Below, one piece after another: positions 1 through 64,000 of a stretch of 64,000 bases of DNA (position 1 is the first letter of the stretch; each line of letters opens with the position of its first letter). The position numbers and the translations under genes are program-made. This stretch comes from an uncultured Clostridium sp. (GTDB taxonomy: Bacteria; Bacillota; Clostridia; TANB77; CAG-508). The stretch spans positions 87,139 through 151,138 of the forward strand of contig CAOJXR010000002.1 of the NCBI GenBank assembly GCA_948465565.1, read 5' to 3'. A model generated the notes under the pieces. That model was not told where the DNA came from. It saw only the letters and a list, made by a program, of their open reading frames with translations, and ran no database searches.

Positions 1-393
1 TCCTATCTTTTTCAATATCTCATTGTCTGTTGATTGCAGTCCAATACTTAATCTATTTACTCCTGTTTTTTTATATTCTTTAAGTTTTTCTCTTGTTATT
101 GTTCCAGGGTTCACTTCTAAAGTGATTTCTACATCTTGTGTTACAATAAATTTTTCTTTAATTTTACTTAATATTTCTGTTATATATTTTTCATCTATTG
201 CTGATGGTGTTCCTCCACCAATATATATTGTTCCTATATCAAAACCTGTATATTTGCATTCGTCTATTTCTTTTTTTAATGTTTCTATATATGTTTTTAT
301 TGTCTCTTCTTTCCCTGAAAATGATATAAAATCACAGTAGTGACACTTATGTATACAATATGGGATATGGACATATAACCCTATTTTCTTCAT
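1..393 (-). CDS. hemW: HemW/HemN-family radical SAM protein, N-terminal part; gene runs off the window start
   Basis: Minus-strand ATG at 393..391 with AGGAGG 8 nt upstream. The translated N-terminus MKKIGLYVHIPYCIHKCHYCDF carries the CxxxCxxC radical-SAM motif of the HemN/HemW family. No stop occurs before position 1. Confidence 0.7.
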   Translation of the reverse strand, partial: MKKIGLYVHIPYCIHKCHYCDFISFSGKEETIKTYIETLKKEIDECKYTGFDIGTIYIGGGTPSAIDEKYITEILSKIKEKFIVTQDVEITLEVNPGTITREKLKEYKKTGVNRLSIGLQSTDNEILKKIG

Positions 394-445
394 ATTTATT
401 CCTCCTCTTGAAAAATAAACTTCGTCATTATTGTGTTAAAAATTA

Positions 446-1288
446 TTATTTTCCTTTTTTTATTTCTTCTGCTATTTCAACAATTTTCTTTAACCTATGA
501 TTTACTCCAGATTTGCCTATTGGATTTTCAAGTAGGTTGCCTAAATCTTTTAAACTGACTTCTGGATTTTCTACTCTAACTTCTGCTATCTCAATTAAAC
601 TATCTGGTAATTCTTCGAACTTCTTCATTTTCTTTAGAAAATTTATTGCATCAATTTGCATTACTGCTGCTTCAATAGTTTTATTCAAATTTGCTGTTTC
701 ACAATTTACTTTTCTATTTACATCATTTCTCAAATCTTTCATTACTCTAATTTCTTCAAATCTAAGTACTGATTTTTGTGCTTCAATGAAGGCTAAAAAT
801 TTAGAAATTTCTTCTCCTTCTTTTATATAAATCGTATTATTATTTTCTAATATCTTTGTCCTAATATTAGCTTGTTTTAATATATTTTGTATATATTGCG
901 CAATATCTCTTTCATTTAACAATATTTCTAAATGATATTTTTTGTTCGGATCATTTACTGAACCGCTTCCTAAAAATATTCCTCTTACTAAAGCCTTTTT
1001 TTCTTCATCTTTATCCATTTGCTCTGGCTTTTTTATGTCTGGTAATTTAAATTTTGCAATATAAACTTTTCTTTTGCTTTCAGGTTCATAATCAATTTGC
1101 AATTTAAAAAGAATCTTGAAAATTCTCTCTATATTAAATTCATTTTCGGTTATAAATTCAATATAATTGTTCTTTATACTTGTGTTTGCTGAAAGCATAT
1201 ATCCAGTTAATTCTGCTTCTAATAATTCTCTTTTTGAAAAATTATTTATTTGGCTTAATTCCATTTTCACTTCTGATGAAAAAGACAT
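446..1288 (-). CDS. whiA: WhiA-like DNA-binding protein
   Basis: 280-aa ORF starting MSFSSEVKMELSQ, typical of Firmicute WhiA, with a C-terminal HTH-like region. Confidence 0.75.
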   Translation of the reverse strand: MSFSSEVKMELSQINNFSKRELLEAELTGYMLSANTSIKNNYIEFITENEFNIERIFKILFKLQIDYEPESKRKVYIAKFKLPDIKKPEQMDKDEEKKALVRGIFLGSGSVNDPNKKYHLEILLNERDIAQYIQNILKQANIRTKILENNNTIYIKEGEEISKFLAFIEAQKSVLRFEEIRVMKDLRNDVNRKVNCETANLNKTIEAAVMQIDAINFLKKMKKFEELPDSLIEIAEVRVENPEVSLKDLGNLLENPIGKSGVNHRLKKIVEIAEEIKKGK

Positions 1289-1303
1289 TTTCGCTCACCT
1301 CTA

Positions 1304-2125
1304 TCATTTTTGACAAATTATTACTCTATCTTGATTGTTATAATCTTTTATGCATTTTATATTTTTATAATTTTCTTTTTCTAAAATTTCACTCACATCT
1401 TTTTTTTGATTATATCCTATTTCAAAGCATAAGAATCCATTATCCTTCAGATGTTCTTTTGCTTTTTTTGATATTCTTCTATAAAAATCTAATCCATCTT
1501 CTCCACCATCTAATGCTAAAGCTGGCTCTTTTTTTACTTGTTCATCTAATACAAGCATATCTGCTTTTGTTATATATGGTGGATTTGATACTATAATATC
1601 AAAATTATTTTCTTGGATATTTTCAAATAGGTCTGATTTTATATATTGTACTTTTGCTTTATTTTCTATAGCATTATACTTAGCTATTTCCAGGGCTTTT
1701 TCGCTAATATCTGAAGCATATACACTTGAATTTTCTATTTGTTTAGCAAGAGTTATCCCTATTATTCCACTTCCTGTACATAAATCTAGTACTTTCATAT
1801 CTTTTGATGATATTTTTAATATTTCTTCAATTAATACTTCTGTATCAAATCTTGGAATTAAAACATTTTGATTTACTTTAAATGTATTTCTAAAAAACTC
1901 TTGATTTCCTGTTATGTACTGAATTGGAATGTTGTTTAGTAGTTGCTCTATCCCTTTATTAAATTTTTCTTCTATTTCTTGACTTAACTCTTCTTCATCG
2001 TGAGAAATTAAATATTCTTTTTTCACTCCTAGTAGACTGCTTAATAGAATTTTTATTTTTATATTTTTATCTTCTATATTATTTATTTTTTTCATTCCAT
2101 AAATAATTGCATCTTTTATTTTCAT
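1304..2125 (-). CDS. prmC: Release-factor glutamine N5-methyltransferase PrmC/HemK
   Basis: 273 aa with IPRFDTEVL, the [11 protein letters not shown]-binding motif and the NPPY catalytic motif. Confidence 0.8.
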
Positions 2126-2164
2126 AATGCCTCCAACGTTATTATTCTAGCATTTTTGCTCTTT

Positions 2165-2215
2165 ATTGTAAAGAAAAATCAGCTGATTGCTTGAGTCAGC
2201 TGATTTCGTATCAAA
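2165..2215 (-). terminator. Rho-independent terminator (minus strand) just upstream of prmC
   Basis: Inverted repeat aatcagctga..tcagctgatt followed on the minus strand by TTTTTCTTT. Confidence 0.45.
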
Positions 2216-2219
2216 ATAA

Positions 2220-2410
2220 AAATGCCCCACATTAGCCGTCATGTAAAGAATTTTTATGGACCTGTCCTAAAACAGGTGGGTGCCGTCCTAAATATTCCTG
2301 GGTTTCTTACATAAATGCAAGCATACACGCCATACTCAGAGAAATCTGGCTCCCTTCTCCAAAACTTGTAGGTTCTAAAAACTCTGTCAAAAACGCACCA
2401 TGCAGGGAAG
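2220..2410 (-). ncRNA. Candidate structured ncRNA or non-coding GC-rich island of unknown class
   Basis: About 190 nt of clearly elevated GC with no ORF above 30 aa on either strand. It contains local stems (acctgt..acaggt; ggtgggtgcc) and is immediately followed on the minus strand by the terminator at 2165..2215. Confidence 0.25.
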
Positions 2411-2695
2411 ATTATTAACTATTTACTTACTATGTTTATATAATACCATAACTGTTTTTGAGTTTCAAATTCTTAATTTCTCGTTTAATATTATTTAATT
2501 GATTGTATTTATATTTTTCTCTTTTTTTCTTCTATTATTCTAATTTATTTATGCAATTTTAATATTTGATTTTTTTAATTTTATATTGTATATTAAAAGG
2601 TGTAGAGAATTTAAAAAAGACATTTTTTGACAAAATATACAAAAAATCCTAATGAAATTTATTCATTGGGATTTTATTATTATAATTGTTATATA

Positions 2696-3577
2696 TTAAA
2701 ACTTTGGAACATATTTTTCTTCGTCCTCTTCTAGTTCTTGCATATAGCCATTTTCTATCCCAAGTTCATATAAATAGTTCTCTATTTCTTCATATTCTTG
2801 TTTGGTTAATTTTCTATTTATTTCTTTATCTTCGCATGCTTTGTATGTTGGAAAATATTGTGCCATTAAGCTTATAGTTATGTCGTTTGGCATATTATCT
2901 TTTATCCATTTTAATATGTTTTTTGAATTTTGAATATTATTTGGTAATACTAAATGTCTTATTATCATTCCTTTTTTTAATAAGCCATTCTCATCATATT
3001 CATTTTTTCCAACTTGTTTATACATTTCTAATATTGCCTTTTCAGTTACTTCTCTATAATCTTTTATTCCAGATAATCGTAAGGCTAAATTGTTATCATA
3101 GTATTTGAAATCAGGTAAATATATATCAATATATCCTTCTAACTTTTTTAAAGTTTCTATTGTTTCATACCCACTTGTGTTATATAAAATTGGAATTTTT
3201 AATCCTTGCTTTTTAGCTAACTTAATCGCTTCAATTACATGTAATACATATGGCGTTGCGGTTACTAAGTTTATATTATTTGCTCCTTTTTGTTGCTCTT
3301 CTAAAAATATCTCTGATAGTCTTTCTATTGTGATTTCTTCTCCCTTACCTTCACAACTTATTTTATAGTTTTGACAGAATTTACATTTTAGATTGCAATT
3401 ACTAAAGAATACTGTTCCAGAACCTTTTTCACCACTTATACATGGCTCCTCATCATAATGTAGTGAGTATAATCCTAATTTTATTTTGCTTCCTGCTTTA
3501 CATTTACCTAGTTCACCTTTGTTTCTATTTATTTGACATTGTATTGGACATAATTTGCATTTTTCTAATTCTTTCAT
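2696..3577 (-). CDS. Radical SAM protein, PflX-like (pyruvate formate-lyase activating enzyme homolog)
   Basis: 293 aa with an N-terminal Cys cluster (CKLCPIQC) and the radical-SAM motif CNLKCKFCQN. Confidence 0.7.
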   Translation of the reverse strand: MKELEKCKLCPIQCQINRNKGELGKCKAGSKIKLGLYSLHYDEEPCISGEKGSGTVFFSNCNLKCKFCQNYKISCEGKGEEITIERLSEIFLEEQQKGANNINLVTATPYVLHVIEAIKLAKKQGLKIPILYNTSGYETIETLKKLEGYIDIYLPDFKYYDNNLALRLSGIKDYREVTEKAILEMYKQVGKNEYDENGLLKKGMIIRHLVLPNNIQNSKNILKWIKDNMPNDITISLMAQYFPTYKACEDKEINRKLTKQEYEEIENYLYELGIENGYMQELEEDEEKYVPKF

Positions 3578-3660
3578 TTTCTCACCTATTGCATATTATA
3601 TATTTTTTTATCTTTAAAATCAATCTGCTAAGAATATCTACCTTTTTATAAATAGCAAAA

Positions 3661-3690
3661 GCCCGGCTGACAAGTCAGCCGGGCCGGAGC
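3661..3690. terminator. GC-rich hairpin terminator downstream of the 3698..4012 gene
   Basis: Perfect stem gcccggctga-caag-tcagccgggc flanked by T-rich sequence on both strands. Confidence 0.55.
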
Positions 3691-3697
3691 CTTTTGC

Positions 3698-4012
3698 TCA
3701 GATATACTGTGCGTGATGCCGGAAAGCATACCACTTGCCGCCTTCCTCGAAGACACCTTCGTGGCTTCCGCCAGGGCAGTACCAGCCATCGGTGATATAC
3801 GGGTGGCTGTCTCTGATTTTCTTCAGCTCACTACGAGCCTCATCTTCATTATCGAAGCCAGCAGAGCTGATGAAAGTTTCTTCATAGACCTTTTTCAAGG
3901 TCTGAAGTTCATTGCGCAGGGTTTTAGGCAGGGGGCTGTCATACACCAGCTTCTGTACAGCCGACCGTGTTGTCGCCTCTTGAACATAAGTCCAGGTCAT
4001 CTTGTAAGCCAT
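3698..4012 (-). CDS. Hypothetical 104-aa protein in a high-GC island
   Basis: ORF MAYKMTWTYVQEATTRSAVQKL.. with AAGGAGG 7 nt upstream of the ATG. GC is far above the surrounding sequence, and the gene has its own terminator. Confidence 0.5.
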   Translation of the reverse strand: MAYKMTWTYVQEATTRSAVQKLVYDSPLPKTLRNELQTLKKVYEETFISSAGFDNEDEARSELKKIRDSHPYITDGWYCPGGSHEGVFEEGGKWYAFRHHAQYI

Positions 4013-4078
4013 AATAGCTCCTCCTTAAAATTAGTACACTATTATTATAACATGTATTTACATAATTTTCAATCTTTG

Positions 4079-4438
4079 TTATTCTCTGAACTCTTTTGCT
4101 AATTTACTAATTGCTTTACTTTCTATTCGTGATACATATGATCTAGAAATTCCATAAATGTCAGCAACTTCATTTTGAGTAAGTGGTTTTTCGTTATTAA
4201 GACCAAATCTCAAAATTAAAATTTCTTTTTCTCTTGGTTTTAGCGTTGTTTCCATTTTCTCGTATAATTTCTTTTGCTTTAGTTTTAAATCAATTGCGTC
4301 TTCTATACTTCGCTCGTTGTTTTCTAGTATCTCTTGTAATGTAATGACGTTATCATCTTTATCTTTTCCAATTGGTTCGTTTAAATATACTTCTGAATTT
4401 AATTTTTTTGAGTTTCTGAAGAACATTAAAATTTCGTT
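4079..4438 (-). CDS. sigK: RNA polymerase sigma-K factor, C-terminal fragment downstream of the intervening element
   Basis: The translation ..EILMFFRNSKKLNSEVYLNEPIGKDKDDNVITLQEIL..ILRFGL..GISRSYVSRIESKAISKL matches sigma-K regions 3-4. The in-frame codons upstream of the annotated Met read IANEIL. Confidence 0.8.
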   Translation of the reverse strand, partial: NEILMFFRNSKKLNSEVYLNEPIGKDKDDNVITLQEILENNERSIEDAIDLKLKQKKLYEKMETTLKPREKEILILRFGLNNEKPLTQNEVADIYGISRSYVSRIESKAISKLAKEFRE

Positions 4439-6126
4439 TGCAATTCTCCCCTGTTGGAAAAATCATCTTTAATATTTCTTGCACCTATAAAATTAATAGT
4501 TATATTCTCTCCATCACTTGTAACTGAACTAATTAGTAACTTTATCATATTTCTTTTTGTATTTAAGTCTAATGTATCAAATGATGTAAAATATGTATCA
4601 AATATGTTAAGTAACATATTTGCAGTTTCTGTATCATTTATTTCATCGTAATCTGTATTAGTTAATTCTTTTATTCTTTTTTCTATTTCTGCATTTGCTT
4701 GTTTTAATCTTTTTATTTCTTTTGATAGGTCATCTAACAATGAAATATCAACATATTTAATTTTGTCTAGTAATAAAGAAATGTCATTCTCATTTTTCTT
4801 TAATATTGTTTTTAAGCTTTTTAGCTCTTCACTGTTTTGGTTATTTTCATTAAAAGATTTTGATGCTATATTTTTTAGCGCCTTATAAAATTTAGAATCT
4901 GGCATTGCTAGTTTCTTTATTTCTTCCATTACTAAATCATCTGCTTCTAAACCATTAATATTTTTACATTGACATTTTTGCTTTTTACTTTTATCTTTTA
5001 ACTCACACATATAATCAAATACTCTACGACCATTGCTGTCTACTGTTTTATTTTTTAATTTTGCTCTCATAAATGAACCACAATGAGAACATCTTAATAA
5101 TCCAGATAATAGAGCATTACTTGTGCTTGGTTTTCTATATTTCATATCACGGTTTCTATTTAATAAATTTTGTACTTCTACCCATTCTTTACCTGAAATA
5201 ATGCCTTTATGTTTTCCTACAGCAACTATCCATTCTGTTATATCTTTCTTTTCTACCATATTATTTGACCCAGTTTGTTTAGTTTTATTATATACCATTA
5301 AACCTTGTGTTCCATTAAATTCTTTTTCATCTGCATATATTTCAATTCCAAAGTTCTTAAAGTATTCTAATGTATCTTCATCTGCCATTGCATAAACAGG
5401 ATTAGTTAGAATATTAGTTAATGCCCATCTCGTATATAATTTTCCATTCTTTGTTTTTATATCGTTTTGAATTGTATAAGTTTCTAATTTTGTTAATGAT
5501 TTTAATTCTAAAAATTTATGAAATAAACTTTTAGAAATGATAATTTCATCATCAATAGGAGATAATTTATATAATTTTCTTTTCTTATTATCTATAGTAA
5601 TATTTTCTATTTGTTCAGATTTAAAACCTGTAGGAGTTGTACCTCCTAACCAACGACCAGTTTTGGCAAGCTCAATCATATTATCTCTTATACGTTCTGC
5701 AATAGTATCTCTTTCTAATTGTGCAAATACTGAAATCATAAACATCATTGCTCGTCCACTCGGAGTTATATTTTCTATACTTTCTGTAGCTGATAAAAAG
5801 GAAACATTATAATTATCAAATTCATTTACTAAGCTACTAAAGTCGGATACATTACGACTAATTCTATCTAATTTGTAAAAAACGACAGTGTCGATTTTTT
5901 TATCTTTAATGTCTTTTAGCATTCTTTGAAATGATGGTCTATTAGTATTATATCCAGTATATCCTTCATCTTCATAAATAATAACGTCATTATCTAAGTC
6001 AATATTGTCAAATGTTAATTCTATTTTTCTTTTACAAGCTTCTATTTGATTATGTGTGCTTTCTCCTTTACCTGTGAATTTTGATTTACGTGAGTATATT
6101 GCTTTTTTTCTAGTTTCTTTTACCAT
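4426..6126 (-). CDS. Large serine recombinase (SpoIVCA-like)
   Basis: 566 aa with an N-terminal resolvase domain (AIYSRKS catalytic Ser region, VVFYKLDRISRN), a recombinase domain and a C-terminal zinc ribbon (CSHCGS..CQC). Its stop codon overlaps the sigK junction. Confidence 0.85.
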   Translation of the reverse strand: MVKETRKKAIYSRKSKFTGKGESTHNQIEACKRKIELTFDNIDLDNDVIIYEDEGYTGYNTNRPSFQRMLKDIKDKKIDTVVFYKLDRISRNVSDFSSLVNEFDNYNVSFLSATESIENITPSGRAMMFMISVFAQLERDTIAERIRDNMIELAKTGRWLGGTTPTGFKSEQIENITIDNKKRKLYKLSPIDDEIIISKSLFHKFLELKSLTKLETYTIQNDIKTKNGKLYTRWALTNILTNPVYAMADEDTLEYFKNFGIEIYADEKEFNGTQGLMVYNKTKQTGSNNMVEKKDITEWIVAVGKHKGIISGKEWVEVQNLLNRNRDMKYRKPSTSNALLSGLLRCSHCGSFMRAKLKNKTVDSNGRRVFDYMCELKDKSKKQKCQCKNINGLEADDLVMEEIKKLAMPDSKFYKALKNIASKSFNENNQNSEELKSLKTILKKNENDISLLLDKIKYVDISLLDDLSKEIKRLKQANAEIEKRIKELTNTDYDEINDTETANMLLNIFDTYFTSFDTLDLNTKRNMIKLLISSVTSDGENITINFIGARNIKDDFSNRGELQTKF

Positions 6127-6269
6127 TATTTCGTTCCTTTCCTACATGTGATATTTGTAATAGTTTATCACTTTTAACTTAAAAAGTCTATAAAAATAGA
6201 TGCAAATATTAAATTTACATCTATTTTCTCGTAATTTCTATTTAACAATTTCATGAAATAACATAATTA

Positions 6270-6575
6270 TTATTTTAATTTTTCAATTTCTCTCATAGCT
6301 TTCATTCCTAGGTAGTATCCTAAAGCAATATAATAATTTGTAATTTCTGAATTATATCTAGTATATTTATTTAATATTTTTCTCTGTGATTCATCAAAAT
6401 AATCCAGTAAATGAATTTCAAGTTCTCTAAATTCATCTTCCAAATCATTGTATTGGCGATTTCTTCGTAACACCTTCATATTATCGATTACTTTTTCATT
6501 AATTAGTTTTATATCTAATTCTGAAAAAATAAAACTAGGCTTTTTTTCTTCTTCCATAATAAATTCCTTTCTCAA
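6270..6575 (-). CDS. Hypothetical protein (element cargo)
   Basis: 101-aa ORF with no recognisable motif. Confidence 0.35.
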   Translation of the reverse strand: MRKEFIMEEEKKPSFIFSELDIKLINEKVIDNMKVLRRNRQYNDLEDEFRELEIHLLDYFDESQRKILNKYTRYNSEITNYYIALGYYLGMKAMREIEKLK

Positions 6576-6676
6576 ATTATATGATTTATTTTGTTTTACG
6601 CATACGCTTTGTAGGTGTTTGTGACTAAAAAAATAATATTTACTATATAATCACACAAACTATAGTAGGTGATGTA

Positions 6677-6895
6677 ATGAAATTTATTGCAAATGATTAT
6701 ACTCCTAAAGAGATAATTCGTATAATTAGAGAATGGACTGAATTAACTCAAAAAGAATTCGGTAAAACTATAAATCGTAGCGAAAAAGGTATTCAAGCAT
6801 TTGAACTTGGTACTAGAAATTATGATATGGCTACTTTAATTCAAATTGCTAATACGCATGGTATAAAAATAATTATAGAAAAGAGAGAAAAATAA
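6677..6895 (+). CDS. Small XRE-family HTH regulator
   Basis: 72 aa with a helix-turn-helix pattern (LTQKEFGKTINRSEKGIQAFELG). Confidence 0.55.
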   Translation: MKFIANDYTPKEIIRIIREWTELTQKEFGKTINRSEKGIQAFELGTRNYDMATLIQIANTHGIKIIIEKREK

Positions 6896-7040
6896 TAATG
6901 TTTTTCTTTCTTTTTTTATATATTGTTATTTGCAAAATATTATTTACTTTTATAATGCAACATCTACGTTGTCTATAATACCACATAATTATTATAAAAT
7001 CAACCTATAATAATTATTGAACGTTGGGAAAAGATATATT

Positions 7041-7298
7041 ATGAAAAATACAATAAAATATAAAGGCAAGCTTAATGCTATTGGTAATAAAATAAAAGAT
7101 TATCGAAAATTGAATAATATGACACAAAAAGCACTTTCAGAAAAGTTACAATTATATGGTATTGACTTAAATAAGAACTCTTTACAGAAAATAGAAAAAG
7201 GAACTAGAATTATAAAAGAATATGAACTTGCTGCTTTTTGTAAGGCATTTGATGTTTCTGCTGACTTATTATTAAAGGATTGTATTGATGAATTATAA
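7041..7298 (+). CDS. XRE-family HTH regulator
   Basis: HTH motif MTQKALSEKLQLYGIDLNKNSLQKIEKG. The ATG at 7041 is preferred over the upstream TTG at 7017. Confidence 0.55.
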   Translation: MKNTIKYKGKLNAIGNKIKDYRKLNNMTQKALSEKLQLYGIDLNKNSLQKIEKGTRIIKEYELAAFCKAFDVSADLLLKDCIDEL

Positions 7299-7349
7299 TA
7301 GTTACTGTTTATATAAGATAAAAGAATTTATGCTTTTATCTTTTTATTT

Positions 7350-7715
7350 TTATATAATTCTAGCAATTTCTTCAATTATATTTTTATTAGTAAAAATATA
7401 TTCATCATAATCAAATCCAAAAATCCTTTTAAAATTCTTAACTGTTTTTTCTTCTATCCTATGGTCTATTGCATATTTTATAGTCATCTTTATTTGTGAT
7501 ATATTAAATGATTTATAGTTCTCTTTAATTAATGAGTATATGTTATCAATAATTATAAATTCTGTATTGCTATTATAAACATATTTGATTGCTTCTATTA
7601 GTAATATTGTTCCCTTGTGACTAGTGTTTAATCCCAAAGAACGTAGGATATCTCTAATTAGAATATCTTGTTCATTTTTTGTTTTTAAATTACTTTCATA
7701 TTGTACACTTTCCAT
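7350..7715 (-). CDS. Stand-alone Spo0A C-terminal DNA-binding-domain-like protein
   Basis: The 121-aa protein aligns along its length with the Spo0A effector domain: SHKGT~HIKGY, LLIEAI~YLREAI, VYNS~VYND, IFGF~LFGY. It has no receiver domain. Confidence 0.6.
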   Translation of the reverse strand: MESVQYESNLKTKNEQDILIRDILRSLGLNTSHKGTILLIEAIKYVYNSNTEFIIIDNIYSLIKENYKSFNISQIKMTIKYAIDHRIEEKTVKNFKRIFGFDYDEYIFTNKNIIEEIARII

Positions 7716-7810
7716 CTCTTCCCTCCATAAAAATTTATATCAAAAAGAAATTATTTAATTGTATCTATTCTTTATGTTATTAATATACCAACTTTATGTA
7801 AACATTGCAA

Positions 7811-7950
7811 AATAATAAAATCTGCACTACATGCATTGAAATATGCGTGTAATGCAGATTTTACTTTGGTTTTCAGCTGTTCTATAATATAAATTACTAA
7901 TATCTTATATAAATAAAAAAATATTGCGTGCTACGCAGATTTAAAAATAA
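7811..7950. promoter_or_regulatory. Cluster of related inverted and direct repeats (operator-like) plus a hairpin terminator
   Basis: aaaatctgcact..tgcgtgtaatgcagatttt forms a hairpin. A near-direct copy attgcgtgctacgcagattt occurs about 75 bp downstream. Confidence 0.3.
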
Positions 7951-8557
7951 AACATGGGAACTAAACCAATGAATAAAATTCCCATGTTCTACATTTTAGG
8001 TCTTAATCCCTAAAATATATAAATTAATCCAAACTATTGCGAGTAGTTTAGAGTAATTATTAAAATTATAATTGATATTTCTATAAATATCAATAGATTT
8101 AGGGGGAATTGTTCCCCCTTCAGCTTGAATGGCTTATATTTCATCAACGATGTTATATACTGGAAATCCTCCTGGACTTCCACCATCTAGGAAAATTCTG
8201 TTTTTCATTGGTTTAATTTCCTTATATTAAAATCTATCAAGTAAAAATTCAATATTAATTAATACAGGAAATAAACCAATAGTTTAAAATCTTGTATATA
8301 TAAAAAATCCAGGCACTCGCAATGCCTGAATATCATTATTGAACATCAAGCATTACGCTTGTGGAATGGATTAATTAATTAAGATTTTAATGCCATTCTT
8401 TTTACTATATTTAGTTATTTTTATTATACTACTTTTAATCAATATTTTCAAATTTTATTCGCTGTGTTTGCTGATATATCTTGTTTTTATTGATACTTTA
8501 CATAAAAAATGTTATAATTAATATGTAATTTTTATTAAAGAAAGTGGTGGTATACTT

Positions 8558-9274
8558 ATGTTTAATAAAAAAGATTTTGGTATAAAAATTAAAGTTGCTC
8601 GAAAATCCAGAGGTTTAAGTCAAGAAAATCTGGGAAAAGCAATAGGAAAAAATGCTACAACAATAGGAAGATATGAATCTGGAGAAATTATGCCAGACGC
8701 TGAACAAATTAGCTTGATTTGTGATGAATTAGGAATAGCTGAATATGAATTATTTGATACCTCTAGTAAAATATTAAATAAAGAAAATAATAGAAATCCT
8801 TTTAATACAAACAAGTTATATTTATTTTATAAAGCTTTTTATCCTAAAAGCAATAATTATAAAAAAGGGAAATTTATATTGGATATAATTGAAAAACCTG
8901 ACTGTTGTAAGGTAAATTTTGTAGATTATAAAACTAACAAAATTTATTTATCTGGATATATGATGTCTGATAGTAATGTTGCTATATTCATTTTTGAAAA
9001 TTATAAAGAAAACAATTTAAGACTGGAGGTTTCGGAAATTATATTAAATATTGCTAGAGGAACAAACACTCTTATGTTAGGTAGTTTTCATTGTACAAAT
9101 GGAAATTATGAACCTTCTGTTAGACGTTGTATGATTTCCACAGAGGATATTGATTTTTCTGATGAGATGTATAGAAAATTAGAAATTACTGATAGAGAAC
9201 TTGAAGAATTAAAAGCAAAAAGTATATGGTATGTTGATGTCGTTGATAAATATGATTTTGAAGATAATATTTAA
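8558..9274 (+). CDS. XRE-family HTH domain protein with unknown C-terminal domain
   Basis: N-terminal HTH (LSQENLGKAIGKNATTIGRYESGE); the 238-aa C-terminal part has no motif I recognise. Confidence 0.55.
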   Translation: MFNKKDFGIKIKVARKSRGLSQENLGKAIGKNATTIGRYESGEIMPDAEQISLICDELGIAEYELFDTSSKILNKENNRNPFNTNKLYLFYKAFYPKSNNYKKGKFILDIIEKPDCCKVNFVDYKTNKIYLSGYMMSDSNVAIFIFENYKENNLRLEVSEIILNIARGTNTLMLGSFHCTNGNYEPSVRRCMISTEDIDFSDEMYRKLEITDRELEELKAKSIWYVDVVDKYDFEDNI

Positions 9275-17660: not shown

Positions 17661-18548
17661 TTATTTTTCCTTTACCTTTTCTAATGTTATTTTTCCTGTT
17701 TTTCCGCTTCTAAAATCATCTAAGATTATGTTTGCTACTTTGTTTTCGTCTATGTTTCCTCCTGAAATTAGTGCTCCTCTTTTTCTTCCTATTAAATACA
17801 TTAATTCTAAATAATATTGTGGATTATCCTTTATTGAGCTAATTTCTTGGTCTGTTATTTTGTATTTTTCATATAAATTTTTTGAATAGTTTTTGTCTAA
17901 ATATTTTATTAGATTGTAGGCGATTTCAATCTTGTCTATTACTTCATCTTTTATACTTCCCGTGTAGGCTAGATTTAGCCCTACTTTTTGGTTTTCAAAT
18001 TTTGGCCATAATACTCCTGGTGTATCTAGCAATTCTATTTGATTTCCTATTCTTATCCATTGTTTTTGTTTCGTTACTCCTGGTTTATTTCCAACATTCA
18101 TTGCCGTTTTCTTTGATATTCTATTTATAAATGATGATTTTCCTACATTTGGTATTCCTACTATCATTACTCTGATTGTTTTTCTTATTCTTCCTTTATT
18201 CGCTTGAGTTTCTAATTCATTTGACATCATTTTCTCAATTACTTGTATAACTTGATTTGTTCCTTTTCCTTCATTTGAGTTTACTTCTAATGCTGTAATA
18301 TTTTTGTCTTTAAAATATTGTATCCATTTATTTGTTTCGTTTGCATCTGCTAAATCTGATTTGTTTAGTATTATTATTCTTTTTTTATTTTGTAATATAT
18401 TTGCTATATCTGGATTTTGGCTTGATATTGGAATACGTGCGTCTAGCAACTCGATTACTATATCTACTAATTTTAAATCATCTGTTATTTGTCTTTTGGT
18501 TTTTGCCATATGTCCAGGATACCAGTTGATATTCATGTTATTTTCCAT
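17661..18548 (-). CDS. rbgA: Ribosome biogenesis GTPase A
   Basis: INWYPGHMAKTKRQ, the circularly permuted GTPase motifs (ILNKSDL, GIPNVGKSS, DTPGVL). Start chosen at the ATG preceded by AAGGTG. Confidence 0.8.
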   Translation of the reverse strand: MENNMNINWYPGHMAKTKRQITDDLKLVDIVIELLDARIPISSQNPDIANILQNKKRIIILNKSDLADANETNKWIQYFKDKNITALEVNSNEGKGTNQVIQVIEKMMSNELETQANKGRIRKTIRVMIVGIPNVGKSSFINRISKKTAMNVGNKPGVTKQKQWIRIGNQIELLDTPGVLWPKFENQKVGLNLAYTGSIKDEVIDKIEIAYNLIKYLDKNYSKNLYEKYKITDQEISSIKDNPQYYLELMYLIGRKRGALISGGNIDENKVANIILDDFRSGKTGKITLEKVKEK

Positions 18549-18644
18549 TCTTTTCACCTTCTTTATTTTCAATTTGTTTTATTTCATCTATTTACTTTGT
18601 ATCTTCTTTTTCTTGTTACTTGATTTTTGAAGTTTATTATCTAT

Positions 18645-19079
18645 TTAAAATCCATATTCATCAAAAGCTATTCCATTTTTATAATTATATATTGCTCTTT
18701 TTTCTGCAGTTATTGTGTTTTCAGGAATATTATTAATATCTATCCATCTTAAGTCATCACATTTATCTTTTTCCATTATAGTTGGAGTTCCTTCAAATTT
18801 GTTACATTTTAAGAAAAAGTTTATGTAATTATCATTGTCACTTCTTCTAATCATGCAAATTGTCTCTATATCTTCTTCTTTTATTTTAATTCCTGCTTCT
18901 TCTAAAGTTTCTCTTGCTATTGCTTGTTTTAAGCTTTCTCCTTCTTCAACATGTCCACTAATAAATCCATACATTCCGTCCATATATCCAGTATTACACC
19001 TTTTCATCATTAATATTTCGTTTTTTTCATTTATTATTAGTAGTCCAATTGTTAGGTGAACTGAAAATCTCTCTTTCAT
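18645..19079 (-). CDS. NUDIX hydrolase
   Basis: Nudix box GHVEEGESLKQAIARETLEEAGI. Start chosen at MKERF, which has an AGAGGG ribosome-binding site. Confidence 0.7.
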   Translation of the reverse strand: MKERFSVHLTIGLLIINEKNEILMMKRCNTGYMDGMYGFISGHVEEGESLKQAIARETLEEAGIKIKEEDIETICMIRRSDNDNYINFFLKCNKFEGTPTIMEKDKCDDLRWIDINNIPENTITAEKRAIYNYKNGIAFDEYGF

Positions 19080-19235
19080 ATTTTCCCTCTTTTCCTTATA
19101 TAACAATTTATTTTACATTATACCATAGATTTTACCATTATTCAAAATTTTTCAGGAAACAAAATAAATGAACCAAAATTATTAAACTTTTTAATAATTT
19201 TGATTCATTTATTTTTTATTATCTTTTTTGAAGAT

Positions 19236-19688
19236 TTAGGTTCTATAATTATTTCTATCTGCTCTGTCGTCCATTTTTCTGTCGAATTCTTCATTTCCAT
19301 AGAACCATACTGTTTTTTTATCTTCACCTTTTCCCATTCTATCCTTGTTAATGCCAATATCTATTAATGATATTAGTGGCAAAATTACACCTAATGCGTC
19401 TATCATTATTGTTTGTACATTTCCTACACCATTAGTTAGGCAGTTGTATAAGTCATTTCCAAAGTATGCTGTAAATGCGATAAAGTATACAAAAGCTCCT
19501 CCTAAGTGTCTTTTTAGTATAAGTGCAAAACATGGAATTGAAACAAATAATAGTGCAATTTCAAGGTTTGTGTTTATTGGTTGAATTGCAAACTCCCATT
19601 CCATTGTTGCACATAATACTACAACTACTCTAAAAAGCCAAAATAGTATTCCTAGGAAAGAGATTAGGTAACTTAACATTCCTACCAT
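19236..19688 (-). CDS. Hypothetical integral membrane protein
   Basis: Multi-TM hydrophobic ORF. Confidence 0.4.
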   Translation of the reverse strand: MVGMLSYLISFLGILFWLFRVVVVLCATMEWEFAIQPINTNLEIALLFVSIPCFALILKRHLGGAFVYFIAFTAYFGNDLYNCLTNGVGNVQTIMIDALGVILPLISLIDIGINKDRMGKGEDKKTVWFYGNEEFDRKMDDRADRNNYRT

Positions 19689-19770
19689 TTCTTCCTCCGT
19701 CCAGATTTATGAAAAGCTGCATCTAACTGTGTTAAACTTGCTTTTGATAAATCTTATTGTGTTTTTTATT

Positions 19771-20121
19771 TTATTCTTCTACATAGTTGAATTCATCTTT
19801 GAATTTTTCTTTGAATATTTCGAATACTTTGTTTAAAGTTTCTTCATCTTCAACACCAACATATGATTCTTCATCTTCTGATTCTGTTTGTTCTACTTTT
19901 AGTATAACAACTTCTCCAATTTCGTCTTCATCAGCTTCTTCAACTGGTAATAATACAACATATTCTTCTTGGTCATATTCAATTAAATCTAAGAATTCAA
20001 ATTGAACTTCTTCTCCATTTTCATCATTTAATATTATTATATTATCTAATTCTTCCTCCATGTGGTCGTGTCCACAGTCGCATGTGTGTTTGTTTTCTTC
20101 GCTCATTTTTTCTCCTTTCAA
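19771..20121 (-). CDS. DUF1292/UPF0473 family acidic protein (YrzB-like)
   Basis: N-terminal CDCGHDH, an acidic tail, and conserved position after ruvX. Confidence 0.65.
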   Translation of the reverse strand: MKGEKMSEENKHTCDCGHDHMEEELDNIIILNDENGEEVQFEFLDLIEYDQEEYVVLLPVEEADEDEIGEVVILKVEQTESEDEESYVGVEDEETLNKVFEIFKEKFKDEFNYVEE

Positions 20122-20190
20122 TTTGTTCTCGAAATATTACTCTCGTGAACATTTTATTTAATTTATTTTTATAAAATATTAATAACTAAA

Positions 20191-20607
20191 CTATTTATTT
20201 CTATTCATATACATTTCTAGTATATATACTGCCGAAATTGTGTCTACAATATTCCTTTTTTTGTGTGGATTTATTCCTAAATCATTCATTGTTCTGTGTG
20301 CTGCTACTGTAGTTAGTCTTTCGTCTATAGTATCTATTTTTATTTTGTTATATTTACATTTTAATTTATGGATGAACTTTTCAGTTATTTCAACTCTTTC
20401 TGACGCTGTTCCATTCATGTTTAATGGCTTTCCAACTACTATGCAATCAATTTCATATGCTTGCATTATTTCATCTAGTCTTTTTAGTACAGTTTTGTCG
20501 TTTCCATTATGATGAATTGTTTCTAACCCTTGTGCTGTAATTCCTAATGCGTCTGTGATTGCTATTCCTACTCTGGCATCTCCATAATCAATTCCTAATG
20601 TTCTCAT
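20191..20607 (-). CDS. ruvX: Holliday-junction resolvase-like nuclease RuvX/YqgF
   Basis: MRTLGIDYGDARVGIAITD N-terminus, RNase H-like fold family. Confidence 0.8.
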   Translation of the reverse strand: MRTLGIDYGDARVGIAITDALGITAQGLETIHHNGNDKTVLKRLDEIMQAYEIDCIVVGKPLNMNGTASERVEITEKFIHKLKCKYNKIKIDTIDERLTTVAAHRTMNDLGINPHKKRNIVDTISAVYILEMYMNRNK

Positions 20608-20901
20608 TTATTTTTCTAATCCTATATAATATTTTACCATTTTTTCAAGCAATTCGTCTCTTTCTACTTTGCGAATTAGATTTCTTGCATCATTATGACT
20701 TGTTATATATGTTGGATCTCCTGATAATATATATCCAACTATTTGATTTATTGGATTATATCCTTTTTCAACAAGACTTTCATATACTTTTTTCATAATT
20801 TCTTTTGTTTCTAAGCTTGAATCTTTTTCAACCTTAAAACTCATTGTTTTGTCAAAATTCATGTAACTCTCCTTTTTAAATAAAATTGATGTTTTGCTCA
20901 T
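20608..20901 (-). CDS. ireB: IreB/UPF0297 family protein (YrzL-like)
   Basis: 97 aa with [27 protein letters not shown]; conserved ireB-ruvX-DUF1292 gene order. Confidence 0.7.
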
Positions 20902-21973
20902 CTTTACTTGCCATGTCTAAATATTCTTCTAGTTTTTTAGTAACACTTTCAATTCCAGTTCCTTTATAGTATGTACCTACTGCAAAGTTTAATTTTGGTC
21001 TTACTAGGAATTTTTCAGAAGTTGCTGGATTTTCATACTCAACTTGTGTGTCTTCTAAATCTTGTTTTAGTGCTTTTATGTTTTCAATTACTTCTTCTTC
21101 TGATTTTCCAACATATACTATTGCAAATTTAGGTCCCATATATCTTACAAATACGTCTGTTGATGCTATACAAGTCTTAGTCCAATTGGCAACTGAAATT
21201 ATTATGTTGTTTCCTGTAATTCTTGAAAATTTATTATTTATTTCTTCTATGTTTGTTATTCTGTACATTACAACTATTGACTGTGGTGCAGAATCTATTG
21301 TTGATTTGGCTCGTCCATATAAATATTCTGCTGAATATAGTCCTGTGAACTGGTCTGTTCGTACTATACTTTCCATTGCAGTTTGATATGATACTGTTTT
21401 TAGTATTGATACTAAATCATCTTTTATTACTTCTAATAATGTTGTATCTGTATTGTCAAATGCATGTATTACTGAACTTTCTATAATCCAATATCCAATA
21501 TATATATTATCAATATATAGTGGAAAGAACATTGCTGATTTTGCTCTTGAAAAATCTAGTTTTTGATATGGTAATTTTTCTTCTTCTGAGTCAATTGTTA
21601 TATATTTAGGTGTTGCTGTGCTAATACTATCTTTAAAAACTTCTTCTGTGTGTAAGTTTGTTAGGTTGTTCCAATATTTCTCATCTGTATTTGATGCTTT
21701 TAATATATATTCTGCGCCATTGAATACTACTATACTTGAATATTTTATTTCAAACTTATCTATTAGTACTTCGTTTATTTTTTTGATTTTATCATCAACT
21801 GGCAAATCTTCACCTGTTATGTTCATAAAATCTTGCAAAGCATTTAATTTATTGATTTTGGAAGATACATTGTTAAATGTTGTAAGTTTTTTCTTTATAT
21901 TTATATTGTAAGCAATTAGAATACCTACTATTCCAATCAATACAATTATTGGTATTAGCGCCACTTTTTTCAC
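20876..21973 (-). CDS. Membrane-anchored protein with a degenerate GGDEF-like domain
   Basis: N-terminal TM segment. The C-terminal region is [36 protein letters not shown], with GPKF in place of GG(D/E)EF. Confidence 0.45.
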
Positions 21974-21982
21974 CTCTTAATT

Positions 21983-24900
21983 TTAATATTTGTTTCTCAT
22001 TTGATTTAATGTATTACTCATTTCTGCTGAAAAGTTATTTCCATAACTCATTTCTGCTGGACTTTTTTGAGTACTATATGTTTGTTTGCTCAATAATGGG
22101 TATACCATGTTTCCTAATATTTTTAAACTATTTATAAATCCTTTTGGATATCCATTTATTGATATTACGCAATTTACTATTCCTTCTAGGTATCTTGAAT
22201 ATACATTTTCATCAAAAGGAATTGTGCATGCACGTATTTTGTCTTTATTAAATAATTCTGTCATATATGACATTGCTGGGTCATTGTAGAAAGACATTCC
22301 ACCAATTACTGCTTTGCTTGATAGGTTTCTAACTTTTAGTTCTTTATTTACAACAATTCTTAATTTTTCTTGGTCAAGTATTCCTTTTGTTTTTAATTCT
22401 CTTAAGAATCCTGTTAACTCTTGAATTGTTAATATATCCATTGATTGAACTAAGTATATTTCTTGGCTGTTTGCAAAATAACCATAGTCAGTATCAAAGT
22501 CACAATCAATTAGTACTAATGATGAATTTTGTACTAGGGTTGAAAGGATTGCTTCTGTATTTGAATAGTCTTTTCCATCATTAGGCATTGCAGTATAAAC
22601 TTCTAAGTTTCTGTCAATTCTTATTGGTTCTGAAACTCCATTTTCTAATTTTTCTATTGATGTATATGCTACATTTCTTAAGTTTTCATCATTATTAGTA
22701 TATATATAATATGAATTTTTATTTTTCGTCATGTCTAATATTGCTGTTTTTACTCCTAATGATGAGAATAAACATGCTAAATTGTTTACTAAAAATGATG
22801 TTCCACTTTTACTTGCACCAACGAAAGCTACTATTTTCTTGTCTTTTGTTAGTACTGTGTTTAAGCTCCCTGTAGAATATACTCTGTTTTCTTCTAATTT
22901 CTTTATTGATTCTATTCTATCTTGACTTGGACTGTATTGGTTTACAGGTGTCTCCATGGTATTTATTCTTGACATACTTGGCGGTACATATTTTCCTGAA
23001 TATGTATCTTGACTAAATTCTTGTCTCTCAAATTGTGTTTCTGATAGTGGTTCTGGTCTACTTTGATATTGACTATCTTCTATGCCTGGCAGGCTTGTTA
23101 TAAGGTCACTTTCTTCTGGAGCTGTACTTTCTAAACCTGATAAACTTGATAATATATCGTCTTGATCATCTTCCATCATGTCTAATCCTGGTAAGCTCAT
23201 TTCTGTAGAGCTTAGTCCTGGCAATGGTGTAGCTTCTGGTTCGTTTGGTAATACATTATTTGTTATTGTTTCTGGAATTTCTACTTTTGGTTCATTTAAG
23301 ATATCATCAAAAGCTTCAATTCCAGGTAATTCTTGTACTGATTGTGTCTCTTGGCTATATGTTTGTACTGATGAACTTGTTGCTGGTTGTCCTACAAGTG
23401 GTTGTTCTTGTCTAACTGCTTGTGTTTGTTGTTCAGGCTGATTAATTATTTGTTCAGGTTGATTAATTATCGGTGCTACTGGTTGAATCTGTGGTTGTAC
23501 TGTTTCTTCTGGAAGTGGATTCTTTCTAGGTCTTCCACGTTTTCCTTTTGGCTTTGGTGGCTCTATCGGATATTTTCTTGGTCTACCTCTTCCACGTTTT
23601 GGCTCTTGCTCTACTTCTGGTTCATTTGCAACTTCTGGCATTTCTAATTGTGTTGATTCTACTGGCTCTGCTGGTAAAATCATGTCTTCAAAGCCTGGTA
23701 ATATAGTATCTTCTTGAATAGGAACTTGTGTATGATTTTCTTGCACTTGTACTGGACTTTGTGGCAATTCTATATCATCTAGTCCTGGTAATGAAATCTC
23801 TGGTTCATTATTTTCTTTTGGTAACTCATTAAACATGTTGTCAAAATCTTCTAATCCTGGTAATGTTGCCTCCTGAGTTTCTCTCTCTACAGGGCTTTGT
23901 GGTAACTCTATATTGTCAAATCCTGATAATAAGTCTTCATTAACTGGATGTGCAACTTGTCTTTGAACACTTGGCTGTGCAGGCTCTTGTGGTATTGGTC
24001 TTTGTTGTTCTGTTATTTCTTGTCTTTGTTGCATAATTGTTTGAGGATCTCTAGTTGGACTAGCCATATCGCCCATTCTTCCTTGTCTAGGATCATTTTG
24101 AATTTGATTTAATTGGTCATCTGAATATATTTTTCTCTCATTTCTGACATTCATACTATTTGGAATGATTACATTTCCTGTCATTCTTGATTGATTTCTT
24201 TTTTGGTCTAGTATATCGATTCCACTTGGTAATTCTGGTTCTGCTGTAGCACTTGGTGCTCTTTGATTCCAAGTTGTTGATCCAGCTTTTTGAGTATTCT
24301 TGCTTTTTTCTATTTTCTCTTTTAATTTTCTTTGCTCTTCTATTTGTTCTAATTTTCTTTGCTCTTGAATTTTTTGTTTTGCTTTTCTTTCTTGGTCTGA
24401 TTCTCCAGCATATGTTACTAATTCTTGATATTTTGGACACTCAGCCTCTAATACAGCTCTTACATTTATAGGTAAACATTTTATAATAATTTTTAATTGT
24501 TGGTCTGTATATTGTGCAGCTATATTGTTAAAGCTGTCTGCATATCTGTCTTCGTTTTTTCCTAATTTCTTGTAATGAATTAGGATATTTTGCATTTCTT
24601 GTTCTGATACATCATCTATTATTGTTTGTGATGAGGCTTGTCCCTCTATTTTATAATACTCTTGTGCTTCTCTTTCATTTCGAGGATTGTTGATTAAATC
24701 ACATACATTATCTATTCTTCTGTCTGTTCCTACTAATGCATTATATATTTTGTATTCGAACATTTTTGTTAATACAAGACTTGATTTTGTTCTTCTGTCT
24801 GTGCATATTACTATTACATCTGTTTTCTTTACACTATTGTTTTGTATTTCGTTTGAGATTTCTTTTAATCTTTCTACAATAAATTTATCTATTATGTCAT

Positions 24901-25096
24901 AATTATTATTAGAAAATGGCTCTAGGTCTTCACTTATAACAATTCTATCATATGTTTTGTCTTTTTGTATTTCTCTTATAATTGCATTAAAGTAAAATAC
25001 ATTTTTAAATGAAACTGCTTCACCATATCTGTTTCTATAACTATCTACAATTTTATTCAAAACATTTTCATTACTTATCGCAAATAAAATCTTCAT
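21983..25096 (-). CDS. 1037-aa multidomain protein: receiver-like N-terminus, repeat/AT-hook linker, C-terminal ParA/MinD-like ATPase
   Basis: N-terminus MKILFAISNENVL.. is REC/CpaE-like. The middle is P/Q/E-rich with repeated LPG[LIF][ED] units and KRGRGRPRK / KRGRPRK AT-hooks. The C-terminus has a deviant Walker A (VGASKSGTS) and Walker B (LVLIDCD). Confidence 0.55.
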   Translation of the reverse strand: MKILFAISNENVLNKIVDSYRNRYGEAVSFKNVFYFNAIIREIQKDKTYDRIVISEDLEPFSNNNYDIIDKFIVERLKEISNEIQNNSVKKTDVIVICTDRRTKSSLVLTKMFEYKIYNALVGTDRRIDNVCDLINNPRNEREAQEYYKIEGQASSQTIIDDVSEQEMQNILIHYKKLGKNEDRYADSFNNIAAQYTDQQLKIIIKCLPINVRAVLEAECPKYQELVTYAGESDQERKAKQKIQEQRKLEQIEEQRKLKEKIEKSKNTQKAGSTTWNQRAPSATAEPELPSGIDILDQKRNQSRMTGNVIIPNSMNVRNERKIYSDDQLNQIQNDPRQGRMGDMASPTRDPQTIMQQRQEITEQQRPIPQEPAQPSVQRQVAHPVNEDLLSGFDNIELPQSPVERETQEATLPGLEDFDNMFNELPKENNEPEISLPGLDDIELPQSPVQVQENHTQVPIQEDTILPGFEDMILPAEPVESTQLEMPEVANEPEVEQEPKRGRGRPRKYPIEPPKPKGKRGRPRKNPLPEETVQPQIQPVAPIINQPEQIINQPEQQTQAVRQEQPLVGQPATSSSVQTYSQETQSVQELPGIEAFDDILNEPKVEIPETITNNVLPNEPEATPLPGLSSTEMSLPGLDMMEDDQDDILSSLSGLESTAPEESDLITSLPGIEDSQYQSRPEPLSETQFERQEFSQDTYSGKYVPPSMSRINTMETPVNQYSPSQDRIESIKKLEENRVYSTGSLNTVLTKDKKIVAFVGASKSGTSFLVNNLACLFSSLGVKTAILDMTKNKNSYYIYTNNDENLRNVAYTSIEKLENGVSEPIRIDRNLEVYTAMPNDGKDYSNTEAILSTLVQNSSLVLIDCDFDTDYGYFANSQEIYLVQSMDILTIQELTGFLRELKTKGILDQEKLRIVVNKELKVRNLSSKAVIGGMSFYNDPAMSYMTELFNKDKIRACTIPFDENVYSRYLEGIVNCVISINGYPKGFINSLKILGNMVYPLLSKQTYSTQKSPAEMSYGNNFSAEMSNTLNQMRNKY

Positions 25097-25125
25097 TTGT
25101 CAACCCCCAAATTTTTAGTAGATTC

Positions 25126-25563
25126 TTATAGAACCCATCCTCTTGTTACTATTGTAAATACTAATGGTAACACTTGTGCTATTACTAAGATCGTAACAAA
25201 CGCTATGATTAAGTTAAAACCTCTGTCACGTATGTCTAGTCTTCTAATTCCAATTATGTATTGGTATATAGCTCCAACTGATATTCCTAAAAAGCATAGA
25301 GGTATACTATATATTCTTACTGTATCTAGTACCATTGCTGTAATTCCGTAGGCCTTTGATCCATACTTTTCTGAATATTGTTCTATTTTACCTAGCGCTT
25401 GTTCTTTTGTTTTATAGAAATCACTAGCGTTGTCTGATTCTAAAACTTCGCCATTGTCATTTATTTTCTCATTTGCAGCATAAACTGGAGTAATTATTGC
25501 TAGCATCAATATTAAAAATATAGCTACTATTGATAGTATTTTTTTCATTTTTTGTCCTCCCAT
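25126..25563 (-). CDS. Hypothetical secreted/membrane protein
   Basis: Signal/TM segment followed by two further TM segments; start uncertain. Confidence 0.4.
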   Translation of the reverse strand: MGGQKMKKILSIVAIFLILMLAIITPVYAANEKINDNGEVLESDNASDFYKTKEQALGKIEQYSEKYGSKAYGITAMVLDTVRIYSIPLCFLGISVGAIYQYIIGIRRLDIRDRGFNLIIAFVTILVIAQVLPLVFTIVTRGWVL

Positions 25564-25690
25564 TTTTTCCTTTTTTGCCTAATTTTATACATATATTATA
25601 ATACAATAAATATTTAAAAATAGCAACTAATTTTGTAATATTTGCGTAAATTATTTTAGAGGACACTTTATTTTAAGCGTCCTCTAAAGT

Positions 25691-26962
25691 TTATAATCTC
25701 TCATATAGATATGTCATCCATTTGAATACAGCATTTGCCCAATTTTTGTCGCTTGCGTAGCGTGTGTTTACTCCTGTTAGTGTTGGTCCGTTGTAATACA
25801 TTCCTGTTGCAAGTTGTCCATCATATATTTCTGTTCCACTTGGATTTAAATAATTTTTAACTAACACTCTTGCTAATAAATCTATTCCTGCTGCATATGA
25901 ATCAAACGAATATGCTCCTCCATACGGATTGCTGTCATATGCTCCATATCCAAATAAGTTCTTTTTATCGTTTGCTATTTGTGAAGTTCCCCATCCTCCT
26001 TCGTGTATTGCCATTGATGCAAGATATATTCCATTTATTCCATATTGTTTTTCTGCATAATAGAAGTATTCTGCACTGCTTGCTATTACGCCCTGTGTGT
26101 CTTGGCTATTAAAATATAAAACCTTTTTAAATTGGTCTAACGTAAATCCACTTGGTCTCATTAAGTCCATTTCAAAACTTAAACTTGCTAGTAATTCTTC
26201 TTTTGAATATTCTACACCTTCAGTAAAATTCTGGGTTCCTCCTTTTGGATTTATATTTGTAAAGCATTTGCTGTCAACATACCCTATATAGGTTGAATAT
26301 TGTACCTTTAACCAGTTGTTGTTTATAACTTCCATAATTACTGCTTTTTCATCTTTACTTATAGAACATAATTCTGGTGATTTTCTACTTGCAGCTTCTC
26401 TTACTTTTACAATCTCTGGTGTTGCATATATTGAATCTCCTTGCTTTGGTGTGTAATTGTTTACGCCTTCTCCTGTTCCAATTTGTACAATTTTGTTTTT
26501 GGATTGGACTTTTACTTCTCCTTGTATTCTCTCTTCTTCAATAAATTCATTTCCTGCATATGTTTTTATTATTACCATTGATTGGGAACCGTCTTCACCT
26601 TCTTGTATTACTTGAATTGTTCCTGTTGGTAACTCTGGGTTTTCATGATATTCTGTTGTATAGTCTAAGTCAACTTCGTCTACATCTAGTGTCTTTTTAT
26701 ATGTAACTTCTGTATTTTCTTTTATTATTGCTTTGACATCTATTTTATTTTTATTTTCTTGCATTGCAACTCTTTCATTGCGTTTAACTTCTGGTTCTGT
26801 TGTTTTTTCTTTTGTGATTTCTTCTACGGCTTGTACTGATTTAAATGATTTAAAGCATAAAAAAGAAAGTAGACTTAATATTATTACGACTACTGTATAT
26901 ACAATTATTCTTTGTTTTACTATCTGCTCTCTTGTTTTTATTACATACTTTATTTTTTTCAT
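25691..26962 (-). CDS. Cell-wall hydrolase: SH3 domain plus GH73 N-acetylglucosaminidase
   Basis: N-terminal TM, SH3-like region (KGGTQNF..VQYSTYIGYVDS) and C-terminal glucosaminidase (GINGIYLASMAIHEGGWGTS..YNGPT..YASD). Confidence 0.7.
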   Translation of the reverse strand: MKKIKYVIKTREQIVKQRIIVYTVVVIILSLLSFLCFKSFKSVQAVEEITKEKTTEPEVKRNERVAMQENKNKIDVKAIIKENTEVTYKKTLDVDEVDLDYTTEYHENPELPTGTIQVIQEGEDGSQSMVIIKTYAGNEFIEEERIQGEVKVQSKNKIVQIGTGEGVNNYTPKQGDSIYATPEIVKVREAASRKSPELCSISKDEKAVIMEVINNNWLKVQYSTYIGYVDSKCFTNINPKGGTQNFTEGVEYSKEELLASLSFEMDLMRPSGFTLDQFKKVLYFNSQDTQGVIASSAEYFYYAEKQYGINGIYLASMAIHEGGWGTSQIANDKKNLFGYGAYDSNPYGGAYSFDSYAAGIDLLARVLVKNYLNPSGTEIYDGQLATGMYYNGPTLTGVNTRYASDKNWANAVFKWMTYLYERL

Positions 26963-27104
26963 TTTTATCTCCTATAAATTATTGTAATATTAGCAACTTT
27001 TTTTGTCAAATACAGTTTTTGGATTTATTTTTTATAGATATTGATTTATGGCATAAATTATTATATAGTATAGATGATTTATACTTTGGAGGAAAGTTAT
27101 TATT

Positions 27105-27932
27105 ATGTTTCAAGATAAGCAAATAATGATAATAATAAAGATTTCAATACTTATTTTTATTGTTTTAGTTTCAGTTTTACTTTTTAATATATTAAAGAAT
27201 CGTCAATTAACTCAGGAAATAGATAAAAAAGAACCTGTACTTTCTCTTACTACTGATAGTAATATTTTTAAAGTAAGTTCTGTTTTTTTATACTCTTCTG
27301 CTAATGCTTTGAATAATTCTGAAATGCAAAGTGATTATTGGGATTTGAATTTATATCAATATACAGATATGGCTATTTCTATTGATAATCATGTTTCTAT
27401 TGATGGACTTACTCAAAAAAATACTATAAAAGAAATGTATATAGATAATATTTCTTATCCTTCTAGCCCTAAGCAGGGTAATCCTGTTTTATATTACAAG
27501 GAGGCTGATTATCTTGGAAGGGGTATTATCGATAAAGAAAATGTAGTTTCAAAGAAATTAGATTTCAACGTTATTTCTTCGAATGACTATGAACCAACAG
27601 AACCAAGCTTTTATGCTGATTGTTCTAATCCAATTTTACTTTCATCAATAAATAAAGAAATTGTTCCTAATTTTACAATTAGAAATACTAATTCTGCAAT
27701 AACTTTTGATGGTAGTTTATTATTGGATGCAGATGTTCTTGTTAGTAATATTGAGTATTCTATTTCGTTTTCAATACATATTATAAATCATTTGGATGAA
27801 GAGTATGTTTGTAATTTAACTGTTCCTATAAAGCTTAGAGATTCGAGTGATATTGATACAATTTATGATGGATCATATACTGTTACTTTAGATAATTTAT
27901 CTAGTAATAGATTTTATAAATTAGAAAGTTAA
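27105..27932 (+). CDS. Hypothetical membrane-anchored protein
   Basis: N-terminal TM; no recognised domain. Confidence 0.4.
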   Translation: MFQDKQIMIIIKISILIFIVLVSVLLFNILKNRQLTQEIDKKEPVLSLTTDSNIFKVSSVFLYSSANALNNSEMQSDYWDLNLYQYTDMAISIDNHVSIDGLTQKNTIKEMYIDNISYPSSPKQGNPVLYYKEADYLGRGIIDKENVVSKKLDFNVISSNDYEPTEPSFYADCSNPILLSSINKEIVPNFTIRNTNSAITFDGSLLLDADVLVSNIEYSISFSIHIINHLDEEYVCNLTVPIKLRDSSDIDTIYDGSYTVTLDNLSSNRFYKLES

Positions 27933-27943
27933 GTGGGGATTTT

Positions 27944-38127: not shown

Positions 38128-38517
38128 ATGGGAGAGTTTTTTTCTAGTATAGATTACATGATGATTCTTAAGGCTTTTGTTGTTGGTGGTATTTTGTGTA
38201 TTATTGCTCAAATTTTAATTGATAAGACAAAACTTACTCCTGCTAGAATTCTAGTTTTATATGTTACTTTGGGTACTATTCTAGGTGGTCTTGGTGTATA
38301 TAAATATCTTGTTGATTTTGCTGGATGTGGTGCTACAGTTCCTCTTACAGGATTTGGATACAATTTATCAAAAGGTGTTATTGAAGAAGTTACTAAAAAT
38401 GGTTTCTTAGGTGCATTTATTGGTGGTGTTAAAGCCGCTGCTGGTGGTATTACTGCTGCTATTTTCTTTGGGTATATCGCTTCACTTGTTGCTAAACCTA
38501 AAATGAAGAAACAATAG
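38128..38517 (+). CDS. spoVAE: Stage V sporulation protein AE (SpoVAEb)
   Basis: SpoVAC/AEb family membrane protein; start at the ATG after AAAGGAG. Confidence 0.8.
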   Translation: MGEFFSSIDYMMILKAFVVGGILCIIAQILIDKTKLTPARILVLYVTLGTILGGLGVYKYLVDFAGCGATVPLTGFGYNLSKGVIEEVTKNGFLGAFIGGVKAAAGGITAAIFFGYIASLVAKPKMKKQ

Positions 38518-38656
38518 GTATAGCTATGTGTAATACTCAAGTAAAAATAATTATATTTTAGTATGCTAATACAGAATAAAAATGGCTAGACTTTACTTTA
38601 TGTAAACTTTGTGTTATAATATTTCTGTATTACTTTTATATGGAGGTTTTAGTATC

Positions 38657-38908
38657 ATGCATAGTTTTACATTTGATACAACCCGGCTCAGCTGTCTGCC
38701 CCTGACCAACGTAGACTCTGATGAGTTCTTTAAGTTGGTTAAGGAGGCTGACGTTGGTCAGCAGCATTCCTGCTTCAGCGACCCTTACAAGCTCCTTGAC
38801 AAGCTTCACTCCAGTGGATACGTCGCCGCTGGTGCTTTTCTCAAGGATTCCCTGATTTCCAGATGCAAATACCACTCACTCTTTCCACACCTATCGTGCA
38901 CGCTTTAA
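38657..38908 (+). CDS. Truncated GNAT-like N-terminal fragment (paralog of the next gene; possible pseudogene)
   Basis: TGGAGG 9 nt upstream of the ATG. FTFDTTRLSCLPLTNVDSDEFF parallels FFIDTERIRCQPFIKDDIDSF of the downstream gene. High GC. Confidence 0.4.
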   Translation: MHSFTFDTTRLSCLPLTNVDSDEFFKLVKEADVGQQHSCFSDPYKLLDKLHSSGYVAAGAFLKDSLISRCKYHSLFPHLSCTL

Positions 38909-38914
38909 GGAGGT

Positions 38915-39460
38915 ATGCGCATGAACAGAAATTTCTTTATTGACACTGAAAGGATTCGGTGCCAGCCTTTTATCAAGGATGACATTGATTCTTTCAACGG
39001 TATCATCAAGGTAGATCCTGAGGTTCGCAGATTCTTTACCTTTGGGAGCCTTCTGTCGTTCTTTGTGAGGCTCCATGAGTATGACTGTTGCCCCATGGTT
39101 GTCTATCGCCATTTGCCTGGCATGTCCACTATCGATTCCCAGATGATTGGCTATATCAATGGATATGACTACGGCAACAGTGAGATGCTTGTTGAATTCT
39201 TCGTTGCTAAGGATTTCCGGCGGAACAAGTATGCGGCAGAGATGGTGCATGCGTTCACCAATTATTTGCGCTTTTCTGGCTACTTCACTTTCAGGTTTCA
39301 CGTTGAGGAAGAGAACGCCGCCTGTATTGCTTTTATGGAGCATATTGGCGCTGTTCACTGCATCGACGAAGACTTTGAAGATGAGGAAATTCCCGGAAAG
39401 AAGAGCCAGTACCGCATGTACAAGCTCACCCTGAAGAAGTGGGTGCGCTGCGTAGAGTAA
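38915..39460 (+). CDS. GNAT-family N-acetyltransferase (RimJ/RimL-like)
   Basis: 181 aa with FIDTERIRCQPF, DPEVRRF and a GNAT core (IGYINGYDYGNSEMLVEFFVAKDFRRNKYAAEMVHAF). High GC. Confidence 0.6.
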   Translation: MRMNRNFFIDTERIRCQPFIKDDIDSFNGIIKVDPEVRRFFTFGSLLSFFVRLHEYDCCPMVVYRHLPGMSTIDSQMIGYINGYDYGNSEMLVEFFVAKDFRRNKYAAEMVHAFTNYLRFSGYFTFRFHVEEENAACIAFMEHIGAVHCIDEDFEDEEIPGKKSQYRMYKLTLKKWVRCVE

Positions 39461-39493
39461 ACCTCAAAAAACTTTATAATCCTTGAATAGGAA

Positions 39494-39540
39494 ACCCCAG
39501 GAGCCAGCTAATTAAAGCTGGCTCCTGGGGTTTTTTCTTT
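39494..39540 (+). terminator. Rho-independent terminator
   Basis: ccccaggagccagct-aattaa-agctggctcctgggg followed by TTTTTTC. Confidence 0.65.
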
Positions 39541-39608
39541 CTAGATAATCATCTTAATTTGAAATTTTCAGAGTTCTTATTTTAGAGCTCTATAATATCA
39601 GTTTGCTG

Positions 39609-40397
39609 TTAGTATGTTGTATCTAACACGAATTGTCCTGCTTTTTCTGCTTTCAATATTGTGAGAGTTTCACAGATATCATACAGAGATACTTTGCCAT
39701 CAAAAGCTTTTGTCTCTAATATTGACGGAATACCTATAGCAGCATAGTGACTCCCATTGATTTCAATGGACGCTTCTTTTTTCAAAAATTCTTCCATTGT
39801 GAATTCATATCCATAACTTCCTTCTATTCGGTTATGAATTCCTCTCATCTTCAGCTCCTCGTCTGTTAAAATGTCAACTATTTTATCTGCGCTCGTATCA
39901 ATTTTTAAAACGCGGATATCTTGGTTAAATAGCGTAGCTGCAAACATTACTTCAGATGTCTTAAAGAATATTTCTTTGTATTCTGCTGGTATTTCGCTTA
40001 TCTCGTCAATTAGTTGCTGAATGGCGTCACGCTCCTTCTTTAACTGCTGATTTGTTTGTTCTAGTTCCTCAATCCTTTCTTTCTGTGAATTTTGAGTTGT
40101 CTCTGATGAACCTAAAGCATTTTGTAGATTCAGAAGTGTTTGGTTCTGTTCATTGAGTTTTTCCTGCAAATCCATGATTTCCTTATCTTTGGAACCGATT
40201 GTTTCCATACAGGAATCCAGCGTTTTTTGCAGATTAGCTGCAGTATCTTTGTGGCTTTTGACTTGGTCTTTGAGAGACACATTTTGTGCACAAAAGACGA
40301 CTGAAATTACGAAGGTAAACGCAAACATCAGTCCTAGCAGAATGCACACCTCTGTTCTCTCAGAAATCCGATTCTTGTCCATTTTGCAAACCTCCAT
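39609..40397 (-). CDS. Membrane-anchored coiled-coil protein (hypothetical)
   Basis: TM near the N-terminus and a long Q/E/K-rich coiled-coil (LQEKLNEQNQTLLNLQ). Confidence 0.45.
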   Translation of the reverse strand: MEVCKMDKNRISERTEVCILLGLMFAFTFVISVVFCAQNVSLKDQVKSHKDTAANLQKTLDSCMETIGSKDKEIMDLQEKLNEQNQTLLNLQNALGSSETTQNSQKERIEELEQTNQQLKKERDAIQQLIDEISEIPAEYKEIFFKTSEVMFAATLFNQDIRVLKIDTSADKIVDILTDEELKMRGIHNRIEGSYGYEFTMEEFLKKEASIEINGSHYAAIGIPSILETKAFDGKVSLYDICETLTILKAEKAGQFVLDTTY

Positions 40398-40469
40398 TTA
40401 TATTTGGGATTTCTCCACTATTTTTAGTATACTCTATTCCTTGTTTTATGTCAACTCATTGCGTGGTTC

Positions 40470-40535
40470 GTGGAGCAACCCCCAAAACAAACGGAGCATC
40501 AGTGACTTTAGGCTGCTGATGCTCCGTTTGTTTTG
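40470..40535 (-). terminator. Long hairpin terminator downstream of leuS
   Basis: Stem of about 22 bp: caaaacaaacggagcatcag..ctgatgctccgtttgttttg. Confidence 0.5.
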
Positions 40536-40564
40536 TTCTTAGACTTTATAAAAGTCCTCTGTTG

Positions 40565-42988
40565 TTATTTTACTACTATATTATAAATTTTTCCTTTTAC
40601 ATAGATTTTCTTTATAACTGTTTTTCCTTCTAGTAATTTTGTTATTACTTCGTTTTCTTCTACTACTTTATCAATATCTGATTGTTCTATATCTTTTGGT
40701 ACAGTAACAGTTGTTTTTAATTTTCCATTTATTTGTACTGGTACTTCTATTACATCATCTATTGTTTTTGTTTCATCGAAACTTGGCCATGGAGTTTTAG
40801 CTATTTCAGTTTTTTCTCCTAGTCTTTCCCATATTTCTTCTGTCATATGAGGTGCAAATGGATTTAATAATTGTAAAAATGTTTTGTATTCAGCTTTGTT
40901 TATCTTCTTTGCTCTTGTGAATTCATTTACCATTGTCATGAATGTTGATACACACGTGTTAAACTTCATTTCTTCAATATCGTTTGTTATTTTCTTTATT
41001 GCTTTATGTATCATTGATTCGAATTCTTTTGAATATTCATCGCCTTCTACTAAGATTTCTTGCATATTCCATATTCTATCTAAGAATTTGCTACATCCAC
41101 GAATGCTTTCCATTGACCATGGTGCTGTTTGGTCAAATGGTCCCATAAACATTTCATATACTCTAAAGCTGTCTGCCCCAAAATCTCTTACTATATCATC
41201 AGGATTTACTACATTTCCTTTTGATTTAGACATTTTTTCTCCGTTGCTACCTAATATCATTCCGTGTGATGTACGTTTTTGATATGGCTCTTTTGTTGGG
41301 ACTTTTCCTATGTCATATAGGAACTTGTGCCAAAATCTTGAGTATAATAAGTGTAGTGTTGTATGTTCCATTCCTCCATTGTACCAATCAACTGGTGACC
41401 AATATTCTAACGCTTCTTTTGATGCAAATTCGTTTTCATTATGTGGGTCCATATAACGTAAATAATACCAAGATGACCCTGCCCATTGTGGCATTGTGTC
41501 TGTTTCACGTTTTGCTGGTTTTCCACAATGTGGGCATGTTGTATTAATCCATTCTGTTTGTTTTGCAAGTGGTGATTCTCCGTTTTCGCCTGGCTCATAA
41601 TCTTGTACTTCTGGTAATTTTAGTGGTAACCTGTCTTCTGGTACTGGAACCCATCCACATTCTTCACAATATACCATTGGTATTGGTTCACCCCAGTATC
41701 TTTGGCGTGAGAATACCCAATCACGTAATTTATAATTTACTTTTCTTTTTCCTAATTTGTTTTCTTCTATATATTTAATTATTTTTTCTATTGCTTCTTT
41801 TACTTGCAATCCATCTAACATTCCTGAATTCACTAATATTCCTGTTTCTGTATCAGTATATGCTTCTTCTAATTCTTCTTGTTTTTCTGTTTCATTTTTT
41901 ACAATAACTCTTTTTATTGGTAGATTAAATTTCTTTGCGAATTCAAAGTCTCTTGTATCATGTGCTGGAACTGCCATTATCGCACCTGTTCCATATGTTA
42001 TTAAGACATAGTCTGATATCCAAATTTGCATTTCTTCGTTTGTTATTGGATTTATTGCTTTTATTCCTTTTATTTCTACACCTGTTTTTTCTTTGTTTAA
42101 TTCTGCTCTTTCAAAATCTGATTTCATTGATGCTTTTTCTTGATAGTTTCTTACCTCTTGTAAATTGTCTATTTTTTCTTTATATTTTTCAATTAGTGGA
42201 TGTTCTGGTGATATAACCATATATGTTGCTCCATATATAGTGTCTGGTCTTGTTGTATAGATTAGAAGGGTGTCATCTGTGTCTTTTATTTTAAAGTTTA
42301 CTTCTGCTCCTTCGCTTCTTCCTATCCAGTTTTTTTGTTGTGCTTTTATTTTATCAAGGAAGTCTAAATCATCTAGGTCATCAATTAATCTTTGTGCGTA
42401 TTCTGTGATTTTTAGCATCCATTGTGATTTTTCTTTTTGTACTACTGGACTTCCGCATCTTTCGCAAACACCGTTTACTACTTCTTCGTTTGCTAGTCCT
42501 ACTTTACATCCTGTACAGAAGTTTATTGGCATTGTGGCTTTATATGCTAGTCCTTTTTTGAATAATTGTATAAATATCCATTGTGTCCATTTATAGTATT
42601 CTGGATCTGTTGTGTTTACTTCTCTTGACCAATCAAATGAGAATCCTAGAGATTTTAATTGCTCTCTAAAATGATTTATATTGTTTTCTGTTGTTATTTT
42701 TGGATGTACATGATTTTTGATTGCATAATTTTCTGCTGGTAGTCCAAATGCATCAAATCCTATTGGAAATAATACATTATATCCTTGCATTCTTTTCTTT
42801 CTTGCAATTATATCTAAGGCTGTATAACTACGTGGATGTCCTACATGGAGTCCTTGTCCTGAAGGATATGGAAATTCTATCAGTCCAAACCATTTTGGTA
42901 ATGTGTAATCATTTTTTGCATAAAATGTTCCTTCCTTCTCCCATTTTTTTTGCCATTTTTGTTCTACTTCTTTAAAATTGTAAGACAT
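40565..42988 (-). CDS. leuS: Leucine--tRNA ligase
   Basis: 807 aa with the HVGHP (HIGH) motif, KMSKSKGN and an editing domain. Confidence 0.9.
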
Positions 42989-43248
42989 GTTTTTTCCTCC
43001 ATTTCTGTTTTACTCAAGATTTATTTCTTAAGTTTTTTGCAATGTTTGTATTATATAACAACTTACGCCATTTTTCAATATGTTGAATTACAAAAAGCTA
43101 TAATAGCAAATATTATTGTATATCTCTCATCTTGCAATATTATGTAAATTAGTGTATAATATATTTATTCTCGCAGGTACAGCGAATCTAATGTACCATT
43201 TAGTAATTGTCGCTAATCTGTTAGTGACTTACTGAGTAAGGAGCTTCT

Positions 43249-43455
43249 ATGAATCGCACTGTTCTCTATGAATGTCCCAATTGTTCCGCATATGGGCTCA
43301 TCCCTATCAGCAAGGATGCCGGCATTTTCGTCTTGTGTTCTTCCTGCGGAGGAAGTGGACACCGTCAGCCTCGGGAGGGTGAACTTCGGTTTCCTTTCAT
43401 CGAGTTTACTGGACTCAAGCATTTGGACGGTGTTAATAAAATTTTGCCCAGATAA
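43249..43455 (+). CDS. Small zinc-ribbon protein (68 aa) in a high-GC island
   Basis: AAGGAG 5 nt upstream of the ATG. CPNC..(16 aa)..CSSCGG fits a four-Cys zinc ribbon. The opposite-strand ORF 43213..43500 is rejected. Confidence 0.45.
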   Translation: MNRTVLYECPNCSAYGLIPISKDAGIFVLCSSCGGSGHRQPREGELRFPFIEFTGLKHLDGVNKILPR

Positions 43456-43525
43456 TTTTCTGGACTGCTTGTCCAAAACGGCGTTTGGTGTTCTTCGCAA
43501 CTCATAGCTCAGTTAAAGCTTATTC

Positions 43526-43566
43526 AAAAAGGGCTCCCTTTTTTCGGAAAGGGAGCCCTTTTATAT
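43526..43566. terminator. Bidirectional hairpin terminator (zinc-ribbon gene / rplT)
   Basis: aagggctccctt-ttttcgga-aagggagccctt with T-runs on both sides. Confidence 0.6.
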
Positions 43567-43587
43567 CTATTTTCGCAAATTTTTCAT

Positions 43588-43938
43588 TTATGCATTTTTT
43601 GCTATTTCTGCTATTGCTTTAAAAGCTTCCATATCAGAAACTGCAAGTTCTGCTAACATTTTTCTGTTTATTGTAACATTAGCTTTCTTTAATCCAGATA
43701 TTAATTTGCTGTATGTTAATCCGTTCATTCTTGCTGCTGCGTTGATTCTGATTATCCATAATTTTCTGAAATCACTCTTTTTATCTTTTCTTCCAACGTA
43801 AGCATACATTCCAGATTTCATAACAGCTTGGTTAGCATTTCTAAATCTATAATGTTTTGCTCCATAATATCCTTTTGCTCTTTTTAAAACTTTTTTATGT
43901 CTAGCTCTTGTTGTTCTTGCTGTTTTTACTCTTGCCAT
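43588..43938 (-). CDS. rplT: 50S ribosomal protein L20
   Basis: [28 protein letters not shown].. Confidence 0.9.
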
Positions 43939-43972
43939 TTATTATTCACTCCTTTTCCTAGATTCATTCTAA

Positions 43973-44173
43973 TTAATCATATGGTAATAATTTCTTTACA
44001 TGTGATAAACATGTCTTATCCATTATTCCGTCTTGTACTCTTGCTGTATGTCTTGTTCTTTTTGTTTTGTTTGCTAATAAGTGTCTTCTATTAGCTTTTG
44101 TTCTTTTTACTTTTCCTGTAGCTGTAACTTTATATCTTTTTGCAGCAGCTCTATTTGTTTTTAATTTTGGCAT
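43973..44173 (-). CDS. rpmI: 50S ribosomal protein L35
   Basis: [24 protein letters not shown].. Confidence 0.85.
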
Positions 44174-44189
44174 AATAAATTTCTCCTTT

Positions 44190-44696
44190 CTATTTCTTAG
44201 CTAGTATTAAAAACATACTTTTACCTTCTAGATGAGGTGCTTTCTCAATGTTTGAAACATCAGATAATTCTTCTGCAAATCTATTAAGAATTCCCTCTCC
44301 TATTTTTACATTGTTAAGTTCTCTACCTCTAAATCGTACTGTGAATTTTACCTTATTTCCAGACTCTAAGAATCCTCTTGCATTTTTGCATTTGAAACCA
44401 AAGTCATGTTCTCCAATATTTGGAGTAACTCTTATTTCTTTTGTTTCAACTGCTTTTTGATTTTTTCTAGATTCTTTTTCTTTTTTAGCTTGTTCAAATT
44501 TGTACTTTCCATAGTTCATTATTTTTGCAACTGGCATTTCTGGGTTTGGTGAAACTAGTACTAAATCTAAATCTCTGCTTTCTGCCAAGTCAACTGCTTC
44601 TGCAGTATTCATCTTTCCTAATTTTTCTCCAGTTTCGCTAATTACGTTTACTGAACTAAATTTTATTTGCCTATTGATAGGTAATTCTTGTTTTAT
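44190..44696 (-). CDS. infC: Translation initiation factor IF-3, with a non-AUG (ATA) start
   Basis: The annotated ATG ORF begins mid-domain ([22 protein letters not shown]). The in-frame upstream codons read [28 protein letters not shown], matching the IF-3 N-domain. GGAGG lies 9 nt upstream of an ATA codon at 44696..44694. Confidence 0.75.
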
Positions 44697-44912
44697 AGTA
44701 AAACACCTCCGATTTTTAGTATTTCATTTTTCATAAAAAAATGACTTGTTATAAAACAAGCCAATTCGCATAAAAATAACATTAAAATATATATTATTTT
44801 TTTGACCTTTTGCCTTAATTAGCTTAGGTGAGAACTGACTTCTTCTTTAAAACATACATATAATAACATCTTTTCTAGGTTTTGTCAACAGTTTAATTAT
44901 AATTTTTGACTA

Positions 44913-45689
44913 TTATGGAATTATTCTTTTACCATTGTTTACTATCCATTCTCCACTTTCAAAATCACTATATTGAGTTTCAAATCTAACATCAAATCGT
45001 ATATCTATGTATCCATTGTAATCTAGGTAAATGGCTTTATATATATTTTCTAAAGTATCAAAATATATTCCTTTTTCTTTTGGAAATAGTTGTTCTACTT
45101 CTTTTTTTGATAAATTTGTTTCAATATCTATTTGTAGCGTTGGTCTATTAGTATATTTATCATATACTAATTCAAATCTTGGCTCACGTATAATATTAAA
45201 ATTAATTATGTCTTTTTCATATTCCTCTTTGGTTGTTGGTAATAAAAATGGCCATGGCTCTCCTGTTGGATAACTATATATATTACTAATAGTTGCTAGA
45301 TATTTTAATAGTTCTTCCCATTGTTCTTTTCTAAAAATACTTGTTGGTAAATTAATCCCTGTATGATCAATTCTTTTTATATGATTTTTTAATCTGTTTG
45401 CTATATCTTTTGCTTTTATTCTTTTTGTTTCATAAAGTTCATTCTTGTATTCTCTATTGCCTACCAATAAATTTAAGTACTTATCATTGCCTATATCTAT
45501 TTGTATATCTTTGCTATTTGTATCCAATTTAAATATTGTTTTTGGTTTTAATTTTGATGATATTATATGAATTTCATTGTTATTAATTATTTCGACATAT
45601 GATAAATTTTTAAATAATGTTATTAATAAGTTAAACAATTCTATATTTTCTTCATTTTCTGGAAATATGTATTCTATTTTTTCTAGCAT
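44913..45689 (-). CDS. Hypothetical protein
   Basis: 258-aa ORF with no recognised motif. Confidence 0.4.
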   Translation of the reverse strand: MLEKIEYIFPENEENIELFNLLITLFKNLSYVEIINNNEIHIISSKLKPKTIFKLDTNSKDIQIDIGNDKYLNLLVGNREYKNELYETKRIKAKDIANRLKNHIKRIDHTGINLPTSIFRKEQWEELLKYLATISNIYSYPTGEPWPFLLPTTKEEYEKDIINFNIIREPRFELVYDKYTNRPTLQIDIETNLSKKEVEQLFPKEKGIYFDTLENIYKAIYLDYNGYIDIRFDVRFETQYSDFESGEWIVNNGKRIIP

Positions 45690-45846
45690 TTTCTCCTCCT
45701 AAAACATTTTTAGTATATATTAAAAATATATTTTTATCAATTAATTTCGTATTGACTTTTTTGTATGTTTCCTTTACGCTGTTTATATATTATTTTAATT
45801 AATAAATAATATAGTTTAAATAAAAATTTTATATGGAGAATATATT

Positions 45847-46512
45847 ATGATATTAGCAATAACGCAAAGGTATGAAAGAATTGATAATGATGACCATTTT
45901 AAAGAGAGTTTTGGTTTAAATAAGTATTTTAAAGATATTTTTGAGGATTTAGATGTATTATTGTTTCCTATTTCTTCTACAACTCAACTTGAAAAAGTAG
46001 TTGACATCTGTGATGGTTTATTAATAACTGGTAGGTCAATTGATATAAACCCTAAATATTATGGTGAACAAGCTATACATCAAACAAATATATCAAATTT
46101 TTATAACAAAGAAGATGAATTAGATTTTCTTCTTATACAATCTTTTTATAAAGCTAATAAACCAATTTTAGGTGTTTGTGCTGGGATTCAAGCTATTAAT
46201 GTGTGTTTTGGTGGAAGTTTATATCAAGATATTCCTAATCACACAAGCCAAAGTTCTATAAATATGCACAATATTAAATTAGAAAAAAATTCTTTTTTAG
46301 AAAAATGTTATGGAACAGATTCTATGAAAGTCAACTCTTTTCACCATCAGGCAATAAATAGGGTTGCAGATAATTTTAAAGTAACAGCTATTAGTGATGA
46401 TGGTATTATAGAAGCAATTGAATTTAATAATATCGTAGGCGTTCAATGGCATCCTGAGAAAATGAATGATATCAAATTTTTTAATGAATTTATTAAATTA
46501 TGTATGAAGTAA
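45847..46512 (+). CDS. Class I glutamine amidotransferase-like hydrolase (gamma-glutamyl-GABA hydrolase / peptidase C26 family)
   Basis: GVCAGIQ nucleophile elbow and a VQWHPE catalytic His-Glu region. Confidence 0.7.
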   Translation: MILAITQRYERIDNDDHFKESFGLNKYFKDIFEDLDVLLFPISSTTQLEKVVDICDGLLITGRSIDINPKYYGEQAIHQTNISNFYNKEDELDFLLIQSFYKANKPILGVCAGIQAINVCFGGSLYQDIPNHTSQSSINMHNIKLEKNSFLEKCYGTDSMKVNSFHHQAINRVADNFKVTAISDDGIIEAIEFNNIVGVQWHPEKMNDIKFFNEFIKLCMK

Positions 46513-46559
46513 TAAATATATTAAATATTTGTTAAATTACTGTATATGGTGGCTTTTAT

Positions 46560-46675
46560 TTGTAATTTACATAAAATTATGGTATAATATAGTTTGCAAG
46601 TTGGTTATTGCACAACCTAGTATCAAAAATACGGGGGAGTGCAATTCCTCCGTAAAATTTTAGGAGGAATGAATT
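46560..46675 (+). promoter_or_regulatory. Promoter (TTGTAA-17-TGgTATAAT) and structured leader with an SD-sequestering hairpin
   Basis: An extended -10 lies at 46580..46588. aattcctcc (46643..46651) is complementary to the ggaggaat SD (46663..46670). attgcac/gtgcaat supplies an alternative pairing. Confidence 0.35.
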
Positions 46676-47869
46676 ATGTCAGTATTGACAGCAAAACCAC
46701 AATTTCTGTATCCCTGCTCTCGGCAGTTCCCGTTTGACGAGGTTGCCGAAAAGATTGTAAGGGCTATGGAAAAACGCAACTGGGAGGTCCCTGGAATTTC
46801 GGTTGACTTCTACACCTACGGCTCCGGCGAAGCAAAATACAAGATGGTTAACAACATCGTGGGCGATGACTTCAAACTGCATTTTTGTCGTTCTCAGGGT
46901 CGGCTTGACAGCAGGAATGTGGATATCGCGGCGCTTGACAGCGTCTGTATTCCGAAGGAAATTCTCCAGGTTTTTTCCGATGAGTCTGGTCCGAGATATT
47001 ACCTCTATGTAGGTAATGACTGGGAAGGCGACAAAGCTTGGTTCATGAATTCCATCAAGGTTAATTCCAAGCTTAATAATGAGCCTCGGAGATATCTGAT
47101 GTACAAGGGCAATGCCTGCAGAGGACGTGCCACAAATCTGGTTTCTGACAACGATATCCATCGTGAATACTCGCCTGAGGGTGACGAGCCTGTCCGTATC
47201 AACCTTCAGCATAAGTTCAATGAATTCACAGCATGGCTGGAGGAACATGTTCTCAATTATATCCTTAGCTTTCCTGAAGCAGACATCCTCCTTCCTGAGC
47301 CTACTGTGGAGCTTATTCCCTACCAAGGTCCTTGGCCGACTGTCTTCAGCGTATGCAACTGGCGGAATGCTCAAAGGTTGGAGAAGGGGAAGAAAAACCC
47401 TATGGATTTGTGTCCTGCAGATCGCCATGCATCTATTGGCGATGGACATCGTTTGGTTTCTCTTGGTGTGAGCGGTGTTCTGGAGATAGCTCATGATGGC
47501 TTTATCTGGTGTGACACTAACCAAGAGATTACCTTCTGCTCTAGGGCAAGCGATCTTCTGGATGACGTCTATAGCTCGTGCACTCCACTTTTTGGTCAAA
47601 GATACCTTGTTGCAATAAGACTCAAATATTCCAATGGCGTGTATGTGGCGGATAACTCCAAGTTTGACGAAACTCGCCATCAGCTTTTTGAGACTATTGC
47701 ACCTCGTGACCGTCTGACAGATGAAGAGCTCGACAGCGCCTACGCCGCCAGAGGAGCCACAATCGTTCCTATCACCGAATATAAGGGCGGATATAAGGAG
47801 CCCATCGTGCTCATCAATCGAGAATTGGACTTCGATGAGATTGAGTGGCTTATTGAAATGAAACGGTAA
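46676..47869 (+). CDS. Hypothetical 397-aa protein in a high-GC island
   Basis: TAGGAGG 7 nt upstream of the ATG and a strong terminator downstream. No recognised motif. The antisense ORF 46679..47680 is rejected. Confidence 0.55.
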   Translation: MSVLTAKPQFLYPCSRQFPFDEVAEKIVRAMEKRNWEVPGISVDFYTYGSGEAKYKMVNNIVGDDFKLHFCRSQGRLDSRNVDIAALDSVCIPKEILQVFSDESGPRYYLYVGNDWEGDKAWFMNSIKVNSKLNNEPRRYLMYKGNACRGRATNLVSDNDIHREYSPEGDEPVRINLQHKFNEFTAWLEEHVLNYILSFPEADILLPEPTVELIPYQGPWPTVFSVCNWRNAQRLEKGKKNPMDLCPADRHASIGDGHRLVSLGVSGVLEIAHDGFIWCDTNQEITFCSRASDLLDDVYSSCTPLFGQRYLVAIRLKYSNGVYVADNSKFDETRHQLFETIAPRDRLTDEELDSAYAARGATIVPITEYKGGYKEPIVLINRELDFDEIEWLIEMKR

Positions 47870-47885
47870 AGTTTGTCATCTACTG

Positions 47886-47935
47886 GCAGCCGGAGTCCCC
47901 TAGAGAATATTCTCTGGGGGACTCCGGTCCTTTTA
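47886..47935 (+). terminator. Rho-independent terminator
   Basis: ccggagtcccc-tagagaatattctct-gggggactccgg followed by a T-run. Confidence 0.65.
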
Positions 47936-48043
47936 TTATTTTTTAATCAATATATTTAGTGTATCTTATCTATTTATTATGTATATTTGTATTTTTGTTT
48001 AATATTATTTATTGTATAATTTTATTAGAAATGGAGAAATTTA

Positions 48044-48783
48044 TGAAATCTGATTTGAATTTTCTTTTATCTAATCTTATTGCTCATAGAGGATATCATT
48101 CATTAAATAAATCTGTTACTGAAAATTCTTTTCCTGCTTTTATGCTGGCTATTGAAAAAGGATATATTATTGAACTTGATTTACACATTCTAAAAGATGG
48201 AAATGTCGTTGTTTTTCATGATGATAATTTGAATAGAATGACCGGTGTTGACAAGAATATTAAAGATACAGTTTATTCTGATATAAAGAATTTAAGGCTT
48301 CAAAATACTAATAACTATATTCCCCTTTTTAAGGATGTATTGGATTTGATTAATGGTAGGGTTCCTATTATTGTAGAATTTAAATATGATGTTAAGGTTG
48401 GACTTTTGGAAAAAGCTGCTATGGACATTCTAAAAGATTATAATGGTGAATTTGTGGTTAAAAGTTTTTCTCCTTTGAGTGTCTTGTGGTTTAAAAAGCA
48501 TTATCCTAATGTTATTCGTGGTTTTCTTTCTTCCGGTTTTAATCAAGAAAAATGTTTTATTAAAAAACTTTTTTTGAAAAGCTCTTTTTTATTTAGGCTT
48601 ATGGATATAAATTTTCTTTCTTATGATATTAATTCTTTACCTGATAAGAAAGTAGAAGAATTTAGAAAAAGTCATGTTGTTTTGGGTTGGACTGTTAGAA
48701 ATAAAAAGGATTTTGATAAGGGAAAATTGTATTGTGATAATTTAATTTGTGAAAATTTCGAAACATTTGTTGTTGATAAATAA
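48044..48783 (+). CDS. Glycerophosphodiester phosphodiesterase
   Basis: IAHRGY..ELDLHILKDGNVVVFHDD GDPD motifs. Start at MKSDL (GGAG ribosome-binding site); the upstream extension from 47959 could be a TM anchor. Confidence 0.65.
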
Positions 48784-49523
48784 GGAAACTATTAAAATAA
48801 AAGAATTTTGTATAAAAATTATAAATATGGTGTGATTATTTTATGTCTGAATTAGAACAAATCAAGGAAAAAATTAAACCAATAGCAAAAAAATATAATC
48901 TTACATAAATAAATCCCTCCTTGATATTTTTATATTTTATCACAGAAGGATTTATTTACACAACTTTTTCTATACTCTCATAGTCTCTCCGTATTCCTAT
49001 TTTTCTAATTAGTATAATAACTGACATTTAAAATTAATTTAATGGTTTATTCCAACCTGAATTATTCTTTGCCATATCCAATGTACTGCTTTGATTTGTA
49101 AAATAACTTTTAAAAGTATTATAATTGAAACTACCATCTTCTTTTATATTCCAAAGTATAACCCAGTGTTTTCTATCAATATTATAGTTACTATTAAAGG
49201 GCTCATTTATTACAAATTCAGTTATATATCTTCCATAATTATCTTTTTCTAATACTTCAACAGATATTATTTGAGATTTACCTTTGCTTAAACTATCTCT
49301 CATAAAACTAAAACTTGTCAAATATGAATATGCACAATTAGCAACTAATCTTTCATTTGGCGCTAAAGTATCTATATCATTTATAGATACTTTACTACTT
49401 TGACTTTTATTATTATCTGTAGCATCTGATTTAAAATAAATTGTTACCCAATCGCCCTTTTTGGCTTTCTCTCCAGCTTTTATCTCCTTGTATATTTTTA
49501 CTGTTTAAATATTTATATAATTT

Positions 49524-50873
49524 TTAACCATAAAATCTATCCGTTATACAATTTGAGTTTATCTCTAATGTAAGAATATTACCATTTATTTGATGTTTAG
49601 GAGTAAAGACAAATCCATAGTACAAACCATCAAAACGATATTGGTGCAAAAACTCTATATTAATTTGAGATAAATCTATACCATTTCTTATATATAAATC
49701 TCCACCTTCATAAACAACCTTCATATCTAATATTTCAGAGATCTTATAGAAAAATGCTCCCATTCCATTTGATTTAGGAGATAGCTGTGTATCAAGCATA
49801 TTGTTATTCATCTTAAATCGTGGTGTATTAATTGAAAGGTCTTCTACAATAGTATATTCTTCTCCTTTTGTAGTTACTAATGTTTGAGAATTATCTACTA
49901 TATTTAATTTATATTTTGTAAAATAATTTGTGTCATCTAAAATATCTTCGGGATGAGATGTATATTCTGAGTTAGATGAAGTGTTAGGATTTTTATTGTT
50001 ATTACTTGAATTACCGCTAGAGTTATTATTACCACTATTATTAACATCATTACTAACCACATTATAATATATATTTATAGGCTTTTCAAAAGAAATAGTA
50101 TGGTCATCAATTTTAATTATTTTATTTTCTTCTCCTTGTTTAGGTGTAAATGTATAAGACTTATCAGCTTTAGTTTTATCATTAGTCTGCTCAATATTTA
50201 TATTATTTATAGTTAAATTTTCTTGTGTCAAAAATTCTTCTGTAATAAAGGTACTTGTTGTATTAATTTCTACTAACAAACTATTAAAGATTTGTTCTAT
50301 TCTTAATCCTTCTTCATAATATAAATTTGGCATAGTAAAACTTAATGAATCTTTAACTGACCTATTAATTTTTAAAGTAATAATAGGAATTGTAGTATCT
50401 TCACCAATATTATCATATACAAGTTCAGTTCCTTCTTTTATATCTTGTTCAACAACTTGGTTATATGGTAATTCTGGGTTATTAATAAATTCTATGCTTG
50501 TAACTTGTTGTGCATATATATCTGGTAAAAAAATATCATTTTGTGTTATATCTAATTCTTGTGCTACTATATCTCCATAAAATGTAACTGGATATTTAAT
50601 ATGATATGTTATATCTTGTATTATTTCGAAATCTTGATTTGTTTCATTAACTTTACTACCTACAAAATTGGGAACTGTAAACTTAATCATATAGGGGTGT
50701 TCTTTTCTTGATTGTTCTATTTCCAATACTTTTTGCTGTTCTTCTATTGCTTTATCTTTTTGGTCCATTTTATTTTTTATAACTATTCCAGCTATTACTG
50801 TCACTATAATTATAATAATTAGTACTATAAATAAAATAATATGTTTTTTTATAAAATCTAATATATTCTTCAT
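49524..50873 (-). CDS. Hypothetical membrane-anchored protein
   Basis: N-terminal TM and an N/S-rich linker; no known domain. Confidence 0.4.
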   Translation of the reverse strand: MKNILDFIKKHIILFIVLIIIIIVTVIAGIVIKNKMDQKDKAIEEQQKVLEIEQSRKEHPYMIKFTVPNFVGSKVNETNQDFEIIQDITYHIKYPVTFYGDIVAQELDITQNDIFLPDIYAQQVTSIEFINNPELPYNQVVEQDIKEGTELVYDNIGEDTTIPIITLKINRSVKDSLSFTMPNLYYEEGLRIEQIFNSLLVEINTTSTFITEEFLTQENLTINNINIEQTNDKTKADKSYTFTPKQGEENKIIKIDDHTISFEKPINIYYNVVSNDVNNSGNNNSSGNSSNNNKNPNTSSNSEYTSHPEDILDDTNYFTKYKLNIVDNSQTLVTTKGEEYTIVEDLSINTPRFKMNNNMLDTQLSPKSNGMGAFFYKISEILDMKVVYEGGDLYIRNGIDLSQINIEFLHQYRFDGLYYGFVFTPKHQINGNILTLEINSNCITDRFYG

Positions 50874-51225
50874 AAATTTAATCTCCTTCTAAATAATTTT
50901 ATTACTTTTTCGGCGAAATACAACATCTTTTATTATTAAAATTTGATTATTACTCTTAATTGTTGCTATAGTGAATACTATCACACAAGATAGAAGAATA
51001 ATAGTATTTTTTTAATATTGGTTTTATTATCTTCTTTGTTCATTTTCTTTCCCCTTCTTTTTATAAAAGTTCATTCATAATATATCATATAATTTGTTAC
51101 TTTTTCTTCTAAAATTTATAACATTGGTTTCAGTGACTTTTGCATAAATAAAAGAAAAGCAGTAATCTAAATAGATTACCGCTTTGCATATAAGCTTTTC
51201 GCCTCTTGCCCAAAAGGGCTTGTTT

Positions 51226-51630
51226 TTATCTCTTTGAGAATTGTGGAGCTTTTCTAGCTTTTTTAAGACCGTATTTCTTTCTTTCTTTCATACGAGGATC
51301 TCTTGTTAAGAATCCGTTTGATTTTAAAGCTGCTCTGTATTCTCCGTTTGCTTCTAATAAAGCTCTTGATATACCGTGTCTGATAGCTCCAGCTTGACCT
51401 GTGTATCCTCCACCTACTACTTTACAAACTACATCATATTTTCCTACTGTGTTTGTTACTGTTAGTGGTTGGTTTACTATAACTTTTAATATTTCTGTTC
51501 CAAAGTATTCGTCTAAAGGTTTTCCATTAACTGTGATATCACCTTTACCTTCAACTAATCTTACTCTAGCTATTGATTTTTTTCTTCTACCTGTTCCGCA
51601 GAAAACTATATTTTCAGATTTCTTAGCCAT
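51226..51630 (-). CDS. rpsI: 30S ribosomal protein S9
   Basis: [14 protein letters not shown] .. C-terminal [12 protein letters not shown]. Start at the ATG after GGGAGG. Confidence 0.9.
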
Positions 51631-51632
51631 GA

Positions 51633-52070
51633 TTATTTTACCTCCCATACTTCTGGTTTTTGTGCTATATTTTCATGTTCGCTACCAGCATATACTCTTA
51701 ATTTTTTGATCATTTGTCTTCCTAGTTTTGTATGTGGAAGCATTCCTTTTATAGCTAACATCATTGCTTTTTCTGGAGTATTGTCCATCATAACTCTTGC
51801 TGATGTTTCTTTCATTCCTCCAATATATCCTGAATGTTGTCTGTATACTTTTTGGTCTAATTTCTTTCCTGTTAAAACTGCTTCTTTACAGTTTAATACG
51901 ATTACGTGATCACCTGTATCAATTGTAGGTGTGTATGTTGGTTTGTGTTTTCCTTTTAGTAATTTTGCTGCTTCTGTTGCAACTCTACCTAAAGATTTTC
52001 CTGAAGCATCAATAACATACCATTTGCTTTCTATTTCACTTTTCTTTGCGCTATATGTTGTATTATTCAT
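51633..52070 (-). CDS. rplM: 50S ribosomal protein L13
   Basis: [16 protein letters not shown].. Confidence 0.9.
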
Positions 52071-52262
52071 GGTAATAATTACCCTCCATTCAATATTTTA
52101 TTTATCATATAATCTAATTTACTGCTACCGGGGAGAAGCATTAAATCAGATTTATATTACATACAATGCGATAATATTTTAATACAGACTTTGGGATTTG
52201 TCAACATTTTGGCAATAATTTCTTTATTTTTTGAACCCAATTTTGCCATCTCAGAAATTTAA

Positions 52263-52943
52263 CTAATCAATAAAGTTTAGTTGATCTTGCGATGTCATTG
52301 AGTCTATTCCATCTATATTATAGTAGTTTTCTGGTGTTGTTCCTACTATTATTGATTCTGATAATAGTACTTTATTGCTTATAGTTTGTGATACGCTTTC
52401 AAATGGTGATAGTATGTTTATACTACAATTTATATCTAAATATATTCTGTGAATTGATTGGTTAACTCCAACTGAATAGAACTCTGTTTCTAGTGAGCTG
52501 TTTATTGTTCCAGATGGAATTACTTTTATTTTTATTTTTGGGCCTACATTTGAAAATAGGCGGCTTCCTGTAAATGCTCCAACTTTTATTTCTATGTTTG
52601 TATCTTTTATTTCTAGAAATCTGTTTTGAATTTTTGTCATTATTTCTGATTTAATTTGGTTTATTAAAACTACATTCGAACCTAGAAAAGTAACGTTTCC
52701 TTCTGTATCTTCTTCGATATGTATTAGGTCTTTATATGTATAATTTTTCATTATTTTTTCTGTTTCTCCATTTGCTATTTGTGTTACTAATACTTGTGCT
52801 TTATATATACATTTCTTAGAAAATAACGGATATATAACATTATTTAAAGTTACTACTATTAATATTATTATCAATAATATGGATATTAATATTTTGTATT
52901 TTATGCCTATTTTAAATCTTTTTCTTGAATAAATTTTATCCAT
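52263..52943 (-). CDS. yunB: Sporulation protein YunB-like
   Basis: N-terminal TM, about 225 aa, GAFTGSRLF region; position next to other sporulation genes. Confidence 0.5.
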   Translation of the reverse strand: MDKIYSRKRFKIGIKYKILISILLIIILIVVTLNNVIYPLFSKKCIYKAQVLVTQIANGETEKIMKNYTYKDLIHIEEDTEGNVTFLGSNVVLINQIKSEIMTKIQNRFLEIKDTNIEIKVGAFTGSRLFSNVGPKIKIKVIPSGTINSSLETEFYSVGVNQSIHRIYLDINCSINILSPFESVSQTISNKVLLSESIIVGTTPENYYNIDGIDSMTSQDQLNFID

Positions 52944-52944
52944 A

Positions 52945-54429
52945 TTAAATTGCCCTTGGAATATATAATTTATCACCTATGTTTATCATGTTTTCGTTTT
53001 CAATTTCATTTATGTTGGCTATTTCATTTACTGTACTTTTAAATCTTTTAGCTATTTTCCATAGTGAGTCTCCTGGTTTTACGAAATATATTGTCATACT
53101 GTATTCGTCTCCATTATTTGCTTCACCAACTTGTATATTGTTTATTAAATTTACATTTTCTTGATTTGAACTTGTGCTTAATATGTCTACATTTAGTTCA
53201 ATATCAATACTTGAGTCTGGTAATATCATGGCTCTAGAATTAGATATTTCCATTTTAATTTCACTTACTTCTTGTTCTAATGCAAGTGTAAATTTTATTG
53301 TTTCTTCTTTTTTATTTATACTTGCTTTTTCAAATGAACTATATATACATTTTACTCGTATTTCTCCTTCTATACGATTTTCAATTTTTTCTGCACGTAA
53401 AATGCTGTATTCTGTGTCGTATATTTGGTTTATATCTTCTACTACTATCTTTTGTTTTATTGTGCTTGTTTGTACAATATTTCTTTGACAACTTTCTAAA
53501 GCAACTTCTTGTCTATTGAATTCCACGTTGTTATTTAAACAATATAAATCGTTTAGTATGTTTATTTCTTGTGCCTTGTATACATCTCCTATTGCATTAA
53601 ATTCTAATTCTATATCTATTCCTGATGTAATTTCTTTTTCTTCTACTGAAATTCTCTTAAGTGAGAAATCTACATTACATTCGTCAGTGTCTTCTACATT
53701 TTCTATATCTAAGAATCCCATCATTGGTACTTCTTTTTTTGTTATATAAACACTTCCCGCTTCTGTCATGTAAAGGCAGTTTATTTGGCAATCTGCTTTT
53801 ACTAATACCTTGTTGTAGCTCATTTTCTTTTCTATATTTCTTATCTCTGGTTTTATTTTTATTATTTCAATATTTTCTTGTAGGTTTTGTATTTCTAATT
53901 TTTCTTTTAAACTTATTCTTGATTCTCCATGTCCTATAAAACTTTCTATTTGCTTTGTTTGATTTAATGTTTGTAATCCATGAACTTGATTTATTTCTCT
54001 TATAAATTCTACAGTTTCTTTATTTGAAACTTTTAATGTACAGTTTGCATCTACTTTGAAATGAATTTTTCTTTCATTGATTATTTTTACGCTTGTTTCT
54101 ATAACTTCTATTTTTTCTGTGACATAACTATTCTCGTTTATTCCTTGCATGTCTAGCATCTCACTAAAATTTTCTTCTGTTACTAATACTCTAGACTTTC
54201 CTTCACTTGTTAAATAGGCTATTCTTAATACTATTCCACCTTCTATTTTTATTTTGTTTTCCATATTTTCTTTTTTACATATATATGCATTTGCATTTTC
54301 GTCTTGTGCTTCTATAATGTCAGGCTTGCTGTCTGGTAAGATGAAGTCTTTTTCTATTGTTATAACCTTTCTTTTTGTTCCTAGGCTTTTCTTTATATCG
54401 ATTTTCTCGTTTTGAATTTGTAATTCCAT
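52945..54429 (-). CDS. SipL/SpoVID-like spore morphogenesis protein with C-terminal LysM
   Basis: C-terminal LysM (YFVKPGDSLWKIAKRFKSTVNEIANINEI..GDKLYIP) and repeated DUF3794-like segments. Start at the ATG preceded by AAGGAGG. Confidence 0.55.
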   Translation of the reverse strand: MELQIQNEKIDIKKSLGTKRKVITIEKDFILPDSKPDIIEAQDENANAYICKKENMENKIKIEGGIVLRIAYLTSEGKSRVLVTEENFSEMLDMQGINENSYVTEKIEVIETSVKIINERKIHFKVDANCTLKVSNKETVEFIREINQVHGLQTLNQTKQIESFIGHGESRISLKEKLEIQNLQENIEIIKIKPEIRNIEKKMSYNKVLVKADCQINCLYMTEAGSVYITKKEVPMMGFLDIENVEDTDECNVDFSLKRISVEEKEITSGIDIELEFNAIGDVYKAQEINILNDLYCLNNNVEFNRQEVALESCQRNIVQTSTIKQKIVVEDINQIYDTEYSILRAEKIENRIEGEIRVKCIYSSFEKASINKKEETIKFTLALEQEVSEIKMEISNSRAMILPDSSIDIELNVDILSTSSNQENVNLINNIQVGEANNGDEYSMTIYFVKPGDSLWKIAKRFKSTVNEIANINEIENENMINIGDKLYIPRAI

Positions 54430-54502
54430 TTTGGACCTCCTTTTTGTTATTACTAATATATATTTAAGGTCCAAAAAAAAATTCCTTTTTTCAAGGAATT
54501 TT

Positions 54503-54805
54503 TTATGCATATTCTTCTCTATTTTTCTTTGAAATTATTGCTGGTGGTTCTAATGCTTTAAATTGTTCACCGTCATATACCTGTACTTCTACTGATTTTG
54601 TAAATATATCAGTGTAATTATATGAACTTCTTCTTTCGTTTTCTTCAAATTTTACTCTAAAGTAAGTTGGATATACTTGTTCTATAATAGCTTCTTTTTC
54701 AAGTGGCTTGCTTCTTTTGCCAGGTGATTCTTTCACTATTATTTTTTGACCAATTTTTTCTTCCATATCCTTTTTTAGACTACTAATATCAGACTTATAA
54801 ATCAT
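54503..54805 (-). CDS. veg: Veg (biofilm formation stimulator) family protein
   Basis: IGQKIIVKESPGKRSKPLEKEAIIEQVYPTYFRV..RRSSYNYTDIFTKSVEV aligns with Veg. Confidence 0.65.
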   Translation of the reverse strand: MIYKSDISSLKKDMEEKIGQKIIVKESPGKRSKPLEKEAIIEQVYPTYFRVKFEENERRSSYNYTDIFTKSVEVQVYDGEQFKALEPPAIISKKNREEYA

Positions 54806-54995
54806 TTAATCACCTACTTCATTTTTGATATCGCCAGTATATCACCGAAGTCGTTTTTTGTCAAAAATGTTGATGATTTGGTCAATTCATGTATCTTGCT
54901 TGTGCCAAGTGTTTCGTAATTTCATTTTGTATTTTTCTCTTTTATTTTACATTTATATTACAAAATAGTTACATTTGTTGTTTTTGTCTTTTTGC

Positions 54996-55577
54996 CTAAT
55001 GACTTTTCTTGCCTTTTCCTCTACTTCCATCTATACCTTTATAGTTACTTTTTAAGTATGGTAACAAGTCATCCATTCTTACATATTTATTAGATTCTTG
55101 CTGTGCAATCTTACTTGCAATTATAAGTGGGTCTCTATATTCTACCATTATTCTTGCTGGTGATGAGGCAAAATTTGCTCCTGCTAACATTATTGCTTCA
55201 TAAAAACTTTCGCATGCACCTGCAAATATTATTAACTTTTCTTGTGAGTTTTCCCATTTTCTTGCTATCATGACTGTTTCAATAAAATATTTTGAGTTTT
55301 TATAGTTTTCTATTTTGTATAAATCTTGCCCTTTTTTAAACATTTTATCATGTCCTGTTACTATTAGTATATCTGGATTCCATTTTTCTAGTAATCCTAG
55401 TACTCTTCTTGGCTGCTCTCTTTCTGGAATATTTTCTACGACTGCTTTTAAATCTAAATTATTATAATAGTTTAATGCTCTTTTTGCATATTTTCTATCT
55501 CCATCTAAGTGTAATATTATTGCTTCACTTTTGGCTGTTTTATTATTTTTAAAGCTATTAGTTATCATGTTTATCAC
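54996..55577 (-). CDS. yabG: Sporulation-specific protease YabG
   Basis: ILHLDGDRKYAKRALNYY, IVTGHD; conserved yabG-veg neighbourhood. Confidence 0.6.
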   Translation of the reverse strand: MINMITNSFKNNKTAKSEAIILHLDGDRKYAKRALNYYNNLDLKAVVENIPEREQPRRVLGLLEKWNPDILIVTGHDKMFKKGQDLYKIENYKNSKYFIETVMIARKWENSQEKLIIFAGACESFYEAIMLAGANFASSPARIMVEYRDPLIIASKIAQQESNKYVRMDDLLPYLKSNYKGIDGSRGKGKKSH

Positions 55578-55752
55578 CTGATAATAAAGTATGATTCATA
55601 TTAGTTTACGGTGATATAATATGATAATTTAATACAACACAAGAATAAAAAAGAATAATATAACATTCCTTACTGGTCGCATTTTCTTTGAAAATACTCC
55701 CAAACTGCGCGTCATGCTATATTATTCTTTTTTATTCTTTTATTATATTATT

Positions 55753-56193
55753 TTATTCAATTGGGTCAACTATTATATGCCCTTCTCCTACTTGTAATAT
55801 TACTTTGAAACCTTTTTCTGTGTATTCAGTTTCTACAATAACTATGTTATTTGAGTTTTCTGCACTTCTTGATATTTGTTTTTTGTTTTTATCTTCTATA
55901 TTTGCTTTTATATAATTTCCATTATCTAATAGATATTGTATATATTCTTCAGTTGATTTTTCTTTTTCTGTGTCTTCAAATGTTAATTCTAATGTGTCAG
56001 ATTTACTTGAATATTTAACTAATTTTTTCTCCCCAATCGCTGCTTTTACTGATGTGATTTCTTCTCCGTTTAATTTGTATGTATCAGCATTACTATATTT
56101 TTTTAAATTATTTGCTCTAACCAAAAAATATATTCCAACTGCTATTAATAGTATTGCTACTACTGAACATATTATAATTATTTTCTTCTTCAT
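55753..56193 (-). CDS. Hypothetical membrane-anchored protein
   Basis: N-terminal TM, 146 aa. Confidence 0.4.
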   Translation of the reverse strand: MKKKIIIICSVVAILLIAVGIYFLVRANNLKKYSNADTYKLNGEEITSVKAAIGEKKLVKYSSKSDTLELTFEDTEKEKSTEEYIQYLLDNGNYIKANIEDKNKKQISRSAENSNNIVIVETEYTEKGFKVILQVGEGHIIVDPIE

Positions 56194-56260
56194 ATTTTTT
56201 CTCCTTTGTATCTTATATTTTTATTTTAGCTATAATCTGTATAAAAAGTCAATATTATAA

Positions 56261-56521
56261 TTATGATATTTTTAAATTCTCATATTTCTTCTTTGTTGCT
56301 AATCCACCCCTTATGTGTCTTTCTGCTTTGTTTTCGTCTAAAATTTCTCTTACGCTTGTGAATAAATCTAAGTTTATTTTCTCTAATCTTTGACTTAAAT
56401 CTTTGTGTACTGTACTTTTGCTTATTCCAAACTTCTTTGCTGTACCTCTAACTGTATCTTTTGAATCTATAATATAATGTGCTAATGTTACTGCACGCTC
56501 TTCGATTGATATTCCTTTCAT
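56261..56521 (-). CDS. spoIIID: Sporulation transcriptional regulator SpoIIID
   Basis: IEERAVTLAHYIIDSKDTVRGTAKKFGISKSTVHKDL..HIRGGLATKKKY. Start at the ATG after GGAGG. Confidence 0.85.
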   Translation of the reverse strand: MKGISIEERAVTLAHYIIDSKDTVRGTAKKFGISKSTVHKDLSQRLEKINLDLFTSVREILDENKAERHIRGGLATKKKYENLKIS

Positions 56522-56589
56522 AAAGAAAACCTCCACATGAATACTTTGTTTAATAGTATTCTGTGTGAGGTTGTATTAGAACGATTAAT

Positions 56590-57228
56590 TTATTTTATTG
56601 TTAATCCTAATAATTTTGACAGCTCTATTGCTTGAAAATTATTGACTGTTAGACCTTTTATATCTTCAATACTTGTTACTATTCCTTGAATTTCACAAGT
56701 TGATAAATCAATTCCATTTAATTTAGTTCTGTATAATAAGGCTTGTGTTAGATTTGATTTTTCAAAATATATGTGTTTTAATTTTGATTCTTCGAAACTA
56801 CTGTTACTCAAATCTGAATCTTCGAATATCATTTCTTCTAAACTTGTATTTGAGAAGTTTGCATACTTAAATATCGTTTCTCTACTTGAGAAATGATATA
56901 CTCTTGCTTCAATAAAATTACATCCTACAAATTTACTGTTTTTTATTTCTACTCTTATGAAACTACTTTCTGTGAATAGGCAATTTGAGAAATCACAATT
57001 GTCAAATATTACATCATGAAATGTTGCTTTTTCGAAGCTTCCAGTTATTTTGCAATTCTCAAATATGCATTTTTCAAATTCAACTTCTTCTGCATTTAAA
57101 TCAATTTCTTCTATTTTGGAAAATCTTTTGTTTTCAATTGTTATTCCTTCTTTTCTGAATTCATCAATTTCTTCTAATAAACTGCTTTCCTCTAATATAT
57201 TGTTGATTATAGGTCTATATATGTTCAT
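56590..57228 (-). CDS. Pentapeptide-repeat protein
   Basis: Tandem A(D/N)LxX repeats: CDFSNCLFTESSFIRVEIKNSKFVGCNF... Confidence 0.7.
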   Translation of the reverse strand: MNIYRPIINNILEESSLLEEIDEFRKEGITIENKRFSKIEEIDLNAEEVEFEKCIFENCKITGSFEKATFHDVIFDNCDFSNCLFTESSFIRVEIKNSKFVGCNFIEARVYHFSSRETIFKYANFSNTSLEEMIFEDSDLSNSSFEESKLKHIYFEKSNLTQALLYRTKLNGIDLSTCEIQGIVTSIEDIKGLTVNNFQAIELSKLLGLTIK

Positions 57229-57255
57229 TTTTTCTCCCCTAGCTTTTATATTTGG

Positions 57256-58155
57256 CTAATCCAGTTCCTTTTTCAGCTCTATAACTTTATTTTCTTCTAA
57301 TCCTGTCAATTTAGCAATTTTTTCTATTTCGAACCCATCTTTTAACATTTCTTTGGCTATTTTTATAGAGTTCTCTTTCTTTCCTTCTTCTTTGCCACAT
57401 TCTTTACCAGCTTTTTCTCCATTCTCATAGGCTCTTTCCATTTTTAATCTTTCTAAATCTTGTGCAAGTATTCTGTCATTTATTGCGTCCCATACATCAT
57501 CATCTGTCATTACTATATCCACTATTTTGTTTATTTCTTCTATACTTCTGTTCATCTTAAATAATTCCTCCATTTCTTCTTTATTTAAGTTTCCCGATAA
57601 GTATGCAAGCCATTGTTCTTCTTCTGTTCTTATTTCCTCAACATTCTCTATAAACTTAGGTAACTGAAATATATGAGTTGTTATATTAGGACTAAACACT
57701 TCATTATTATACTCTCTTCTCTGTTTTATTATCTCATGATAATTCCCATCTTTAAAACAATTATATCCTAATATCCATATCACTACTGTCTTTGTTCCAT
57801 TTAAATATTTGTCGCCTATTTGTAATGAATTATAATATATTCCACTTGCATATCCATCATTTCGATTTACTATATTATACTCATTCTTGTTTTGCATTTC
57901 AATATTTATTTTCTCTTTTCCATCAATTTCAGCTAATATATCAAGCCTCATTAACTTATTATCTGCATGTACTTTATCTAATGCTACATCATTTCGCACT
58001 ACTATATTTGTTATTTTCTTATGTAATATACTTTCTAAAAAAGCTTTTAAATATTCTGACCTTTCATTTGAGCCAAATACAATTTTGAAAACATCATCCC
58101 TTCTTATGTCATATTCTCCTTGTAATGGTTTGTACTTTCTTTTTGCTAGTTTCAT
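57256..58155 (-). CDS. Rpn-family recombination-promoting nuclease / putative transposase (YhgA-like)
   Basis: PD-(D/E)xK-like N-terminal domain and the family-typical C-terminal EIEKIAKLTGLEENKVIEL motif. Confidence 0.55.
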   Translation of the reverse strand: MKLAKRKYKPLQGEYDIRRDDVFKIVFGSNERSEYLKAFLESILHKKITNIVVRNDVALDKVHADNKLMRLDILAEIDGKEKINIEMQNKNEYNIVNRNDGYASGIYYNSLQIGDKYLNGTKTVVIWILGYNCFKDGNYHEIIKQRREYNNEVFSPNITTHIFQLPKFIENVEEIRTEEEQWLAYLSGNLNKEEMEELFKMNRSIEEINKIVDIVMTDDDVWDAINDRILAQDLERLKMERAYENGEKAGKECGKEEGKKENSIKIAKEMLKDGFEIEKIAKLTGLEENKVIELKKELD

Positions 58156-58481
58156 TAGAGTTCCTCCTATTTGTTTTATTCAAACAAAATGATTACTACA
58201 TTAATTTCAACATTTTTTAATTTGGAATTTTGATAAGAACTTTATCAAGAAATAAAATTTTGAAAAAATATTTTTGAAATAAAATAAATTTAATATGTCA
58301 GCAATCATCATGTAAGTTTATTTACTGTATCATGGTATGTCCATCAAATCAAGAGTATATCAATAGTTTACCAATAAATCGTATGTCATGAATCTATATA
58401 AAAAGACAAAAGTCTAATAATTTTTACTTCACTCGACTTTTGTCTTCTTTTTAATTTGTTTTTAGCATATATTACATTTAT

Positions 58482-59246
58482 CTATATTCCCATTATTGAA
58501 TATCCTGAATCTACGTATAAAATCTGTCCTGTAACAGCTCTTGACATTGAGCTTAGCATAAATGTAACAGCGTCCCCTACTTCTTCTTGTGTTACATTTT
58601 TTCTTAATGGTGCTTTTTGTTCAACAACTTCTTGAATAACACTAAAGTCTTTTATTCCTTTTGCTGACAATGTTTTTATTGGTCCTGCTGAAATTGCATT
58701 TACTCTAATTGTTTCTGGTCCTAAGTTATCTGCAAGGTATCTTACACTACACTCTAATGCGGCTTTTGCAACTCCCATTACATTATAGTTTGGTAAAACT
58801 TTTGTTGAACCATAGTAAGTAAGAGCAACTATGCTGCTATTTTCGTTTAACACATCATTTTCTTTGGCTAACCTACATGTTGCAACAAAACTGTATGCAC
58901 TTACATCGTTTGCATGGCAAAATCCTTCTTTACTTGTTTGTATAAATGGATTTCTTAAGTCTTCTGTATGAGCATTTGCTATTGAATGTAGTATTCCATC
59001 TAGTTTCCCATGATTTGCTTTTATTGTTTTGAATAAGTTATCTAATTGTTCATCATTTGATGCATCACATTCATAAGCGACTCCATTAAATTCTGATATT
59101 AATTCTTCAATTTTACTTCTGTTTTCTTCTCCTCTAAATGTAAAAATTAACTTTGCTCCATTGTTAAATGCTGACTTTGCAGCTCCATAGGCAATACTCC
59201 ATTTGTTACGGATTCCCATGATTAAGATTTGTTTGTTCTTTAGCAT
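58482..59246 (-). CDS. fabI: Enoyl-[acyl-carrier-protein] reductase FabI
   Basis: MLKNKQILIMGIRNKWSIAYGAAK.., SDR fold. Confidence 0.8.
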   Translation of the reverse strand: MLKNKQILIMGIRNKWSIAYGAAKSAFNNGAKLIFTFRGEENRSKIEELISEFNGVAYECDASNDEQLDNLFKTIKANHGKLDGILHSIANAHTEDLRNPFIQTSKEGFCHANDVSAYSFVATCRLAKENDVLNENSSIVALTYYGSTKVLPNYNVMGVAKAALECSVRYLADNLGPETIRVNAISAGPIKTLSAKGIKDFSVIQEVVEQKAPLRKNVTQEEVGDAVTFMLSSMSRAVTGQILYVDSGYSIMGI

Positions 59247-59258
59247 AATATCTCCTTT

Positions 59259-64000: not shown

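Follow-up and report, generated by a model that had tools for sequence, protein, structure and literature searches.

Fixed, natural GC-rich islands carry small genes written in a codon dialect foreign to their low-GC Clostridium genome

The morons of temperate phages (Juhala/Hendrix) are reportedly units of one or two genes with their own promoter and terminator and a deviant composition, inserted between unrelated genes, and ORFans or genomic islets of the Daubin and Ochman type are said to be laterally acquired, short, fast-evolving, taxonomically restricted and atypical in composition. Classical ORFans, like acquired DNA, exceed the host in AT content. In the bldA/TTA control of Streptomyces, some genes use a codon that is rare in the genome. 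Here we compare with these systems a set of short GC-rich islands, which an earlier note had listed as seven in number, compositionally foreign or engineered-looking and possibly of common origin, in a 64,000-nucleotide stretch of DNA (the window) from an uncultured Clostridium sp., a spore-former of the gut.

All seven regions are genuine GC spikes. The window has 28.9% GC (mean 0.289, sd 0.062 in 200-nt windows), while islands 1 to 7 have 42.9, 46.5, 37.5, 52.7, 46.1, 45.6 and 46.0%, with 200-nt peaks of 0.40–0.58; the elevation is weakest in island 3, where GC3 is 0.36–0.37 in the longest ORFs over both genes. The list itself had to be amended: island 1 is a native 6S RNA gene outside the gene set, matching the full-length RF00013 model at 79.7 bits (gathering score 46.4; E 4.5e-14) and 100% identical in all strain contigs, and an eighth gene, at 39609–40397, was missing (GC 37%, GC3 0.35). 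The island coding sequences are written in a codon dialect foreign to the host genome, as the suspicion of a non-native composition had implied. GC3 separates them cleanly (0.36–0.60 versus 0.157 ± 0.026 in native genes), conserved native genes being GC-rich at first and second positions only; GC and GC3 are 0.50 and 0.58 in the island 2 CDS and 0.473 and 0.50 in that of island 7, and GC3 is 0.57 and 0.60 in the island 5 ORFs. From native to island genes, codon shares go from 61% to 1% for TTA, 60% to 4% for ATA, 0% to 27% for CGG and 1% to 26% for CTG, and GAG rises from 12% to 56% of Glu codons. The share of A-ending codons drops from 52% to 13% and that of C- plus G-ending ones climbs from 16% to 56%, a strand-asymmetric shift in which A3 goes from 0.52 to 0.13 and T3 stays at 0.33 and 0.32. 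High GC extends to non-coding sequence, namely the 3′ UTRs in islands 3, 4 and 6, and to what remains of the truncated GNAT in island 5, so the composition is a property of the whole segment, beyond intact codons. The long ORFs on both strands are, as had been proposed, an effect of composition: the codon-aligned antisense frame is open in six of six island ORFs checked (islands 2, 4, 5, 6 and 7) because TTA, CTA and TCA are nearly absent (5 in 925 island codons versus 8.6 per 100 in native genes).

Judged by their sequence signals, islands 2–7 and gene 39609–40397 are autonomous units, with a sigma-A-type promoter, a strong Shine-Dalgarno sequence (SD), one or two small ORFs and a very strong terminator (Table 1), and they encode lineage-restricted proteins. 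The claim of strong GC-rich terminators stands, with hairpins of -24 to -38 kcal/mol against an average of -8.5 and a strongest value of -25.9 in native downstream regions. That of strong SDs stands in part: duplex energies are -10 to -12 kcal/mol in six of nine island ORFs (-11.1 in island 2), but these values also occur among native genes (median -7.2, with 32% at or below -9), and the SD of the second ORF of island 3 is weak. Four promoters, those of islands 2, 5, 6 and 7, have in common a spacer element, TTATGTAAA/TTTACATAA (consensus TTTAYRTAAA), which is quasi-palindromic, centred near -24 and constant in its spacing to the -10 within the promoter; it is absent from islands 3 and 4 and from the coiled-coil gene at 39609–40397. 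Four of its six exact copies in the window lie in island promoter spacers, throughout the clade it also precedes further orphan genes of elevated GC, and in relatives 29 promoter-context instances were counted per 877 kb, versus 0.3 per permuted motif. The common element suggests that islands 2, 5, 6 and 7 are co-regulated by one putative DNA-binding protein acting through TTTAYRTAAA. The idea that the islands share something thus survives for these four promoters but not for island 1, a native RNA apart from the set.

Table 1. Positions in the window of the islands, their predicted signals and neighbouring features
Feature	Positions	Strand	Remarks
Island 1, 6S (SsrS) RNA gene	2220..2411	-	Rfam RF00013, native structural RNA
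Island 2 unit	3650..4072	-	promoter, SD AAGGAGG, CDS, terminator
Island 2 promoter	4044-4072	-	TTGAAA-ATTATGTAAAT-..-TGTTATAAT
Island 2 CDS	3698-4012	-	104 aa
Island 2 terminator	3650-3694	-	-26.2 kcal/mol
Skin-like element splitting sigK	4426..13227	-	about 8.8 kb, context only
Island 3 unit	13720..14377	+	possible promoter, two ORFs, terminator
Island 3 possible promoter	13720-13746	+	
Island 3 ORF 1	13785-13985	+	66 aa, hydrophilic, SD -8.2 kcal/mol
Island 3 ORF 2	14024-14278	+	84 aa, membrane-like, weak SD -5.7 kcal/mol
Island 3 terminator	14339-14377	+	-24.5 kcal/mol
tRNA-Glu(CUC)	16685..16759	-	ARAGORN; Rfam tRNA 63.3 bits
Island 4 unit	16832..17257	-	promoter, SD AAAGGAGGA, CDS, terminator
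Island 4 promoter	17229-17257	-	TTGAAA..TGTGATATAAT, without TTATGTAAA element
Island 4 CDS	16910-17194	-	94 aa, orphan
Island 4 terminator	16832-16868	-	
Island 5 operon	38592..39540	+	promoter, two ORFs, bidirectional terminator
Island 5 promoter	38592-38620	+	..TTTATGTAAA..TGTGTTATAAT
Island 5 first ORF	38657-38908	+	83 aa, truncated GNAT paralogue
Island 5 GNAT acetyltransferase	38921-39460	+	179 aa; Pfam Acetyltransf_3 at 1e-07
Island 5 bidirectional terminator	39492-39540		-38.2 kcal/mol
Extra islet, membrane-anchored coiled-coil gene	39609..40454	-	CDS 39609-40397 or 40382, 257-262 aa
Extra islet promoter	40426-40454	-	
leuS terminator	40484-40533		separate from extra islet
Island 6 unit	43132..43562	+	promoter, 85-nt 5′ UTR, CDS, GC-rich 3′ UTR, terminator
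Island 6 promoter	43132-43160	+	TTGCAA-TATTATGTAAAT-..-TGTATAAT
Island 6 CDS	43249-43455	+	68 aa, CxxC...CxxCGGSG, zinc-ribbon-like
Island 6 terminator	43526-43562		shared with rplT, -26.2 kcal/mol
Island 7 unit	46560..47934	+	promoter, leader RNA, CDS, terminator
Island 7 promoter	46560-46588	+	TTGTAA-TTTACATAAA-..-TGGTATAAT
Island 7 conserved leader RNA	46601-46667	+	
Island 7 CDS	46676-47869	+	397 aa, conserved family
Island 7 terminator	47885-47934	+	

Islands 2 and 3 flank a composite sigK, outside the skin-like element that splits it; ORF 13227–13625 covers SigK profile positions 9–117 of 227 and ORF 4079–4426 positions 115–226, and the element carries a large serine recombinase (4426–6126; Resolvase, Recombinase and Zn_ribbon_recom domains), a Mob_Pre relaxase and HTH regulators. 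Island 2 sits between the sigK 3′ half and a radical-SAM gene. Its protein has no match in Pfam, PHROG, NCBIfam or PADLOC, and its family comprises 21 clusters only, among 1.84 billion representatives. In two other lineages (L133 and L138) syntenic homologues likewise precede the radical-SAM gene, and there GC3 is 0.39 and 0.58 versus 0.09–0.17 in the flanks; across the three lineages protein identity is 46–51%, compared with 62–84% for neighbouring core proteins. At such neighbour identities synonymous sites should be saturated, and the retention of GC3 nonetheless argues against simple neutral amelioration, which should have erased it. Island 3 lies upstream of the sigK 5′ half in divergent orientation; family scans gave no match for its proteins, and the exact 66-aa protein was found in 404 contigs.

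Island 4, downstream of the mini-RNase III gene, has homologues in six clusters only, among 5.8 billion, and its syntenic orthologues in L040 and L041 have 52.6% and 48.0% GC between flanks of 27–29%. Directly downstream lies tRNA-Glu(CUC), the sole tRNA gene visible in the window, with its own promoter (16774–16804); no tRNA was found in the ~220 nt between the L041 orthologue and the contig end, and a functional tie of this tRNA to the islands is speculative. The GNAT of island 5 is the sole island product that matches a family, and orthologues differing at 31–33% of nucleotides have GC3 of 0.56–0.62 and GC of 0.45–0.49. Islands 5 and 6 are syntenic in a sister species (L129) whose sequence is a patchwork, part identical and part diverged. 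There the first island 5 gene is an intact 175-aa GNAT, the window copy having a deletion of ~260 nt, and the coiled-coil gene that adjoins island 5 is absent, leuS abutting the GNAT terminator; in the window the junction of that gene carries an incomplete second copy of the leuS 3′ end. Island 6, antisense between leuS and rplT, is 100% identical in all strains and in the sister species, and its protein has weak zinc-ribbon matches only.

The island 7 protein has 253 homologue clusters, none named beyond 'hypothetical protein', and its AlphaFold model (pLDDT 93.8) had no significant match in a fold comparison. Its leader RNA, found solely upstream of this family and without a match in an Rfam search, has two hairpins, a possible loop-loop contact and an SD-complementary CCUCC arm. 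Because this arm has two possible pairing partners, a GGGGG run further upstream and the SD, translation may be switchable, and the leader is predicted to be an SD-sequestering switch that would be on in the former fold and off in the latter. The family occurs in different contexts in 18 genomes, and of the eight tRNA genes at those loci six lie within ~400 nt of the family gene (tRNA-Lys(CUU) adjoins the L030 homologue); the synteny of island 7 holds approximately in L024, L025 and L031, and distant homologues stand beside T4SS genes on Bosea megaplasmids. Three alleles, of which the species itself has two and a close relative the third, are 78–89% identical, and alleles diverged at 11% of nucleotides or more are nearly equal in GC (0.465–0.473). 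Between the two alleles of the species identity is 78%, compared with 93% in the neighbouring GDPD gene and at least 98.8% everywhere else. At third positions S>W changes number 39 and W>S changes 20 (12 and 17 in a native neighbour); the composition of island 7 is not at equilibrium, and its GC is declining.

The islands are natural and fixed in the species. The very same proteins and DNA turn up in numerous independent gut-metagenome assemblies from ENA, JGI, Logan and NCBI, the proteins being indexed in 34–385 collection blocks (292 for a flanking native gene); apart from the island 7 allele, island DNA is 99.3–100% identical in every strain contig examined, and no within-species presence/absence variation was seen among them. 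The engineered appearance is therefore deceptive, and a common insertion mechanism also found no backing: by family scans and by eye the products appear to be unrelated families, direct repeats at the junctions were neither above chance nor shared, and searches for an integrase, a phage source and a plasmid source gave no integrase, no phage matches and distant plasmid matches only. No GC-rich donor emerged, every homologue with readable DNA sitting in a genome of 23–34% GC, and the families are tiny; together with the negative results for integrases, phage matches and significant junction repeats, the fixation of all islands and the GC3 persistence of island 2 homologues and GNAT orthologues, these observations tell against a lateral origin. 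Absence from close relatives, for which the earlier note had proposed a check, was largely contradicted, islands 2, 4, 5 and 6 being syntenic there and island 7 roughly so. Islands 2, 4, 5 and 7 recur at matching positions in sister species or in other genera, still GC-rich and evolving much faster than their neighbours, which argues against recent insertion. This persistence of GC-richness in related genera is an oddity of the islands. Indications of mobility are the patchy coiled-coil gene with its leuS duplicate, the varied contexts and two alleles of island 7, and the Bosea T4SS neighbours.

We put at about even the chance that islands 2–7 and gene 39609–40397 are natural, chromosomally fixed accessory cassettes, old and laterally derived, with no common insertion machinery. 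Each cassette would be an insulated unit in an intergenic gap between housekeeping genes: one or two small ORFs, preceded by a sigma-A-type promoter with extended -10 and a strong SD and closed by a very stable intrinsic terminator, could be expressed without read-through into neighbours. Most likely the cassettes were acquired singly, at various dates that all precede the divergence of the species from its sisters, and would then have evolved fast as lineage-restricted proteins. A less probable, though serious, alternative is that they are resident, vertically inherited lineage-specific genes of a TTTAYRTAAA regulon, whose A-poor, C/G-ending codons and mid-GC amino acids are kept by selection on transcript or translation, possibly for escape from an AU-preferring RNase or through dependence on rare C34/G34 tRNAs, by analogy with bldA-TTA control. 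Such an origin would accommodate the synteny of GC-rich island 2 in three lineages, the near-equal GC of island 7 and GNAT orthologues diverged at 11–33% of nucleotides, the promoter element common to non-homologous genes, the tRNA genes beside island 4 and the L030 homologue and the AT-rich genomes of all known homologues; loss of A3 with T3 kept is also the asymmetry that RNA-level selection would produce. The equilibrium GC3 implied for the islets (0.35–0.57 versus 0.19 in the native GDPD gene) points the same way, but parsimony polarisation is biased at these divergences and the native mini-RNase III control gave an implausible equilibrium. Against this alternative, GC loss prevails in island 7, which is the best-conditioned case and whose family changes context among genomes, ribosomal-protein genes lack the codon preference (GC3 0.10–0.17), the mechanism is putative, and the promoter element is missing from islands 3 and 4 and from the coiled-coil gene.

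Gene conversion biased towards GC at hot spots of recombination might also have raised the GC of these segments, as might a mutational bias that is local and strand-symmetric, and the strain-exchanged tract around island 7, the mosaic sister genome and the GC-rich non-coding parts fit such a process. We consider it very improbable: conversion would deplete T3 along with A3, the boundaries coincide with transcription units, and a GC3 effect of +0.35–0.45 is too large, no effect near this size having to our knowledge been reported for bacterial biased gene conversion. Still harder to credit are structured RNA genes like 6S with ORFs as artefacts of composition, even though island 1 is exactly such a gene, GC-rich islands of AT-rich genomes are typically RNA genes, ORFs are long on both strands and gene callers often passed over the short reading frames in islands 4 and 6. 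Rfam gave no match at E<=1 in islands 2–7, and across three lineages island 4 substitutions are third-position-biased, with the frame kept through in-frame indels and the antisense frames broken in relatives, so the ORFs are real genes; the GNAT gene and island 7 show the same codon-position pattern, conserved SD-ATG contexts likewise favour translation of islands 4, 5 and 7, and the 397-aa product is modelled with high confidence. An engineered construct or assembly chimera, suggested by the cassette look of consensus-like promoter, SD and perfect terminator around a recoded ORF, has a negligible probability and is ruled out by the distribution in natural samples, with the same DNA in independent assemblies of different projects, natural alleles and sister-species orthologues.

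Compared with known systems, old laterally derived cassettes would resemble several in part. Like the one- or two-gene pdif/Xer-site modules of Acinetobacter plasmids, the islands have at one edge a TTATGTAAA-like sequence, which resembles the XerD arm of Firmicute dif, but the XerC arm is absent, no second site lies at the other edge and the motif keeps its place in the promoter. The island 7 leader resembles SD-sequestering riboregulators and riboswitches in its conserved 5′ UTR, two hairpins and alternative CCUCC-SD folds, but matches no Rfam family and is found upstream of one protein family only. With bldA/TTA control the islands may be compared in their rare codons and the rare-codon tRNA-Glu beside one islet, although they shift the whole codon usage rather than one codon. 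They are like morons in gene number, own promoter and terminator, deviant composition and unrelated neighbours, but they are set among housekeeping genes of the chromosome (sigK, mini-RNase III, spoVA, leuS, infC-rpmI-rplT) rather than in a prophage, have no phage homologues, and have reached fixation in the species, with synteny in relatives. As in ORFans and genomic islets, their genes are short, fast-evolving, taxonomically restricted and atypical in composition, yet they are GC-richer than the host, with no donor found and no presence/absence variation within the species, and their composition persists across genera.

Islands 1–7, the GC-rich segments singled out in the earlier note, appear as sharp spikes in GC profiles, with GC contents of 42.9, 46.5, 37.5, 52.7, 46.1, 45.6 and 46.0%, respectively, against 28.9% for the whole window (mean 0.289, s.d. 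0.062 in 200-nt windows). The clean discriminator is GC content at third codon positions (GC3), which is 0.157 ± 0.026 in native genes and 0.36–0.60 in the island ORFs; other moderately GC-rich stretches, within a 1037-aa gene, leuS and spoVAD, combine high GC1 and GC2 with native GC3 and are conserved coding sequence. From native genes to islands, the share of TTA among Leu codons drops from 61 to 1%, that of ATA among Ile codons from 60 to 4% and that of AGA among Arg codons from 79 to 22%. Gains are seen for CGG (0 to 27%), CTG (1 to 26%) and AAG (17 to 73%). This shift is strand-asymmetric, in that third-position A (A3) drops from.52 to.13 and T3 is retained (.33 and.32), with G and C rising from.08 each to.24 and.32. 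GC3 and codon usage thus bear out the description of the islands as compositionally foreign, with the caveat that the islets (islands 2–7 plus a coiled-coil gene absent from the original list, each its own transcription unit) are old residents.

The long ORFs found on both strands of the islands had been suspected of being a composition artefact, and this is what they are. TTA, TCA and CTA make up 5 of 925 codons in the island ORFs, compared with 8.6 per 100 in native genes, and this near absence keeps the codon-aligned antisense frame open in every one of the six ORFs checked, from islands 2, 4, 5, 6 and 7. Antisense overlapping genes were rejected, since most changes fall at sense third positions (the first positions of the antisense frame) and antisense frames break in relatives. 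Orthologues of island 4 differ at 8, 8 and 23 first, second and third codon positions, with in-frame indels and loss of the antisense frames; the corresponding counts for island 7 are 57, 46 and 136, and the GNAT gene of island 5 shows the same third-position bias. These substitution patterns indicate that the island ORFs are genuine genes. Island 1 is an ordinary 6S RNA gene (79.7 bits against a gathering threshold of 46.4, covering model positions 1–187 of 187); whole-window Rfam searches, at gathering thresholds and at E ≤ 1, returned only this RNA and one tRNA, and ARAGORN returned one tRNA.

Judged from sequence alone, each of the remaining islands consists of an AT-rich sigma-A-type promoter (TTGnnn, 17–18 nt, TGnTATAAT), a Shine-Dalgarno (SD) site, one or more ORFs, and a terminator in which a GC-rich hairpin leads into a run of T. 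SD duplex energies reach −10 to −12 kcal/mol in six of nine island ORFs, relative to a native median of −7.2 kcal/mol (−9 or lower in 32% of native genes), and the terminator hairpins, at −24 to −38 kcal/mol, lie at or past the native extreme. Apart from GNAT, no island product matched a family in Pfam, PHROG, NCBIfam or PADLOC. In island 5, the first ORF encodes a GNAT paralogue that a deletion of ~260 nt has cut short; it is still 48% GC, and its counterparts are intact in the sister species L129 (175 aa) and in L136 and L137 (173–175 aa overall). A TacAT-type GNAT toxin-antitoxin arrangement was rejected for this island, because the upstream ORF is the truncated paralogue rather than a small RHH/DUF1778 antitoxin; PADLOC and Pfam returned no antitoxin match.

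The host is an uncultured, spore-forming species of Clostridia, with genes including those for SpoVA, SpoIIID, SipL, YunB, Veg and RecN, and the islets neighbour sigK, radical-SAM, mini-RNase III, spoVA, leuS, rplT and GDPD genes. A skin-like element of ~8.8 kb splits sigK into halves that match SigK profile positions 9–117 and 115–226, and carries a large serine recombinase gene at one end, a Mob_Pre relaxase, a RadC/DUF3846 protein and several HTH genes. Islands 2 and 3 were considered as cargo of this mobilizable element and rejected as such, since they flank the composite gene and lie outside the insertion. Upstream of infC-rpmI-rplT, the expected place, a match to the leader of ribosomal protein L20 (RF00558) falls below threshold, at 29.1 bits (gathering threshold 58.7). 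Island 4 adjoins a tRNA-Glu(CUC) gene, unusual in a 29% GC genome, and in four relatives the gene family of the 397-aa island 7 protein lies within ~400 nt of tRNA genes, including tRNA-Lys(CUU). Such proximity could mark a hot spot of integration, or be connected with rare codons.

Several islets share a promoter-spacer element, TTATGTAAA or its complement TTTACATAA, which together form the quasi-palindrome TTTAYRTAAA, centred ~11–12 nt upstream of the −10 hexamer. Exact copies number six in the window, where 3.7 are expected by chance; four of them occupy the −35/−10 spacers of islands 2, 5, 6 and 7, and one more belongs to an HTH-regulator promoter in the skin element. Low-GC relatives (877 kb) yield 29 distinct instances in promoter context versus 0.3 per permuted 9-mer, an enrichment of ~100-fold and mostly ahead of orphan genes of elevated GC, and the 300 nt downstream of the instances average 36.6% GC versus 28.3% in controls. 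About half of these instances belong to the island 7 family, and the others precede non-homologous small proteins of unknown function with GC3 of 0.21–0.45. The element may be an operator.

The leader preceding the 397-aa gene of island 7 hardly varies among 15 gene copies from 13 genomes, although the encoded proteins are just 54–78% identical to that of the window. Two hairpins are proposed, GGUU[AUUGCAC]AACC and ACGGGGG[AGUGCAAUU]CCUCCGU, with possible loop-loop (kissing) pairing of 6 bp between UUGCAC and GUGCAA. All 17 pairs of this fold are intact across 15 distinct sequences, and two show compensatory changes. In the minimum-free-energy alternative, UUCCUCC pairs with the SD site (z −3.7), and the CCUCC arm is predicted to be able to sequester it. 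A focused Rfam scan of the leader gave nothing above 22 bits or below an E value of 0.85, and a covariance model built for it matched, in 970 kb, solely upstream of the 397-aa gene family.

Features of the islets and their surroundings in the window and in comparison loci (L-numbers)
Feature	Location	Strand	Details
Island 1, 6S RNA gene	2220-2411	minus	Rfam RF00013
Island 2 product			104 aa
Island 2 promoter, element-bearing	4044-4072	minus	
sigK, composite	4079-13625	minus	
Skin-like element	4426-13227		
Promoter of HTH-regulator gene at 8558-9274, element-bearing	8490-8518	plus	
Island 3 products			66 aa; 84-aa membrane-like protein
tRNA-Glu(CUC)	16685-16759	minus	
Island 4 product			94 aa
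1037-aa gene	21983-25096		
Island 5 promoter, element-bearing	38592-38620	plus	
Island 5 product, GNAT fragment	38657-38908	plus	83 aa
Island 5 product, GNAT			179 aa
Region compared with L129	39541-40565		coiled-coil gene, its promoter and new leuS terminator absent from L129; compared with L129:2627-2731
Coiled-coil gene	39609-40397		257-262 aa, membrane-anchored; GC3 0.35
Island 6 promoter, element-bearing	43132-43160	plus	
Island 6 product			68 aa; CxxC...CxxCGGSG
Replacement tract	~44700-51200		
L20-leader-like match	44748-44853	minus	
258-aa and Peptidase_C26 gene pair	44913-46512		
Island 7 promoter, element-bearing	46560-46588	plus	
Island 7 leader	46601-46667	plus	
Island 7 product			397 aa
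95-aa and 449-aa gene pair	49034-50873		
Island 2 in relatives	L133, L138		upstream of radical-SAM gene (radical-SAM 77%, 84% aa); 51%, 46% aa identical; GC3 0.39, flanks 0.09-0.14
Island 4 in relatives	L040, L041		downstream of mini-RNase III; GC 52.6%, 48.0%; flanks 27-29%
Islands 5, 6 in sister species	L129		spoVAEB-leuS gap; leuS-rplT gap (LeuS 96% aa)
Island 7 in relatives	18 species genomes		all 26-34% GC; near Veg-SipL-YunB / S9-L13 in 3 of 18
tRNA genes near 397-aa family	L030:6367-6442; L024:9527-9709; L029:11406-11587; L032:9574-9661		
GC3-rich genes of relatives	L031:1755-2192, 9382-9723, 14223-14915; L074:6777-7619, 8605-9909		
397-aa homologue, Bosea sp. ANAM02 plasmid pANAM02	L141:5965-7347		

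The exact island proteins occur in 34–385 assembly-collection blocks (292 for a flanking native gene), from ENA, JGI, Logan and NCBI assemblies, and every strain contig examined carries all of the listed islands, at 99.3–100% identity except for island 7. With the same proteins in many assemblies, fixation in strains and orthologues in sister lineages, the suggestion of an engineered origin finds no support. Nor is there presence/absence polymorphism for the listed islands, which are found in all strain contigs and in sister lineages; the coiled-coil gene alone is missing, in L129, where its junction carries a degenerate partial duplicate of the last ~20–25 nt of the leuS 3′ end. Metagenome loci anchored on LeuS, sought as empty sites, are at 70–80% identity too distant for this purpose, and they lack synteny. 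Islands 2, 4, 5, 6 and 7 largely show the syntenic conservation in relatives that the earlier note had held to speak against foreign origin, and this conservation in place across lineages is evidence against recent insertion. The foreign composition is conserved as well. The 179-aa GNAT is 55% identical in L129, with a third-position difference of 0.43 (flanks 0.16–0.23) and GC3 of 0.60 in the window and 0.58 in L129, and the island 7 family gene is 5–13 percentage points richer in GC than its flanks in every one of the 18 genomes.

Island 7 has two alleles within the species, A (that of the window) and B, which are 78% identical, and a third, C, in a close relative (80% identical to A and 89% to B), all with GC contents of 0.465–0.473. 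In some strains (L035, L037–L039), a within-species replacement tract carries allele B with a GDPD gene that is 93% identical to that of the window, and two AT-rich gene pairs are lacking; the genes around the tract are all at least 98.8% identical. Side observations in the relatives are that they carry their own non-homologous GC3-rich genes (0.35–0.62), with strong SD sites and no Pfam domain, and that one, L031, harbours the 397-aa family as two complete genes in tandem plus one remnant.

The most likely explanation of the islets, and one that we would accept about as readily as doubt, is lateral origin as independent cassettes. In its favor, the foreign codon dialect extends into the 3′ UTRs and the remnant of the truncated GNAT; the surroundings of the island 7 family vary, with six of the eight tRNA genes of those loci lying within ~400 nt of it; the coiled-coil gene is missing in L129, with the leuS 3′ duplicate at the junction; and Bosea megaplasmids carry distant homologues of the 397-aa protein (30% identity) in the vicinity of T4SS genes. 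The homologue on the 692-kb plasmid pANAM02 is 30% identical over 97% of its length and sits among hypothetical genes, between those for topoisomerase III and T4SS/T2SS ATPases. These 30% identical Bosea plasmid proteins are the sole GC-rich relatives and all that a plasmid search returned. Against a simple history of acquisition and amelioration, no GC-rich donor was found, all homologues with readable DNA reside in genomes of 23–34% GC, and the islet families are tiny (6 and 10 clusters in a set of 5.8 billion, and 21 in one of 1.84 billion representatives). On the supporting side, polarised substitutions, which are informative for island 7 versus the neighbouring native GDPD gene only, show a net loss of GC at island 7 third positions (39 GC-losing, 20 GC-gaining), against 12 and 17 in GDPD, for which the per-site rates of 0.353 and 0.080 imply an equilibrium GC3 of 0.19. 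For GNAT, parsimony gave nearly equal per-site rates in the two directions, but the method is biased at that divergence, as the implausible outcome for mini-RNase III, a native control, shows, and the GNAT rates are only suggestive.

What sits less easily with lateral origin is the persistence of the composition. By our calculation, using the native bias and GDPD rates, the decay of a GC3 excess outpaces neutral synonymous divergence ~3.7-fold. Therefore, the GC3 of 0.39–0.58 in the island 2 homologues of L133 and L138 should be gone where core proteins are 62–84% identical. The strand asymmetry, in which A3 is lost and T3 retained, rules out GC-biased gene conversion; what remains is either the legacy of a donor combined with recurrent replacement or selection acting on the transcript or on translation. 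A serious rival, although we think it unlikely, is a co-regulated class of GC-rich orphan genes maintained by selection. A more specific version is somewhat more doubtful still: in the AT-rich gut Clostridia of this clade, an undescribed class of insulated orphan genes would keep its A-poor, GC-rich coding under active maintenance over genus-level time instead of ameliorating, many of them wired to the TTTAYRTAAA promoter operator as a codon-dialect regulon, with one member bearing a new SD-sequestering leader RNA. The regulon might be tied to rare C34 tRNAs, of which the adjacent tRNA-Glu(CUC) is an example, or might serve to evade an AU-specific RNase.

If the islets are no more than old lateral acquisitions, they are a tidy and ordinary case, whose main warning is that GC spikes in AT-rich genomes can be RNA genes as well as foreign ORFs and that the antisense ORFs within them are artefacts. 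If, instead, A3-depleted, GC-rich coding is maintained in resident genes across genera, this would contradict the standard picture of amelioration, and selection on transcripts or translation would give a single genome two codon dialects. This idea can be approached through the promoter element that the islets share and through the neighbouring rare-codon tRNA genes. The clade-wide promoter-spacer motif and the leader RNA, which has no counterpart in Rfam, stand alone as testable regulatory elements of uncultured but common gut bacteria.

A common insertion mechanism, proposed in the earlier note, is not supported: domain look-up of neighbouring genes revealed no integrase, and direct repeats flanking the island junctions were not above chance. 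Comparison with phage genomes (tblastn) and PHROG gave no match to the islands, and IMG/VR scans with the leader DNA pattern, the 397-aa family, the 104-aa protein and GNAT returned only one 24% relative, on a 675-kb contig. A literature search found nothing relevant. The basic pattern is of a known kind, that of islets of atypical composition; what is new and testable is the persistence of the GC-rich composition, the shared promoter element and the leader RNA. The islets resemble laterally acquired islets in composition and codon usage, and differ from them in that the listed islands lack presence/absence polymorphism and a donor of matching composition. At the level of sequence, they are like phage morons in having their own promoter and terminator around one or two genes, although they lie among chromosomal genes rather than inside a prophage. 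Xer dif/pdif modules have XerC-spacer-XerD pairs at both ends, whereas here just the promoter-internal 9-mer is present; TTATGTAAA was rejected as a dif/Xer site, having no mismatch-tolerant enrichment and no second copy at the far end. Finally, integron cassettes are promoterless ORFs with an attC site, arrayed beside an integron integrase, whereas the islets are dispersed, each with its own promoter and intrinsic terminator.

Follow-up and report, generated by a model that had tools for sequence, protein, structure and literature searches.

Predicted attachment sites and crossover dinucleotide of a putative mobilizable element that interrupts sigK in an uncultured Clostridium

How is the sigK gene of an uncultured Clostridium sp. 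interrupted, and at which base pair would the interruption be undone? In the window, i.e. the whole 64,000-nt stretch of DNA analysed here, sigK lies on the minus strand in two pieces, with breaks at 4437/4438 and 13285/13286 and an 8,846-bp element between them. The element is inserted at nt 340/341 of the gene, in codon 114 (CIEN|EILM, region 2), at the C-terminal edge of the Sigma70_r2 match. A sequence-only reading had proposed that the two junctions are the attL and attR sites of a serine recombinase, with 24-nt inverted arms just inside each junction and strand exchange at a TT dinucleotide. The features concerned are as follows.

4079..4436, minus strand: 3' portion of sigK, from the rest of codon 114 to the stop codon (Pfam Sigma70_r4)
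4426..6126, minus strand: large serine recombinase (LSR) of 566 residues (Pfam Resolvase, Recombinase and Zn_ribbon_recom)
4437..4438, unstranded: predicted crossover dinucleotide TT, copy at the sigK-3' junction
4439..4462, unstranded: predicted att arm (attP half-site) on the element side of the sigK-3' junction, within the 3' end of the recombinase ORF
4439..13284, unstranded: intervening element of 8,846 bp; excision together with one copy of the TT would remove 8,848 bp
13261..13284, unstranded: predicted att arm (attP half-site) on the element side of the sigK-5' junction, an inverted 20/24 match to 4439..4462
13285..13286, unstranded: sigK-5' copy of the predicted crossover dinucleotide TT, which reads AA in gene orientation
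13285..13625, minus strand: 5' portion of sigK, codons 1-113 and the AA of codon 114 (Pfam Sigma70_r2)

The arms are as the sequence-only reading had described them. The arm at 4439..4462 reads tgcaattctcccctgttggaaaaa, and the one at 13261..13284, taken as its reverse complement, reads tgcaattatcacatgttggaaaac; they are identical at 20 of 24 positions, and the bases and the TT at 4437-38 and 13285-86 are those reported. This degree of identity was reached by only two of 2,000,000 random pairs of 24-mers drawn from the AT-rich region, i.e. a chance of ~1e-6. In a scan of 120 x 120 registers around both junctions, the best register was 4439/13284; owing to the symmetry of the centre, 4438/13285 scored equally. 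A generic inverted-repeat scan returned 1,676 pairs, and the att arm pair is not among the 25 longest in this AT-rich DNA; its significance thus comes from its position and identity rather than from its length.

We then compared the predicted excision product with natural alleles. Joining the flanks at the TT yields a 699-nt ORF coding for a protein of 232 residues that contains ...YISRCIENEILMFFRNSKK... (CIENEILM). The joined protein passes the SigK equivalog model TIGR02846 (302.8 bits for a cutoff of 298.65) and fails both SigE equivalogs. Exact-sequence look-up found this predicted 232-residue SigK on 84 public contigs, and the split sigK fragments on 272 and 280 contigs. Hence, the proposal that exchange at the TT restores a canonical sigma-K reading frame is borne out by sequences that exist in nature, both for the exact joined protein and for the attB DNA.

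Ten of the loci coding for the joined protein share the window's neighbouring genes and are empty sites of the same species. In all ten, the natural gene differs from the reconstituted one by 0-1 mismatch in 699 nt, with none at the joint, and the predicted attB DNA is present base for base. With 1438..4438 fused to 13287..16287, the predicted product of excision has 6,002 nt, and its alignment to these ten loci is gap-free, with 99.7-100.0% identity: the element is missing, and nothing else has been gained or lost. Taking out 8,848 bp at the proposed TT hence recreates exactly an allele that occurs naturally in the same species. Both portions of the interrupted gene, the 5' one ending at the crossover dinucleotide, are identical to the corresponding parts of uninterrupted sigK (in loci L138-L147 for the 5' portion). 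The best 80 genome matches to the joined protein are all uninterrupted sigK genes, and the nine closest, from uncultured gut Clostridia (79-89% identity), encode exactly KGVKLSTYISRCIENEILMFFRNSKKLN, with no insertion or deletion.

The element was also found in two other loci, L128 and L132, at 99.7-99.8% identity. In L132 (1..9780), spoIIGA and a sigE-like 5' end are joined to the window's sigK within the SIGTIGLIKG motif, and the same element follows. We considered an independent insertion into sigE and rejected it, as ~90 nt of sigK flank lie on each side of the element and the switch to sigE falls inside the conserved SIGTIGLIKG. L132 is most likely an assembly chimaera.

The reading frame of the product is a less stringent guide to the crossover than had been claimed. 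According to the sequence-only reading, other crossover points would insert two to four residues into the conserved segment. This does not hold for two of them: exchange at the neighbouring TT (4438-39 and 13286-87) gives the same product, and in-register exchange at the shared 'aatt' gives a protein of the same length with CIENAILM. The latter protein is absent from the protein collection by exact-sequence look-up. These two alternatives are excluded by natural alleles and by comparison within the family, and not by the reading frame alone.

For the family comparison, we used the six complete elements for which both junctions are available, namely those of the window and of L110, L120, L150, L151 and L154, which carry differing cargo and lie in different host sigK genes; the junctions of L150 were read off the printed sequence. 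Counting in gene orientation from the first A of the AA, the block shared by both junctions extends from -1 to +1 in the window and L151, from 0 to +8 in L110 and from 0 to +3 in L120, L154 and L150. No dinucleotide other than the AA (TT on the plus strand) is shared by the two junctions in each of the six elements. The intersection of the six shared blocks thus places the crossover at 4437-4438 and 13285-13286, on the premise that cleavage by related recombinases (57-80% identity) occurs at an equivalent position. Next to the crossover, the sigK flank reads cgaaatt (tgaaatt in most hosts) and is similar to the tgcaatt of the element arm (4437..4445 and 13278..13286), and this resemblance accounts for the 9-bp direct repeat shared by the junctions of L110.

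In the window taken by itself, both junctions share a TTT (4437-39 and 13285-87), and the proposed TT cannot be told apart from its neighbour at 4438-39; it is the family comparison that upholds this part of the earlier proposal. A staggered cut at the neighbouring TT, with the same sites, enzyme and products, also falls inside that TTT and is permitted by the sequence. We consider it very improbable, since the base matching 4439 differs between the two junctions in L110, L120, L150 and L154 and since this dinucleotide is one base away from the symmetry centre of the rebuilt attP. That centre coincides with the AA/TT at 4437-38 and 13285-86, which we retain as the crossover. The TT is non-palindromic and has the same plus-strand orientation at both junctions; thus, exchange would delete the intervening DNA rather than invert it.

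The rebuilt attP site is nearly palindromic over ~46 bp, with the organization ttccaaca-N6-aattgca-AA-tgcaatt-N6-tgttggaa, and is predicted to contain gagaattgcaAAtgcaattatcac. The assignment of the arms as the P and P' half-sites of a serine-recombinase attP agrees with their conservation among relatives. Fifteen arms from nine related elements yield the half-site consensus TGCaattnTCACnTgtTGGAAa, whose spacing from the AA/TT is constant, and the arm at 13261..13284 is conserved in the six N-side arms of related elements. The motif TTCCAAC-N11-GCA beside the AA is exact in eight of nine related elements, the exception being L150 with TTCCACT. As in LSR attachment sites, two imperfectly inverted attP half-sites surround a central dinucleotide, and the 2-bp overlap is identical in both partners. 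LSR attP sites are ~50 bp long, and the zinc-ribbon motif is displaced by ~5 bp in attB half-sites relative to those of attP. Here, of the 20 informative positions of the arm consensus, 11 are matched by one attB half-site and 7 by the other. By inspection, TGTT-like words are shifted inward by 2 bp on one side and outward by 8 bp on the opposite side, with no consistent offset between attB and attP.

The protein encoded next to the sigK-3' junction has the three domains expected of an LSR. Its N-terminal catalytic domain matches PF00239 (E 5e-34, residues 9-159), and its C-terminal part matches PF07508 (E 5.5e-15, residues 193-325) and the zinc-ribbon family PF13408 (E 1.6e-12, residues 339-404). 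In an alignment with SpoIVCA, the segment AIYSRKS, with its YSRKS motif, corresponds to AIYVRVS, the motif of the catalytic serine, which places this serine at residue 15. The ORF crosses the junction, so that its last three codons (TKF) and the stop codon are sigK flank sequence (4426..4438). In the circular form, the ORF is predicted to encode 575 residues and to end with ...GELQMQLSHVGKRSGN.

Numerous relatives of this LSR were found at 57-80% identity. In all eight relatives whose genomic context was retrieved, the sigK 3' fragment adjoins the recombinase gene, with the LSR directly upstream. None of the relatives is in IMG/VR, and the nearest phage recombinases are ~40% identical; therefore, no phage attP can be used for comparison. 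The PDB matches cover the catalytic domain only, so that protein-DNA contacts cannot be mapped. In the related element L151 (15761..17495), also present in L152 (8948..10682), the LSR is called as two ORFs of 165 and 430 residues, which suggests a frameshift; judging from its sequence, this copy may be inactive. In L110 (12055..14194), a ParE/Phd toxin-antitoxin pair and a second LSR of 469 residues lie directly downstream of the sigK 3' end and may represent another element.

We next analysed the remaining content of the element, whose GC content is 24% for 29% in the window. Its main genes other than that of the LSR are as follows.

7350..7715, minus strand: ORF for a protein of 121 residues with a Spo0A C-terminal DNA-binding domain only (PF08769, E 7.7e-8, full profile length)
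9642..11039, plus strand: RadC/DUF3846 protein, cargo
11475..12455, plus strand: MobV-family relaxase, cargo (Pfam Mob_Pre; NCBIfam NF041497, 131 bits for a cutoff of 100)
12763..13272, minus strand: protein of 169 residues with two helix-turn-helix domains (Pfam HTH_3 twice), co-oriented with sigK and directly downstream of its 5' fragment

The element also encodes further HTH regulators. No phage structural, packaging or lysis genes were found: PHROGs matches are to transcription regulators or families of unknown function only. Together with the absence of LSR relatives from IMG/VR, this argues for a mobilizable island rather than a prophage. The element combines a recombinase with a relaxase above its cutoff, and no type IV secretion or conjugation genes occur among its ORFs; thus, it would need a helper for transfer. 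We therefore class it, from its gene content, as a putative small integrative mobilizable island and not a prophage. At least nine related elements, six of them complete, are integrated at this site in hosts with differing sigK sequences, and their cargo varies. The Spo0A-like ORF has a counterpart of 123 residues in the related element L151 (12394..12765). Such an effector domain devoid of a receiver, on an element residing in a sporulation gene, could affect entry into sporulation.

The genes for the recombinase and for the two-HTH protein are the only ones common to all six complete elements. The latter is at the same end in all six, with 40-83% identity and 36 invariant columns between its products. 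Its start codon in the window, an ATG at 13270..13272, lies inside the att arm. Among the six elements, four have this start 15-18 nt away from the crossover, and in two it coincides with the crossover or is close to it. No obvious Shine-Dalgarno sequence was found for it in 13261..13296, and there is no room for a promoter inside the element. In the integrated form, its transcription may then depend entirely on read-through that originates at the sigK promoter. The ATG at 13294..13296, within the sigK flank, opens a longer ORF whose frame is not that of sigK. The sigK promoter fires in the mother cell in known spore-formers. We tentatively propose, as a rather doubtful reading, that the two-HTH protein acts as an excision switch or directionality factor whose synthesis depends on transcripts reading through from the sigK promoter. 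If so, the interrupted gene would itself set, through its promoter, the time of excision, and in the excised circle the two-HTH gene would follow that of the recombinase, with attP between them.

Altogether, we consider it highly probable that the two junctions represent the recombinant attachment sites of an integrative, mobilizable element of 8.8 kb, with LSR-mediated exchange at the TT of 4437-38 and 13285-86. This interpretation builds on the observed sequences, the non-random match of the arms, the exact natural empty site and the dinucleotide shared by six elements. In the proposed mechanism, the LSR would bind both element-side arms and the sigK flanks, with recombinase dimers on attL and attR. 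Staggered cuts of 2 bp at the TT, followed by subunit rotation and religation, would then give an intact sigK gene with attB and an 8,848-bp circle with attP. The excision direction would require a directionality factor, and excision would be restricted to the mother cell during sporulation. How the DNA is cleaved, the requirement for a directionality factor and the mother-cell timing are inferred by analogy with LSRs and with the skin elements of B. subtilis and C. difficile (PMC5025042, PMC6957869).

We searched for the circular form. The attP consensus and a degenerate 28-nt pattern covering attB, attP, attL and attR gave no match in IMG/VR. In metagenomes, the degenerate pattern gave 28 matches, all in distant attB-type sigma genes; the window's own junctions were also missed in that collection, so this negative result carries little weight. 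The 575-residue circle-form ORF is not in a 15-billion-protein collection by exact-sequence look-up. As neither a circle junction nor this ORF was found, the empty sites could be never-occupied alleles rather than excision products. Taken further, the element might be a fixed remnant that no longer excises, with ancestral empty sites and a permanently broken sigK in its carriers, as the failure of the IMG/VR patterns and the protein look-up to detect the circle would allow. However, we deem this very improbable. The exact LSR is present on 37 contigs, and two full-length variants nearly identical to it account for another 75 and 44 (156 in total), the identity of both sigK halves to the uninterrupted allele argues for continued selection, and the related elements at the same site in different hosts indicate that integration has recurred. 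The large number of recombinase contigs, the sigK halves identical to the intact gene and the repeated colonization of the site argue that the system is active.

Excision might also serve horizontal transfer rather than follow a sporulation timetable, sigK being a conserved safe landing site. The presence of a MobV relaxase with no phage genes and the distribution of the element, present in some members of the species and missing from others, are consistent with this explanation. Nevertheless, an element that breaks sigK, the gene of an essential late-sporulation sigma factor, would be lost from a spore-former unless it were excised in the mother cell, and all well-studied sigK-intervening elements are excised there (PMC5025042, PMC6957869). 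Transfer as the sole purpose is possible but not likely. The two explanations are not mutually exclusive, and the assignment of the att sites is the same in either case.

The skin element of B. subtilis is a 48-kb defective prophage, in contrast with the 8.8-kb element described here, a predicted mobilizable island. The present element has features of skin-type elements: the interrupted gene is sigK, precise removal of the element restores an intact gene, and its own site-specific recombinase is encoded beside one junction. In both, sigK is split in the RCIENEILM motif by an element that encodes an LSR (SpoIVCA in B. subtilis, with Skr as the directionality factor), and imperfect inverted repeats of ~21-24 bp lie beside a short direct repeat, the known or, here, predicted point of exchange; in skinBs, a 5-bp repeat is next to a 21-bp imperfect inverted repeat (PMC5025042). 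At the one skinBs junction available, the sigK 5' fragment reads RCIENEI before skin, which places that junction a few base pairs downstream of the one here. The recombinases also differ. SpoIVCA (P0180, so named by UniRef) has 25% identity to the LSR over 548 residues and does not qualify as its orthologue. Furthermore, spoIVCA is convergent with the 5' part of sigK, whereas the recombinase gene here is co-oriented with sigK and adjoins its 3' part.

In C. difficile, skinCd has 22-bp imperfect inverted repeats at attL and attR, and its excision yields attB and an attP circle; the recombinase CD1231 suffices for integration, and excision also needs the directionality factor CD1234 (PMC5025042). 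As here, the LSR gene adjoins a sigK fragment. However, CD1231 is not among the LSR relatives of at least 57% identity, and skinCd, skinCt and PhiS63 insert near nt 427 of sigK, between the Pfam domains (PMC3442830, PMC7192596), rather than at nt 340/341. PhiS63 of Clostridium perfringens is a functional siphovirus that integrates into sigK and excises precisely (PMC3442830). Its 10-nt core GTAATGAAAT (PMC3442830) contains AATGAAAT, as does the target here in most hosts, the site being GNEI near nt 427 in PhiS63 and ENEI at nt 340 here. In Bacillus cereus ATCC 10987, the gin element is a small non-prophage element that interrupts gerE, a mother-cell sporulation gene (PMC5595907); its target gene differs, and the abstract of that report mentions no relaxase among its cargo. 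In the literature covered, which is incomplete, we found no paper describing a mobilizable sigK-intervening element.

The element is a well-supported new example of the textbook skin-type element, and the established picture is unchanged. It indicates that a mobilizable island, and not only a prophage, can occupy the sigK niche. Based on sequence comparisons, its recombinase is a distinct lineage that has converged on nearly the same sigK bases as skinBs; unrelated recombinases have thus come to target almost the same few base pairs of the gene. The analysis also illustrates that reading a sequence can by itself place the crossover of a serine recombinase to the base pair, in agreement with public data. 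Finally, attB, an attP of ~46 bp and the central dinucleotide are now defined for a large, unstudied family of recombinases from gut Clostridia, and these att sites may be useful as a site-specific integration tool.

Follow-up and report, generated by a model that had tools for sequence, protein, structure and literature searches.

A receiver-less Spo0A effector-domain protein in a putative regulatory cassette of gut Clostridia mobile elements, with one copy in an element inserted in sigK

In gut Firmicutes, sporulation drives both persistence and transmission, under the master switch Spo0A. It has been proposed that homologues of Spo0A without a receiver domain, carried on mobile DNA, hijack this switch; to our knowledge, none has yet been tested. 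A set of such homologues (n = 29) was described from human-gut viromes, and signal-independent control of sporulation has already been proposed for these truncated genes (Schwartz et al. 2023, mBio; PMC10294663). In Spo0A itself, the isolated DNA-binding domain binds legitimate targets without phosphorylation, and the recognition helix is conserved from Bacillus to Clostridia (PMC3485338). Also closely related are the skin elements known from B. subtilis, C. difficile, and other bacteria, in which sigK is split and a SpoIVCA-like recombinase is encoded at one edge of the element, directly upstream of the 3′ part of sigK (PMC5025042). Skin elements range from 2.6 to 48 kb and share only the spoIVCA gene, which was found at the same position in 15 of them (Galperin et al. 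bioRxiv 10.1101/2022.02.25.481979). The locus described here joins the two subjects, with a Spo0A C-terminal-domain protein, S0AC, encoded inside a skin-type element. The virome homologues and the sporulation-control hypothesis were known before (PMC10294663); the mobilizable-element context, a diverged recognition helix, the anatomy of the surrounding cassette, and a population polymorphism at sigK are new.

The element is about 8.85 kb long (positions 4437–13284 of the window, which is the whole 64-kb stretch of DNA analyzed), inside the reported size range of skin elements. It separates two sigK halves, both on the minus strand: a 5′ part (spoIVCB-like, 13286–13625) that is a sigma-70 region-2 fragment with an ORF span of 13227–13625, and a 3′ part (spoIIIC-like, 4079–4436) that is a region-4 fragment with an ORF span of 4079–4426. 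Joining the two gives a product that passes the SigK equivalog TIGR02846 (299.8 bits against a cutoff of 298.65) and is essentially identical to an intact SigK of 232 aa (P0174) that is indexed in 137 collection blocks. The junctions come from an empty-site allele, on a contig (L085) with the same neighbor genes and 99.8% identity to both window flanks; the intact sigK allele reads CIENEIL at the junction. The crossover dinucleotide is AA, at 4437–4438 and 13285–13286, attB is TAGAAAACGAAATT, and the reconstructed attP core is a perfect palindrome, AATTGCA-AA-TGCAATT (GAATTGCAAATGCAATTATCAC). By the population-level evidence of the empty-site allele, as distinct from an observed excision, precise removal of the element would restore an intact sigK.

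A SpoIVCA-like large serine recombinase (566 aa; 4426–6126, minus strand) with Resolvase, Recombinase, and Zn_ribbon_recom domains ends at the junction beside the 3′ sigK fragment, such that its last three codons and stop are host DNA past the crossover. Given the exact junctions from intact-sigK strains and this recombinase at the edge, the label "skin-like," applied earlier in a sequence-only reading of the same DNA, is correct. Excision during sporulation would be expected by analogy with the skin paradigm. The insertion is polymorphic in the population, and empty and occupied sites are both common. The S0AC protein recurs unchanged in 110 indexed collection blocks, with the same sigK context in all six of the places listed and an element identity of 99.3–99.99% across them. 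Searches of the JGI metagenomes with the predicted intact-sigK junction and with the sequence just upstream of it returned zero matches each, so that collection does not contain the species. Candidate sigma-E/sigma-K promoters were also sought by eye upstream of sigK and of a 101-aa ORF near the recombinase; CATATA-type −10 elements are present there, and these were set aside as unconvincing.

Unlike known skin elements, the element in the window carries the backbone of a MobV mobilizable element as cargo, has no phage genes, and is polymorphic in its insertion. The relaxase belongs to the MobV family (Mob_Pre; 11475–12455, plus strand) and scores 131.4 bits with NF041497 (cutoff of 100) and 139 bits with Mob_Pre. 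Upstream of it, a DNA block that is 79–88% identical upstream of mob in several loci is a candidate oriT (11266–11359), and a RadC-like JAB and DUF3846 protein (9642–11039, plus strand) also belongs to the backbone. The scan of element ORFs of at least 72 aa, which takes in all but two short ones of 51 and 58 aa, found no conjugation-machinery domains (coupling protein or type IV secretion) and no phage genes, structural ones included. No Rfam family was found in positions 4000–14000 of the window at the E-value threshold. With a relaxase and its own integrase and without transfer machinery, the gene content points to integrative mobilizable element (IME) cargo and not a prophage. This shows that a skin-type element can be built on the backbone of a mobilizable element and need not derive from a prophage. 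Tn4451/Tn4453-type clostridial mobilizable transposons are also small and likewise pair a relaxase of the Mob/Pre family with a large serine recombinase. They carry catP and are not known to contain a Spo0A_C gene or to target sigK. The element in the window codes for four HTH_3 proteins. At its far end, a double-HTH_3 protein (12763–13272, minus strand; 164 aa where it is called elsewhere) lies directly downstream of the sigK 5′ half and starts 12–27 nt inside the element end.

S0AC is the 121-aa product of an ATG-start ORF (7350–7715, minus strand). It matches the Pfam model Spo0A_C (PF08769) with 32.7 bits and an E-value of 7.7e-8, above the gathering cutoff of 25, and residues 20–119 align with positions 1–102 of the 104 in the model; no second domain was found in the Pfam scan. 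With the NCBIfam Spo0A equivalog TIGR02875, it scores 26.4 bits, far below the cutoff of 200, and the match is confined to the C-terminal part of the model (136–236 of 262). In phmmer searches of the PDB, the Spo0A C-domains 1lq1 (E 0.004) and 1fc3 (E 0.024) rank first. An AlphaFold2 (AF2) model built from an alignment of 23 homologues has a mean pLDDT of 88.6 and six helices, and residues 1–13 are disordered, which leaves no space for a receiver domain. The top seven Foldseek matches of this model in the PDB are all Spo0A C-domain chains (1fc3/1lq1; TM 0.57–0.73, probability 1.00), the best superposition has a TM score of 0.73 with an rmsd of 2.5 Å, and the first match outside Spo0A is already at E = 3. 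The six-helix helix-turn-helix fold of the Spo0A C-terminal effector domain (PF08769; 1FC3, 1LQ1) is thus shared by both profile and structure, at 22–27% sequence identity. S0AC is confirmed as a receiver-less Spo0A effector-domain protein.

These results bear out what the sequence-only reading had said of the protein, namely that it aligns along its whole length with the Spo0A effector domain and has no receiver. The three alignment blocks quoted there were reproduced by phmmer against the PDB and by hhalign, with the middle block one residue off. The check proposed with it, structure prediction and superposition on the Spo0A C-domain, gave the confident model and the match described above, and neither of the results named as contrary to it, a lack of Spo0A_C profile similarity or an unlike fold, was found. 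The phospho-accepting N-terminal receiver of Spo0A is absent, so, like the isolated Spo0A DNA-binding domain, S0AC should need no phosphorylation. Unlike Spo0A, it is encoded on a mobile element, occurs in several copies per genome, and has an altered recognition helix in addition to lacking the receiver.

S0AC is one member of a sizable family. An exhaustive profile search gave 428 cluster representatives at E ≤ 0.001 and 78 at E ≤ 1e-10, and a pattern scan of 185,579 species genomes gave 77 related loci, nearly all in metagenome-assembled genomes (MAGs) of uncultured gut Clostridia and often several per MAG. S0AC is divergent from a gene for an Xre-type HTH_3 regulator of 237–240 aa, H238, in 48 of the 77, making 49 loci with the window, where H238 lies at 8558–9274 on the plus strand. 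The spacing between the two genes across the 49 loci is 594–847 bp, with one exception of 236 bp. The pairing was found again when an H238 homologue was the query. After H238, the order in related loci is RadC/DUF3846, an Xis-like gene, a tyrosine integrase, and MobV, and most of the 48 syntenic loci have the tyrosine integrase and Xis-like gene. None of the 48 encodes either sigK half, so the sigK location belongs to the window copy alone. A distantly similar serine recombinase (29–31% identity) is found in only two of them, several kilobases from the cassette. By these comparisons, S0AC is a standard regulatory gene in the backbone of a mobilizable-element family that is widespread in gut Clostridia.

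Compared by description, the virome spo0A homologues (PMC10294663) and S0AC are both effector domains only and both come from mobile DNA of gut Firmicutes. Unlike the virome set, the S0AC family is found in relaxase-bearing mobilizable elements. No match to the family was obtained in INPHARED, PLSDB, IMG/VR (none confirmed), or PHROGs, and it was not found by tblastn among 50,697 phage records. S0AC is not phage-borne.

The surface that would read DNA has changed relative to Spo0A. In phmmer and hhalign alignments, the recognition helix of S0AC, S-Q-I-K-M-T-I-K-Y-A-I-D, lies over S-R-V-E-R-A-I-R-H-A-I-E of Spo0A. S0AC lacks the motif S-[RK]-V-E-R-[AG]-I-R-H-A-I-E, which is kept in bona fide Spo0A of Bacillus, Geobacillus, and one Clostridia representative. 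A literature search for named base-contacting residues of Spo0A gave nothing usable; we take them to be E213, R214, and R217, and these identities play no part in the argument. The S0AC-family helix has a consensus of its own, Q-I-[RK]-N-x-I-x-Y-A-[LI]-x-x-R, which keeps a polar and basic face through Q74, R/K76, N77, Y81, and R86 and is variable at positions 78 and 80. The 0A box, TGNCGAA, does not occur in the element (zero in 4437–13284), and across the whole window its 14 occurrences against 9.7 expected are no enrichment. S0AC is therefore unlikely, on these motif comparisons, to read 0A boxes.

These findings bear on the function proposed for S0AC in the sequence-only reading, that of a constitutively active Spo0A mimic which, at the 0A boxes of the host, would turn sporulation on, delay it, or block it and so couple the element to its own excision trigger. 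The idea draws on the shared fold, on the phosphorylation-independent binding of the isolated Spo0A domain (PMC3485338), on the location of the window copy in sigK, and on the same proposal having been published for truncated virome homologues (PMC10294663). Against it, every exposed position of the recognition helix is changed relative to true Spo0A, identity to the Spo0A C-domain is low, the element has no 0A box, and the majority of the family lies in elements outside sigK. One MAG carries four copies (L020, L034, L041, and L064) with four different S0AC helices and different operators. Such variation at exposed helix positions among co-resident copies fits a single fixed host target poorly and is as expected for element-specific targets. 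We consider the mimic unlikely, and the earlier picture of a 0A-box binder tied to a skin lifestyle was not sustained. With moderate confidence, we favor a role for S0AC as a regulator of the element; as a backbone gene of an element family with changed DNA-reading residues, it probably regulates the element and not the sporulation of its host.

The stretch that separates S0AC from H238 is conserved and keeps its order from locus to locus, −35/−10 pairs and hairpins included. Starting from S0AC, a conserved sigma-A-type promoter (TTGCAA-17-TATATT; 7782–7810, minus strand) has TTTACATAA in its spacer at 7794–7802, and this promoter and the ribosome-binding site are conserved across loci. Abutting its −35 is a terminator-like inverted repeat with 21-nt arms followed by a T-run (7816–7863, minus strand). 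Within this repeat are two palindromes of the form TGCR-N5-YGCA, C (7823–7835) and B (7844–7856), and a third operator-like copy, palindrome A (TGCGTAGCACGCA; 7925–7937), is followed by another T-run; all three are listed on the minus strand. Next come a conserved hairpin, ACATGGGAA...TTCCCATGT, with a T-run (7943–7987, minus strand; ACACGGGAG...CTCCCGTGT in other loci) that is the likely end of the P3 transcript, and the near-consensus P3 promoter (TTGATA-17-TATAAT; 8065–8093, minus strand), which also lies in conserved intergenic DNA. A conserved G+C-rich hairpin, GGGGGAA-CAA-TTCCCCC (8102–8118, minus strand), differs in stem letters among loci and retains complementarity. Farther on, an sRNA-like unit of about 110 nt (8307–8451, minus strand) runs from promoter P1 (TTGAAA-17-TATAAT, 8423–8451) to an intrinsic-terminator-like hairpin at 8307–8331. 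The H238 operon promoter (TTGATA-17-TG-TATAAT; 8490–8518, plus strand) has TTTACATAA at 8497–8505 in its spacer. A 24-aa ORF (MKNRIFLDGGSPGG...) was considered as a conserved peptide and rejected; it overlaps a conserved block, and its frame is lost in most other loci.

The palindromes are concentrated near S0AC. There are seven TGCR-N5-YGCA sequences in the window against 1.26 expected, three of them within 115 bp upstream of S0AC, and compensatory changes are seen in 11 of 18 predicted pairs in the B/C inverted repeat and the small palindrome-A stem. A variant, TACG-N5-CGTA, accompanies the H238 helix KT[SP]AT with any S0AC helix (L064/L066 versus L003/L018, compared by eye), and the common S0AC helix QIRN[SA]IKY is found with both palindrome variants. 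Since the variant tracks the H238 helix and not the type of S0AC, the three palindromes are tentatively assigned to H238 as candidate operators. The mutual information between operator class and residues of either S0AC or H238 gave no discrimination, as everything covaries with clade and the automatically assigned classes are crude; the informative cases are the discordant loci compared by eye.

In 23 of 49 loci, the 17-nt spacer of the promoter of S0AC contains TTTACATAA, a sequence that is also present in some P1/P3-type promoters. Promoters with it in the spacer number 36, against 0.68 in shuffles, and its count over the whole window, 6 against 3.8 expected, is not enriched. It is a candidate S0AC binding site because it is conserved across elements, as is the Q/RK/N face of the S0AC helix, and it may also be simply inherited promoter sequence.

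The arrangement resembles the divergent Xre-type repressor switches of temperate phages and integrative and conjugative elements, where palindromic operators lie between the gene of an HTH_3 regulator and the divergent gene of another small DNA-binding protein. Unlike those switches, the control region of the cassette is unusually long (about 0.8 kb), it includes sRNA-like units that bring promoters and terminators of their own, and the regulator opposite H238 has the fold of Spo0A and not that of Cro or Xre.

Under the element-regulator reading, S0AC, a control region of 0.6–0.85 kb, and the divergent H238 would form a portable regulatory cassette carried by gut Clostridia IMEs. One further H238-bearing element lacks both S0AC and the long spacer, indicating that S0AC and the control region behave as a cassette; since some H238-bearing IMEs do without them, the cassette appears to be dispensable for mobility. 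S0AC would be a free-standing helix-turn-helix transcription factor, constitutively competent in its Spo0A effector-domain fold, and it most likely binds element-specific AT-rich DNA, such as the candidate site above, and not 0A boxes. The control region would provide several near-consensus promoters, sRNA-like units, and terminator-like hairpins. H238 is likely to head an operon with integration, anti-restriction-like, and relaxase genes, and as the probable binder of the three TGCR-N5-YGCA operators it would gate S0AC synthesis, while the terminator-like hairpin would insulate S0AC from upstream transcription. S0AC would then act on the promoters of the cassette, possibly including its own (autoregulation). 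Since every promoter of the cassette is close to consensus, there is no obvious need for an activator. The IME backbone in the window has a SpoIVCA-like recombinase module where its relatives have the tyrosine integrase and Xis-like gene; this module and the precise sigK location suggest that the cassette was carried into a skin-type element.

The locus makes the question of hijacking concrete, with a defined protein and a 0.8-kb control region containing candidate operators. It also offers, at sigK, a natural presence/absence polymorphism in a single species, and there are dozens of relatives whose recognition helices differ. If the family is an element-internal regulator, counts of "sporulation genes" on mobile elements that are made from domain hits alone need caution.

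A different role for S0AC, acting mainly through protein contacts, is somewhat less probable than the mimic. S0AC could occupy sigma-A or sigma-H of RNA polymerase as a decoy for the activating region of Spo0A, or it could bind H238 as an anti-repressor. The family has 20 invariant columns, and its best-conserved stretch is the C-terminal FGF-YDEY-F-NK-IEE segment (N94, F95, F99, G100, F101, Y103, D104, F108, I114, E115, and E116 are invariant), which could be a protein–protein surface. This stretch aligns with the Spo0A segment around FGY, which is presumably the sigma-A-activating region, and residues 100–109 of S0AC are acidic with a net charge of −3. A few family members have acidic residues in the recognition helix (QIADNIYY and QIDDCIYY). 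However, the same stretch is conserved in Spo0A itself and may be structural, and the family as a whole is basic, with Q, R/K, N, and R retained on the recognition helix. S0AC in the window is neutral (pI 6.7), and the family median of 9.3 compares with 9.4 for the Spo0A C-domain.

We give about the same low credence to a broader scenario, in which the Spo0A fold was taken over as the output regulator of a self-contained, portable cassette, with an Xre sensor-regulator, that spreads among gut Clostridia mobilizable elements, and the copy in sigK senses or overrides the host sporulation decision, coordinating excision, transfer, and spore formation. This would operate through competition with Spo0A~P for RNA polymerase or through AT-rich 0A-like sites.

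It is very unlikely that S0AC is the recombination directionality factor (RDF) of the serine recombinase, or an activator of one, that gives sigK excision its direction. The RDFs of serine integrases are small and diverse (PMC5025042, PMC5499854), and none was identified in the element, yet S0AC is conserved in relatives with a tyrosine integrase and Xis-like gene that have no such recombinase. A better positional candidate is the element-specific 101-aa ORF (6270–6575, minus strand) beside the recombinase, which makes up the recombinase-side module (6270–6895) together with a 72-aa HTH protein (6677–6895, plus strand). Among the 77 related loci, the first has no match and the second matches only one (L037). 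Least credible of all is a functionless, decaying spo0A remnant, as suggested by the few homologues that are partial or solitary in the chromosome (L013, and L021 between sortase and mutL), given that the reading frame is unbroken and does not vary (100% identity) among the six contigs sampled, its exact sequence recurs across the collection, and the invariant columns, confident AF2 model, and conserved promoter and ribosome-binding site all speak of conservation.

The model of H238 shows an HTH_3 domain like that of C.BclI or P22 c2 followed by an eight-strand beta domain at the C terminus, for which the matches are just weak, high-rmsd ones to HTH-cupin proteins. On the other side of S0AC and convergent with it, a small HTH_3 protein, H93 (7017–7298, plus strand), is also found in 17 related loci.

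The "intergenic" stretch of 0.84 kb (window 7716-8557) between the gene for S0AC, the receiver-less Spo0A_C-domain protein, and that for H238, the divergent Xre-type regulator, is conserved across 48 related loci in both length (~0.6-0.85 kb) and sequence. Along with the conserved block GATGGTGGAAGTCCAGGAGG, it contains two or more sRNA-like units that have near-consensus promoters and hairpins resembling terminators. A search of Rfam returned no match for this region, which may encode unrecognised regulatory RNAs.

The cassette formed by S0AC, this control region, and H238 can be present several times in one genome. MAG MGYG-HGUT-04073 holds five family loci (L020, L034, L041, L064, and L076), all but the last of which are full cassettes (4/5). 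The S0AC recognition helix, the H238 helix, and the operator variant (the form of the control-region palindrome tentatively assigned to H238) all differ from cassette to cassette, a situation reminiscent of immunity groups, which avoid cross-talk. A related mobilizable element (L090-L092) encodes an H238 homologue (60% identity) together with a tyrosine integrase and Mob_Pre, and it has neither S0AC nor the long control region, so this element family can do without the S0AC cassette.

Coupling of the element to sporulation could also be independent of S0AC. A double-HTH_3 gene (window 12763-13272, reverse strand) follows immediately after the 5' half of sigK and has its start 12-27 nt in from the element end, with the junction at 13285. 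While the element is integrated, the sigK promoter (mother-cell specific in model species) could drive transcription of this gene; excision would instead place it downstream of the recombinase gene. The crossover (window 4426-4445 and 13278-13290) falls within the 3' end of the recombinase gene itself. In the integrated form the protein ends in ...ELQTKF and a stop codon, and on the excised circle the reading frame would continue as ...ELQMQLSHVGKRSGN before its stop. The reconstructed attP core, AATTGCA-AA-TGCAATT, is a perfect palindrome. Immediately upstream of the recombinase is a 101-aa ORF (window 6270-6575, reverse strand) with no match in Pfam or PHROG and no homologue among the 77 related loci; its position makes it a candidate recombination directionality factor.

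Two copies of the sigK element depart from this organization. In L080 (GCA_948667015.1), S0AC is identical, but the relaxase is degenerate and the recombinase call is broken into three fragments. L078 is missing ~90 bp spanning the H238 start (equivalent to window 8522-8611). Either the assemblies are wrong at these points, or these are decay variants in which the element is locked in sigK. Solitary S0AC homologues outside any recognisable element, which may be remnants or domesticated copies, are found in L021 (10001-10267), between a sortase gene and mutL/miaA, and in L013 (10001-10312), adjoining surface-protein genes.

Spo0A_C-like domains also appear in other architectures. Six metagenomic proteins (P0049, P0053, P0105, P0111, P0127, and P0128) consist of 2 to 6 such domains in tandem with no receiver domain, and the Spo0A-like helix VERAIR[HY]AIE is kept in several of the repeats; we know of no description of this arrangement. 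Other matches to the S0AC family profile are 232-246 aa long, shorter than canonical Spo0A (P0139, P0144, P0158, and P0172, along with L015:2196-2894, L034:12110-12850, and L076:8977-9693). Judged by eye, the four P-numbered proteins seem to combine divergent recognition helices with an N-terminal receiver-like part. In L015 and L034, the copy has a sigma-70-like gene within ~1.5 kb and is close to the mobile-element copies.
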